Assembly: GCA_947631355.1 (NCBI GenBank)
Contig: CANRKY010000001.1
Coordinates: forward strand, 1,284-65,283
Direction: 5' to 3'
DNA: 64,000 nt
Source of the DNA: an uncultured Marvinbryantia sp.
Lineage (GTDB): Bacteria; Bacillota; Clostridia; Lachnospirales; Lachnospiraceae
Shown here: piece after piece, positions 1 to 64,000 of the stretch
Layout: each line of letters begins with the position of its first letter
Position numbering within the stretch: position 1 is the first letter of the stretch
Made by a program: the position numbers and the translations under genes
The notes under the pieces: generated by a model
What the model was told of the DNA's origin: nothing
The model's input: only the letters and a program-made list of their open reading frames with translations
Database searches by the model: none

Positions 1-531
1 ATCATCACCATAGGTTTCATTTGGTTCATCGATTAAACTCTTCATATCGTTCAAAGTCTCCTGATATTTTTCAAAAGATGCTTCATGACCATCAAATCTC
101 CAATTAATGCAAAAGGCGTATTGATCGTCGTGATTATCTTCATTATCATTATAATATCGTATAACCAGTGTTCCCACCGCTCCGTAAAACTTGTCAGTAT
201 TATATGTTACAATGATTTCATCAGTAACCATATTGTCATAACTCACAGTTTCTGGCTCTCCAAGTATTTGCTCATTATCAGTTCGGTTCATACCCAGGAA
301 TTGTGATAAATCGCTTAATGAATCCTCAGCCTCTTTTCTTTCTTGTATGCTTTCATATGCATGATTATCATTTTCTTTAACTTGATGATCACTAACCGTG
401 GAATGCTCTATATCGTTATCATTTTTACTATTCTTCGAAAATAAAGATAAAACACAGATAATTGCAGTTATTATAAGTATAGTTAAAATTAATGTGAGAG
501 CAAATCCTAAAAATGATTTTTGTCTGCTCAT
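1..531 (-). CDS. Membrane-anchored protein, 3'-truncated by window edge; paralog of 535..1260
   Basis: Missing from the ORF track. Manual translation from ATG 531 stays open to base 1 (MSRQKSFLGFALTLILTILIITAIICVLSLFSK...FLGMNRTDNEQILGEPE...), with one N-terminal TM helix. Confidence 0.85.
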   Translation of the reverse strand, partial: MSRQKSFLGFALTLILTILIITAIICVLSLFSKNSKNDNDIEHSTVSDHQVKENDNHAYESIQERKEAEDSLSDLSQFLGMNRTDNEQILGEPETVSYDNMVTDEIIVTYNTDKFYGAVGTLVIRYYNDNEDNHDDQYAFCINWRFDGHEASFEKYQETLNDMKSLIDEPNETYGDD

Positions 532-534
532 ATA

Positions 535-1260
535 TCACGGCCCTCCTAAAGATGTTTCCACAATCAATGCTATATATTCTTTACATTCCTGTCCGTCTAT
601 AAATAAAGGGTCGTTCATAACATCCCACCCTACTCCATAATCATATAATATGATTGACGCAATATTATCACTTCGCAGCTCTTCGTTCGATACGGGGTTC
701 TCATCATAATAACTGCTTCCCCATTTATAAAATTTTGTATCCGAAGTAACGTCTACTGTTTTATAATTATTCCCGTATCGTTTCTTCAAAGAATACAAGA
801 GGAATTGAAGCAGATCCTCACGTTCATCTTCGGATAAACTCCCATCTCGACATGACCAATGAATATATAATGGCATTTGGAAACTATCGTTTAGGTCAAG
901 ATCAATGCATTGTAACTCAATATAACTGTTAGCAGTGTCAAAAATATCATCAGATCGATATTCAAATATTTCAATTTCCTTTTCCAAATCGCTATGATAA
1001 TACTTATACTGTCCAGATGGTAATCCTAAAACATCTTCTATTTCCGTCCTTTGCATGGATGGAAATCTATATATCAAATTGGCAAAATCTTCATTATAAA
1101 CAGGATTCTCTTCTTGATACTCTTGTATACGATTGTTTTCAAAATATATATGTATCAAATGGCTCATCTGAATCACAATGGCTATTATTATTGCTGTAAC
1201 AAGAACTGTCAATAAAAATCCGAAGAACGATTTTTTTCTTTCCCTGTATTCACCATTCAT
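535..1260 (-). CDS. Membrane-anchored acidic protein (candidate immunity/accessory protein)
   Basis: N-terminal TM (KSFFGFLLTVLVTAIIIAIVI) and MQRTEIEDVLGLP motif; lies directly downstream of the toxin gene. Confidence 0.6.
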   Translation of the reverse strand: MNGEYRERKKSFFGFLLTVLVTAIIIAIVIQMSHLIHIYFENNRIQEYQEENPVYNEDFANLIYRFPSMQRTEIEDVLGLPSGQYKYYHSDLEKEIEIFEYRSDDIFDTANSYIELQCIDLDLNDSFQMPLYIHWSCRDGSLSEDEREDLLQFLLYSLKKRYGNNYKTVDVTSDTKFYKWGSSYYDENPVSNEELRSDNIASIILYDYGVGWDVMNDPLFIDGQECKEYIALIVETSLGGP

Positions 1261-1265
1261 AACAA

Positions 1266-2429
1266 TTAGCCCTCTGGAAGTCCTTTTTTAATAATCATAT
1301 CTTCTAAAGTATCTAAGTATTGCTCAATCGCACCATCATACTTATTTCCAAAGCATTCTTTTACATTCAGCAACTCTGCTCTTACAATATCTATATACCC
1401 ATTTTCAGAAATTCCTTCCTCTACTTCTCTTTTATATGAAAGATTCTCAACAGAATCCGGCAAAAAAGATTTTGTTATGTGATTTGACTTTCCCGCATAA
1501 CTATCTGTCTTCTTATGATCATCTCTTAACATAGCTATTGCTGGTAACAAATCTGCATTTTCATCTTGAACTGATCGTTGAGGGATATGGTGAGAATCGT
1601 AACCCTCAATTCCTTTTACATCTTTATGATACCCACCCAATTGTATAACTCCACTATCCTTTGGTTCTAATTCAAGTGTTTTTCGCAAAGTTTCTACTTC
1701 AAAAAGGCAACGGCATTTTGATGCGGCTTCATTATCACCGTATTTTATCGCCAAACGATACGCGTTTGCAACAGATGTCTTATCAAGACCCAGATGCCTA
1801 TTATTTCCTGCCATAGTAATACAGCATATCCTAGCTCCATTTGCAGTTTTATAAACTACGTTTCCGATATTACTTGTTTTCCGTTTACTATTATCTCCCG
1901 TATATGTTGTGGTGTTGGAACATATCTTGCTATGCGAACGAGAGTTTTTGATCATATCGTCATCCGTTTCCCAGATATTTTCTTCTTTTTGTAGTATAGC
2001 TATGTATTCATTAACTGATGATTCCGCGTTCTTCCATAAAGCAGATATCTTATTATAACATTGTGTCATTGTCTTGAGTTCTAATGATGCCGCTTCACCC
2101 AATGTGTTCCACACATTCAATAATTCTTCTTCTAAAGCTTTCAATTCAGTTATTTCGTTATAGATTTTCTCCAATTTGTTCTTTCTATTTTTTGTGTTTC
2201 CATCCCCTTCTTTCTGTAAAGATTGATATTCTGCATCCAAAATCTCCATTTTATGTCTTAAAATAATTGATTGCTCCTCAATTTCTGATATCTGTGAGTT
2301 CAGCAAAGAAGAACTATTTTTCAATAGCCCTGTAGATATATCTATTTTCTTTTCGAGATCACTCGTAAAGCTTTTCATGTCATTACAATGCTCTGCCAAT
2401 TTTCTCCAATCAGCGCGTATCTGTGGCAT
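1266..2429 (-). CDS. WXG100/LXG-like helical N-terminus plus C-terminal HNH/EndoVII-like nuclease toxin domain
   Basis: Coiled-coil N-terminal ~150 aa. The C-terminal YDSHHIP...PAIAM..DDH..T.S motif is typical of polymorphic-toxin HNH-type domains. Confidence 0.6.
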   Translation of the reverse strand: MPQIRADWRKLAEHCNDMKSFTSDLEKKIDISTGLLKNSSSLLNSQISEIEEQSIILRHKMEILDAEYQSLQKEGDGNTKNRKNKLEKIYNEITELKALEEELLNVWNTLGEAASLELKTMTQCYNKISALWKNAESSVNEYIAILQKEENIWETDDDMIKNSRSHSKICSNTTTYTGDNSKRKTSNIGNVVYKTANGARICCITMAGNNRHLGLDKTSVANAYRLAIKYGDNEAASKCRCLFEVETLRKTLELEPKDSGVIQLGGYHKDVKGIEGYDSHHIPQRSVQDENADLLPAIAMLRDDHKKTDSYAGKSNHITKSFLPDSVENLSYKREVEEGISENGYIDIVRAELLNVKECFGNKYDGAIEQYLDTLEDMIIKKGLPEG

Positions 2430-2444
2430 GATTCATCCCTCGTT

Positions 2445-2720
2445 TTACTCAAGCGCTAAATGTGCTTTATGTAATAAATCTGCATATTCTGTCAAGCCTT
2501 CAATTATAGTCTTCGCCTGGGGTTCAGCACTGTCAATTATTTTGTTTATAGTCTTTACATATTCTTCAATAGATCTAAGCGAATCGTCATTTACAGCTTT
2601 ACGTAAAACACTATTCTTACTTTCAAGATCAGTAAAAACATCCCTTAATTTCTTCATATCGGAAGCAATACTTCTTGCAAGCAAAAGCGCTCCTTTTTCA
2701 TCTGCAACAATTCTTCCCAT
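2445..2720 (-). CDS. WXG100-like small helical protein (91 aa)
   Basis: GGAGG RBS before ATG 2720 (the ORF-track start at 2849 overlaps the neighbour). Amphipathic helical hairpin with C-terminal LTEYADLL. Confidence 0.6.
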   Translation of the reverse strand: MGRIVADEKGALLLARSIASDMKKLRDVFTDLESKNSVLRKAVNDDSLRSIEEYVKTINKIIDSAEPQAKTIIEGLTEYADLLHKAHLALE

Positions 2721-2737
2721 TATGTAATCCTCCCTGC

Positions 2738-3016
2738 TTAACGTCGAAAACGTATTCCTTGCAATGACTCTAAATACTTCTTTGATTTCTCTAACTTGTT
2801 CCTTGCCCCTTCTGCAAAGGGTGTAGCCGATAATATCATTTCTATGCATTCATTCATTGCACTTATCGCTTCTTTTTGAGTTTCTGAGTCCAAGCAGCCC
2901 GCTGCTATTTCTATTTCAGCTTGCATATTCTTACAGTGTGTTTGAAGATCTCTTACAAAGTCATCAAGATAATTCATGTATTCACGCATAAGTTCTGTAT
3001 CTTTATCTGTTGCCAT
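2738..3016 (-). CDS. WXG100-like small helical protein (92 aa)
   Basis: Size, heptad pattern and position between the FtsK ATPase and the toxin; no literal WxG motif. Confidence 0.5.
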   Translation of the reverse strand: MATDKDTELMREYMNYLDDFVRDLQTHCKNMQAEIEIAAGCLDSETQKEAISAMNECIEMILSATPFAEGARNKLEKSKKYLESLQGIRFRR

Positions 3017-3027
3017 AACTGCCTCCT

Positions 3028-6000
3028 TTATTTATCTTTGTATGGAATTAACTGCTCTACTCTCACACCACCGTTATAACAAACCGCAAAATCCCCTATT
3101 TGATCTGCGTATGAGCTTCTTCCCAAATATGAAACTGCATCATCCCCGCTCATTTTTAACGCTATTTTGTGTACACATGTGTCTTCAATCCAACGAAACG
3201 ATCTTAATTCCCGGTATACACTGATTTCTGCAATGCAGCTTACCCCAAGCCTTGATCCAAACTTAAATATAGTTTCTATCATTGGAATGCAATTGAAACA
3301 TTCATCCGTCTCTGTCTCCATAATGGAGTTGCTTTCTTTTATTGCAAAAGGAGAAGAAAAATCGATGCCAAGTGGACTATTATTCACTGCAGTATGTGTC
3401 GCATATTGTTCCATTTCCAAACGCATAACTTCCATTCCAGCAAAAACACATATAGTATTTCCTATATTTTTTCGTTCTTTTACAGCATTGTAAAGTTCTA
3501 ATATCCTTTCACACCATCTCTCCGCTGTTCTTCGTATTACAGCACCGGCTTCTTTACATTTTTCCTCTATTCGGCCACCCATTTTAATATCCAAATCAGA
3601 ATCTTGTGCAACAAAAATATCAATGGCAACATTTTTAATATACTTACAGCTATTGATTACAGCAGCAATAATGTCCCACCTTTTTTCTGCCTCTCCTCCA
3701 ACTATTAAGATATTCTCATTCGCCTTTTTGTGAAGATCAATATAATAACTAGGTTTCAGCGTTACCGTTCGTCCCAGATATAGCCTTACATCTCCTGGCC
3801 GTAGTGGGGCAGACTGATCACAGGCTATTCTATCTGCCTCATTCCATACTTCCTGTTCCGTGCTGTTAATATAGATCATTTGTTTTTTCGAGCATTTCCC
3901 CATATATGCCTTATTAACGACCGGAAAGAGTGCTGCTCTATCTTCAGATGTCGAATATAATACTCTGAATTTCTCGATAGTGATGTCAGAAGCTTCTTCG
4001 TCCTTATATGAGGAATGAAGCATAACTATATCACCTATCTTCAATTTATGAAGCATCTTTTTGACACCTTCCGAATAAAGAGCAGGATCACCACCAAGCG
4101 TTTCACGAATTTCACTTATATTCTGATTCTTCATTGCCATTCGAGAAAGAATCTGGTTTTTAGCTTTCGGAGTCAGCCCGCGTAATCCAACACTGATTGC
4201 TTGATCTGAAAGCAGGCAATTCAGACCCAAAGAGCCATATTCTGCCAGCACATTCTCTAATTTAATCATATACTCTGTATCATCCTGAACAAATTGGCTC
4301 AATTCATGGAATTCATCTATAATCAAAAGAATTCTTGGAAAATTAACGTATCCTTCTTCTCCTTTATGGCGACGGTATTGAGCAAGAGAAACCGCATTAA
4401 ACCTAGTAAATACTTCGGCTCTCCTGTTAAATTCCTCATGGAGGCTGTCTAACAGACTATATGTAAATTCCTTTGATTTACTGAGACCTATCAACTTTAT
4501 ATGAGGCGGAGTTGATTTCCGATATGTTGCAAACTCCACTCGTTTATAATCCACCAGCCATAATTCCAGATCATCAGGAGAATACAACAATATAGCTCCC
4601 ATAATGACAGTATGCAAGAAAGTTGACTTCCCTGATCTGGTTGACCCCGTCACAAAGCAATGAACCCCTTGTTCATCAAACAGCTCAAGATAAACCGACT
4701 TCCCATAATTGTCTATAGCTATTGGTATTCTTATGCCATTTGTTGCATCTTGCAATTTATGCGGATTCGTATTATAGTAAGTAAAAATGCTGTTATCCAA
4801 CATACTCGCAGTTTCATAATACTTGCTGATTGCGTTCATATAATTATCAATCTGTGTCTCATCTGGTGTTATGCACTGCTGCAGCGGATACACTATCCCA
4901 TTTACTCTACATTCCATTGCATCCACATCAATATGCACGATATTTTTATTAATGCCAGCTTTTATTGAAAGGTTATACAGATTTTGAAAACCTTCTTCTG
5001 ATGTAACAAATATAAATGAAAATCCACAGTTGGATGCATTCGTCAATAATTCAAGGTACTCTTTTTCAGTCTTCGAATTTGGTTTGTTCGAAAACGAGAA
5101 ATCCATAATCCAGTTAAAAGGGATACTTGTCTCCGTATGTTCAGCTTTATACCGAAAAAGGTTATATTTACCTGCCAATAATGTAAGGATCTTTTGAATC
5201 TGTGCTCCCAAAAAAATACGTCTTTTTTCGCATTCATCCTCAGTTCCATATACATTCACATTAAGATCAGAGTTTCCTATATCTGAAAGTGCGATCAGGC
5301 GTCCTAGGCTTCCTCCTTTGTGAAGTGTATCAAAAATCGATATTCTATTATTAGTTGCCGGAATAGTCATTAGCATTCTTGCAATAATTTGACGGCCAAT
5401 TCTTTTTCTCAGATCACTATCAACATCAGCAATATCACCATTTTTAGAAGATATTACCAATATGTTAGTTTGATTCAATGGTAACTTCAACGGAAAGCTC
5501 TCATCTTTTACATTACCATCCTGTTCTAGTATCTTAACTGCAATATTCCCAACAAATAGGTCATCCGGCATGTACTTCGGAGGTATATATTGATCCCATC
5601 TCAGATATTTCTGTAACACTAACTCTTGATTTCGCGTTATCTCCTGTCTTAACTGGATTAACTCTTTAGACACGTAAAAACTGCTTAGTTCTTGCTTTTT
5701 TTCTTTCCGTTCGACCTCCTCTCTTTTATTTTTTAGATCGATTTCCTTATTATAGTCATCTTCCTTACGTTCCTTTTCCTGTTCATAGTTTTTAGCTTCT
5801 GTTTTTAAATCGATTTCTTTCTTGCTTTCAATTTCGTCCAAACGCTCATTACAATATTCTTCTGCATTGATTACTTTCTGCATAACAGACTGGGCTAATT
5901 TCCTTTTTGAATCAAAACCATTCAATTTAAAGATCCTCTGCAACCACACAATGAAGCCTTCTGCGCGGATCATCTCGAGTAGATTATTTAATTCTTTTTC

Positions 6001-6318
6001 CGAAATGCCTTCTGGTGCCGGATCATAATCCATTTCTGAAAAATTTTTTAAGAACACCTTTACTGTTTTCTTGCATTCTGATAATTCTTTTTTTCTTCTC
6101 AGATAACAACTGCGATCCTTTTCTGCCTTGTCCTTTATCTCACGAGTTCTATTGTCTGAATCTTCCTTCGCAGATTTACACCATTTTGTATACTCGGCTG
6201 ATATTCGGTCTCGCTCTAATTTGTATTTATTCTCTATTTTTCTAATTTCTTCTTTTAGCCTGTTCCTCTGTACTAGAGCAGATGCAGCTACAGAGGTAAT
6301 ATGTTCTATGTCTTTCAT
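3028..6318 (-). CDS. FtsK/SpoIIIE (EssC/EccC-like) ATPase with N-terminal coiled coil
   Basis: Walker A GSTRSGKS, Walker B LLIIDEFH, WLVDYK and SDQ motifs; degenerate flanking ATPase-like domains; no clear TM segment. Confidence 0.85.
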   Translation of the reverse strand: MKDIEHITSVAASALVQRNRLKEEIRKIENKYKLERDRISAEYTKWCKSAKEDSDNRTREIKDKAEKDRSCYLRRKKELSECKKTVKVFLKNFSEMDYDPAPEGISEKELNNLLEMIRAEGFIVWLQRIFKLNGFDSKRKLAQSVMQKVINAEEYCNERLDEIESKKEIDLKTEAKNYEQEKERKEDDYNKEIDLKNKREEVERKEKKQELSSFYVSKELIQLRQEITRNQELVLQKYLRWDQYIPPKYMPDDLFVGNIAVKILEQDGNVKDESFPLKLPLNQTNILVISSKNGDIADVDSDLRKRIGRQIIARMLMTIPATNNRISIFDTLHKGGSLGRLIALSDIGNSDLNVNVYGTEDECEKRRIFLGAQIQKILTLLAGKYNLFRYKAEHTETSIPFNWIMDFSFSNKPNSKTEKEYLELLTNASNCGFSFIFVTSEEGFQNLYNLSIKAGINKNIVHIDVDAMECRVNGIVYPLQQCITPDETQIDNYMNAISKYYETASMLDNSIFTYYNTNPHKLQDATNGIRIPIAIDNYGKSVYLELFDEQGVHCFVTGSTRSGKSTFLHTVIMGAILLYSPDDLELWLVDYKRVEFATYRKSTPPHIKLIGLSKSKEFTYSLLDSLHEEFNRRAEVFTRFNAVSLAQYRRHKGEEGYVNFPRILLIIDEFHELSQFVQDDTEYMIKLENVLAEYGSLGLNCLLSDQAISVGLRGLTPKAKNQILSRMAMKNQNISEIRETLGGDPALYSEGVKKMLHKLKIGDIVMLHSSYKDEEASDITIEKFRVLYSTSEDRAALFPVVNKAYMGKCSKKQMIYINSTEQEVWNEADRIACDQSAPLRPGDVRLYLGRTVTLKPSYYIDLHKKANENILIVGGEAEKRWDIIAAVINSCKYIKNVAIDIFVAQDSDLDIKMGGRIEEKCKEAGAVIRRTAERWCERILELYNAVKERKNIGNTICVFAGMEVMRLEMEQYATHTAVNNSPLGIDFSSPFAIKESNSIMETETDECFNCIPMIETIFKFGSRLGVSCIAEISVYRELRSFRWIEDTCVHKIALKMSGDDAVSYLGRSSYADQIGDFAVCYNGGVRVEQLIPYKDK

Positions 6319-6551
6319 AAAGTCTCCTGAATATTATGTAACTTTATTGCGGTTTTTTGCAAGGCTTCTTCAAGTTTTTCATGGGTGCTGATAAATCTTT
6401 CCATAGCTACATCGAGTAATTCACTATAATTTAGGAGCGGTTGCATTACCTCTTTTTCATACTCCTTCATTGTTTCATCTTTCCAGCCTTTTTTTAAGTT
6501 CTCCCAACTCAGTATAAGTTCTTCGCTATAATTATTCTTCAGCATATCCAT
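6315..6551 (-). CDS. WXG100-like protein (WxD variant)
   Basis: 78 aa helical protein with LKKGWKDE; 4-bp overlap with the FtsK gene. Confidence 0.6.
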   Translation of the reverse strand: MDMLKNNYSEELILSWENLKKGWKDETMKEYEKEVMQPLLNYSELLDVAMERFISTHEKLEEALQKTAIKLHNIQETL

Positions 6552-6572
6552 ATATTATCTCCGTTCTTTATA

Positions 6573-7550
6573 TCAGAGTCCAAAAATCGTACCAAAAACA
6601 AGCCCTATGATTAAGAGTGCAAAACCAGCTGACAAAATCGCTCCTATAACTACTCCAAGCAAATACATAATACCAGCAACGATATAAGTAATCGTCAAGC
6701 AAACAAATATTGCTATCCATACGCCCGCTATTCCAGACAAAAAGAACAGCGGCCCAAGTAGATTTACATTGTCATTTACAGTCTTTAGATACTCTGATGA
6801 AGCCCAATATAGAAACGTTACACCAATTATTGGCACAATTACCATTACAATCTCTACCCCATCGTATAAGATACTGAAATTGAATGATTCAGCCATACTA
6901 CTCATAGCATTATAAATGACACTTTCCATGTAGAGCGAGTTTGCAGAATAGCATGTTATCCCCCATACCGTTATACATATATAGAATAAATATACTACCA
7001 AATTATTCATTGAAGCAGTTTTATTATCAGCCTTATCTACTAAAACTGTTTGCACGTTTTCAGTGTATTGAATTATATCAATACTATCCGGTATCAATAT
7101 ATTCCATTTGTTTTCTGCCTTTCTTGAATACTCATTAAATTTTTTGTCCAATCCATCTATATTTTTCTCCAAACTCGATTTAATCCTCTTAATATCTTTT
7201 TGAGCCTTAAATATCCCCTTATAATTCCAGATTATAGCAATATTTCTTCGTAATACAGCAAGCCAAAACAGAACTGTAACTACTATAGATGTTATCATTA
7301 GCAGGCTGACTTCCGGTACAACATAATAATCAAACCGGAAATACGGCCTTAACTCCATTGCAGCATAAAGAAAGCAAACACTCCACACGGCTATAGCCAT
7401 AATCTCTAGGATTCGCAAGCCTACTGATTCATCCCCAATACGGGTTGAAACTGCTTTTTCTGTCTTGGATATACTTTCAATTTGCTGCTCCATTATTTCT
7501 TTTGCTTCATCTTGCAGTGACTTGAAATCTATAGATATACTATTTTTCAT
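6573..7550 (-). CDS. Multi-pass membrane protein with cytoplasmic coiled coil
   Basis: About 6 hydrophobic segments in two groups separated by a charged helix. Confidence 0.6.
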   Translation of the reverse strand: MKNSISIDFKSLQDEAKEIMEQQIESISKTEKAVSTRIGDESVGLRILEIMAIAVWSVCFLYAAMELRPYFRFDYYVVPEVSLLMITSIVVTVLFWLAVLRRNIAIIWNYKGIFKAQKDIKRIKSSLEKNIDGLDKKFNEYSRKAENKWNILIPDSIDIIQYTENVQTVLVDKADNKTASMNNLVVYLFYICITVWGITCYSANSLYMESVIYNAMSSMAESFNFSILYDGVEIVMVIVPIIGVTFLYWASSEYLKTVNDNVNLLGPLFFLSGIAGVWIAIFVCLTITYIVAGIMYLLGVVIGAILSAGFALLIIGLVFGTIFGL

Positions 7551-7564
7551 ATGTGCATGCCTCC

Positions 7565-10072
7565 CTAATCTTCAGAAATAACTTGCTCTAAAGTTAAGGG
7601 TGCCTTTTTGCCAATAAAATCATAGCAAAAATAACCCAACATATTTTTACATATTATATCTGCCCGATTGCCGTCTTCTTTCAAATATATCCCTGCATTG
7701 GCTAAAAAAGGATTATTTTGCATGCAATGTGCGATCTTGTCTGTCAGTTCACATAGCGGTCTCACATCTTCCATACAAGTAAGAATTTCCGATGGATTTG
7801 GAAGATCAATCTTTTCCATTTGTTCAATAATTTTCTTTCCTTCGTATGTAAGCGGCTGATAAACATGCAACGTTTTTTGAAGCATTACTGTCTGATAGGC
7901 ATATGCCTGTGGTCCGAAATTCAAATAAAAGCGTTCAAAGCATCCCATATCAATACGCTCTTGCTTTCCTATCTGTTCTAGCAGCATCAATACAGCATTA
8001 TACTTAGCCCTTTCGCTTTTACCCTTAAAATCTTCTAGAGTTCTGAGAACACTCTGCCAATAGCCATAGCTGCAGAGAAAAGCAAATATCTTTGCACCTT
8101 TCTTAGGATCAAGCAAAAGTTCATAAAAATTACTTATATTGTAAAACGTGTTTGCTGACGCAAATAGCTTAGTAAATAGTTCCGTAATATCTGAAATACA
8201 ACAATCATTTAACCTCAACTCTTTACTTTTCGCAAACGTAAATCCAAACCAGTAACATGAAATTTCTGGAAACCCCAGTGATGTTGACTCTATTTCACGT
8301 ATCAAATTTATTGTTTCAGGATTATATGTAATTCCTGCTGTATTTTCAATCCAATATGAAATAATCCCATTTTTCATAATGGGTATATTATTCCGCTGAT
8401 TTTCAGCCTTCATCATTTCTGACGCGAGTTCTGATAAACTATGCCATGTATGCCCACACCAAACAATCGGCCCCGGCTTATATAATGATTTTAGAAAAAA
8501 AGCAAGCCCAGCATCCTCATCCTTTTTCTCTGTGTCTTTGTTTCTACAGCTTTCCCTCAAACTCCGTGCTTTTCTAGTTAAATCGGTTTGGAAGGACTTG
8601 AAAAACTCTTCAAAATCTCCCTCATATAGAAGCTCCTTTCCTGTCTCCCATACTTCCGCATTCTTCGTTAATGCCTCAAATACTTCGGCGCTACTGCAAT
8701 AGCTCTTTCCATCTATCCAGAATTTTTTTGTCCATATTCCATCTTTGCGCGTAGATCCCTCATAATCATGATCTACAAGCCAACGTTTTACATCTTCATA
8801 TGTAAATCTATCCCGCCAGTCAAACTGGGTTAATCTTTCAATTAATTTTAGAATTCTCTCGTGATTTGACTCGTTCCTCCATTGGATAGGCAGTTGGCTA
8901 ACATATGCAGCAGACATCTGTTCATTGTCCATATCCTGATAAATGTAATGTCCCTCATAAATACACGCTATGGTCACGCCAAACGCATAATAATCTACAT
9001 GGGATCCTACATGGAAATACGCTTGTCCGCTACTGCGGGCCGGGTTCATCAATAACTCCGGAGCACGAAAACCGTCAGTTCCCAAAGCTGTACTCGTATA
9101 GTTAAGTGCAGTCGTCCTTGCTATGCCAAAATCGCCGATTAATATCCGATCATCTATTTTATACAGGTTTTCTGGTTTAATATCTAAATGAAGAATACCC
9201 GCTTCATGGATAGAATGAATGGATTCATTCAATTCCTCTATGATGGGCAGCATCTCATCAAATGTCCTTTTCCCCCTATTTGCCATATCACCATCTTTGC
9301 AATATGGCATTATCTCAAAATAGTGATGGTATTCAGTTACGCCGTCATTTATATGTACAATTCCGTAATCCAGAATTTCTAAAACGCTTCTTTTCCCCGC
9401 ATCTGTTTTCATAAATGCGAATACTTTTTCGCGTGCCTCGATTGAATGCTGTCCTTGACTCTCCGCAGACGCAAACACCTTGGCGGCAAAACTTTCCCCT
9501 TCCTCAGAAGTACATTTTATTATCACAGATTCGCCGCCAGTATTATCCAGTATTTCTCTTACAGTATATTGATTTCCATTTTGCCCGATCAAAACTGTTA
9601 TATTCTGAATTTCTCTGTCAAATACACTTTTAGGAGCACTCATTATATGCGACACTAATTCTGAAAAAACAGAATCATTATTCTTATTTTCTTCTACTAA
9701 TGTTGCTGGGCGCTCCGTTTTGGATAAGCTTTCCTCAATATGAGTAGACGGTCTTTCTTTTGTAGATACTCCCATCTCTGCTATTGTCTTTGGACGCTCA
9801 GCATGTTGTCCTTCACCATCTATATACTTGGATGTCTCTTTTTTATCCGATATCTCAAACTCTACTATCGTTCTTGGTCTTTCCCTATGCTGAATAACAC
9901 TATTCTGATTTATGTTTTCTGTACTAGCTTTGTCAAATTCAACAATAGTCTTTGGTCTTTCTGGTTTTGACCCAGATACCATTGTAGCAGCATCCATTGA
10001 GAGCTTTCCTGATTCATTATCTGCCCCTTTTACATCTGAAATATAATCCTTGTATTTACCATTGTTCTCCAT
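7565..10072 (-). CDS. Hanks-type Ser/Thr protein kinase with N-terminal repeats and long soluble C-terminal domain
   Basis: FAAKVF, HLDIKPEN, IGDFG, GTDGFRAPE and DYYAFG motifs. Confidence 0.92.
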   Translation of the reverse strand: MENNGKYKDYISDVKGADNESGKLSMDAATMVSGSKPERPKTIVEFDKASTENINQNSVIQHRERPRTIVEFEISDKKETSKYIDGEGQHAERPKTIAEMGVSTKERPSTHIEESLSKTERPATLVEENKNNDSVFSELVSHIMSAPKSVFDREIQNITVLIGQNGNQYTVREILDNTGGESVIIKCTSEEGESFAAKVFASAESQGQHSIEAREKVFAFMKTDAGKRSVLEILDYGIVHINDGVTEYHHYFEIMPYCKDGDMANRGKRTFDEMLPIIEELNESIHSIHEAGILHLDIKPENLYKIDDRILIGDFGIARTTALNYTSTALGTDGFRAPELLMNPARSSGQAYFHVGSHVDYYAFGVTIACIYEGHYIYQDMDNEQMSAAYVSQLPIQWRNESNHERILKLIERLTQFDWRDRFTYEDVKRWLVDHDYEGSTRKDGIWTKKFWIDGKSYCSSAEVFEALTKNAEVWETGKELLYEGDFEEFFKSFQTDLTRKARSLRESCRNKDTEKKDEDAGLAFFLKSLYKPGPIVWCGHTWHSLSELASEMMKAENQRNNIPIMKNGIISYWIENTAGITYNPETINLIREIESTSLGFPEISCYWFGFTFAKSKELRLNDCCISDITELFTKLFASANTFYNISNFYELLLDPKKGAKIFAFLCSYGYWQSVLRTLEDFKGKSERAKYNAVLMLLEQIGKQERIDMGCFERFYLNFGPQAYAYQTVMLQKTLHVYQPLTYEGKKIIEQMEKIDLPNPSEILTCMEDVRPLCELTDKIAHCMQNNPFLANAGIYLKEDGNRADIICKNMLGYFCYDFIGKKAPLTLEQVISED

Positions 10073-10117
10073 AAACTCTACTCCCTTTGTGAATTATTAC
10101 ATATCCTGTTCCCCTTA

Positions 10118-10879
10118 TTATTGGCTATTTGATTCGCAAATGCAGACAGTTATGTTGTCCTGGCTCCCATTATCCTTGGCCGCCTGTACCAGTTTTTCAG
10201 CTTTCTCAAGAAGAGAGCTGTTATCCTTCAAAATATCCTTTATCTGCCTTGATCTAACGCAATCCCATAATCCATCTGTACATAATAGATACATTTCCCC
10301 TTCTTGAATGGAAGGCTCAACCTCACTAATTTCGACTGGTTGACTCTCTTTACTACCCAAACAACGTCTGATAATATTCCTTCCATCGTAAGCGAAACTT
10401 TCTTCATATGACAAAATGCCGTTATCAATCATTTCCTGGACAACAGAATGATCTGTCGTAATTCGTGATAAATACTTTCCATCAAATCTATATACTCTGC
10501 TATCTCCCGCGTGAAAGAACATCATTCTTTCTTTTCCAAAGATAACTCCCGCAATCGTGGTTCTCATTTTACTGTACTTTACAAGAATACTTTGCTGATC
10601 ACATAGCCTTCGATTTATACTATCAAATTTATTAGCTAGTGTCTCTGTTGTAGATAATGAATCAGCTTCACATTTGGCCAGTTCAGAAAGTACAAATCCT
10701 GCAGCATATCCTCCACCATTATATCCACCCACGCCATCACACACCGCTGCAATAAATGGCAGTTTTAGAATCTGTTCTCCCTTCGAGTGATCATATATAA
10801 GATGACCCACCAATGCACGATCATCATTGTGATCATATCTTGTTCCTATATCAACTATTGTTGCTGTATGTATCTCCAT
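10118..10879 (-). CDS. PP2C-family Ser/Thr phosphatase
   Basis: NDDR, VCDGVGG, HAGDSRVY, LCTDGL and DNIT motifs. Confidence 0.93.
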   Translation of the reverse strand: MEIHTATIVDIGTRYDHNDDRALVGHLIYDHSKGEQILKLPFIAAVCDGVGGYNGGGYAAGFVLSELAKCEADSLSTTETLANKFDSINRRLCDQQSILVKYSKMRTTIAGVIFGKERMMFFHAGDSRVYRFDGKYLSRITTDHSVVQEMIDNGILSYEESFAYDGRNIIRRCLGSKESQPVEISEVEPSIQEGEMYLLCTDGLWDCVRSRQIKDILKDNSSLLEKAEKLVQAAKDNGSQDNITVCICESNSQ

Positions 10880-12803
10880 TTTCCATCATCCTAAAATGAA
10901 TTTGTCCATTTTTCCCTAAATAGCAGCGCAAAGAATTATCTTCTATTTCACAGGTACAAAGATAATTTGCCAACGGATTTAGCAATTCACGTTCAAGCAT
11001 ATTGCCAACACCACGTCCGCCGTTAGCTCGTTCCAATACAGCTTTCGTTTTCAACATATCTACGACATCATCTGTAAAGAGCGTTATTCCTTTTCGTTTT
11101 CTTATAGTTTTACATATATCATCAAGTTTTGAAATGCAAATTTCTTCAGCTATATTTTTATCAATAAACTGAAATACAACAATGTTATCCTCTCCCAAAC
11201 GATTTAATAGTTCTGGCCTACCATTCCCAACAAAATAATCCTTCACTCCCTGCGTTAGCTTTTGAGAGACCATACTTTTGAATTCTTCGCTATCTGGACT
11301 TGTTGGGTCTTCAATCATAATTGACTGTACGCGACGTATATTTCCCGTTTCGTCACATTGGGGGCGTCCATATTCATCATATTCAAGCTTTGTTAGACCA
11401 ATATTACTTGTAAAAATAATGATGGTTTCTCCAAAGTATACTGTATTTCCTTGATTATCAGTCATTCTTCCATCTTCTAGGATTTGGAGAAATTTGTCCA
11501 GTATAGTGGGAGAAGCTTTCTCTATCTCATCAAATAACAACACACTGAATGGATGCTTCTTAATCTCATTCGTGAGTTGACCACCTCCTTCATAACCTAC
11601 ATAGCCAGGAGGCGCTCCAAACAGTTTCTGATCACTTTGTTCAAGCCTGTATTCGCTCATATCGAATCGTATACAAGCGCTTTCATCTCCAAATATGGCT
11701 TCTGCTATTGCTTTTGCTGTCTCAGTTTTTCCTACTCCAGTAGGCCCTGCAAAAAAAAGTATGCCCCTCGGCTTATTCGAAGCATTTGAGTGCTGTAAAC
11801 CAGACAACCCCCTTACTGCCCTCGCAGCAACCATCTCTACTTTTCGTCTTGCTTCTTCCTGTCCTTTCACCCTTCTTGCGAGAGTATCGTGAATCCTTTG
11901 CATAATATCGTCTTCAAGCAAATCCCATGGATTGTCAAGTACACCGTACTTATATAGCTGACTTGCTTGATGAATCTGTTCTGGCTCAATATTCATTTTA
12001 TAAGCAAGTTTTAAAATCTGACCAATTTCACGGCACCGAAGTCCCTCAGTTTCTGCAACAAACTTTACACCATACTCAGCCTCTTCTTCGGAAAGTTTTG
12101 AATACGGCATTAACACACCATATAAATTTTCCAGATATAGGCGCCTTGTGCTCCTTTCTGGCATCCCAATAGATATCGTTCGAATATTCGGGTTATTAAT
12201 ATAAAGCCATGCAGGAACATCATTGTATTTATCAACCACCATAATAATCATATTACAAAGGCTGTCCGAAGATTTGGAAAGTGTAGAAGCTGCCATTAAA
12301 TTTAAGAACATCTCATTTGCATCTGACTGTCGATCATTACAAGCATCTAATCTGGAAGCAAAATTAATTACAAAGGCAATCCATTCTGCACCACCATCTT
12401 GTGCTTTGTACTCAACAATACTTTTTCTGATAATCTCGCTCATTGACAAAACAGCACTTTCATTTTCTGTCGGCCGATAATACGTCAATCCCTGCTTCAA
12501 ATTCTCTGTTTTGCTCGTATTATAATCTGCAAGTATTGTTTTTAGAATGCTTGTTTCTGTTTCAGATTCATAGCTATAAAACCCAAGAATAGGATCGCAA
12601 AACAAGGCCATTCCTTTTTCCAGCTTAATCAGTTCACAAAGCGCTGCATCTAGGTCATCAATACATGCAAAACGTAACTTGTTCTCCTCGTTCATAAAAA
12701 CGGGATATTCGTCATAAACATTTCCTTCAAGAATGATACAACTTTTCACACCTAAAAAACTCTGTACTTCTTTTTCCCATTTTGGTATATGTTCTCTTTT
12801 CAT
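10851..12803 (-). CDS. ClpA/B-like AAA+ ATPase (degenerate N-terminal module, intact D2-type module)
   Basis: GPTGVGKT, FDMSEY, GAPPGYVGY, LFDEIEKA and TSNIG motifs. Confidence 0.9.
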   Translation of the reverse strand: MKREHIPKWEKEVQSFLGVKSCIILEGNVYDEYPVFMNEENKLRFACIDDLDAALCELIKLEKGMALFCDPILGFYSYESETETSILKTILADYNTSKTENLKQGLTYYRPTENESAVLSMSEIIRKSIVEYKAQDGGAEWIAFVINFASRLDACNDRQSDANEMFLNLMAASTLSKSSDSLCNMIIMVVDKYNDVPAWLYINNPNIRTISIGMPERSTRRLYLENLYGVLMPYSKLSEEEAEYGVKFVAETEGLRCREIGQILKLAYKMNIEPEQIHQASQLYKYGVLDNPWDLLEDDIMQRIHDTLARRVKGQEEARRKVEMVAARAVRGLSGLQHSNASNKPRGILFFAGPTGVGKTETAKAIAEAIFGDESACIRFDMSEYRLEQSDQKLFGAPPGYVGYEGGGQLTNEIKKHPFSVLLFDEIEKASPTILDKFLQILEDGRMTDNQGNTVYFGETIIIFTSNIGLTKLEYDEYGRPQCDETGNIRRVQSIMIEDPTSPDSEEFKSMVSQKLTQGVKDYFVGNGRPELLNRLGEDNIVVFQFIDKNIAEEICISKLDDICKTIRKRKGITLFTDDVVDMLKTKAVLERANGGRGVGNMLERELLNPLANYLCTCEIEDNSLRCYLGKNGQIHFRMMENGDTYSNNS

Positions 12804-13375
12804 TCCTGTTTCTCCTTGTTACGTATTCCTACAAAAACAATATTGCCATCATGCGAAAATGTCTCCATTTTTCTTCCCTTATTGATGTACTCCTTATAAT
12901 CTTTACATAGCGCTTTGTTTAGATAATGTATTTTTTGATTATCAGAGCCACGTAATACACAGCCTTCAAAATTTCTGTCCTCTATATATGGTCCATCTAT
13001 CAAAACGTCAATAAGTTCCAAAACTCTTAATCCAGCATCTCCGCATACTTTATTCTTTATCTCCTCAAGTGTAAAACCCGTATATACAAGAATATCATTA
13101 AAATAGCACCTAATATGAATTAAGAGTTTTTCCAATTCATCCGCTTGTTCAAAAGGATCTCCTCCGGAAATTGTAATACGGGTCAGATTTTCCCTTTTCG
13201 CTATTTCCATTATAATTTTCGCAATAGATTGAACCGGCACCTCGGGCAAATCTGCATCTTGGAATTCTGGAGATATACAGTTATAACATCTTCGATGGCA
13301 ACCTTGTGTCCAGATACATAGACGATCACCCGGGCCTAATGCATGTACAGGTGCAATCAACTGAGCAATCTTCAT
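12800..13375 (-). CDS. NrdG-like radical SAM (activase-type) protein
   Basis: WTQGCHRRCYNC (CxxxCxxC), ISGGDPF, YTGF, DGPY and GSDNQ motifs; ATGA overlaps with both neighbours. Confidence 0.85.
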   Translation of the reverse strand: MKIAQLIAPVHALGPGDRLCIWTQGCHRRCYNCISPEFQDADLPEVPVQSIAKIIMEIAKRENLTRITISGGDPFEQADELEKLLIHIRCYFNDILVYTGFTLEEIKNKVCGDAGLRVLELIDVLIDGPYIEDRNFEGCVLRGSDNQKIHYLNKALCKDYKEYINKGRKMETFSHDGNIVFVGIRNKEKQE

Positions 13376-14268
13376 AATTGCACCCTCAATCGTATAGCAT
13401 CTGGCCGCAAGCATCCGAGCTTAATAATATCTCCATCGCTAAGAGCCGTCCTGCTTGATACTCTTTTACCATTAACAAGTGTACCATTTAAACTAGATTT
13501 TTTTTTAATACTTTTTTCTGGCACATCCCATACCCCGTCATATATGTACCATGTTCCATCCGTGAACTCAAAATAACACTGATATCCGCTTATATACAAA
13601 TCTGATCGGAAAAACTCATCACATTTTCTAAATCTTTCATATCGGGAATCGCTCTTATCCAAGATATCTGTCGAATATCTTCCAAAAAGAATTGGTGACT
13701 CTGATTCCGAGAAAGAAACACTGAATTCTGCGCTTCTGTCAATCACGGTAAACGTGATATTTCCTTCAATTGGTTTACTCAAATGAATTTGTCCTTCCGT
13801 TTTAGAATCACTGCTATCCCCTAGTATATTATTTAAGATTCTCTCCCATGACAGACTATAATCTTTCTCTTTGGAATTGAATAATATAGTATCTGGTTGA
13901 TTTGATTTAGTCTCTACGTTTTCCGGTATTTCTATTGGCATTTCTGATTCTCTCGTTGTATTATTCACAACTGGCTGCTTGTCAGAATTCGTTTTTACCC
14001 TTGATACATGAGAAATACTTTTATGGCAATACATGCATTGTGATATCGGACTTTGCGCTGCCACAGTATAGTTTTTTTTCCCACATCTTGGACACTCTTG
14101 TACTAATATTTCAAGGTTTTCATTAATATTCCCCCAAAGATCTGGACCAATGTCCGTCTTCACCTCTTCTGCACAAATTCTAGTTATATCTTCTCCGCAT
14201 TCACACTTCTCTACCGTGATGTCGTTATATAACCCGCATTTTGGACATTTTCTTAAAATATAGCTCAT
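13372..14268 (-). CDS. Zinc-ribbon plus FHA domain protein
   Basis: CPKC..CEC and CPRC..CMYC motifs; FHA motifs FGR, ISG.Q and SLNGTLVNG; GAGGTG RBS. Confidence 0.8.
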   Translation of the reverse strand: MSYILRKCPKCGLYNDITVEKCECGEDITRICAEEVKTDIGPDLWGNINENLEILVQECPRCGKKNYTVAAQSPISQCMYCHKSISHVSRVKTNSDKQPVVNNTTRESEMPIEIPENVETKSNQPDTILFNSKEKDYSLSWERILNNILGDSSDSKTEGQIHLSKPIEGNITFTVIDRSAEFSVSFSESESPILFGRYSTDILDKSDSRYERFRKCDEFFRSDLYISGYQCYFEFTDGTWYIYDGVWDVPEKSIKKKSSLNGTLVNGKRVSSRTALSDGDIIKLGCLRPDAIRLRVQL

Positions 14269-14293
14269 AATCTGGCACCTCAAACCGATTGAT

Positions 14294-15880
14294 TCATTGC
14301 ATATATTGATACCGAGTATCAGGTTTTTGTTTATCTCTTCTCATATTTGTGTTGTTCACTCCGGCTGCTATTCTTGTAACTTGATTTGAAGCCGCAGTTT
14401 CCTTAATTCCTATATCCACAAACCACTTTTCTTTAAGCCTTTTAGAGAGGCCCTGTAAGTTTCTACAATGATTTTCCTGTGTCTTGACTGTCTCTGCTTT
14501 ATTATTTCCTGTCATAATTGTCTGCAGTGTAGTACTCCCATCGCGGTGTGTAATCACCTGAAGTTGACAGAATTCATTTATTTTATACAGCTGCATAGCA
14601 TCCTGTTCAGTCCCCGGAACATAGTAAGCTGGGATTTCAGTACCGCTTTCCGTTTTGTATTGTGTCAACTCGCCCCGGAATTGCTTATATAATATATTCT
14701 TGTCAACCATAGAATAACCCATGGCGGTCATTTCATCGTTTAACGCCATGCAGATATATCCGTCTTTTCCTAATGTCTCGTATAATTTTGCACATTTTTT
14801 AGCTCGTTTAACAGTCTTCTTCTCGTTCTCTATCTCTCGTAGCAAATCCTGAGTGTCAGCGAAATCTGACTTGTCACGTACAGATAATCCGAGCCCAGTT
14901 CGTAAATCCGAATAAACTTTATAATAATATTCACCTTCAATTGCATCTAATTTTTGCAACCTTGTTCGATACTCTTCCATGCTCATTCGTAATCTATCCA
15001 GTCCCTGCCTTAAGTCTTTATTTGATATACCCGGAATTGAGAGACTTTCTATCCTCTCGTCTACACCACCCAAAATTCTTGTTAAATCCTTTTCCATGTT
15101 TTGGGGGATAGGTACTATTCCCGCACGCTCATGTTCCCTTTCAATTGCCCTGTGGAACTGCCCTGAGAGAGACATCAACTCTTCCCACAATCCAGAACGC
15201 TCATACTCTTCTGGAGAAACAGATTTAACGTCAGAAACCATCGCAAAAGATGTTGGTCCGTCCGGAATTTGCATATTAATTCGATTATGTACTTCTGTAA
15301 CATCGTCAATTAAATCTTGAAAATCCTCTTGCAATACATATCTAGCAGTTTCTTTAAGACGTTTACGAGTATTCATCATCTGTTCAAGCTGAGCAATTCT
15401 GACTTGACTAATCGAAGTAAATCGCGCAACAGTTTCTATATCTGCTGTTTTCACTTCCTTTAATATACTCTCTGTATCCTTAATAATATTAGTAGCGTCT
15501 ATCAGCATTTCTTGCAGCTGATCAGATTTCGCCAAATCATCCATACTTTTTTTCAGCTTTTCGGTTTCATTTATAAAAGAATCTGTTAACTTAAGAATAC
15601 TTCTTAGATTGCACGCCGTCTTTTCTCTGCTTATCTGTAGTTTTTCCATTCTTGAGTTTTCAATATTATCAACTGCACTATTCACAGCTTTTATTGTATT
15701 ATAAGATAATTTCCCACCTTGAAACAGAATCCATGCCACACCAAAGCAACTTGCCGCAACCGCTCCGCCTGCAAGCGCAACAATTCCCACTGCTACTTCA
15801 GCTGGGCCTCCAGCACTACTACTCATTTCTTCGCCGAGTGTCTTTTTGCTCGGCTCCCTCCTTTCTATCATAAAAAACAC
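14294..15880 (-). CDS. Long coiled-coil protein with hydrophobic N-terminal helix
   Basis: 528-aa ORF in the operon with a Gly/Ala-rich hydrophobic segment near the N-terminus; start uncertain. Confidence 0.6.
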   Translation of the reverse strand: MFFMIERREPSKKTLGEEMSSSAGGPAEVAVGIVALAGGAVAASCFGVAWILFQGGKLSYNTIKAVNSAVDNIENSRMEKLQISREKTACNLRSILKLTDSFINETEKLKKSMDDLAKSDQLQEMLIDATNIIKDTESILKEVKTADIETVARFTSISQVRIAQLEQMMNTRKRLKETARYVLQEDFQDLIDDVTEVHNRINMQIPDGPTSFAMVSDVKSVSPEEYERSGLWEELMSLSGQFHRAIEREHERAGIVPIPQNMEKDLTRILGGVDERIESLSIPGISNKDLRQGLDRLRMSMEEYRTRLQKLDAIEGEYYYKVYSDLRTGLGLSVRDKSDFADTQDLLREIENEKKTVKRAKKCAKLYETLGKDGYICMALNDEMTAMGYSMVDKNILYKQFRGELTQYKTESGTEIPAYYVPGTEQDAMQLYKINEFCQLQVITHRDGSTTLQTIMTGNNKAETVKTQENHCRNLQGLSKRLKEKWFVDIGIKETAASNQVTRIAAGVNNTNMRRDKQKPDTRYQYMQ

Positions 15881-15924
15881 TTAATCCCAAGTTCCTATTA
15901 AAATAGGTGCATATTTTCCTATGG

Positions 15925-17034
15925 CTATTCTTTATCGTCAGGCTGATTTTCTGATATGAATGGCGTCTCTTCTTTCGGAATAAAGCAACATCCAATAATA
16001 ACAGCTATCAGCATCATCTCATAAAATGCTTGTGGTCCGTAAAATGGCAAAGCCAGAAATACATTTGAGAATGGCAAAAATAACGCACAGCATAAACTCA
16101 ACACCCAACGGATTATTATAATAACCAGTGGTCCTATCGCAACAATCCTACCCGATGCTACTGTTATACTTCTATATAAGTCAATCAACACCCATAGCAC
16201 AAAAATGATCAGAATAATATATATTGGAATCATCAACACGATTTTCTTCTTAAAGACATATATGACACTGTAATAATCACCAACAAAGTCGGGAATATAT
16301 CGGATTTCTCCGTTGTACATCATAATTGCCTCATAAACCATACCCCCAATAGATGTTGCGATAATCAGCCCCCAAAAACCTTTCTTTTCAATAACTTTTG
16401 GTTTGTAAAAATAATAATATCCACAGCTTATATAGATGATATAAAGAACTCCATCTGATATCATATTCCATACCATATCCTGTTTTCCAGTTAAGTCAGG
16501 TGACAAATCATTTTGGGCATATAGAAAAGCCCATATAACACAAAAAGCTGTAAATATCAACATGGAATACCATTTTTTCCATGTTGAGCAGGCTTTCGCA
16601 CTCAAGATAAATAATAAAGGACATATAACACTTATCTGAATAAAAATCACCATGGACCGATGAAAAAAAACCGGCTGGTCAAGTTCCAAATAAACAGGTA
16701 TTCCATTAGATAATAATCTCAAAGTCAAAGCTTGTCTCCAAATATTCCGTAAAAGTATTGCCGCAACACACAAAAAGAAGAACATCTTATATCTCGTAAA
16801 ATGGCTCCATCGTATACGTGCAAACGTAGCGAGCAAACTTTTTACCCCACAAATAACACAGATAAAAATAAAAAGCTGTGAAATTGTGAACATCAAGCTT
16901 TCCCCCATATATGGATGGAAACATCCAGTTCTATTAAAGGTTTCGGCAACTCTATTAAAAAACAGCAGACCGGAAATACCAACAAGCGCCTCTGCGATCA
17001 AGATTAAATGCCCTCTTTTAGTAGCCCTATACAT
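15925..17034 (-). CDS. Polytopic membrane protein
   Basis: About 10 hydrophobic segments; AAGGAG RBS before ATG 17034. Confidence 0.7.
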   Translation of the reverse strand: MYRATKRGHLILIAEALVGISGLLFFNRVAETFNRTGCFHPYMGESLMFTISQLFIFICVICGVKSLLATFARIRWSHFTRYKMFFFLCVAAILLRNIWRQALTLRLLSNGIPVYLELDQPVFFHRSMVIFIQISVICPLLFILSAKACSTWKKWYSMLIFTAFCVIWAFLYAQNDLSPDLTGKQDMVWNMISDGVLYIIYISCGYYYFYKPKVIEKKGFWGLIIATSIGGMVYEAIMMYNGEIRYIPDFVGDYYSVIYVFKKKIVLMIPIYIILIIFVLWVLIDLYRSITVASGRIVAIGPLVIIIIRWVLSLCCALFLPFSNVFLALPFYGPQAFYEMMLIAVIIGCCFIPKEETPFISENQPDDKE

Positions 17035-17479
17035 ATGCGCTCCTTCTTTTTCCAAATCAACAAAAAATATTATGCTTCATAGCAATTATACTAAAGAGCG
17101 ATATTACATCTCTTAACTCGAGAATGAAAAACATTGCAATACTGATACCTGAGTTAATACTCATAATCAAAAAGCGTATCTACTACGCATCAAAAGCATT
17201 ATTCACAGTTAGATCAGTCATGTACCTTTGTCAAAAAATTGTCCACATCATCGCAATCATTTCAAAATTAAGCATTCGTAAAGATTATATCGGAAAAAAT
17301 AGTATTTGTCAATTTTTTGTGTAATCAGCCGAATTGTGTCTATTTTTTGTATGTTTGCTGTATTGTCAGAATAATTTGTGTGAATTATCTGTCATATATT
17401 CATTCTTCATGCCACAAACCGATTGTCCTTGGCAGACGGAAATTATACTTACTACGTTATCTCCATTGCACTCGCCCCA

Positions 17480-17902
17480 CTATTGTCTTATATCTCCTGT
17501 ATAAAAAACGATAACAATGATTTTGCAAAAAGGTTCTCTCTGCCCTATATCTTTGCATTGCAGATAGGAAGATATATCCAACGTGGACGGCAAGAAGCTA
17601 AACTTTACAGCATGAAAAGCACTCAACTGGCACATATAAATGATTTCACGGGCAAAGGTTTCCTTATCCTTAATATCTTTACAGTTTGCCACGACAATCA
17701 AATACTCATTGCCGTTCACGCTTGAACAGCTTACTATATCAGGCAAATCACTATGGCTTTTCTGCCTGTCCTTGAATAGCTTTGCTGCATATATGCCGAA
17801 AAAGACTACTACAAATAATAAGGTCATTCCAATAATCTGCTTTTTCCTTACCACTTTTCCCTCCATTGATGAAATAGGTTCCGAAAACAGAACCTTTGTC
17901 AT
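17480..17902 (-). pseudogene. Small membrane-anchored hypothetical protein, possibly degraded
   Basis: One TM segment followed by a short domain; the C-terminal part looks scrambled. Confidence 0.3.
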
Positions 17903-17957
17903 CTTCTATCTTAAACCTATAATAAAAGAAATGCAAGGGGGAAAGGGGTGAGGGAGT

Positions 17958-18158
17958 TTGATAAAATATGATAAGTTATGGGCAACTATGAAGGGAAAAG
18001 GCATTACGAAATATACCCTGCACACAGAATATCATGTCAGCAAGTCTCTCCTTTACCGTTTGCAGCACAATGAAGGCGTCAGCATGAATACCATCAATAT
18101 GCTCTGCAATATCCTTGACTGCAATATTGAAGATATTGCCACCCATTACAAGGATTAA
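17958..18158 (+). CDS. Cro/C1-type (Xre) HTH regulator
   Basis: 66 aa; the pattern MIKYDKLW...GVSMNTINMLCNILDCNIEDI is typical of clostridial Xre proteins. Confidence 0.85.
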   Translation: MIKYDKLWATMKGKGITKYTLHTEYHVSKSLLYRLQHNEGVSMNTINMLCNILDCNIEDIATHYKD

Positions 18159-18383
18159 TATAACTGCAGAAATACCGCCATTACAGATAATACGAAGAAG
18201 GGGAATCTATACTCCATCAGGATTCTTTCACAAAGAAAAATTGAAAGTTGAAAAAATATAGGATTTATCGAGATTTATTAGTCTTATACAAAGTTGCTAA
18301 TAGACCTCGACTTTTTTTTGCTGTGTAGAGATATAATATCTTTATAGTATAGGTATATGCCATCTATACGAGGAGATGATTTC

Positions 18384-18659
18384 ATGGCTATCACTCCAAC
18401 ACAATTTCATATTGATTCGAATATCAAACGTAAAGCAACAGCTCTATTTTCAAACCTTGGTTTGATATGTCTGTCAAGCGCAGTAAATCTTTTTCTGTAT
18501 CAATGTGTCCTTCGCGGCGGTCTGCCTTTTGCAGTGGAAGTTCCGCAATACAGTGTCAAAGCGCTCAGTGCAATGGCCGAAGCAAAAAAAATATCCCGTG
18601 ATCCTGACATCACGGGGTGCAACAACATGGAAGAACTAAAGACGGCACTTGACGACTAA
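18384..18659 (+). CDS. RelB/DinJ-family antitoxin
   Basis: IDSNIKRKATALFSNLGL..SSAVNLFL.Q.V..GGLPF; AGGAG RBS; TAATG coupling to the toxin remnant. Confidence 0.8.
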   Translation: MAITPTQFHIDSNIKRKATALFSNLGLICLSSAVNLFLYQCVLRGGLPFAVEVPQYSVKALSAMAEAKKISRDPDITGCNNMEELKTALDD

Positions 18660-18747
18660 TGTACCAAGTCAAATTTACCACTGCTTACAAGAAAAGTTAT
18701 AAGCTACCTTTACTGGCTTTCGGGCATGTCACATTAAATCTGATTGC
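18659..18747 (+). pseudogene. YafQ/RelE-family toxin remnant (internal deletion, frameshift, truncation)
   Basis: MYQVKFTTAYKKSYKL is followed in another frame by FTGFRACHIKSD, matching the YafQ GFRECHIKPD motif. Confidence 0.75.
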
Positions 18748-18943
18748 AACGTATCTCTCTCGCTTGCCCTTAAAATGAGGAGTGCCCCCGGTGTCTGGTA
18801 CACCGGAGGCAATTATGAAAAAATTTATCTATTAGTCGTAAGGTTGTTGGATTTCTTACTGTCACTACTATAACAGGCAATTGTGAACAGATTATGAACA
18901 ATCCATAAATTTATTGTTATTTTATACAAAAATCACTTTAAAG

Positions 18944-19058
18944 TGCTAAAGTTTTTGTCGTTTTTTACAGTTTTATCTTTGACAGCAGGGCGCCCGGGTT
19001 CGTGGAAATGCTCTCTGACTGCGGCAGCTCTACGGTGTAGCCCACTTTCAGCGCTACC
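18944..19058 (-). repeat. Degraded copy of rpsA 3' end
   Basis: 18944-19036 matches 20451-20543 (93 bp, 3 mismatches); 19031-19058 matches 20634-20661 (28 bp, 3 mismatches). Confidence 0.95.
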
Positions 19059-19069
19059 GTCCGTTATTT

Positions 19070-19978
19070 TTATGACAGCATCATCCGCACCTGTTCCACC
19101 GGGATCTCTAAAATCCCGGCGATCTCTTCCGCTTCCTTTCCCCGCGCGTGCAGTTTCAAAGCCTCTTTTGTCAAACGTATGCCATCTGTACGGCCCCGTG
19201 CCTCGCCCAACTCTATCCCTTCCGCACGGCCCAACTCACGTCCCCGCGCCTCGGCTTCCTCCGCCGCCTCTTCTCTCTGCACTGCTATATCCATATCGTA
19301 GTCGTATTCCGCCATCAGCATATTGACCACCTCACTGCCCTTTCGGCTCAGATAATCTGCAAGGATCCCTTCTGTTATGCACTGGCGCACGGATTTCTCC
19401 AGCGCCTTCTTATCCCCTTTGTACTTGCGCGTCTCCTCCACAAACCGGCTGTACTCCCCCATCACGCGGCAGTTTGCCAACAGCGGGTTGTTCTTATCCA
19501 AGTTAATGTTGATCACCTTCACGGTCAGCTCCAGTTTCGGTTCTTCCTCAGATGCCGGGAACGCGTCTGACAGGCGCAACTCCACCTCCGCCGGATAATC
19601 TCTTGCCCCGTTGTAAAAAGTGAAGAACTCCGGCCGCGGCACCTCAATGCGCCCACTCCGGTACCGATCTTTTACCGGGATAAGCTTCTCATACTCCCGC
19701 GCCACATACAACAGACTGCGCAGAGGCATGTTCGCATTCAGCGTACTCTGGTACTCCCCGAGAATGATCTGCCTTCCTTTCACCCGAAACGCGATGTCAT
19801 TCTTCATATTCCTGAAGAGCACATCCTCCAGACGTACCAGCTCGATCATCGACTCATCCGTATAGTCCGTGCCGTGTAGGGCATTGTACAGCGACAGTAA
19901 ATTTGCCTTTGCGTCCCGGTCGGAATAGAACAGGTCACAGAACAGGGAATCCTTGTATGTTCGGTTTTCTTTTGCCAT
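19070..19978 (-). CDS. Rpn-family (PD-(D/E)XK) recombination-promoting nuclease / putative transposase
   Basis: YKDSLFCDLF, KNDIAF, EYQST.N.NMPLR and P.PEF..FYNG motifs with a C-terminal EG/RG repeat tail; AAGGTGG RBS at the corrected start. Confidence 0.88.
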   Translation of the reverse strand: MAKENRTYKDSLFCDLFYSDRDAKANLLSLYNALHGTDYTDESMIELVRLEDVLFRNMKNDIAFRVKGRQIILGEYQSTLNANMPLRSLLYVAREYEKLIPVKDRYRSGRIEVPRPEFFTFYNGARDYPAEVELRLSDAFPASEEEPKLELTVKVININLDKNNPLLANCRVMGEYSRFVEETRKYKGDKKALEKSVRQCITEGILADYLSRKGSEVVNMLMAEYDYDMDIAVQREEAAEEAEARGRELGRAEGIELGEARGRTDGIRLTKEALKLHARGKEAEEIAGILEIPVEQVRMMLS

Positions 19979-20023
19979 TCTTTGCACCACCTTTTCCTCA
20001 ATGGCGCCTCCGAATGTACTATT

Positions 20024-20052
20024 ATTGTACACTGGGATGCGCCGTTTTACAA
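20024..20052 (-). promoter_or_regulatory. Sigma70/SigA-type promoter of rpn gene
   Basis: TTGTAA-17-TACAAT on the minus strand. Confidence 0.55.
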
Positions 20053-20330
20053 GCGGAAACCATAGCGTTCTTTCTCTTTCTCTCGTCATTTCTTTTTCTC
20101 GCTATAGTGTTCTCTCTTTCTCGCTTGTTTTTCTCTTATGCAAAGAAATTGTATCATAATCTTAATATGTTTGTAAATACATTAATTTATTAAATATTTT
20201 TAATCTTTAATATTTCTTTTCGTTTTAAATAATTATGTAAATCATATAAAATATATATTACATTAATGTATACAGACGGTTACCAGCGCAAAAGGTGGAA
20301 TGTGGAGGCGCCGGGAAATATTCATGCTTG

Positions 20331-20365
20331 AAAAAGAGGCTGCGCAATTGCGGCAGCCCCTTTTT
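20331..20365. terminator. Intrinsic terminator downstream of rpsA
   Basis: AAAAAGAGGCTGC...GCAGCCCCTTTTT hairpin with A/T tails on both sides. Confidence 0.7.
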
Positions 20366-20471
20366 CATGTATCCTTACTTTATGACTTCTTCTTTGTGAA
20401 TTTTGGAGATCCTTTTCAAACAATTTGTGCAAATCGATATCATAATAATATGCTAAAGTTTTTGTCGTTTT

Positions 20472-21620
20472 TTACAGTTTTATCTTTGACAGCAGGGCGC
20501 CCAGGTTCGTGGAAATGCTCTCCGACTGCGGCAGTTCTACGGTTTCTTCCCGCACTTCTTCCGCCGCCATGTCCTGCAGGGCTTTCATGCTCAGGCTCAG
20601 CTTTCCGTCTTTCACAGCGATCACTTTCACCTTTACGGTGTCGCCCACTTTCAGCACTGCCGCCGGGGTCTTGATGCGCTTCTCGCTGATCTGGGAAACG
20701 TGCACCATGCCGCTCACGCCGTTGCCCAGGTTGACAAACGCGCCATAGGGCTGGATGCTCTCCACCGTGCCCTCTGTCACAAAGCCCACCTGCACGTTGG
20801 AGATTCTTGTCTTTCGCTCCTCGCGCTCACGCTCCCGCAGAATATCTCTCGCGGAGAGCACCAGCTTTTTGTCCTCCTCGTCCACGGTGATCACCCGCAC
20901 TTCGATCTCTTTGCCCAGCCATTCGTCCAGATCTTCCACGTAGTTCAGGGACAGTTTGGAGGCCGGCACAAACCCGCGGATGCCTTCCACATAGACCACC
21001 ACGCCTGCTTTTACTACGCCTGCCACTTTTGTTTTGATGTTGGTTTTTTCTTCCATCATCATTTTAAGTTTGTCCCACGCCACCATGTCGTTTGCCTCTT
21101 TGCGGGACAGCATGATCTGGCCCTGGCCGCCGTCTCTTTTCACAACTGTGGCCGTAACTTCATCCCCGATGTGCACATCCTCTTTTACATTGAAGTTTGG
21201 ATCGTCCGTGAAGTCTTCCACGCGGATCACGCCCTCGGTGTAGTATTTCAGGTCTACCGTCACCTCGGTCTCTGAAACCCCGATCACCGTGCCCGTGAGC
21301 ACATCTCCCTCGTGGATCTTCTTCATAGAGGCGTTCAGCTCGTTCTCATAATCCGCCATGCTCTCTGTGTGCTCTACCGCTGCTTCCTGCGCCGGAACTT
21401 CCGCTGTCTCTGCCACCGGGGCTTCTGTTTCCTCTGTTGCCGGGGCTTCTGTCGCTTCTTCCTGCGCTGAAACTTCTGCTGCCTCTGCCGCCGGAGCTTC
21501 TGCCGCTTCTTCCTGCGCCGGAACTTCCGCTGTCTCTGCCACCGGAGCCTCTGCAGCCGCTGCCTCCACCGGAGCTTCTGCTGCCTCATTTTGCATTACA
21601 TTTTCTTTCATTTCTTCCAT
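20472..21620 (-). CDS. rpsA: Ribosomal protein S1-like protein (3 S1 domains, acidic Ala/Glu-rich N-terminal repeats)
   Basis: Repeated S1 motifs (GDVLTGTV, RGFVPAS, YGAFV..GMVHVSQIS); AGGAGG RBS. Confidence 0.85.
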   Translation of the reverse strand: MEEMKENVMQNEAAEAPVEAAAAEAPVAETAEVPAQEEAAEAPAAEAAEVSAQEEATEAPATEETEAPVAETAEVPAQEAAVEHTESMADYENELNASMKKIHEGDVLTGTVIGVSETEVTVDLKYYTEGVIRVEDFTDDPNFNVKEDVHIGDEVTATVVKRDGGQGQIMLSRKEANDMVAWDKLKMMMEEKTNIKTKVAGVVKAGVVVYVEGIRGFVPASKLSLNYVEDLDEWLGKEIEVRVITVDEEDKKLVLSARDILREREREERKTRISNVQVGFVTEGTVESIQPYGAFVNLGNGVSGMVHVSQISEKRIKTPAAVLKVGDTVKVKVIAVKDGKLSLSMKALQDMAAEEVREETVELPQSESISTNLGALLSKIKL

Positions 21621-21658
21621 TCCCAAAACCCTCCTAAAAAAAATCTTTTCTGATTCCT

Positions 21659-21687
21659 ATTCTGATAGATTTCCCAAAATATGTCAA
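21659..21687 (-). promoter_or_regulatory. SigA-type promoter of rpsA
   Basis: TTGACA-17-CAGAAT. Confidence 0.55.
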
Positions 21688-21726
21688 GCAGGAGATTTCC
21701 CGGATCTGCACAAAATCTGCGCCAGC

Positions 21727-24252
21727 TTACGCCAGATAGAAGGTTCGTATCATCTTCAGGAAATCTTCCACCTCCTGTATGGTCTGCGCGTACTGTTCTT
21801 TTTTCGCCCCCAGTTTCTGAAAATGTTCCAGCGATTTTTCACAGTACGCTTTTACGTACTTGTACAGGGCGTTGCTTTCCCCGAAGGGGCTGGCCAGCTT
21901 GCTCCACTGCCCCGCCATCTGGTAATAATACTGCGCTTTATATTCCTCCAGGTCGATGTCCAGCCTCTCTGCGTTCGCAGACACAACGGCCATCAGCTTT
22001 TCCTCATACTTTTCCGCCAGATCCTGCCGCTTGAGGTTCACCATGCTCACGCAGGTATCCGAGAGCATCTTGATCGCAAGGGGTTCGCAGTCTCCCGGGG
22101 CGCACTCCAGCAGCGCCTCCATTCTCTTCACCGCCTTTTCGTGCATTTCCAGGCACGCTTCCGCCTGCCCGGCCAGCCTGCTGGTGCACGCCAGATTGTG
22201 CAGCACCGTGATGATGGCCGTCTCGTGCGCGTCCTTCGTTTCCGTCCCTTCGGCGCTCTCCATTGCCTCCAGAGATTTTCGCAGCCACGCCGCCGCATCC
22301 TTGTAATTTCCCTTTTTCTGGTTCGCCAGGCCATACGCATTATACAGATTCGGCATCATATTCATCGTGTCCGCAAACTCCAGCACCTTTGTGCTTTCCG
22401 CCACGGCAGCAGCCTCATCCAGCAGCTTCAGCGCCGCATCGGGTTCGCCGCCATTGATGTGCGCATTTGCCATGTTCAGATAAGAGATGATCAATTCCTT
22501 TGCCCAGGCCGCCGGATTATTCTGAAATCCCTTTTTGCGGATAGCCAGCGCTTTCTGGTAAAATTCTTTTGCCTTCCCGTAATCTCCCCACTGCTCGTAC
22601 ATATAGCCCATGTTATTGTACAATGCGTCTTTTTCTTCCTGTGACAGGTTCGTCTGTTCCGCTTTCTCGTACATTTCTATGGCCCGCCCGTTCTCTCCGA
22701 TGGAGGTGTAGACGCCGCCCAGATTCACATAGATCTCTCCGGGTATCTCCATCTGCCGTGCCTCTGCCAGCGAAATGTACGCCTCCAGACCTTTCCTTGC
22801 CCTCTGAAAATCCTGCTGATCAAAGGAAATGACTGCGAGTGACTGCAGCGCCGCAAGCCTGATATACGCCACATCCGTCTCCTCCGCCTGCTCCGTCTCC
22901 TCTGCCTGCTCCGTCATTCTCAGAACGCCCTCCAGTATCCGGCAGGCTTCTTCCGTGTCCCCGCAGGCATACAGCCATTCTGCCTTTATGATCTGGTAAA
23001 TCGCGCTGTCCTGTTTGTTCAGCGCTCTCTCCCAGCCCGTCAGCCGCTCGAGCAGCTCCTTCAGCTGCCTGGAGCGCCCCTGTCTTCTCAGGAACTCCGC
23101 ATAATCCTCCACCAGCTTCGTGTCAATATTGCGGCGCAGCACACAGGTCATTCCCTCCTCGTACAGGCTGATGATATAATCTTCCCGCTCCCGGTCCGGC
23201 ACCTCCATGCTTATCGCCTTTAATGGGATCCTAAAGTCTCGGTTTGGCTCGCCGGGTTCTTTGTCCGTCACTTTGGTACACAGTACCTTCACTTTCATCA
23301 TGAGCTCATTTAAGTACGCCTGATATTCCCGGTCCATCGCGTCAGCGACCGCGTCCAGGCGCTGCCGCTCCTGCTGCCTGTCCAGATCGTTCAGCATCAA
23401 AAGCGCCTCGTCATTCTTTCCCTCCTCAAAAAGCCGGATCGCGTCTTTTGTCCTCTGGGTGAGGCACGCCCCATCCGCCGTAATCTCCACGATCCGGGAC
23501 GCCGTTTCCAGAAGTCCCTTTTCCACGGCAGCCAGCTGCGTCTCCAATTTCGCCTTCTGATCTCCCAGCTTCAGCACCCGGTCAAATTCTTCCCCGGCGA
23601 AATCCCGCCCGGCCAGGTTTTTCCGCGCATCGGCAAGCTGTCTCTCCACCTCATCTATCTCCTTTCGAAGTTCCCGCACATCCTTGTTGTTGGCGTAAAA
23701 CGGAGTCTTCTCCATATCCAGCGGAAGCTCCGCCTGATCCGCGAACAGCCTGCCGTCCCGGATATCCAGATGGACGGTCTCTTTGCTGTCCCGCGCCAGT
23801 TCCAGCAGGATGTTCAGCTTCACCGTGTCTATGCTGCGGAACATACTGTAATAATGGCTCAGCTCATGATCCAGATAGGCCATAAACTTTTTCACGCTCT
23901 CTGACAGATCTTCTTCCCCCACCTGCTTAAAATACGTGATGATCCTGGGGCTGCCCTTTTTTTGGCAGGCGCGCCGGGCCACCTCAAATTCCTCCAGCGT
24001 GTAGTCCCCCGTGTTTTTATAAAAGAGCACGTAAAACAGCTGCGCGTCCTCTATTTTTTGATTATATTCGTCCTGCTTGCGCGTCATGGACATGGCCTTT
24101 GACTCATCCTCGCATTTGTCCAGATAAAAATACAGGCCGCGGCTCACATAAATGTCGTTCAGGGCACGTATAAAATCCCCCAGTTCCGTCCTTTCCCTTT
24201 CAAACTCATCGATGGATGAGGCCAAAAAAATATGTATCTCTTTCACTTGCAA
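21727..24252 (-). CDS. TIR/DUF4062-like N-terminal domain, coiled coil and C-terminal TPR array
   Basis: IFLASSIDEFERER...QDEYN...YTLEEFEVA; TPR-like helices (ALYNNMGYMY...YQKALAIR, YNAYGL.NQKKGNY). Confidence 0.7.
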   Translation of the reverse strand: MQVKEIHIFLASSIDEFERERTELGDFIRALNDIYVSRGLYFYLDKCEDESKAMSMTRKQDEYNQKIEDAQLFYVLFYKNTGDYTLEEFEVARRACQKKGSPRIITYFKQVGEEDLSESVKKFMAYLDHELSHYYSMFRSIDTVKLNILLELARDSKETVHLDIRDGRLFADQAELPLDMEKTPFYANNKDVRELRKEIDEVERQLADARKNLAGRDFAGEEFDRVLKLGDQKAKLETQLAAVEKGLLETASRIVEITADGACLTQRTKDAIRLFEEGKNDEALLMLNDLDRQQERQRLDAVADAMDREYQAYLNELMMKVKVLCTKVTDKEPGEPNRDFRIPLKAISMEVPDREREDYIISLYEEGMTCVLRRNIDTKLVEDYAEFLRRQGRSRQLKELLERLTGWERALNKQDSAIYQIIKAEWLYACGDTEEACRILEGVLRMTEQAEETEQAEETDVAYIRLAALQSLAVISFDQQDFQRARKGLEAYISLAEARQMEIPGEIYVNLGGVYTSIGENGRAIEMYEKAEQTNLSQEEKDALYNNMGYMYEQWGDYGKAKEFYQKALAIRKKGFQNNPAAWAKELIISYLNMANAHINGGEPDAALKLLDEAAAVAESTKVLEFADTMNMMPNLYNAYGLANQKKGNYKDAAAWLRKSLEAMESAEGTETKDAHETAIITVLHNLACTSRLAGQAEACLEMHEKAVKRMEALLECAPGDCEPLAIKMLSDTCVSMVNLKRQDLAEKYEEKLMAVVSANAERLDIDLEEYKAQYYYQMAGQWSKLASPFGESNALYKYVKAYCEKSLEHFQKLGAKKEQYAQTIQEVEDFLKMIRTFYLA

Positions 24253-24273
24253 ACACCTCCGCTTTTCTTGTCT

Positions 24274-26175
24274 CTACAAAATGTCACGCCGCAGCGAGAT
24301 CAGATATTTTTTCATAAATTCTTCCGCGGCCGCCGTGATCTCCCGGCAGTCGTCCGGGTTCTTCAGATCATAGCGCAGATAATATTCCGGATTGTCAAAA
24401 TAGAACGTCAGGATATCTTTGTTCAGGCCGTGCGGATTCTGCTGCCGGTTGATCTGCTCCGCCTCCTGCCGGGACGGATGGCTGAACAGAAGCGGGTCTC
24501 TGGATTCTGTCTGTTCCCGCACATCCTGCCCCTCCTTCAGCTGGATGCGCAGGCCGTCCGCGTACACCACCCGGATGTTTTTCTTCAGTGCAAAGGCCAG
24601 GGCGTCCCCCAGATCCTGGATGATCGGTTCGCCCTTGTCATTCAGGGAAGTATTGCAGATCATCGGCACGCCGGTCTTTTGATAAAATGCCTGGATGGCA
24701 TCGTAAAGCAGCTCATTGTCCCCGCGGGCAAGCGTCTGCACTCTGGCCGTCCCATCCAGATGCAAAACGGCGGGCGCCTTCTCTTTCCATTCTTCCTTTA
24801 CCTGAAACGCTTCCAACATAAACGGCGATCTTCGCCCTTGCACGAATATCCGTCCACTATATTCTTCCAGAACAATGGGCGCCACGGGCCGCCACCACTG
24901 CCGCCCTTTCACACGGTTCAGCCGGTCTTTCACCGCGCGGGACATGGGATTTCCAAGGATGGAGCGATGCCCCAGGGCGCGGGGTCCCATCTCCGCCCTC
25001 CCCTGTATCCACACCACAATGTCTTTTTGCAGATCATCCGCAATGGTCTCCGGTGAAGCCCGCTCAATCTTCTCGATAAAGGGCTCCATGGCCTTTGCAC
25101 ATTCCGCGGACAGCTCCCGGAACGGGTTCCCATAAAACGCATGGCCGATCGCAATTCGCGGGATCTTCCCCATCTTTTTATAAAACGCGTAGAGGCCGAT
25201 CCCCAGGGCTTCCCCGCAGTCGTTGGTGCAGGGCGGCACGACCATCCGCTTAAATCCATACCGATCCATGAGATAGGTATTGGTGGGGCAGTTCAGGCAA
25301 AATCCCCCGGCAAGGCCCAGCACGGTCTTCCCGCAGTCTATCCCGAATTTCGCGATCGCCGCGTCCACCTGAGATGTCAGGATCTTTCTTGAAGTGCGGT
25401 CTACCTGCTTCATAAACGCGCTGATATGGTTTTCCTCCCAGCCGAACCGGTCGTCCTCGCTGAATCCCCAGCGCTGTATATGCTTTTCCAGCCGATCCAG
25501 ATAAGCGAGGGCATGATCCAGCGCACCCTCATCGGACAGATCGGGCTCCTCGTCGAAATCCATCGGGCAGGCCGCCGAAGATGCGCTTGCCAGCGCCATC
25601 AGACTGCCCTCCCTCATTCCAAACCGCTTCTTGGAATTGGACCATATCTTTCCGGGAGACTGGATGGGAAACACCGTGATCTTTCCCCCGGAGACATAAG
25701 CCCCCGCATAATATTTTTTGTGATAGCCGTCCAGCTGCACCAGGTTGTCCGGGCCGCTGTCCAGAGCCAGAACCAGCATGTCCTCCTCCATGGCCGCCCT
25801 GCTGTCAAACAGCATCGCCGCAAAGAGATGGCAGATACTGTGATACGCCAGATCCGGCCAGCAGTCCGAGCTGTCGTAATCGCGCCCGGTATCGATCTGC
25901 GGCGTCCCCCAGATCTCCACAATATCCTCCAGGGACAGGCCCACAGTTTTTAAAAGAGCGCGCAGCACCGCGTGCACCTGTTCCGTATTTTGAAAAGTGT
26001 AGGTGTGCTGCTTCCAGCCGGAAAAGCGCTCCAGTTCCCAGTATGCGGTCAGCGCCACGCTGTCCCCCTGCTTTTTCCACAGGGCGACCGTCTGGTCATG
26101 GCGCAGCTTAATGTCCAGCGCCGCCTGCAGCTCCCCGATGGCAAGAAAGGAAGATATATAATAGCCGTCCCTCAT
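24274..26175 (-). CDS. NodU/CmcH-family O-carbamoyltransferase
   Basis: AGGFCLNC, NDCGEALG, QGRAEMGPRALGHRSIL, RQWWRPVAP, DGTARVQT and NTSLN motifs; GGAGGTG RBS before ATG 26175. Confidence 0.92.
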   Translation of the reverse strand: MRDGYYISSFLAIGELQAALDIKLRHDQTVALWKKQGDSVALTAYWELERFSGWKQHTYTFQNTEQVHAVLRALLKTVGLSLEDIVEIWGTPQIDTGRDYDSSDCWPDLAYHSICHLFAAMLFDSRAAMEEDMLVLALDSGPDNLVQLDGYHKKYYAGAYVSGGKITVFPIQSPGKIWSNSKKRFGMREGSLMALASASSAACPMDFDEEPDLSDEGALDHALAYLDRLEKHIQRWGFSEDDRFGWEENHISAFMKQVDRTSRKILTSQVDAAIAKFGIDCGKTVLGLAGGFCLNCPTNTYLMDRYGFKRMVVPPCTNDCGEALGIGLYAFYKKMGKIPRIAIGHAFYGNPFRELSAECAKAMEPFIEKIERASPETIADDLQKDIVVWIQGRAEMGPRALGHRSILGNPMSRAVKDRLNRVKGRQWWRPVAPIVLEEYSGRIFVQGRRSPFMLEAFQVKEEWKEKAPAVLHLDGTARVQTLARGDNELLYDAIQAFYQKTGVPMICNTSLNDKGEPIIQDLGDALAFALKKNIRVVYADGLRIQLKEGQDVREQTESRDPLLFSHPSRQEAEQINRQQNPHGLNKDILTFYFDNPEYYLRYDLKNPDDCREITAAAEEFMKKYLISLRRDIL

Positions 26176-26176
26176 T

Positions 26177-27751
26177 TTATGCACCTCCCGGCATTTTATT
26201 TCTTGGAAAACAGTATTTCGGATTTACCAGCGCCTGAATTTCCTTTAGCTTTTCCGTGTATTCTGCAATGATCTCCCCGATCGCCCGTCCCCTGTCCGGG
26301 TCGATCCCGCAGCCGTCCTCCACGCAGGAACACAGGCGGGCAAACAATTCCAGGCTGATCCGCGACAGCTGCTCCAGCGGCTGTTTGGCTCCCGCGGCGT
26401 CCCACTGGCTCCAGGTTTTCAGGTCTTTATAGCAGTACCATATCTCCAGCAGGAACGGCATATGATATTTCTGCAGATACGGCCAGACTTCGGAAATGTT
26501 TTCCGCCTCCCGGTGCGCGAAGCGGTAATCATAATAGCCCCGCTCGTTCAGGTCTCCCAGAAGCTGTTTCTTTTCCGCAATGCGCACGCTGGGCGTGCCC
26601 GGGATCAGATCCAGGCGGTGGAACAGTTTGTCAAACTGAATATCCCCCACTTTTTTCAGGAACTCGATATTGCAGCGGATATCTTCCATGCTCGACCAGG
26701 GGGTGAGCATCATGAATCCGTACACAAAATCAATGCCCCATTTTCTCAGGCGCCGGGCCGCTTCCACGGAATCCTCCGGAGCTATCTTTTTATTCATGGT
26801 TTTCAAAATGTAGGGGCTTCCACTCTCAAACCCCAGGTAGATTTCCACGAACCCCGCTTCCTTCAGCGCCCGGAATACGTGCGCGTTTTTCTCCGACACG
26901 GTAACGGAGCGGGTCTCAATGTAAAAGCGGTACCCCTCGATACGATTCTCTTTCAGAAGGCGGCAGAACTCCAGCGCGCGCTCCAGCCCCTGGGGATCGG
27001 ATCCCAGAAAATCCGGATCCACGAAGCGGATACGCCTGGGCTTCGGATAAACTTTCCGGATCTCTTTTATCTCGTCGATGAGCGACTGCGCGCTCCTCCC
27101 TCTCCAGTGAATATGCGCCGCATTTTTAAAAAACGGTTTCACCGCGCAGAACGTGCAGTTATTCATGCAGCCTCGTCCGCCCTCGATCAGGATCTCAAAA
27201 TTTTCATCCGCAAATTCCTGGGCGTACCTCACGGGAAACGGCAGCGCATCCAGATCCGAGATCAGCTCTCTCTGCGGATTTTTGCGGACAGTGTCTCCCT
27301 CCCGGTAAACGATCCCCCGCACATTTTCCAGCCCGCTCTGCGCGTCCAGTGCCCGCAGAAGCTCCAGGATAGTGACCTCGCCCTCCCCGCGCATCACGCC
27401 GTCCAATTCCGGCAGCAGCTCCAGCATGTGTTCCGGCAGCAGGCTCGGGCAGTATCCGCCCAGAAATACGCGCACATCGGGCCGCGCCAGTTTACAGATA
27501 TGCACGGCCTCGCGCACCCATGGGAACGCCTCGAACGAGAACATGGAAATCCCCACACAGTGATACTCCGCCGCGCGTCCGGCGGCCTGCTGCGGGCTCA
27601 GGTCGTACAGTCTGGCGTCCGCGATATCACAGGCATAGCCGTTGGCATCCAGAACCGCTTTCAGCACGGCGATTCCCAGACTCTCCGCCATCACCCGCGC
27701 AGACCGGTAAGTCCCCAGATTATTCGCATTGATCAATAACATATCCCTCAT
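26177..27751 (-). CDS. B12-binding-domain radical SAM enzyme
   Basis: N-terminal cobalamin-binding domain (VGISM, FLGGY.PS, RGEGE); GRGCMNNCTFC, FVDPDF and GFESGS motifs. Confidence 0.9.
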   Translation of the reverse strand: MRDMLLINANNLGTYRSARVMAESLGIAVLKAVLDANGYACDIADARLYDLSPQQAAGRAAEYHCVGISMFSFEAFPWVREAVHICKLARPDVRVFLGGYCPSLLPEHMLELLPELDGVMRGEGEVTILELLRALDAQSGLENVRGIVYREGDTVRKNPQRELISDLDALPFPVRYAQEFADENFEILIEGGRGCMNNCTFCAVKPFFKNAAHIHWRGRSAQSLIDEIKEIRKVYPKPRRIRFVDPDFLGSDPQGLERALEFCRLLKENRIEGYRFYIETRSVTVSEKNAHVFRALKEAGFVEIYLGFESGSPYILKTMNKKIAPEDSVEAARRLRKWGIDFVYGFMMLTPWSSMEDIRCNIEFLKKVGDIQFDKLFHRLDLIPGTPSVRIAEKKQLLGDLNERGYYDYRFAHREAENISEVWPYLQKYHMPFLLEIWYCYKDLKTWSQWDAAGAKQPLEQLSRISLELFARLCSCVEDGCGIDPDRGRAIGEIIAEYTEKLKEIQALVNPKYCFPRNKMPGGA

Positions 27752-27757
27752 AATCTC

Positions 27758-28636
27758 TTAACGCTCCTCCATAAAAAAGTGCAGATGTTTTTCTCTGGAA
27801 ACGCACGCGAACCCTTCCGCCTCCAAAATTTTTTTCTCCAGCTGCGCGGGATTTTTCACACGCCACACCAGTTTCTTTTTCCCCTGAGCGCGATATGCCA
27901 GCGCCCGCATGAACCGGGCCATTGCCTGCCCGTCCACATCTCTGCCCGGGGCAATCTTGATCTCCAGCACATCCCCGGCGTAGGGCAGGATTGCCGCGGC
28001 CGCGCGCGCAAGCCCCGCACGGTCTGTCAGGGCCCACACTTCGGTGACCGGCAGGGCGCTCTGCGCAAATTTCAGATAGCGCTCAGGCCACGCTTCAATA
28101 GCACACTTCTGCCTGTCCAGGCACGGAAGATCCCCCGGCGCCGCCTTTCGGATGCGCTCCTGCTCCGGCATTGGCTTTACTTCGTACAGGTTCCACTCGT
28201 GAACCGCCCGGGGAACCGCTCCTCGCAGCTCTTTCGCGAGATACGCTCTCTCCCGCTCCCGCACGGTGATAACTTCCATCCGTCTCTTTGCTCCTTTGCA
28301 GGCGCGGAAAAGTTCCCGGAACGCCTCCTCGTTTTCGCACACTGGGATCACATACCGCTCATAATCCAGCGCTTCGGAAAATTCCGGCAGGGACAGCGCT
28401 ATTGCCGCGCCCTGCAGCTTTCCCTGCGCATCCATGGACAAAAATCTTCGGATATATTTCTCCGGCCGCACAGCCGTGTCCACAATTCCCTGTAAGTCAT
28501 AGCGCAGCATGCGGACGGTATTTTCCGGGCCGATCCCCATGTAGTCAGACCATATGTGAAAATCTCCCGGAAGCTCACGTGTTAAATAATCCCATCCCAA
28601 ATAATACGCTCTCTCATCCTTTATTTCTCTCAGCAT
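27758..28636 (-). CDS. Hypothetical protein, possibly tandem GNAT-like fold
   Basis: 292 aa in the operon with a weak GNAT-like ending (KKILEAEGF); function unverified. Confidence 0.4.
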   Translation of the reverse strand: MLREIKDERAYYLGWDYLTRELPGDFHIWSDYMGIGPENTVRMLRYDLQGIVDTAVRPEKYIRRFLSMDAQGKLQGAAIALSLPEFSEALDYERYVIPVCENEEAFRELFRACKGAKRRMEVITVRERERAYLAKELRGAVPRAVHEWNLYEVKPMPEQERIRKAAPGDLPCLDRQKCAIEAWPERYLKFAQSALPVTEVWALTDRAGLARAAAAILPYAGDVLEIKIAPGRDVDGQAMARFMRALAYRAQGKKKLVWRVKNPAQLEKKILEAEGFACVSREKHLHFFMEER

Positions 28637-28670
28637 GATCTTCCCCTGAAATCCCGCGTCCAGCGAACGC

Positions 28671-36751: not shown

Positions 36752-38128
36752 TTAAATTTTCACCGGACATCCCTCATTTAAAAAATGATACCAGTATCCG
36801 GACGGCTCTTTGGAACCCCTCTGATCTGCCGCCCGCACCTCGCCGCCATTTTCGAAGCACTGCTTTCTTTCTTTAAAATAGGGGAAGTCGAACATCGCCG
36901 CCATATGCCTATCCTGCATACTGCGGCACTCCCCAGGCACGCCCAGCACAAAGTGCCCGCTTTTGTGGCACCCCAGCAGCAAATGATGATATTGCATGTA
37001 TGCCTGGCGCACAAAGGTATTCTTCGCAAAGTGCCATTCTTCTTTTTGCAGGAAAGAGATATCCTTCGGCGCGATGCCGATGCACTGCGTGATCTCCTCG
37101 TCTGCAAAAGGAAAGATCTGGGGATAATGATTCTGAAACTGCTCCCAGCGCAGATACAAGGAGCCGTCCGCCTGCCGTCTTTCCTGCGGTTCCGCGCCTG
37201 CTGCATCTGCCTGCATTGTGGCAGACGGCTCTGCTCCCTCTGCATCGTTTCGCCCGGCAGCGGACAGCTTCGCTTCCGCGGCGTTTGACTGCGCTGTGGC
37301 AAATGGCTCTGCTTTCGCTGCATTGTTTTGCGCTGCAGATGACAGTTTTGCTTCCGCGGCGGATGGCTCTGCTCTCTCTGCATCGTTTTGCACGGCAGAT
37401 GACAGTTTCGCTCCTGAGACATTTGCCTGCGCTGCGGCGGATGACTCTGTTCTTCTTTCTGCATCGTTTTGCACGACAGATGACAGTTTCGCTCCTGCGG
37501 CGTTTGACTGCGCTGCGGCAAATGGCTCTGCTTTCGCTGCATCGTTTTTCGTGGCAGCTGACAGCTTCGCTTCCGCGGCGAATGGCTCTGCTCCCTCTGC
37601 ATCGTTTTGTGCGGCGGCGGACAACTTCGCTCCCACTGCGTTTGCCTGTGCGGCGGCGGATGGCTCTGCTTCCGCAGCGTTTGCCTGCATGGTTTCCCCG
37701 CCGCGCGCAGTTTCTTCCTCTCCCGGCCTGTCTTCCCCGGAGATTTCGCGGAACCGCGCCGGTTCAGCCGGCTCGTCATCCCATATGGTTATGTAATTTT
37801 TGTCTTCTCCGTTTCTCAGCCAGATTCCGCGCACATCGCCGATCGTATACCCGGAACCGCCCACTGCCCCGGCCGGGCAGCTGTACTGAAATTCATAAAT
37901 GCCGTTTTTCCCCTCCGCGCTTCCCAGCAGGATCCCAACGGGAGCACCCGCCTGGCGGATAAACGCATAGACGGCCACCTGCCCCGGCTCTCTGTGAGAC
38001 GCCTGCACATGCAGGCGCACCCTGCAGATTCCGTTTCGCACCTGCACCCTCGCATATCCGCAGTTATGCTCTTTTCTTCCTTTTCGGTACTCATAAATGT
38101 AAGAAATAAAACGACGATATTCTGACAT
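36752..38128 (-). CDS. Conserved clostridial hypothetical protein (DUF6128-like) with internal tandem repeats
   Basis: N-terminal YRRFISYIYEY motif and conserved C-terminus; repeat linker at ~37200-37690. Confidence 0.55.
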   Translation of the reverse strand: MSEYRRFISYIYEYRKGRKEHNCGYARVQVRNGICRVRLHVQASHREPGQVAVYAFIRQAGAPVGILLGSAEGKNGIYEFQYSCPAGAVGGSGYTIGDVRGIWLRNGEDKNYITIWDDEPAEPARFREISGEDRPGEEETARGGETMQANAAEAEPSAAAQANAVGAKLSAAAQNDAEGAEPFAAEAKLSAATKNDAAKAEPFAAAQSNAAGAKLSSVVQNDAERRTESSAAAQANVSGAKLSSAVQNDAERAEPSAAEAKLSSAAQNNAAKAEPFATAQSNAAEAKLSAAGRNDAEGAEPSATMQADAAGAEPQERRQADGSLYLRWEQFQNHYPQIFPFADEEITQCIGIAPKDISFLQKEEWHFAKNTFVRQAYMQYHHLLLGCHKSGHFVLGVPGECRSMQDRHMAAMFDFPYFKERKQCFENGGEVRAADQRGSKEPSGYWYHFLNEGCPVKI

Positions 38129-38187
38129 GACTTACTCCACGTTTCCGTTTCCATAAGTATATGCCGGACTATCGCCGTTCATTATTT

Positions 38188-40302
38188 TTATTTTTTACGC
38201 GTCGCGGGCTGCTTCTGCGCACCGTCCGCCTTACGCGCGGTTTTTCCTGCAGTGTTTTTTCCGGTGGCTTTCGCGGCGTTTCCCGCAGTGCCTTTTGCCG
38301 CAGCTTTCGCGGTACCTGCTTTCTCCGGCAGCGCGGCCTGTTTTTCATTCTTCGGTGTGCGCGGGCTGCGCTTCGTGTACGCAAACACCATAGCGCCATA
38401 CGCCGGAAGGTTATACTCCAGATAATACGGCAGGCCATCGCACTCGCCTTTTTGAGCTTTCAGCACGGATGGCTGTTCCTGCCCGTGGCCGCCGAACATC
38501 TGGTCATCGCTGTTTAAGATCAGCCGGTAGTTTCCGCTGCCGGGCACGCCCACTCGGTAACCGTCGCGCGCCATCGGCGTAAAGTTGATCACAAACACCA
38601 GATTGTTCTTCCCGTCTTTGGAGTGGCGGATGAAACTGAAAATGCTGCGCGTGTTGTCGTCCGCGTTGATCCATTCGAATCCCTCCCAGGAATGATCCGC
38701 GGAGTACATGGCTGGATTCTCCGTATACAAGTGCAGCAGTGTGCGCACATAATGCTGTATCTGGCGATGCTTTTCTTCTCCCAACAGGTACCAGTCCAGC
38801 TCCCTCGCCTCGCTCCATTCCTGGAACTGTGCGAAATCCTGTCCCATAAAGAGCAGCTTCTTTCCGGGATGCGCAAACATATAGGTGTACCCTGCTTTCA
38901 GGTTCGCGAATTTGTCGTCGTACAGCCCAGGCATCTTATTGATCATGGAACATTTCAGATGCACCACCTCATCGTGGGAGAGCACTAGGATAAACCGCTC
39001 TGAAAACGCATAGGTGAGGGAAAACGTCATCTTATTGTGATTGAAGCTGCGGTAGATCGGATCCAGCTTCATGTAATCCAGAAAATCGTGCATCCAGCCC
39101 ATGTTCCACTTTAAGCCGAATCCCAGGCCGCCGTCCTTTGGCTCGCCCGTCACCATAGGCCACGCTGTGGATTCCTCCGCGATCATCAGCACCCCGTGGT
39201 TCCGCCCGGGCACCACACTGTTCAGATGTTTGAAAAACTCTATGGCCTCCAGATTTTTGTTTTCCCCGTAGATGTTGGGTACCCACTGCCCGCCGGAACG
39301 CCCGTAATCCAGATACAGCATAGACGCCACCGCATCCACACGCAGGCCGTCCACATGGAAATGCTCCACCCAGTACAGCGCGTTGGCGATCAGGAAGTTC
39401 CGCACCTCGTTTTTGGAAAAGTCAAACACTTTTGTGCCCCAGTCCGGATGCTCGCCCTTGCGGGAATCCGCATATTCAAAAAGAGGCTGTCCGTCAAAGT
39501 CCGCCAGTCCACAGGCGTCTTTCGGGAAGTGCGCCGGAACCCAGTCCAGGATCACGCCGATGTTATTTTTATGGAAATAATCCACCATCCACGCGAAGTC
39601 CTGCGGCGTGCCATAGCGCGCCGTGGGCGCATAATAGCCGGTCACCTGATAGCCCCAGGAGCCGTCGAAGGGATGCTCCGCGATCCCCATCAATTCAATG
39701 TGCGTATAGCCCATATCCTTCATATACTCTGTGACGCGCGTGGCAAATTCCCGGTAATTGTAAAACCCGTCCGGCTTCTCCTCCGTGTAGGGATGCTTCA
39801 TCCAGGAACCCGGATGCACCTCGTAGATTGCCATGGGCGTCTCGTCCAGGTTCTGCACCGCGCGCTTCTCCAGCCATTTTCCATCATGCCACTCAAGATC
39901 TGAGATGTCCGCCACGATGGAAGCCGTGCCCGGGCGGAACTCCGCCTGATTTCCAAACGGGTCTGCCTTGAACAGCTTTCTCCCGTCCTGTGTGTGAATC
40001 AGATATTTATACAGCGCGCCGGGAGCCAGCCCCTCCACGAACAGCTCGTAGATTCCCAGCGGTTCCAGGCGCTTCATGGGATGCTTTGTCTCGTCCCATC
40101 CGCAAAAATCCCCCACCAGATACACATCCGCTGCGTGGGGCGCCCACACGGCAAAATACACTCCCTGCTTTCCGTCTATACAGACGGGATGCGCGCCCAT
40201 TTTTTTGTAGATGTCGTAGTGATTTCCCTGACCAAACAGGTACTGGTCAAGTTCTCCGATCCGAATGTCCCACCCATTGTTTTGTTCTTCTGTCTTTTTC
40301 AT
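38188..40302 (-). CDS. glgB: 1,4-alpha-glucan branching enzyme
   Basis: YEVHPGSW, WGYQVTGY, DWVPAHFP, DGLRVDAVASM and AEEST motifs. Confidence 0.96.
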   Translation of the reverse strand: MKKTEEQNNGWDIRIGELDQYLFGQGNHYDIYKKMGAHPVCIDGKQGVYFAVWAPHAADVYLVGDFCGWDETKHPMKRLEPLGIYELFVEGLAPGALYKYLIHTQDGRKLFKADPFGNQAEFRPGTASIVADISDLEWHDGKWLEKRAVQNLDETPMAIYEVHPGSWMKHPYTEEKPDGFYNYREFATRVTEYMKDMGYTHIELMGIAEHPFDGSWGYQVTGYYAPTARYGTPQDFAWMVDYFHKNNIGVILDWVPAHFPKDACGLADFDGQPLFEYADSRKGEHPDWGTKVFDFSKNEVRNFLIANALYWVEHFHVDGLRVDAVASMLYLDYGRSGGQWVPNIYGENKNLEAIEFFKHLNSVVPGRNHGVLMIAEESTAWPMVTGEPKDGGLGFGLKWNMGWMHDFLDYMKLDPIYRSFNHNKMTFSLTYAFSERFILVLSHDEVVHLKCSMINKMPGLYDDKFANLKAGYTYMFAHPGKKLLFMGQDFAQFQEWSEARELDWYLLGEEKHRQIQHYVRTLLHLYTENPAMYSADHSWEGFEWINADDNTRSIFSFIRHSKDGKNNLVFVINFTPMARDGYRVGVPGSGNYRLILNSDDQMFGGHGQEQPSVLKAQKGECDGLPYYLEYNLPAYGAMVFAYTKRSPRTPKNEKQAALPEKAGTAKAAAKGTAGNAAKATGKNTAGKTARKADGAQKQPATRKK

Positions 40303-40326
40303 ACCCTTCTCCCTTTTCTGTTGCAT

Positions 40327-40590
40327 TTTTCTTATGTGGCCTCTTGCGCAGGTCACTGTTTTCTTGTATGAACTTTGTGCAAGTCACTTTTTTTCTGTGT
40401 TACTTTTACGTAGGTCACTGTTTTCTTGTGTGGCCTTTGCAAGTCACTTTTTTTCTGTGTTACTTTTGCGCAGGCCATTGTTTTCTTGTGTGGCCTCTTG
40501 CTCAGGTCACTGTTTTCTTGTGTGGCTTTTGCGCAAAGTAACTGTTTTCTTATGTGGCCTCTTGCGCAGGTCACTGTTTTCTTGTGTGAC
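40327..40590. repeat. Intergenic array of ~8-9 degenerate 29-32-bp direct repeats
   Basis: Consensus ~GTTTTCTTGTGTGGCCTCTTGCGCAGGTCACT; anchors at 40353, 40384, 40415, 40444, 40475, 40507, 40539 and 40571. Confidence 0.9.
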
Positions 40591-40604
40591 CCTTTGACTT
40601 ATAC

Positions 40605-41963
40605 TTAGGTTTCTGCCGGAACCAGGATGCAGATGCCGCAGGCTTCCAGCTGTACGCATATCTTGCCGTTTTCCGGTGTTTTCTTCTCCCCAGTAAGATA
40701 GTTTTGCAGTTCCGCCCCGCCTGTCGGCACGGGCACGTAGATCTCTGCTGGGTTTTCATCGTTGTTCACGGCCACGATCACCGCCCTGCCGTCCAGAATC
40801 CTGGCGAACGCATACTGGCGGTTTGTCAGGAGCAGTTCACGGTATACGCCCTGGGTTAAGATTTCGTTGTCCTTCCGCAGCTGCCCCAGTGTGCGGACAA
40901 GCTGTGTGATCTCCGGGTGCATATTGTTTTTGATACATTCGGATACCACCAAGCGCGGCCGCAGGGAGTCGTCGCTTCCCTGCTCTTTTCTGCCCTCTAT
41001 GCCAAACTCGCTCCCATAATAGATGGAAGGGATCCCCGGCAGGGTATACAGCAAGGTGTACACCGATCGTATGTGATCTTTGTTGTGCAGCTTTGTGATG
41101 ATGCGCTCCACATCGTGGTTGTCCACGAAGGAGTAGAGCTTTCTTCCCCGGTAAATACCTCCGTTTTCGTCAAACTCCCGGCGGATGGTGTGGGCGATCT
41201 CAAAGTAATTGTGGTCGTTGTGCCCGGAGTAAAGCCCTTTGTGCAGTTCATAGTTTGTGACGGAGTGGAGGGTCTCATCGTTTGCCCAGCGGGCGTAATC
41301 CCCGTGGATCACTTCCCCCATCAGCCAAAAGTCTTCTTTCTCCTGCCCGGTGATCCAGCGCATTTCTTTCATAAAATCAAAATCCAGGCAGTCCGCGCAG
41401 TCCAGGCGGATGCCGTCGATATCAAATTCCCGGATCCAGAACCGGATCACATCAAACAGATAGTCTTTCACTGCCCGCTCATACAGGTTCAGGTTCACCA
41501 GATTCTGGCAGTTGCGCCAGGACTCATAGCTGAATCCGTCGTGATAGCAGGAATCCCAACCGAAGTTGATGCCTTTGTACCAATTACGGTAGGGCGAATT
41601 TTCCCGGTTCCTCTGGATATCCTGAAACGCAAAGAACTCGCGCCCCGTGTGATTGAACACCCCGTCCACCACCACGCGGATTCCCAGTTCGTGGGCCTTC
41701 TGCACAAACGCTTTGAAATCCGCGTTGTCGCCCAGGCGCCGGTCTACCATTCGGTAATCCCGGGTATCGTATCCGTGGGTGGACGATTCAAACAGCGGCC
41801 CGATGTAGATCGCCGTGCCGCCGATGTCCTGAATGTGCGGCAGCCAGTCCGCCAGCTCGTCAAAGCGGTGCTGCACTTCCTGTACATTATTTTCCTTTGG
41901 CGCGCCCACCATTCCAAGTGGATACATGTGGTAAAAGACGGCCTTTTCATACCATTTGCTCAT
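40605..41963 (-). CDS. GH13 alpha-amylase-family (cyclomaltodextrinase/neopullulanase-like) enzyme
   Basis: HGYDT.DY, DGVFNH, DGIRLDCA, GEV and FVDNHD motifs. Confidence 0.9.
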   Translation of the reverse strand: MSKWYEKAVFYHMYPLGMVGAPKENNVQEVQHRFDELADWLPHIQDIGGTAIYIGPLFESSTHGYDTRDYRMVDRRLGDNADFKAFVQKAHELGIRVVVDGVFNHTGREFFAFQDIQRNRENSPYRNWYKGINFGWDSCYHDGFSYESWRNCQNLVNLNLYERAVKDYLFDVIRFWIREFDIDGIRLDCADCLDFDFMKEMRWITGQEKEDFWLMGEVIHGDYARWANDETLHSVTNYELHKGLYSGHNDHNYFEIAHTIRREFDENGGIYRGRKLYSFVDNHDVERIITKLHNKDHIRSVYTLLYTLPGIPSIYYGSEFGIEGRKEQGSDDSLRPRLVVSECIKNNMHPEITQLVRTLGQLRKDNEILTQGVYRELLLTNRQYAFARILDGRAVIVAVNNDENPAEIYVPVPTGGAELQNYLTGEKKTPENGKICVQLEACGICILVPAET

Positions 41964-41981
41964 GCAATTCCTCCCCTTTTT

Positions 41982-42569
41982 TCATGAATAGATCCCGTGT
42001 AAAAACTGATGGAGCAGCCCGCGCTTTGCGTCTTCCGGCACATGCACTCCCTCGTCCGGGGATGTCTGGTTCCCCAGCATCATCAGATAGTGATTGATCA
42101 GCCCCAGAAATCCTATGGCAAACTGTTCCTGTCTGCCGTTCATATTTCCCAGCCGGTCCGATGCGGCCTCGAAGATCTGCACCGCCCTGGCGTGGATGCG
42201 GCTGAGATACGGCTGCACCGCGCGGTATGTCTCGTTCTCCCGCGGGGAGTAGCACAGGGACATTAAAAAAAGATACGCTTTGTAATTTGCCCCCGCGTAA
42301 TCCGTGAGCACAGACAGAAATTCATACAGCATGTGCTCCACGTCTTCCCCCTGCTGCGGGTCGGGAACCTGATCCATGGGCGCAAACAGTTCATCGAACC
42401 CATTTTTCAGGACGGTCTCCAGCAGTCCGTACTTGCTTCCAAAGTAATGATAAAGCGTGGGTTTTGTGATGCCCGCCATCTGGCAGATCTCCTGTATTCC
42501 CACCGCGTCATAGCCTTTTGCGTAAAAAAGGTCAAGTGCGCATTTCAAAATCCGTTCCCTGTTTTCCAT
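41982..42569 (-). CDS. TetR/AcrR-family regulator
   Basis: KGYDAVGIQEICQMAGITKPTLYHYFGSK. Confidence 0.93.
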   Translation of the reverse strand: MENRERILKCALDLFYAKGYDAVGIQEICQMAGITKPTLYHYFGSKYGLLETVLKNGFDELFAPMDQVPDPQQGEDVEHMLYEFLSVLTDYAGANYKAYLFLMSLCYSPRENETYRAVQPYLSRIHARAVQIFEAASDRLGNMNGRQEQFAIGFLGLINHYLMMLGNQTSPDEGVHVPEDAKRGLLHQFLHGIYS

Positions 42570-42656
42570 GTAACTCCCTTCCTCTGGCAGAGCCAGCCGT
42601 TCCCTTTGCCTATATGCCCGGGAGCAGATTGTTTCGCAATTTTCCCAATATACAAA

Positions 42657-42688
42657 GACAGTATACCGAACGGTATACTGTCTGTCAA
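42657..42688 (-). promoter_or_regulatory. TetR promoter with perfect palindromic operator
   Basis: GACAGTATACCG-AA-CGGTATACTGTC (42657-42682) overlapping TTGACA-17-TATACT. Confidence 0.85.
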
Positions 42689-42768
42689 GCACTAAATCCT
42701 GTTTTCTTCCAGGCGTTAAACCTGTATTCTCTCACGCGTCTGGCCCTGCTGCGTCTCCTGCCCGCAGG

Positions 42769-45141
42769 CTATTTTATCTTCTTAAAATTCTTTGCCTTCA
42801 GCACGATTTTGTCGTTGGAGTCGTACCGCTTTCCGGAAATGCTGGAAGTGATCCTGCCAACGCCGAAGCGGTTCACGTTCTTGATCGCTTTGTCCACGAT
42901 CTCTTTCACATCCAGGATGGACACCGCCTGATCCGGGGACTGTATCGCCCCGATGTTCTCGTACAGCGTCTCGATCGCGGAGTTATCCAGAACGCAGTCC
43001 TTTTCGTCCGCGTAATATCTGCCGAACTCCACCAGCTCATCATTTGTGAGCATGGGAACGTTCACGGTCACGTCAAACTTCTCCGCGAATTTCGGGCTGC
43101 GCGCCAAAAGATCCTGCAGATAGCGCTTTTCGTCTTCCAATGCCACCACCAGACTGTCCGTCTTGAAGTCCATCGCCATGGAAAGCTGTTCCACCGCCGC
43201 ATCGCTTAAATCCCCGGCCTCCTCGATGATCAGGAACCCGCCGGCCATCTTGCTCACAGTGGCGGCAATGTCTTTTTTGTTCAGATCTTCCGCATAGATC
43301 TTTGCCACTTTTACGCTGGTCATGCCCTTGCAGCGGCAGATGATCTTTGCGAGAGAGATCGCCAGGGTGGTCCTGCCGTTGCCCGCGTCTCCCACCAGCA
43401 ACACATTGCCTTTGGAGGAGGTCTTGTTTGCCAGGATGCTGCGCATCAGCAGGGTCACCACTTCGTTAACCTGCTCGTTCATGCCGCGGATCCTGGACCA
43501 GAAGCCCAGCATGGATTTTTCTTTTTCGTCCAGGCTGTCGTGGGTATAGCTCTCCGGATCGATCACCGGTTTTTCCTGCGCATCCTGCACCGCTGCGGCC
43601 TCGTCCTGCGCCGCCTCTAATTGCTGTTCTTGCATCGGTTCGTCCCATGCCTGCATTTCCCGCGCTGATGCGGCCTGCATGTCCTGCATTGCTTTTGCCT
43701 GCTGCGCCTGCGCGTCTCTCATTGCTTTCGCCTGCTGCGCCTGCATATCTCTCATTGCTTCTGCCTGCTGTGCCTGCATGTCTCTCATTGCTTCCGCCTG
43801 CTGCGCGTCTGTGTCCATTGCGCGCGCGGCTTCTTCCTGCCTCTGCATCTGTTTTGGCAGGATTTCCTTCGGTATCGGCGCCGGCTGCGGCGCCTCGGGT
43901 ATCTGCATCTGCTCCGAACGTTTTACGGCCTTTGCCGCCTTCTCCCGCCGGTCCGCGATGTAATCGCGCACAGATCTGCGGCCCGTCTCCTTCTGAACCT
44001 TCTGGGAGATATCCGTTGTGTGCGCCTTCAGCAGCGATTCTTTTTCATCTTCTCTGCTATCTTCTTTTTGATCCGCCATGCCGGTGAGCAGATCGTCTAT
44101 ATGCATCTGCCCGGGCACCTGCTCCTCATCCTCGTCCACCGCTGCAGACGGACGGGAAACCAGCGGGATGCTCTCCAGCTCCTCCTGCACAGGCGCCGGA
44201 CGGGCGCCGGACAGGATCTCCCGCATGCTTCCGGCCAGTTCGCTCTGCAGCTCCACCGTGCTGATATCCTGCACCGACACCTTCGGCCCTGTCTGTGCCG
44301 CCGGTTCCGCTGCCTGATTCTGCGCCGGTTCCGGAACCGGTACTTCTTCCGGCTCTGCGGCCGGGATCACGGGCGCCTGCACAGCCGCCGCGATCTCTTT
44401 TTCCGTATCCATGATAATGCTGTCTGCGATCACATCCTTCTCCGATTTCGGGAGCTCTTTTGTGATCACTTCGTCCAGTGTGGGAACCGCTTTTTCCACC
44501 ACCTGCTCCTTCGTCTCCATGTCCACGATCTCGCTGGGGTTGTCATAAACCGTCTGCTGTTCCCGCGTGAGCTTCGCATATTTCTTCTTCAGCTCCAGAG
44601 CCTGTACCACATATTTTCCGTTGTGGAACCACAGCGCCAGGTCATCGCACTCCGCCACACACTTGTCTGTCATGCCGGCCTCATCGTACAGCCTGGCCAG
44701 CTCGTACGCCCACTGTTCCGTGTATTCTTTGCTCTTAAGCTCCTCCAGAACCGCGATCTGTTCCTCCAGGGAAGAACCGCGCCCCTTGTAGATCTCATAT
44801 TTCAGGATATATTTGCTGTTGTCGTTCGGAGACAAGTTGACATACTCGGTATAGTACTCCACCGCATCGTCAAAATCCTGCGTCTGCACGCAGGCTTCCG
44901 TGAGCCGGTACAGGATCTGCCTGCTGTTCGGCGCACGCCGGTACGCGCGGTAAAGGATGGCCTTGCTGTCCTCCGCCCTTCCCACAACTTCATACAGTTC
45001 GCTGACCAGGCAGAGCACGCGCACAGAGCGCACCCGCTTCCACTCGATGGTGTCCGCCAGCCTGACAGCCTCCTCGTAACTTTCTTTCTCAATTAATCGG
45101 TTAATTTCTTCCAGTTTTGCCTGATATTCATTTTTATCCAC
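42769..45141 (-). CDS. TPR protein with low-complexity linker and C-terminal degenerate AAA+-like domain
   Basis: N-terminal TPR-like helices; GDAGNGRTT and IIEEAG motifs; 33-bp repeats at ~43680-43810. Confidence 0.7.
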   Translation of the reverse strand: MDKNEYQAKLEEINRLIEKESYEEAVRLADTIEWKRVRSVRVLCLVSELYEVVGRAEDSKAILYRAYRRAPNSRQILYRLTEACVQTQDFDDAVEYYTEYVNLSPNDNSKYILKYEIYKGRGSSLEEQIAVLEELKSKEYTEQWAYELARLYDEAGMTDKCVAECDDLALWFHNGKYVVQALELKKKYAKLTREQQTVYDNPSEIVDMETKEQVVEKAVPTLDEVITKELPKSEKDVIADSIIMDTEKEIAAAVQAPVIPAAEPEEVPVPEPAQNQAAEPAAQTGPKVSVQDISTVELQSELAGSMREILSGARPAPVQEELESIPLVSRPSAAVDEDEEQVPGQMHIDDLLTGMADQKEDSREDEKESLLKAHTTDISQKVQKETGRRSVRDYIADRREKAAKAVKRSEQMQIPEAPQPAPIPKEILPKQMQRQEEAARAMDTDAQQAEAMRDMQAQQAEAMRDMQAQQAKAMRDAQAQQAKAMQDMQAASAREMQAWDEPMQEQQLEAAQDEAAAVQDAQEKPVIDPESYTHDSLDEKEKSMLGFWSRIRGMNEQVNEVVTLLMRSILANKTSSKGNVLLVGDAGNGRTTLAISLAKIICRCKGMTSVKVAKIYAEDLNKKDIAATVSKMAGGFLIIEEAGDLSDAAVEQLSMAMDFKTDSLVVALEDEKRYLQDLLARSPKFAEKFDVTVNVPMLTNDELVEFGRYYADEKDCVLDNSAIETLYENIGAIQSPDQAVSILDVKEIVDKAIKNVNRFGVGRITSSISGKRYDSNDKIVLKAKNFKKIK

Positions 45142-45214
45142 TTTTCCGCACCTCTTACGCTATTTTATTCCGCCCCTCTGTTGTAAAAATTAACAAGTTC
45201 ACATAGTTGTAACA

Positions 45215-45243
45215 ATTCTAGCACACGCGCACAAGGTTGTCAA
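45215..45243 (-). promoter_or_regulatory. SigA-type promoter
   Basis: TTGACA-17-TAGAAT. Confidence 0.7.
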
Positions 45244-45280
45244 ATCACATATTGCTTTTTTTCTCGTTTTTTGCCCCCTT

Positions 45281-45805
45281 TTAGACAAAGTTCGCTAGAA
45301 AAATGCTCATGGCAATGCCCGCGAAGGAAGCAGTAAGCGCCCCCGCCAGAGTATAGCGCGTTTTTTTCACCTTCGCCGCCATGAAATACACGCTCATGGT
45401 GTAGAACACCGTCTCCGTGCAGCTCATCATCACGGAAGCGATCATCCCGACGCGGGAATCCGGCCCGTACTCTTTGAAGATGTCGATGGCCAGGCCGCTC
45501 GCCGCGCTGGAGGAGAACATCCGCACCACGGCAAGGGGACACAGCTGTGCCGGGAACCCAAGACCGGTCATCCAGTTTCCCAGCAGGCCGGACAGCCAGT
45601 CCAGCAGACCGGAGGCCCGCAGGATCCCCACGCCCATCATCAGTCCCACCAGCGTGGGGAGGATGGTCAGCACCACCTGCAGCCCCTCCGCCGCCCCGCG
45701 GGTAAAGACCTCGTAAATATTGATCCGCGAGAGCAGACCGTACCCGACAATGATGAAAATGATCAGTGGAATGGAAAACACAGACAGGAATAGCAGAAAA
45801 TCCAT
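45281..45805 (-). CDS. spmB: Spore maturation protein B
   Basis: F..GA.EGL, PTLVGLM..VGILRASG and SCTETVFYTMSVYF motifs. Confidence 0.9.
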   Translation of the reverse strand: MDFLLFLSVFSIPLIIFIIVGYGLLSRINIYEVFTRGAAEGLQVVLTILPTLVGLMMGVGILRASGLLDWLSGLLGNWMTGLGFPAQLCPLAVVRMFSSSAASGLAIDIFKEYGPDSRVGMIASVMMSCTETVFYTMSVYFMAAKVKKTRYTLAGALTASFAGIAMSIFLANFV

Positions 45806-45812
45806 AAAAACA

Positions 45813-45847
45813 CCCGGAGCAATGTTTTTAATAACATATGCTCCGGG
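45813..45847 (-). terminator. Hairpin/terminator after the adhesin gene
   Basis: CCCGGAGCA...TGCTCCGGG stem followed by a T-run on the minus strand. Confidence 0.5.
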
Positions 45848-45877
45848 CGCTCCTTCTATTCATTTTTGTGTTTATTC

Positions 45878-48800
45878 CTAGTTCTTCCGCTTTCTGCGGT
45901 AGATCACCGCTCCCAGCACCGCGATCAGTGCCACCGCAGCCGCTGCCACATATGGAATCACATTTGTGGGATCCCCCGTGGTAACCGGATCCGCGTTGGT
46001 GGTGTCGCCCGCCGCGTAAGACGAGGATGCCTCTGCGGAACCGCCGTAGTTTGCGTACTCGTCCGCGTAAGACTGCTCCAGTTCCTCCGGAGTTACCTCG
46101 CTGTATCCGCCGGAAGGCGTTGCCTGGTACTCGTTCACGATCTCACCAATGCCGGAACCGCGGGATCCCAGAACGATCCGCTCGTTGTTCGTATAGGAAA
46201 TGGTGAAATACGGCGAGCTCTCCCTGCCGGAGATCAGTCTGCCGTTGGCGTCTGTCTCGCCCACGTAGTAGATTCCCGGCGGCAGGTTCTCAAAGTCTGC
46301 CGTCACGTACACCCCGGATGACGTGGTCATCTGCAGCGGCTGTACGCCTGCTTCTTTGTATATCTGTGTCTTCGCGCTGTCTGTGAACAGTGCGCAGTAG
46401 AACGTGCGGTTTACCTTGATGGCCGACCCGCGGTAGAATACCCTCTTGGCCACGCGGATCCTGCCTAACTGCTTCGGCCCCTGCACCGATACGCTGGGGG
46501 TGATGCGGCCCGCGTCATCGCCGTCTTTCATGATCTCCACCACGGTTCTTCCGTTGTTGCCCACCGGCTCTCCCAGAACCGTGGAGAAGGTGCCTTCTCC
46601 GAACGGCACATAGCCTTCCGGTGTAACGGTCTCAACCACCGTGTACTTCTGTCCCACATTCAGCTTGCCTTCGCAGAGGTAATAATTTTCTGTGGTCACC
46701 CATTCGTCCACCACGTTTCCGTATTCATCCCGGATCTGCATGGTAGCTCCCGGCAGCATGTAGCGGACGTCTTTCCCGTTCACTGTGGGATACATATCGT
46801 AAGCCCTGCGGTAGATGCGGATCTTCACCGTCACGTGGTCGATGAAGGCGCTCACCATGCAGTTGTTGGCCTGAGAGCCCACGGTAAAGGTGGTGCTTGT
46901 GGTGAAGGTGTAATGCCCGTTCGGCATGGTGGTCTCTGTCATGGTATACGTGCCCGGCTCAAAGTAGCCCTTCATGGTATACACTTTGCCCTCCATGGGC
47001 CCTTCGCCCCAGAGCACTTCCCCGGTGGAATCGGCGATCTCCATGGAGCCTCCGGACAGATACGTTCCATCGGAAGCCCGTCTGGCCGCCACATTCACCA
47101 CGGTGGGGGTGTTGCGCGTAACGGCTGTCTGCTCTTTGCCGTCATTGCGGATAGTCACTTCCGCGGTCTCCGCTGTGATCACATAACCATATTTGCGGGC
47201 GGTCTGGGTTACCACGTAGGTCTTGCCCACATCCAGTCTGCCGGTCACCACTTCGCCGTTGATAAAGCTGGTGCCAACGGCCTTTCCGCCTTTTTCCTCT
47301 ATCGCATAAGTGATGTTTGCCGCATCTTCCAATGCTTTGTTGGTATCTTCATCCCACGCCGTCAGCCGCAGCTTCGTGGGTGTATTCTCCGTCCACACCG
47401 TCTGTACCCTGGCGTTGTTGCCCACTGTGATCTCCGCCGTCCTCTTTGTGAGCGCATATCCGCTCACATTTGCCGCCTGCGTGATCACATAGGTCTTGCC
47501 CACTTCCAGCAGCGCCGTAAGCGTGTCGCCGTTCTGGCGGGTCAGGCTGGCGGAAGTATTTCCCTTCTCCTGGATCGTCATGTTCACCCGGCCTCTGGCA
47601 ATATCCTTATTCGTGCCCGCATCCCGGGCGAGGATCTGCACCATGGTGGGCGACAGCTGTATTGCCGCGTCTGTGCTGGTCGGTTTTCCTTCTGTCAGCG
47701 TAAATGTCTGTGTATTGCTGAGCGGCGCCACATACGTGTTCGGGTAAGACTGCAGCGTCCACTTGTATGTATTTAAATCTGCCGTTGTCCCTTCCGGGCG
47801 CTCCTCCGCGTTTATGGAGATGGGCAGCCCGTTCACAGTCGCCAGGCCGTCTTTTCCGGTGGTGATCGTACCCGTCAGGAACGTATTATTCTCAAATGTA
47901 AGCTGGAACACGCCGCCGGATATGGCGTTGGCCGCTGTGGCGCTGTCTGTCAGCTTCACGGAAGCCTGCGTGTATACATTTGTGATCTCCACATTCTGGT
48001 TCTGCGGTGAATCATCGGATATTGTCACTGCAATCGGCTTATAATCATAAATTGGATCACCGGTTGGGGTTCCGTCATCGTTTTTGCCGTTCAGCTGATA
48101 AACGCTGGTATATCCCTTGTTCTGATCCCAGTTTCTCAGTTCGATGGCAGTCCCGTTCTTTGCAAAGTAGGAGCCGCCGCCATCAATGGTATAAACTCCA
48201 TTCGGTAAATTTTTCAAACTATATATGCCCGGTTCTGTGCCTGCAAGCTGGCTTACCGGGATGCGAAGAACGGATTCTCCGTTTTCTCCCGTCACAGAAT
48301 ACTGGGCAGAACCCATCTGAGTTGCGGTGCTGCCGTCCTCTCCGGTTACCCAAAGTTCCACATCTTTAAACATATCGTCGCCCGGCACACGCACCTGGAT
48401 TGTGTAATCGTTTGCCGTCTGTGCAAAGGTGCCCGCCTGCTTAATCCTGAGTTCGATCTGGTGTGCGGCAGCCTCCGCCTCCACGGGATCCGGGTTCGCG
48501 ATGGGGATAATGTTCACATGCTCCGTCTCAGTTACCGGTTCCGTCTCGGGTGTTGTCTCTGTTTCTGTTTCTGTTTCTGTCTCTGTGACAGGCGTTGTCT
48601 CGGTCTCCGTCTCCGTGACAGGTGTTGTCTCGGTTTCGGTTTCCGTCACGGGCGTTGTTTCTGTTTCCGTCTCACTCTCTGTCACAGCTTCTGTTTCGGT
48701 TTCACTCTCCGTCACGGCTTCGGTCTCGGTTTCCGTCTCGCTCTCCGTCACAGCCTCGGTCTCGGTTTCTGTCTCACTCTCTGTCACGGCCTCGGTCTCA

Positions 48801-50014
48801 GTTTCTGTCTCGCTCTCCGTCACGGCTTCGGTCTCGGTTTCCGTCTCCGTCACAGCTTCGGTCTCAGTTTCGGTTTCGCTCTCCGTCACGGCCTCGGTCT
48901 CGGTTTCTGTCTCGCTCTCCGTTTCCGGCGCCGGTTCGGTGAGCGCGATTACAAAATCAGAGAATCCGTCTGTCTTGAAGGAAATGGATTCCACGCCGTC
49001 TTTCGCGTCTGTAAGCTCCGGCTCGGCTTTCAGCTCCACCGGCTTCTGCGCATCCGGCTCGGCCTCTTGCCCTTCCGATTCCAGCAGCGCTTTTTCTTCC
49101 GCAAGCTGCTTTTCCGTGAGGTCGCGGATGTGGTAAACCGCCACGTCCTCGTTCTTCAGATTCTGCTTCTGGAATACGGGCTCCTCGAAGGTGAGTTCCA
49201 CCTCAATCTCGGCAGGGAGCTTCCCATCTTCATCCAGGAAGCTGTCCAGGCTGATCTCCTGGCCGTCCGCCGTCTCAAAATGGATGTCGTATATGAGATA
49301 TTCTCCAAAAGAGACATCTTTTACATACTTTTCCAGCAGTTCCAGATCTTTTTTATAATTTTCATCCTGCTCCTTCGCAAGCTCCAGGACCGCGTCCTCC
49401 GGCAGCGTGATCTGATCCGGCATTTTCACTTTTGCCGTCACATCGTCTTTTTCCCAGGTATAGGTGCCCGGTTCCTCAGTCTCTTTCTGGGCTTCTGTCT
49501 GCGGAGCGCTGCTCTCTGTCTGCTGCACAGGCTGCGTTTGCGGCTGCGTCTGTGCTTCGGTGGATTGCTGCGTCTGCGGCTGTGTCTGTGCCTCGGTGGG
49601 CGCTTCCGTAACCGGCGCCTCGGTGGGCGGTTCCGTGACCGGCGCTTCCGTGGGCGGCTCCGTAACCGGTGGCTCCGTAGCTGGCGGTTCCGTAACCGGC
49701 GCTTCCGTCACTGGCGGTTCCGTAACTGGCGGCTCCGCAGCTGGCGGTTCGGTGACTGGCGGTTCGGTCATCGGCGGCTCCGTAACCGGCGCTTCCGTGA
49801 CCGGCGGCTCCGTGGCAGGAGGCTGCGTCTCTGCGGGCGGTTCCGTGATCTGCTCGACAGGCGGCTCTGCGATCACTTCCGCACCCGTCTCGCTGACAGT
49901 CGCCGCGTCCGCGCTGTTCACTGCAAGGTCTTCCGCCGACGCGTAGCTCCCCGTAAATATCATAACTGCCGCAAGAAAAGCGGCCGCTCTCTTTTTCCTG
50001 TTTAATCCCTTCAT
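45878..50014 (-). CDS. Sortase-anchored surface protein with Cna-B/SpaA-like domains and Pro/Thr/Glu-rich repeats
   Basis: Signal peptide; PVTEP and ETETEAVTES repeats; C-terminal PVTTGD, hydrophobic segment and RRKRKN. Confidence 0.85.
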   Translation of the reverse strand: MKGLNRKKRAAAFLAAVMIFTGSYASAEDLAVNSADAATVSETGAEVIAEPPVEQITEPPAETQPPATEPPVTEAPVTEPPMTEPPVTEPPAAEPPVTEPPVTEAPVTEPPATEPPVTEPPTEAPVTEPPTEAPVTEAPTEAQTQPQTQQSTEAQTQPQTQPVQQTESSAPQTEAQKETEEPGTYTWEKDDVTAKVKMPDQITLPEDAVLELAKEQDENYKKDLELLEKYVKDVSFGEYLIYDIHFETADGQEISLDSFLDEDGKLPAEIEVELTFEEPVFQKQNLKNEDVAVYHIRDLTEKQLAEEKALLESEGQEAEPDAQKPVELKAEPELTDAKDGVESISFKTDGFSDFVIALTEPAPETESETETETEAVTESETETETEAVTETETETEAVTESETETETEAVTESETETETEAVTESETETETEAVTESETETEAVTESETETETTPVTETETETTPVTETETETTPVTETETETETETTPETEPVTETEHVNIIPIANPDPVEAEAAAHQIELRIKQAGTFAQTANDYTIQVRVPGDDMFKDVELWVTGEDGSTATQMGSAQYSVTGENGESVLRIPVSQLAGTEPGIYSLKNLPNGVYTIDGGGSYFAKNGTAIELRNWDQNKGYTSVYQLNGKNDDGTPTGDPIYDYKPIAVTISDDSPQNQNVEITNVYTQASVKLTDSATAANAISGGVFQLTFENNTFLTGTITTGKDGLATVNGLPISINAEERPEGTTADLNTYKWTLQSYPNTYVAPLSNTQTFTLTEGKPTSTDAAIQLSPTMVQILARDAGTNKDIARGRVNMTIQEKGNTSASLTRQNGDTLTALLEVGKTYVITQAANVSGYALTKRTAEITVGNNARVQTVWTENTPTKLRLTAWDEDTNKALEDAANITYAIEEKGGKAVGTSFINGEVVTGRLDVGKTYVVTQTARKYGYVITAETAEVTIRNDGKEQTAVTRNTPTVVNVAARRASDGTYLSGGSMEIADSTGEVLWGEGPMEGKVYTMKGYFEPGTYTMTETTMPNGHYTFTTSTTFTVGSQANNCMVSAFIDHVTVKIRIYRRAYDMYPTVNGKDVRYMLPGATMQIRDEYGNVVDEWVTTENYYLCEGKLNVGQKYTVVETVTPEGYVPFGEGTFSTVLGEPVGNNGRTVVEIMKDGDDAGRITPSVSVQGPKQLGRIRVAKRVFYRGSAIKVNRTFYCALFTDSAKTQIYKEAGVQPLQMTTSSGVYVTADFENLPPGIYYVGETDANGRLISGRESSPYFTISYTNNERIVLGSRGSGIGEIVNEYQATPSGGYSEVTPEELEQSYADEYANYGGSAEASSSYAAGDTTNADPVTTGDPTNVIPYVAAAAVALIAVLGAVIYRRKRKN

Positions 50015-50338
50015 TTTCCTCTCCTCATAAAAATCAAAAAACTGCATATAACTATGGTTGAGGGCAGGATCCACCGCTGCGGGCCCTGCACTTACCGTAC
50101 AGTATAACACATTTATTTTTTTTTGCAAATGAATCGCAGCAATAAAGAATGAAATTTTTCTTAAAAAATCAAGTCTGCTATTGTTTTCCTGTAAATTTCG
50201 TGCTATAACGTAATCGTTAACGGGCGGGAGGCGCCGCGCGCGCATCCAAAAGCCGCCGTAAAAAAGCCGTAATACAGGAAAAAAGGGGAAAAAAGCAATG
50301 CGATGGATCTCTGTTTTCAGATATCATCAGCGGGGAGT

Positions 50339-51034
50339 ATGTTTATGAAAAGGTCGAAGATTCTTATGAAAGATTTATGGACCAGGTACCGTCATCTGGT
50401 GCCCGTTCTGCTTTATATGATTTTTTACCTCTGTGTATTCGCGTATGTGGAAAACCGGCCGCGGCACGATATGCATTTTCTGATCACAAAATGGGATCGC
50501 CTGATCCCGTTCTGCGAGGTTTTCATCATACCGTATATTCTCTGGTTCTTCTACGTGGCCTTCGGCGTGCTGTATTTTGCGCTGGTGGAAAAAGACCGCA
50601 GCCAGTACTGGGCGCTGGTCACAAATCTGGGGATCGGCATGACGGTGTTTTTGATCGTGTCGCTGGTTTATCCCAACGGCCACACGCTCCGGCCGGTGTT
50701 TCTGGAGCGCAGCAATATTTTTACAGAAATGGTGAAGGCGCTGTGGCGCATTGACACATCCACAAATGTGCTTCCCAGCATCCATGTGTTCAACGCGGTG
50801 TGCGTGCACATGGCGCTCGCACAGTGCACTTCCCTGAAAAAGAAATATCCGTGGGCAGTGAACGCTTCTCTGGTGCTGTGCATCTCCATCGTGGCGTCCA
50901 CCATGTTTTTGAAACAGCACACGGTGATCGATGTGATCTCCGCGCTGCTTATGAACATCGGGTGCTATTACCTGGTTTACCAGCCGTCCGCAGCGGGCCG
51001 TCAGATTTCCGAGTCTACCCGCAGGTGGCAGTAA
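50339..51034 (+). CDS. PAP2-superfamily membrane phosphatase/phosphotransferase
   Basis: Multi-TM protein with NVLPSIHV and KQHTVID motifs. Confidence 0.75.
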   Translation: MFMKRSKILMKDLWTRYRHLVPVLLYMIFYLCVFAYVENRPRHDMHFLITKWDRLIPFCEVFIIPYILWFFYVAFGVLYFALVEKDRSQYWALVTNLGIGMTVFLIVSLVYPNGHTLRPVFLERSNIFTEMVKALWRIDTSTNVLPSIHVFNAVCVHMALAQCTSLKKKYPWAVNASLVLCISIVASTMFLKQHTVIDVISALLMNIGCYYLVYQPSAAGRQISESTRRWQ

Positions 51035-52103
51035 AGCGCAGAGCCAGTTCTCTGTTTTTCTCATTCATCTCGCCAAACTCTTTCGCACAGCAGATCACCT
51101 CCCGACACTGCTGTGCGATTTTTGCTGCCCGCTGAAAGGTCTCCTCGGCGATGGGCGTATACGCCTTTTCCGCCACCACCTGCACCGCCAGCGCCTTCGC
51201 GACTTCGTAGTCGATATCGTTTGTGTGCAGAACCCCGGCCGCGAAGGGGATCCCCTGGCGCGCCAGGCGCCGGTATACCGGGATGCCGCTGCCCCCGCCG
51301 CCGATCACAAACACTTCCGGCGCTCCCTTGGGCGCTTCCATCTCCAGGCACCCAAAATCCGTGTTGTAGCTTCCCATGGTCATCCCATACAGTTTTTCCA
51401 CGTAATCTGAGGTGAAGATCTCCTCCGGTGTGCCATATTTTTCAATGCGATCCCCGTGCACGCACACCACAATGTCCGAGATCTTCTGGGCCAGATCCAG
51501 CTCGTGCAGCGACATCACAATGGCCAGGCGCTTCTCCCGCACCATTTGTTTCAGCAGAGTCAGCAGTTCCAGCTTGTGCCGGATATCCAGAAAAGAAGTG
51601 GGCTCGTCCAGAATGATGATCTGCGGCTCCTGGCAGATGGCCTTTGCCAGCAGCACCCGCTGGCGCTGCCCATCGCTGATCTGGGTGAAATCGCAGTCCC
51701 GCAGTTCCAGAGCGTGCACCATCTCCATGGACGCGTGCACCACTTCCCGGTCGTGATCCGACAGGATCCCCAGTCGGCCCGTGTAGGGGTAGCGGCCCAT
51801 CGCCACCACATCCTCGCAGGTCATCAGCTCCGGGTGGATGCGCTCCGTCATCACCACCGACATCTTCTTTGAGAGGGCCCTGTCGGACAGGGTTTTCATG
51901 TCGCTCCCGTCCAAAAACACCGTTCCATTCAGCGCCGCAAGCTGCCGGGTGATGCTTTTCAGGATGGTGGATTTCCCCGCCCCGTTCGGCCCGATGATCG
52001 TGAGGATCTCCCCGCGGTTCAGCCCGATGCTGATATCGCGGATCAGAGGAACCCCGCTGTAGCCAACGGTCAGGTTGTCGGTGTGAATGTAAAAATCTGA
52101 CAT
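51015..52103 (-). CDS. Iron/cobalamin-type ABC transporter ATP-binding protein
   Basis: GPNGAGKS, ISDGQRQRV and LDEPTSFLD motifs. Confidence 0.92.
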   Translation of the reverse strand: MSDFYIHTDNLTVGYSGVPLIRDISIGLNRGEILTIIGPNGAGKSTILKSITRQLAALNGTVFLDGSDMKTLSDRALSKKMSVVMTERIHPELMTCEDVVAMGRYPYTGRLGILSDHDREVVHASMEMVHALELRDCDFTQISDGQRQRVLLAKAICQEPQIIILDEPTSFLDIRHKLELLTLLKQMVREKRLAIVMSLHELDLAQKISDIVVCVHGDRIEKYGTPEEIFTSDYVEKLYGMTMGSYNTDFGCLEMEAPKGAPEVFVIGGGGSGIPVYRRLARQGIPFAAGVLHTNDIDYEVAKALAVQVVAEKAYTPIAEETFQRAAKIAQQCREVICCAKEFGEMNEKNRELALRFTATCG

Positions 52104-52139
52104 GGGAAACTCCTTTTTGTTTTCTTGCGGAGCGTTGCT

Positions 52140-52310
52140 GTCACGATTTCTTGCATAAATCGCGACATGCATTTTAATCTCGCTTCGCGAGATGGGCGCT
52201 TATCACGATTTATTCCATAAATCATGACGTTGTTCGGAGCGTGCGCCCAATAGAATCTCGCTTCGCGAGATGGGGCGCCGCCTATCACGATTTATTTCAT
52301 AAATCGTGAC
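52140..52310. repeat. REP-like composite of palindromic units
   Basis: TCACGATTT(A)..CATAAATC(G/A)(C/T)GAC x3 alternating with AATCTCGCTTCGCGAGAT x2. Confidence 0.85.
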
Positions 52311-52323
52311 ATTGCGTGACATT

Positions 52324-53343
52324 CTAGGATCGTCTCGCAGCCTTGGTGCAGAGAGCAAAAATCACCACCGGAGCGCCGAACACGGCCGTCACCGAACTGA
52401 TGGACAGCTCCGTGGGCGCGAATACGGTGCGGGCGATCATATCGCAGAACAGGCAGAACACCGCTCCCCCCAGGAAACAGGCCGGGATGATCAGGATGGG
52501 TTTTGCCGTTTTAAACATGCTCTTGATCAGATGGGGAACCGCGATCCCCACAAAGGATATGGGCCCCGCGAACGCCGTCACGCACGCGGAGAGCACGCTG
52601 GAGAGCAGGATCAGCTGCACCCGGAACGCCCGGATGTTCACGCCCATGCTGCGGGCGTACACCTCCCCCAGCTGGTACGCGCCCATGGGTTTGGAAAGAA
52701 AAAAAGTGATCGTCAGGGTGACAAAGATCACCACCGCCATCACACGGATATTGTCCCAGGACATGCCGGAAAAGCTGCCCAGGGACCAGTTATGCAGATT
52801 TACGATGTTCGAGTCGTCCGCAAAGGTCACCACAAAATCTGTGATCGCGGAACAGATGTAACCGATCATCACGCCGCTGATGACCAGCATGGACATCCCC
52901 TTCACTTTTTTGGAGACCAGCAAAATAAATCCCATGGAGATCATGGCGCCGAGGAACGCCGCCAGGATAAGGATCTGCGAGCCCGCCGCATAGCCCCTGC
53001 TTAACAAAAAGATCATCACCAGCGACACCACCAGCTTCGCGCCGGAAGAAATGCCCAGCACAAACGGCCCGGCGATGGGGTTGTTGAAAAACGTCTGCAG
53101 CAGAAAGCCGGACACCGACAGCGCGCCGCCCAGGATGATCGCCGCCAGGATGCGGGGCAGCCGGATCTCCCACACAATGTTGTACGCCGTCTGTTCCCCT
53201 GTTTTCTGCACAATGATCTGAAAAACCTGCGGGACGGACAGATGCACGCTCCCGGAATTGATGTTGCAGAACGTGAGGAGCAAAAGAAGCGCCGTCAGGA
53301 GCGCAAAGCACAGCTCATATCTTTTGTGTGATCTCTTTTCCAC
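52324..53343 (-). CDS. FecCD/BtuC-family ABC permease
   Basis: EIRLPRIL, NPIAGPFVLGISSGA and GPISFVGIAVPH motifs. Confidence 0.92.
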   Translation of the reverse strand: MEKRSHKRYELCFALLTALLLLLTFCNINSGSVHLSVPQVFQIIVQKTGEQTAYNIVWEIRLPRILAAIILGGALSVSGFLLQTFFNNPIAGPFVLGISSGAKLVVSLVMIFLLSRGYAAGSQILILAAFLGAMISMGFILLVSKKVKGMSMLVISGVMIGYICSAITDFVVTFADDSNIVNLHNWSLGSFSGMSWDNIRVMAVVIFVTLTITFFLSKPMGAYQLGEVYARSMGVNIRAFRVQLILLSSVLSACVTAFAGPISFVGIAVPHLIKSMFKTAKPILIIPACFLGGAVFCLFCDMIARTVFAPTELSISSVTAVFGAPVVIFALCTKAARRS

Positions 53344-53383
53344 GGCGCTTCCTCCTTCCACACAATTTTTTTGTGATCTTCTC

Positions 53384-54538
53384 TTATTGCAGCGGATGGA
53401 GATAGGTAAGATCTTCCGGAACCCCCTCGCTGGTGAGGATCGCGTGAATGTCCTCGATCATGGTGCCCAGCCCCGTGGTCTCCTGGAACAGATTTTTCTC
53501 GGTGCAGTACACGTGGCCCTCCGCCACCGCCTTAAAGTCTTTCAGCAGGCTGCTCTTTGCGAACAGTTCCTCCAGGGTATACAGCTCGCTGTCTATGGTG
53601 CTGTTGTAGATCAGATAATCCGCGTCGTTTGCCTGGGCGTAAAACTCCTCCATCTGCATGTTCATGGTGGAGAGGGCGTTGTCCGATCCGCCCAGGTTTT
53701 CCGGGACATATTTCCCGCCTGCCAGCTCGATCATCTTTGCCACATAATCATTGCCTTTGCGCACGTTCACATACCCGTTGGAGGTGATGTAAAAAAACGC
53801 CACGCTCTTTCCGGTGCTTTCCTCCGCCAGCACTTTTTCCAGGCTGTCCGCCTGTCTGCGGAACACTTCCTCCGCCAGGTCTTCCTTTCCCAGAAGCACG
53901 GCATACAGCTTCAGCCACTCGGTCCTGCCCAGCGGATGGCTCTCATAACTGGAGCGCTCCACCAGCACCGGGATGCCAAACTCCTCCAGCTTTTCCTTCA
54001 CCTCCGGCGTGTGGTAGATCATGGTAGACTCCACCGCCAGGTCGCAGCCGTTCTCCAGGATCCGCTCGTAATCCGGCGCGCTGTATTTCCCCGCGTAAAC
54101 AATATTCCCGTTCTCCATCTCCTCCCGCGCCTTCTGCACATACCAGCCGGAAGCCTCCGTGCCGGACAGGCGGATGCTGGATGTGGCGTCCAGCGAACAG
54201 AACAGATCCATGGCCGAGGTGGCCACCAGATAGATGTTCTGCAGCGGCTGCAAAATGGGAACGATATCTTCCTCCAGTCCAGCGGGAACCTCTTTTCCCT
54301 CCGGAACCACAAGAAAGCGGCCGCTGTCTGTGATGTCGATCAGCGCGTAGCCGCCCTCATAATAATCCACCGAAAACTGTTCCGCGTACATAAGCTCCAG
54401 CGCGTGATCCGCCGTCATAGAGCCCCAGTCGGGCGCGGCGGCCTGCGCCTGTGCGCCATTCTGCGCGAAAAACACGCAGAACAGCGCCGGCAGGAACAGA
54501 TTTCTGATCTTCTTAAATAACGATTCTGTCTTTTTCAT
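53384..54538 (-). CDS. ABC transporter substrate-binding protein (metal/corrinoid type)
   Basis: Signal peptide; PDYE and YESHPLGRTEW motifs. Confidence 0.85.
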   Translation of the reverse strand: MKKTESLFKKIRNLFLPALFCVFFAQNGAQAQAAAPDWGSMTADHALELMYAEQFSVDYYEGGYALIDITDSGRFLVVPEGKEVPAGLEEDIVPILQPLQNIYLVATSAMDLFCSLDATSSIRLSGTEASGWYVQKAREEMENGNIVYAGKYSAPDYERILENGCDLAVESTMIYHTPEVKEKLEEFGIPVLVERSSYESHPLGRTEWLKLYAVLLGKEDLAEEVFRRQADSLEKVLAEESTGKSVAFFYITSNGYVNVRKGNDYVAKMIELAGGKYVPENLGGSDNALSTMNMQMEEFYAQANDADYLIYNSTIDSELYTLEELFAKSSLLKDFKAVAEGHVYCTEKNLFQETTGLGTMIEDIHAILTSEGVPEDLTYLHPLQ

Positions 54539-55536
54539 TGCTCTGCCTTTTGAATGGATGAAGAATCAAAGATCAATGTGTACTCGATCTCGTGAGGCGT
54601 GCTCATGGCAATGGTGTCCGCAACCGCAGCAATGTTCCAGTCAAATCCTTCCACGGGCACTTCGAACGTGGAATTTTCGCCCTCGCCGTTTACGGGCTCC
54701 AGCTTTTCCTCGCCCACGATCATGTAATCATAATAGGGGCTGCTCCAGATCAGCGTAGCAACGGCCTTGCCGTCCGCCACCGTCATCTGCGCGGGCGACT
54801 CCACCGTGGCCTTGCCGGAACCGCCCTCCACGGCCACTTCCACCTGGTAGCTGCCGTCTTCCAGGCCCAGATCCTCCAGCGTGGTGATCATGCCCGCGGC
54901 GAACGCGTCCTGCGGAAGGGAGTCGGAGCGGAACACCAGTGTGCGGTCGTACCACTGCTCTTTCTTTTTGCTGAACGCGGCGCAGTCGATCCCCATATCC
55001 AGTGCTTCCACAGGAACCGTGAACGTATGCTCGCCGTCCTCATTTTCCTCAAACTCTATGAATCCGGTCTCGGAAGAAGCCGCCGCCTCAAGGCCGGTGC
55101 CCATGTACAGGTACAGATAGCCCTTGCCGCCCATGGTCATCTTCGCCGTCATCTCCCCGTCTTTCACGGTGAGCTCACAGTCTGTGATCTTAAACATGGA
55201 GGAGCTGGAATCCACCGCGACCGGGTAAACCCCGTCTTTGATGTCCGTGCCGTAGATGGGAACCATGTCCTCGTCCACCACATCCTCCACCGGCGCCATC
55301 TCGTCCGCGCCAGCCACGGCCGCCGTATCCGGTTTTGCCTCTGCTGTCTCTGCCTCCGCTGCCGCTTCTGCCGCGTCTTCTGCCTTTGCGGCCGCTTCTG
55401 CCGAATCTTCTGCCTTTTCGGCTGCTTCTGCGACTGCCGCTTCCGCTGTCGTCTCCGCGTCCTGTGCGCTGCACAGCGCTGTCATCATACCCGCTGCAAG
55501 GATCGCAGCCCATACGGTTACTCTTGTCTTTTTCAT
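54535..55536 (-). CDS. Secreted two-domain protein (NEAT/Ig-like repeats) of the metal/corrinoid uptake operon
   Basis: Signal peptide; two related domains (DGVYPVAV../DGSYQVEV..; YLYLYMG/YDYMIVG; FTVPVE/FEVPVE). Confidence 0.55.
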   Translation of the reverse strand: MKKTRVTVWAAILAAGMMTALCSAQDAETTAEAAVAEAAEKAEDSAEAAAKAEDAAEAAAEAETAEAKPDTAAVAGADEMAPVEDVVDEDMVPIYGTDIKDGVYPVAVDSSSSMFKITDCELTVKDGEMTAKMTMGGKGYLYLYMGTGLEAAASSETGFIEFEENEDGEHTFTVPVEALDMGIDCAAFSKKKEQWYDRTLVFRSDSLPQDAFAAGMITTLEDLGLEDGSYQVEVAVEGGSGKATVESPAQMTVADGKAVATLIWSSPYYDYMIVGEEKLEPVNGEGENSTFEVPVEGFDWNIAAVADTIAMSTPHEIEYTLIFDSSSIQKAEQ

Positions 55537-55569
55537 ACGTTCACTGCTCCATTCCTGATAATTTATTGT

Positions 55570-55640
55570 TTACTCGGAAAGCCCTTCCATTGCCTCTCCC
55601 GCATTGCTTACTCGGAGAGCCCTTCCATTGCCTCTCTCGC
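55570..55640. repeat. Tandem duplication of cbiK 3' end
   Basis: 55570-55602 matches 55608-55640 (33 bp, 2 mismatches). Confidence 0.9.
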
Positions 55641-56561
55641 GTGCTCCACGAAAAGGCCCTGGATGATCTCCATCTCGCCCAGACCCTTCAGGTTGCAGGT
55701 CACTTCAAAGCCCGCCGCCTCAAATTCTGTCTTCCAGGCGCCTTCTTCATCGCCCGCCATATCGTTGTTCGCGTGGTCGCCCGCCACGATCATCAGCGGC
55801 TGAAGAACCACCTTTGTATACTTGCCCGCTTCCTGTACGGCCGCGATCACATCGTCCAGCGACGGCGTGGCTTCTACCGTGCCGACAAAATAGTTTTCAT
55901 ACCCCGCCTCAGTCAGCTTTTCCTGCATGGTGGCGTAGATCTCGTTGGACTCCGCCTCTGTGCCGTGGCCCATGAACACGATGGCCGTCTGGCCGTCATC
56001 GCTGGCCGCGGTATCCTCTGTGATGGCCTTGATCACTTCTTCGTAGTCCGAGTCGTCTGTCAGCAGCGGCTGCCCCATCACAACCTGGTCAAATTCTTCC
56101 GCGTACTCCGCAACCTGGCCCACCAGATCGTTGTACTCAAAGCCGTCCATCAGATGTGTGGGCTGCACCACCAGCGTCTTCACGCCGTTGTCCACCGCTC
56201 TGGTGAGCGCCTCGTCCACATCGTCGATCTTCACGCCATCGCGGGAGAGCACATGGTCGATGATGATGTTGCTGGTGAAGCCTCTGCGCACCGCGAAATC
56301 CGGGAACGCCTCCTCCATAGCCGCCTCGATGGCGCCGATGGTAGCCTGGCGGTTGTCGTTGAAGCTGGTGCCGAAGCTGACTACCAGAAGTTCCTTCTCG
56401 CCGATGTCGTCCTGATTTCTCACGTTTTCATTGGAGGCATCGCCGGTATACATCTCGGTCTCCTCCTCCGCCGCGTCCTCCGCCTGCACCATAGCGGTCC
56501 CCATCATAAGAGCCGCCGCGCACGCGCCTGCCAGTAACAGTCTTGCCATTTTGTTTTTCAT
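55608..56561 (-). CDS. cbiK: CbiK-family cobalt chelatase with signal peptide
   Basis: LLVVSFGTS, QPTHLMDGFEY, MGHGT, GTVE and PLMIVAGDHA.NDMAG motifs. Confidence 0.9.
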   Translation of the reverse strand: MKNKMARLLLAGACAAALMMGTAMVQAEDAAEEETEMYTGDASNENVRNQDDIGEKELLVVSFGTSFNDNRQATIGAIEAAMEEAFPDFAVRRGFTSNIIIDHVLSRDGVKIDDVDEALTRAVDNGVKTLVVQPTHLMDGFEYNDLVGQVAEYAEEFDQVVMGQPLLTDDSDYEEVIKAITEDTAASDDGQTAIVFMGHGTEAESNEIYATMQEKLTEAGYENYFVGTVEATPSLDDVIAAVQEAGKYTKVVLQPLMIVAGDHANNDMAGDEEGAWKTEFEAAGFEVTCNLKGLGEMEIIQGLFVEHAREAMEGLSE

Positions 56562-56840
56562 GTCTTTGTCCTCCTTTTTTGGGTCATTGCCCTTTTATAT
56601 AAAAGCCTGTGAACCTTCCCGGGAAAAGCCGGCTTTTATACCTCCTGTCACGATTTGTCTCATAAACCGCAACTCGTGATAAAGAACGGGACAAAGCATG
56701 CACGCAAACCCCCGGCGCGGCAGAATATAAAAAAGCCTTCTGCCCGCCGAGCAAAAGGTCTTCATCATGGAAACCAGGTACAACCAATTACTCGTGATCT
56801 TGGAATCTGCCATTTTATGCAATTCCCGTACCGAAACAAC

Positions 56841-64000: not shown

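Follow-up and report, generated by a model that had tools for sequence, protein, structure and literature searches.

The type VI secretion system (T6SS) possesses a threonine-phosphorylation pathway consisting of the PpkA kinase, the PP2C phosphatase PppA and Fha1/Fha, and it employs the AAA+ protein ClpV. One such pathway is that of the A. tumefaciens T6SS (as cited in Garrett et al. 2024). The non-canonical type VII secretion systems T7SSc-j of Bacillota and Actinomycetota, too, often include kinases, phosphatases and FHA proteins (Garrett, Higginson & Palmer 2024, microLife 5:uqae013), as a sequence-only reading of the present locus had correctly stated. A "mobile version of T7SS" was noted by Zhang, de Souza, Anantharaman, Iyer & Aravind (Zhang et al. 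2012, Biol Direct 7:18, Table 1 footnote 6). Its ATPase is YueA-like and has three HerA/FtsK domains, of which the middle one alone is active, and it is accompanied by solo WXG proteins.

The operon described here lies in a 64,000-nucleotide stretch of DNA, referred to as the window. It maps onto none of the published T7SSa-j. A radical-SAM enzyme and a ClpB-type AAA+ protein are missing from all of these, and their ATPases are without exception membrane-bound and composed of four NTPase domains. The stripped-down ATPase of the operon is not a new type, having been recorded in the footnote of Zhang et al. 2012. The kinship with T7SS that had been recognized in the ATPase, the WXG100-like partners and the polymorphic toxin stands. 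However, the operon is not a single invention but a fusion of two independently conserved cassettes, module A and module B. No description of this pairing was found in the literature.

Organization of the operon

Fifteen co-directional ORFs on the minus strand are tightly packed from position 17055 down to 1, with intergenic spacings of -43 to +45 nt, in agreement with the earlier count of at least 15 overlapping or near-adjacent genes. Module A occupies positions 6573-17055 and module B positions 1-6551. The features are as follows, in the order of transcription.

17284..17312, minus strand: promoter-like site, TTGACA-17-TATAAT, 12/12 consensus, upstream of the first gene
15925..17055, minus strand: TMa, polytopic membrane protein of 376 aa with ~6-8 hydrophobic segments, at the flank of module A
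14294..15880, minus strand: CC, 528 aa, one N-terminal hydrophobic helix followed by a long coiled coil
[quoted passage not shown]
12800..13414, minus strand: NrdG-like radical-SAM enzyme (rSAM) of activase type, Fer4_12 7e-28
10851..12803, minus strand: single-ring AAA+ protein, uncharacterized N-domain (1-300), then ClpB/ClpC D2-type NBD and D2-small
10118..10879, minus strand: PP2C Ser/Thr phosphatase of Stp1/IreP type, NCBIfam Stp1_PP2C 3e-53 (below cut-off) and Pfam PP2C
7565..10072, minus strand: cytoplasmic Hanks-type Ser/Thr kinase, 835 aa, Pkinase 6e-25
6573..7550, minus strand: TMb, 325 aa, N-terminal cytoplasmic helix and ~6 TM segments
6315..6551, minus strand: sm78, ~70-aa WxD protein, truncated member of the WXG100 superfamily
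3028..6318, minus strand: soluble EssC/EccC-like ATPase, 1096 aa, FtsK_SpoIIIE 2e-18
2738..3016, minus strand: smA, 92-aa hairpin of the WXG100 superfamily, W replaced by L/M
2445..2720, minus strand: smB, 91-aa helical hairpin beginning MGRIV..., second Lap-like partner
1266..2429, minus strand: polymorphic toxin, 387 aa, N-terminus conserved and C-terminus swapped among relatives
535..1260, minus strand: candidate immunity protein 1, N-terminal TM anchor and a ~200-aa domain predicted outside the membrane
1..531, minus strand: candidate immunity protein 2, same architecture, 240 aa when complete

The GC content is 34-39% over positions 1-18000 and ~55% in the remaining window, which bears out the AT-rich island noted before; for the island as a whole it is 36%, against ~55% in the genome. 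The 17-kb operon is horizontally acquired. Left of the window the contig soon ends, and the sequence up to its end comprises no more than the last ~186 nt of the final operon gene and a truncated fragment of an IS110-type transposase. RelB adjoins the island in the window, and a neighbouring ORF at 19070-20089 has no Pfam match.

The operon genes are translationally coupled. Overlaps of 4 nt are found at the AAA/rSAM and FtsK/sm78 junctions, and also at the FHA/rSAM junction (ATGA) provided that translation of the radical-SAM enzyme begins at the internal ATG at 13375, its likely start. The junction between the modules, from TMb to sm78, is a 21-nt gap. The promoter-like site is the sole 12/12 match within 1-18500. 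As the total number of promoter-like sites is not above that in the shuffled control, the argument for this site is its position.

The motor and its small partners

The ATPase has a coiled-coil stalk (residues 2-237) followed by three FtsK-type domains (250-500, 520-800 and 815-1096). Walker motifs are found only in the middle domain (Walker A 558-565, Walker B 665-669), and no TM helix is predicted. The best NCBIfam matches are EccCa, EssC and EccCb. Among PDB sequences T. curvata EccC scores best (2e-27), followed by YukB and EccC5, whereas the DNA translocase FtsK reaches just 6e-4. The AF2 model (pLDDT 82) can be aligned over ~990 columns to the three-ATPase cytoplasmic domain of EccC with an E-value of 5e-24, EssC structures ranking after EccC. 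Judged by sequence and modelled fold, the motor is of T7SS type, closest to EccC/EssC. A tree of the active domain places it with the planctomycete "mobile T7SS" members, apart from the named EccC/EssC proteins. The motors linked to module A form one clade (support 0.996) and share a conserved stalk-tip motif, which is absent from B cassettes without a radical-SAM gene.

Of the 86 loci searched, 49 have an sm78 homologue next to the ATPase gene, almost always directly upstream of it; by its gene neighbourhood sm78 is a fixed partner of this ATPase clade. Its family, comprising 2350 representative clusters, gives a profile that reaches S. aureus EsxA (2vs0) at an E-value of 7e-4 with WxD aligned on WxG, and five of 30 members match Pfam WXG100. 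The smA profile matches B. anthracis EsxB (4j42) over its full length (6e-10). This protein has a conserved basic-aromatic C-terminal tail, and its position resembles that of Lap/EsxB. For smB the profile reaches EsxA at 6e-5, with designed coiled coils at similar E-values, so that its assignment to WXG100 is weak. Taken as single sequences, sm78, smA and smB have no Pfam match. Nevertheless, the family profiles of all three lead to EsxA or EsxB structures, as expected for the three WXG100-like proteins of the sequence-only reading.

EssA, EssB, EsaA and EsaB were not seen within the window, as had been remarked before. Neither YukD nor a Pfam-level WXG100 protein occurs anywhere in the 92%-complete genome. 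With no other T7SS parts in the genome, the island must be self-sufficient.

The toxin and the candidate immunity proteins

The toxin consists of a 160-aa helical hairpin targeting domain, a small, conserved alpha/beta pre-toxin domain (residues 191-251) and a C-terminal domain carrying GYDSHHIP...DDHKKT motifs. In the model, the N-terminal helices 2-74 and 79-159 have a pLDDT of ~90. The C-terminal part has a pLDDT below 35 and no match in Pfam or by Foldseek, and the HNH label given to the toxin earlier was not sustained. No Pfam LXG, DUF3130 or DUF3958 match was obtained, and the N-domain profile finds no LXG structure. A relative in locus L001 ends in an LHH nuclease domain and is followed by a SUKH immunity gene. 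The toxin is polymorphic, with recombining C-termini.

The position of the two membrane-anchored proteins downstream of the toxin suggests an immunity role. They are 24% identical over 96 aa (E 0.005), and the first has no family match. The bulk of both is predicted to lie outside the membrane, an arrangement consistent with a toxin that has to exit the cytoplasm.

Module A: kinase, phosphatase, FHA, AAA+ and radical-SAM proteins

Profile matches confirmed the domains that the sequence-only reading had named in the genes of module A, as well as the FtsK/EssC-like ATPase. The kinase has intact HLDIKPEN (295) and DFG (314) motifs and no predicted TM segment. It carries five N-terminal ERPxT repeats, confined to the copy in the window, and a helical C-terminal region of ~400 aa. 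The FHA domain has its GR, S-x-x-Q and NG motifs.

The AAA+ protein (AAA_2 1e-46, ClpB_D2-small) matches ClpB D2 structures of the PDB with residues 299-471 (~1e-52) and has a Walker A motif at 353, a GYVG pore loop at 400 and a Walker B motif at 421; ClpV (TIGR03345) ranks second among the NCBIfam matches of the AAA+ domain. The radical-SAM enzyme has a CHRRCYNC motif (CxxxCxxC, residues 39-46) and GGDP at 84. Its best NCBIfam match is NrdG (TIGR02491), scoring 93 bits where the cut-off is 126, and a sequence search of the PDB gave no match.

TMa has no match in Pfam or NCBIfam, and orthologues of 331-356 aa occupy the equivalent position in loci L088-L090. The true start of CC is likely the ATG at 15826 (MSSS..., compared with MSSE... 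in orthologues), and its HMM gives weak matches to the "MSGPK..." coiled-coil proteins that accompany module A where it stands alone. TMb probably belongs to module A, its best non-self HMM matches being TM proteins that flank stand-alone module A (2e-5 to 0.06).

Distribution of the two modules

Five more loci from metagenomes or MAGs (L001, L002, L088-L090) show the fusion with identical gene order. All close relatives examined retain the order A then B and the spacing, even where protein identity falls to 38-50%. In a distant relative (L005) the order is reversed, B then A, which implies at least two joining events. The N-domain of the AAA+ protein has matches in more than 250 clusters (90% identity), of which the best 120 listed are ~50% identical; all three that were sampled for gene context lie in A+B operons. 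Nine of 398 other genomes carry this N-domain.

Each module also occurs alone. Eight loci of eight other genomes of the class (L103-L110) contain module A but neither an FtsK nor a WXG gene, and a diverged paralogue of the module on contig C89 of the source genome is accompanied by ThiF-like and transglutaminase-like genes. Regulating a T7SS is therefore not what module A primarily does. Module B stands alone in L006, and in L004, L007 and L092 B cassettes have, instead of module A, a kinase-vWA-PP2C set, the same accessory genes as in the published T7SSc. In L089 the operon adjoins BREX/Dnd-like genes (BrxC/PglY-like, DUF4007 and PAPS-reductase).

Proposed mechanism and alternatives

The operon is, with moderate confidence, a toxin-delivery system that derives from T7SS and is gated by threonine phosphorylation, and in which an unfoldase and a radical-SAM enzyme work on a protein target. 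Module B would be a "mobile" export or handling unit derived from T7SS. Its motor would be a soluble hexamer of the EssC/EccC-like type with one working ATPase site and with sm78 as its fixed WXG100-like partner. The N-terminal hairpin of the toxin may be bundled with smA and smB in the LXG/Lap-like manner, and the degenerate last ATPase domain would read this bundle as an export signal. The two membrane-anchored proteins would shield the producer. In module A the kinase would write and the PP2C erase phosphothreonine marks, which the Zn-ribbon-FHA protein would read. Such a switch might gate export, by analogy with PpkA/PppA/Fha1 of T6SS and the kinase/PPM/FHA sets of T7SSc-j. It would license the ClpB-D2-type unfoldase and the coupled NrdG-like enzyme to act on a protein substrate. 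TMa, TMb and the membrane-anchored CC would tether module A to the membrane, and they may also serve as stimulus sensors and as a membrane dock or conduit for the anchor-less motor. The membrane route is only putative, because the motor has no TM helix and no YukD-, EssB- or EsaA-like component is present; these features count against export. So do the stand-alone occurrence of module A and the gene neighbourhoods of the island and of L089, the latter being typical of defence islands.

A less probable alternative is an intracellular defence system of the abortive-infection type. The membrane proteins and kinase of module A would sense infection or envelope damage, and the unfoldase, radical-SAM enzyme and FtsK-like ATPase would then set the toxin free or switch it on within the infected cell. 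The WXG-like hairpins would be intracellular chaperones or inhibitors rather than export signals. This would agree with module A lacking secretion genes in the eight other genomes and on contig C89, with the missing membrane anchor of the motor, and with neighbours of defence or addiction type (RelB in the window and the L089 genes). PADLOC gave weak matches to models of FtsK-type domains (SspH, mad8) and kinases (mad6, PD-T4-6); however, these are generic domains and amount to no defence-system model. Moreover, the ATPase is specifically EccC/EssC-like and has WXG100 partners, the cargo has the tripartite layout of polymorphic toxins, and the candidate immunity proteins are predicted to face outward. 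The SUKH immunity found in L001 is a hallmark of exported interbacterial toxins (Zhang et al. 2011/2012).

It is improbable that module A is a stress or defence cassette and module B a mobile T7SS-like toxin cassette, each in its own right, which are neighbours in one mobile island without being related or interacting: their separate occurrence, the varying accessory sets of B cassettes and the 21-nt gap would allow it, but the constant order and spacing in close relatives, the second joining in L005, the single strong promoter-like site upstream of the entire array and the one clade of A-linked motors with their shared stalk-tip motif argue against it.

Comparison with known systems

The phosphorylation-gated delivery system proposed here has in common with T7SSc-j an EssC-related ATPase, the WXG100-type TsxA and a separate Ser/Thr kinase (TsxD), PPM phosphatase (TsxF) and FHA protein (TsxJ). 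Another common feature is that LXG-like toxins have one or two small WXG100-related "Lap" genes, as well as immunity genes, beside them. The cytoplasmic AAA+ protein has a counterpart in TsfV of T7SSf, which however has a TadZ-like receiver domain and is not of the ClpB-D2 type. The published kinases are membrane-bound, whereas that of the window is cytoplasmic; the published ATPases have four NTPase domains and are membrane-bound, whereas the present motor has three and no TM helix. Nearly all of the ten published subtypes have a YukD-like TsxB, which the source genome lacks. As in the T7SSb LXG-Lap1/Lap2 systems (Klein et al. 2022/2024, as cited in Garrett et al. 2024), two genes for ~90-aa hairpins lie directly upstream of the toxin, which has a long alpha-helical N-terminal domain.

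Like T6SS, the operon encodes a kinase, a PP2C, an FHA protein and an AAA+ protein of the Clp/Hsp100 family together with a toxin-delivery machine, but it has no T6SS structural genes. Its AAA+ protein is a single D2-type ring with an unrelated N-domain, whereas ClpV has its own N-domain and two rings, and the radical-SAM enzyme has no T6SS counterpart. This enzyme resembles NrdG/PflA in its small size, Fer4_12 domain, CxxxCxxC motif and full-length alignment to NrdG (model 13-153 of 154). Unlike the genes of these activases, its gene shows translational coupling to those of an FHA protein and an unfoldase, and no glycyl-radical enzyme is encoded nearby. A separate radical-SAM paralogue on contig C128 is possibly the housekeeping NrdG.

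The mobile T7SS of Zhang et al. 2012 has the same three FtsK-type domains with the middle one alone intact, and a dedicated small WXG-like partner. The clostridial ATPases lack the two TM helices (~residues 210-280) of the planctomycete members and have a coiled-coil stalk instead. Unlike that system, the cassette in the window carries a polymorphic toxin and is joined to a kinase/unfoldase/radical-SAM module, and this pairing may show how toxin delivery is switched on.

Organization of the operon

The window spans C1:1284-65283 of a genome assembly that amounts to 2.47 Mb in 212 contigs and is 92% complete. The GC content is 34-39% from position 1 to about 18000 and about 55% in the rest of the window, and all long ORFs of the AT-rich stretch are carried by the minus strand. 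Fifteen genes follow one another from 17055 down to 1 with intergenic spacings of -43 to +45 nt. The ORF map and the GC profile thus agree with the sequence-only reading, which had described a co-directional, tightly spaced operon in an AT-rich island. The radical-SAM (rSAM)/AAA+ and sm78/ATPase gene pairs have 4-nt overlaps of the ATGA type; the FHA/rSAM pair also overlaps by 4 nt, provided that the rSAM gene begins at 13375. The operon and its borders have the following features:

1-6551, minus strand: module B, encoding sm78 (a WxD protein), the soluble ATPase, the helical hairpin proteins smA and smB, a toxin and two candidate immunity proteins
6573-17055, minus strand: module A, encoding the membrane protein TMa, the coiled-coil protein CC, a Zn-ribbon-FHA protein, an rSAM enzyme, an AAA+ protein, a PP2C phosphatase, a kinase and the membrane protein TMb
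17312-17284, minus strand: sigma-70-like promoter site (12/12), the sole 12/12 site in the region, just upstream of the first gene
C1:621-1010 (contig coordinates), some 270-660 nt beyond the left window edge: truncated N-terminal fragment of an IS110-type transposase, following the last operon gene and preceding the contig end

The last gene extends 186 nt past the left edge of the window, as found in the retrieved flanking sequence of the contig. This sequence holds only the end of that gene, the IS110-type fragment and the contig end, with no more genes of the system. The downstream border of the island is an assembly break. At the opposite side, a RelB-family antitoxin-like ORF (18357-18659, plus strand) is situated between the island and an ORF at 19070-20089. 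The latter is bracketed, at the AT/GC boundary of the island, by the copies of a 105-nt direct repeat (18932-19036 and 20439-20543, 92% identical) that duplicates the 3' end of the S1/rpsA gene. A further repeat of 35 nt is found at 19025-19059 and 20628-20662.

The soluble ATPase

The closest named relatives of the ATPase in NCBIfam are EccCa, EssC and EccCb. Compared with the sequences of solved structures, it matches T. curvata EccC best (2e-27), followed by B. subtilis YukB and EccC5, whereas the DNA translocase FtsK is found at just 6e-4. The AF2 model, calculated with 22 homologues as input, has a pLDDT of 82. Residues 2-237 form an antiparallel coiled-coil stalk, behind which come three alpha/beta domains (250-500, 520-800 and 815-1096). 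Foldseek superimposes the model onto the three-ATPase cytoplasmic part of EccC over about 990 columns (E 5e-24), with the EssC structures next, and matches FtsK motors at about 1e-10. The earlier description of this protein as an FtsK/EssC-like ATPase is therefore borne out by the NCBIfam, PDB sequence and Foldseek matches.

The Walker A motif GSTRSGKS (558-565) and the Walker B motif IIDE (665-669) are retained in the middle ATPase domain only and are invariant across the family. The degenerate C-terminal ATPase domain was missed by a profile-profile self-comparison and was seen through the structure model. The ATPase and all of its clostridial relatives lack a hydrophobic segment; most of the full-length planctomycete relatives (about 1300 aa) have two transmembrane helices near residues 210-280.

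A tree of the active domain was calculated from 174 sequences, with DNA translocases as the root and with the ATPases of the T7SSc-j subtypes not included by accession. The motors of the full operons form a single clade (support 0.996) inside a clade of 27 clostridial motors without transmembrane helices (support 1.0). Together with the planctomycete forms, this clade belongs to a larger one of 108 (support 0.91), and the named EccC/EssC proteins form a separate clade (support 0.99). A tblastn search of the plasmids in PLSDB yielded no close relative of the ATPase, the top match covering 38% of the query at 24% identity.

The small proteins

As single sequences, the three small proteins have no match in Pfam or NCBIfam, and neither do TMa, TMb, CC, the toxin or the two proteins downstream of it. 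Family profiles were required for relating the small proteins to known families.

The sm78 family (about 70 aa) has the motif W-x6-W-x-D-x5-FE and comprises 2350 representative clusters at E <= 1e-3. A homologue adjoins the ATPase gene, nearly always directly upstream, in 49 of the 86 loci searched, planctomycete loci included. Relative to the WXG100 core, sm78 is truncated (about 70 aa), with WxD replacing WxG. The protein of the window matches no Pfam model; five out of 30 family members reach Pfam WXG100, and the family profile matches S. aureus EsxA (E 7e-4) with WxD aligned to WxG. The proteins smA and smB, encoded downstream of the ATPase, are kin to "W[RK]D" proteins of about 90 aa found in planctomycete and other clostridial loci. 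The smA profile matches B. anthracis EsxB over its full length (6e-10), as well as HP0062, SAG1039 and EsxA, and the smB profile matches EsxA (6e-5) amid coiled-coil noise. Because the family profiles match the EsxA/EsxB structures, the notion of three WXG100-like proteins holds at the level of the superfamily. The possibility that the small proteins are not WXG100 hairpins was considered and found not to apply.

A related arrangement is seen in a large set of planctomycete loci, among loci L008-L086 from Planctomycetota and others, where an EssC-like ATPase of about 1300 aa with two transmembrane helices has a WxD protein of about 70 aa encoded directly upstream and W[RK]D proteins of about 90 aa nearby.

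The toxin and the proteins encoded downstream

The toxin model has a helical hairpin of 160 residues (pLDDT about 90) and a small alpha/beta domain (191-251), the C-terminal domain being unmodelled. Pairwise BLAST and alignment of its relatives showed that the N-terminal domain is kept while the C-terminal parts are recombined. In locus L001, from another genome, the toxin ends in an LHH nuclease domain and is followed by a SUKH immunity gene. Judged by these alignments, the protein belongs to the polymorphic toxins, with a conserved N-terminal trafficking domain and variable C-terminal domains. The C-terminal domain in the window is rare, with only two relatives in a word-index homologue search, and carries SHH and DDH motifs. 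The HNH label that the sequence-only reading gave the toxin, which would place it with the His-Me finger (HNH/EndoVII-fold) nucleases, is putative. The toxin has no Pfam match at E up to 5, and Foldseek returned only generic long hairpins, the model being a low-confidence basis for fold comparison over residues 257-343 (pLDDT <35). A profile of the N-terminal domain found no LXG structure.

The two proteins encoded downstream belong to no known family. Each has a basic stretch followed by one N-terminal transmembrane anchor, and the bulk of each is predicted to be outside the membrane. If they are immunity proteins, the toxin would act outside the cytoplasm. In the two nearest homologues of the toxin, the contig ends or the coding strand switches right after the toxin gene.

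The proteins of module A

Pfam, NCBIfam and PDB sequence searches confirmed the Zn-ribbon-FHA protein, the Stp1-type PP2C and, in module B, the FtsK/SpoIIIE-domain protein. Domain searches likewise support the identities proposed from sequence for the kinase, the ClpB-like AAA+ protein and the NrdG-like rSAM enzyme. The kinase is a cytoplasmic Hanks-type enzyme with intact catalytic motifs. Its N-terminus has five ERPxT[IHL]xE repeats (window 9689-9961, residues 38-128). These were considered as a conserved FHA docking array, which was rejected, as they are missing from the kinases of loci L001, L002 and L088-L090.

The small rSAM enzyme has a Fer4_12 domain and the motifs CxxxCxxC and GGDP. 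It scores 93 bits against the NrdG model, below the curated cut-off of 126, and no gene of the NrdD/PFL type is present within the operon; the enzyme is not an NrdG equivalog. The AAA+ protein is of the single-ring type; its residues 299-625 match the D2 and D2-small domains of ClpB/ClpC and contain both Walker motifs (A and B) as well as a GYVG pore loop. The two rings (D1 and D2) and middle domain of a ClpB/Hsp100 disaggregase are not both present, D2 and D2-small alone being matched. The N-terminal 300 aa of the protein have no match in Pfam, NCBIfam or PDB sequence searches. PADLOC 2.0, run over the operon proteins, gave generic kinase, AAA+ and FtsK-domain matches only and no specific anti-phage model.

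Distribution of the two modules

The operon recurs, with its gene order preserved, in L001, L002/L003 and L088-L090. Between TMb and sm78, all five orthologous operons read across this junction carry a DedA/VTT gene, which the window (6551-6573) does not have. Also absent, upstream of 17055, is a CrtO-like gene that precedes TMa in L088 and L090; L089 has a weaker match to it. In L089 (1-3599), the full operon has a transposase and BrxC/PglY-like, DUF4007 and PAPS-reductase genes as neighbors, a setting of the defense-island type.

More than 250 clusters match the N-terminal domain of the AAA+ protein, at about 50% identity for the top 120 listed, and all three clusters sampled for context are in a full operon. 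The domain is present in 9 of 398 other genomes of the class. The block from CC to the kinase also exists in loci devoid of FtsK and WXG genes, where TMb-like membrane proteins usually flank it. This block is intact and in the same order in six of the eight such loci fetched (L103-L107 and L109); its genes are in a different order in L110, and in L111 the fetched stretch closes with the rSAM and AAA+ genes, the only ones of the block there. The top non-self matches of the TMb and CC HMMs are proteins flanking the stand-alone module A. The same genome has a diverged copy of module A on contig C89 (L087, 352-9201), at the native GC content of 58% and without PP2C. Its genes encode, in order, a ThiF/E1-like protein, an unknown protein, the kinase, rSAM, AAA+, an unknown protein of 394 aa, the Zn-ribbon-FHA protein and a transglutaminase-like protein.

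The ATPase cassette, for its part, occurs alone in L006 and together with kinase, vWA and PP2C genes in L004, L007 and L092. In L092 (1456-9744) the order is TerD, TerD, kinase, vWA, PP2C, WxD protein and soluble ATPase, a relative of module B being joined here to TerD genes of the tellurite-resistance type. In L005, the ATPase cassette is joined to FHA-rSAM-AAA+-PP2C-kinase in the opposite order. The same joining is probably present in L091, whose contig ends before the FHA-to-kinase part. As each module occurs without the other, and as they are joined in both orders, we conclude that modules A and B evolved as separate units and became joined on more than one occasion.

Proposed function

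On balance we lean towards module B being a toxin-export unit that is gated or serviced by module A, each step of which we infer. By analogy with LXG-Lap complexes, the smA and smB hairpins would bundle with the N-terminal domain of the toxin as an export signal. Phosphothreonine marks, set by the kinase and PP2C, would be recognized by the FHA protein. The membrane proteins of module A could both take in stimuli and dock the motor, which has no membrane anchor of its own, and the unfoldase and the rSAM enzyme may act as a pair on some protein.

The stand-alone occurrence of module A, the motor without a membrane anchor and defense-island neighbors such as those in L089 would also suit an intracellular defense system, to which we give a real though minor chance. 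Mere adjacency of two unrelated systems is improbable because their fusion is conserved and repeated.

A speculative lead concerns the stalk of the motor. In glycyl-radical enzymes, RVxG[FYW] is the glycine loop, on which activases of the NrdG/PflA type place the radical. When all operon proteins were scanned for a glycyl-radical motif, the only conserved match was a loop at the stalk tip of the motor, whose motif [KR]-[LI]-x-G-[YF] resembles this glycine loop. It reads KLNGF (131-135) in the motor of the window and RLGGY or KLDGY in the orthologues. The wider consensus of the loop is WxKRxF[KR][LI]xG[YF]xS[RK] (window 5917-5931, in the region of residues 130-134 of the ATPase). The stalk tip has a pLDDT below 50, and the loop is read as flexible. 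The motif is present in all six full-length motors linked to an rSAM gene. Among the 12 motors with no rSAM gene nearby, two have such a motif anywhere in the N-terminal part, at other positions. However, the six positives form one clade, so that the correlation weighs little. A G-H variant is found in L092, where no rSAM gene is visible.

In a very improbable reading, the kinase, FHA protein, PP2C, unfoldase and rSAM enzyme constitute an undescribed "licensing" machine of general use, able to be coupled to different effectors, and its direct target here is the T7SS-like motor. The rSAM enzyme would then act on the motor or the MSGPK/MSS coiled-coil protein, leaving there either a radical or a modification derived from one, with the unfoldase resetting it. 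If true, toxin export in a strict anaerobe would be under the control of a radical-based, possibly oxygen-sensitive switch.

Significance

T7SSs are usually pictured as systems of Actinomycetota and Bacillota with a membrane-embedded, four-domain ATPase. The locus is part of a large, almost unstudied sister branch of the T7SS. Its gut-clostridial members have lost the membrane anchor and still carry polymorphic toxins, which raises the question of how the motor moves proteins. The locus also ties the motor to a widely conserved, uncharacterized cassette of kinase, phosphatase, FHA protein, unfoldase and rSAM enzyme. With an assayable output, namely toxin release or killing, the biochemistry of this cassette could become testable. 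The central question raised is the job of the orphan NrdG-like enzyme alongside a ClpB-type ring. The operon is common in gut-type metagenomes and therefore may shape competition among gut anaerobes.

Comparison with known type VII secretion systems

The subtypes T7SSc-j were defined by Garrett, Higginson & Palmer (2024). The ATPase of T7SSa-j is membrane-bound, has four NTPase domains and is accompanied by the WXG100 protein TsxA; the YukD-like TsxB is found in all subtypes except T7SSd (Garrett et al. 2024). The subtypes include kinases, PPM phosphatases, FHA proteins, a vWA protein and one AAA+ protein (TsfV, with a TadZ-like domain), and the substrates of T7SSc-j are LXG-like toxins with small WXG100-related Lap genes (Garrett et al. 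2024). None of the subtypes has an rSAM enzyme or a ClpB-type ATPase (Garrett et al. 2024). In the literature searched, no report of an rSAM or ClpB-like component in a T7SS and no subtype beyond j was found.

The ATPase of the window resembles EccC/EssC in sequence and fold but lacks the membrane segment, and it has three NTPase-type domains, one of them with Walker A/B, instead of the four of T7SSa-j. As in T7SSa-j, a WXG100-family core protein, here sm78, is encoded with the ATPase. PF08817 finds no EsaB/YukD protein in the whole 92%-complete genome, although it does match in control genomes, and the genome has neither a WXG100 protein at the Pfam level nor a second EssC-like gene. Compared with T7SSa-j, the gene set maps onto no described subtype.

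A closer counterpart is the "mobile T7SS", which appears in one footnote of Zhang et al. (2012). [quoted passage not shown] The proposal of an undescribed T7SS-like variant thus holds in part. The class of the motor was already footnoted in 2012, but the gene set lies outside the described subtypes, as the genome has no YukD, no Pfam-level WXG100 and no second EssC-like gene and as an rSAM enzyme and a ClpB-type ATPase set the operon apart from every one of them.
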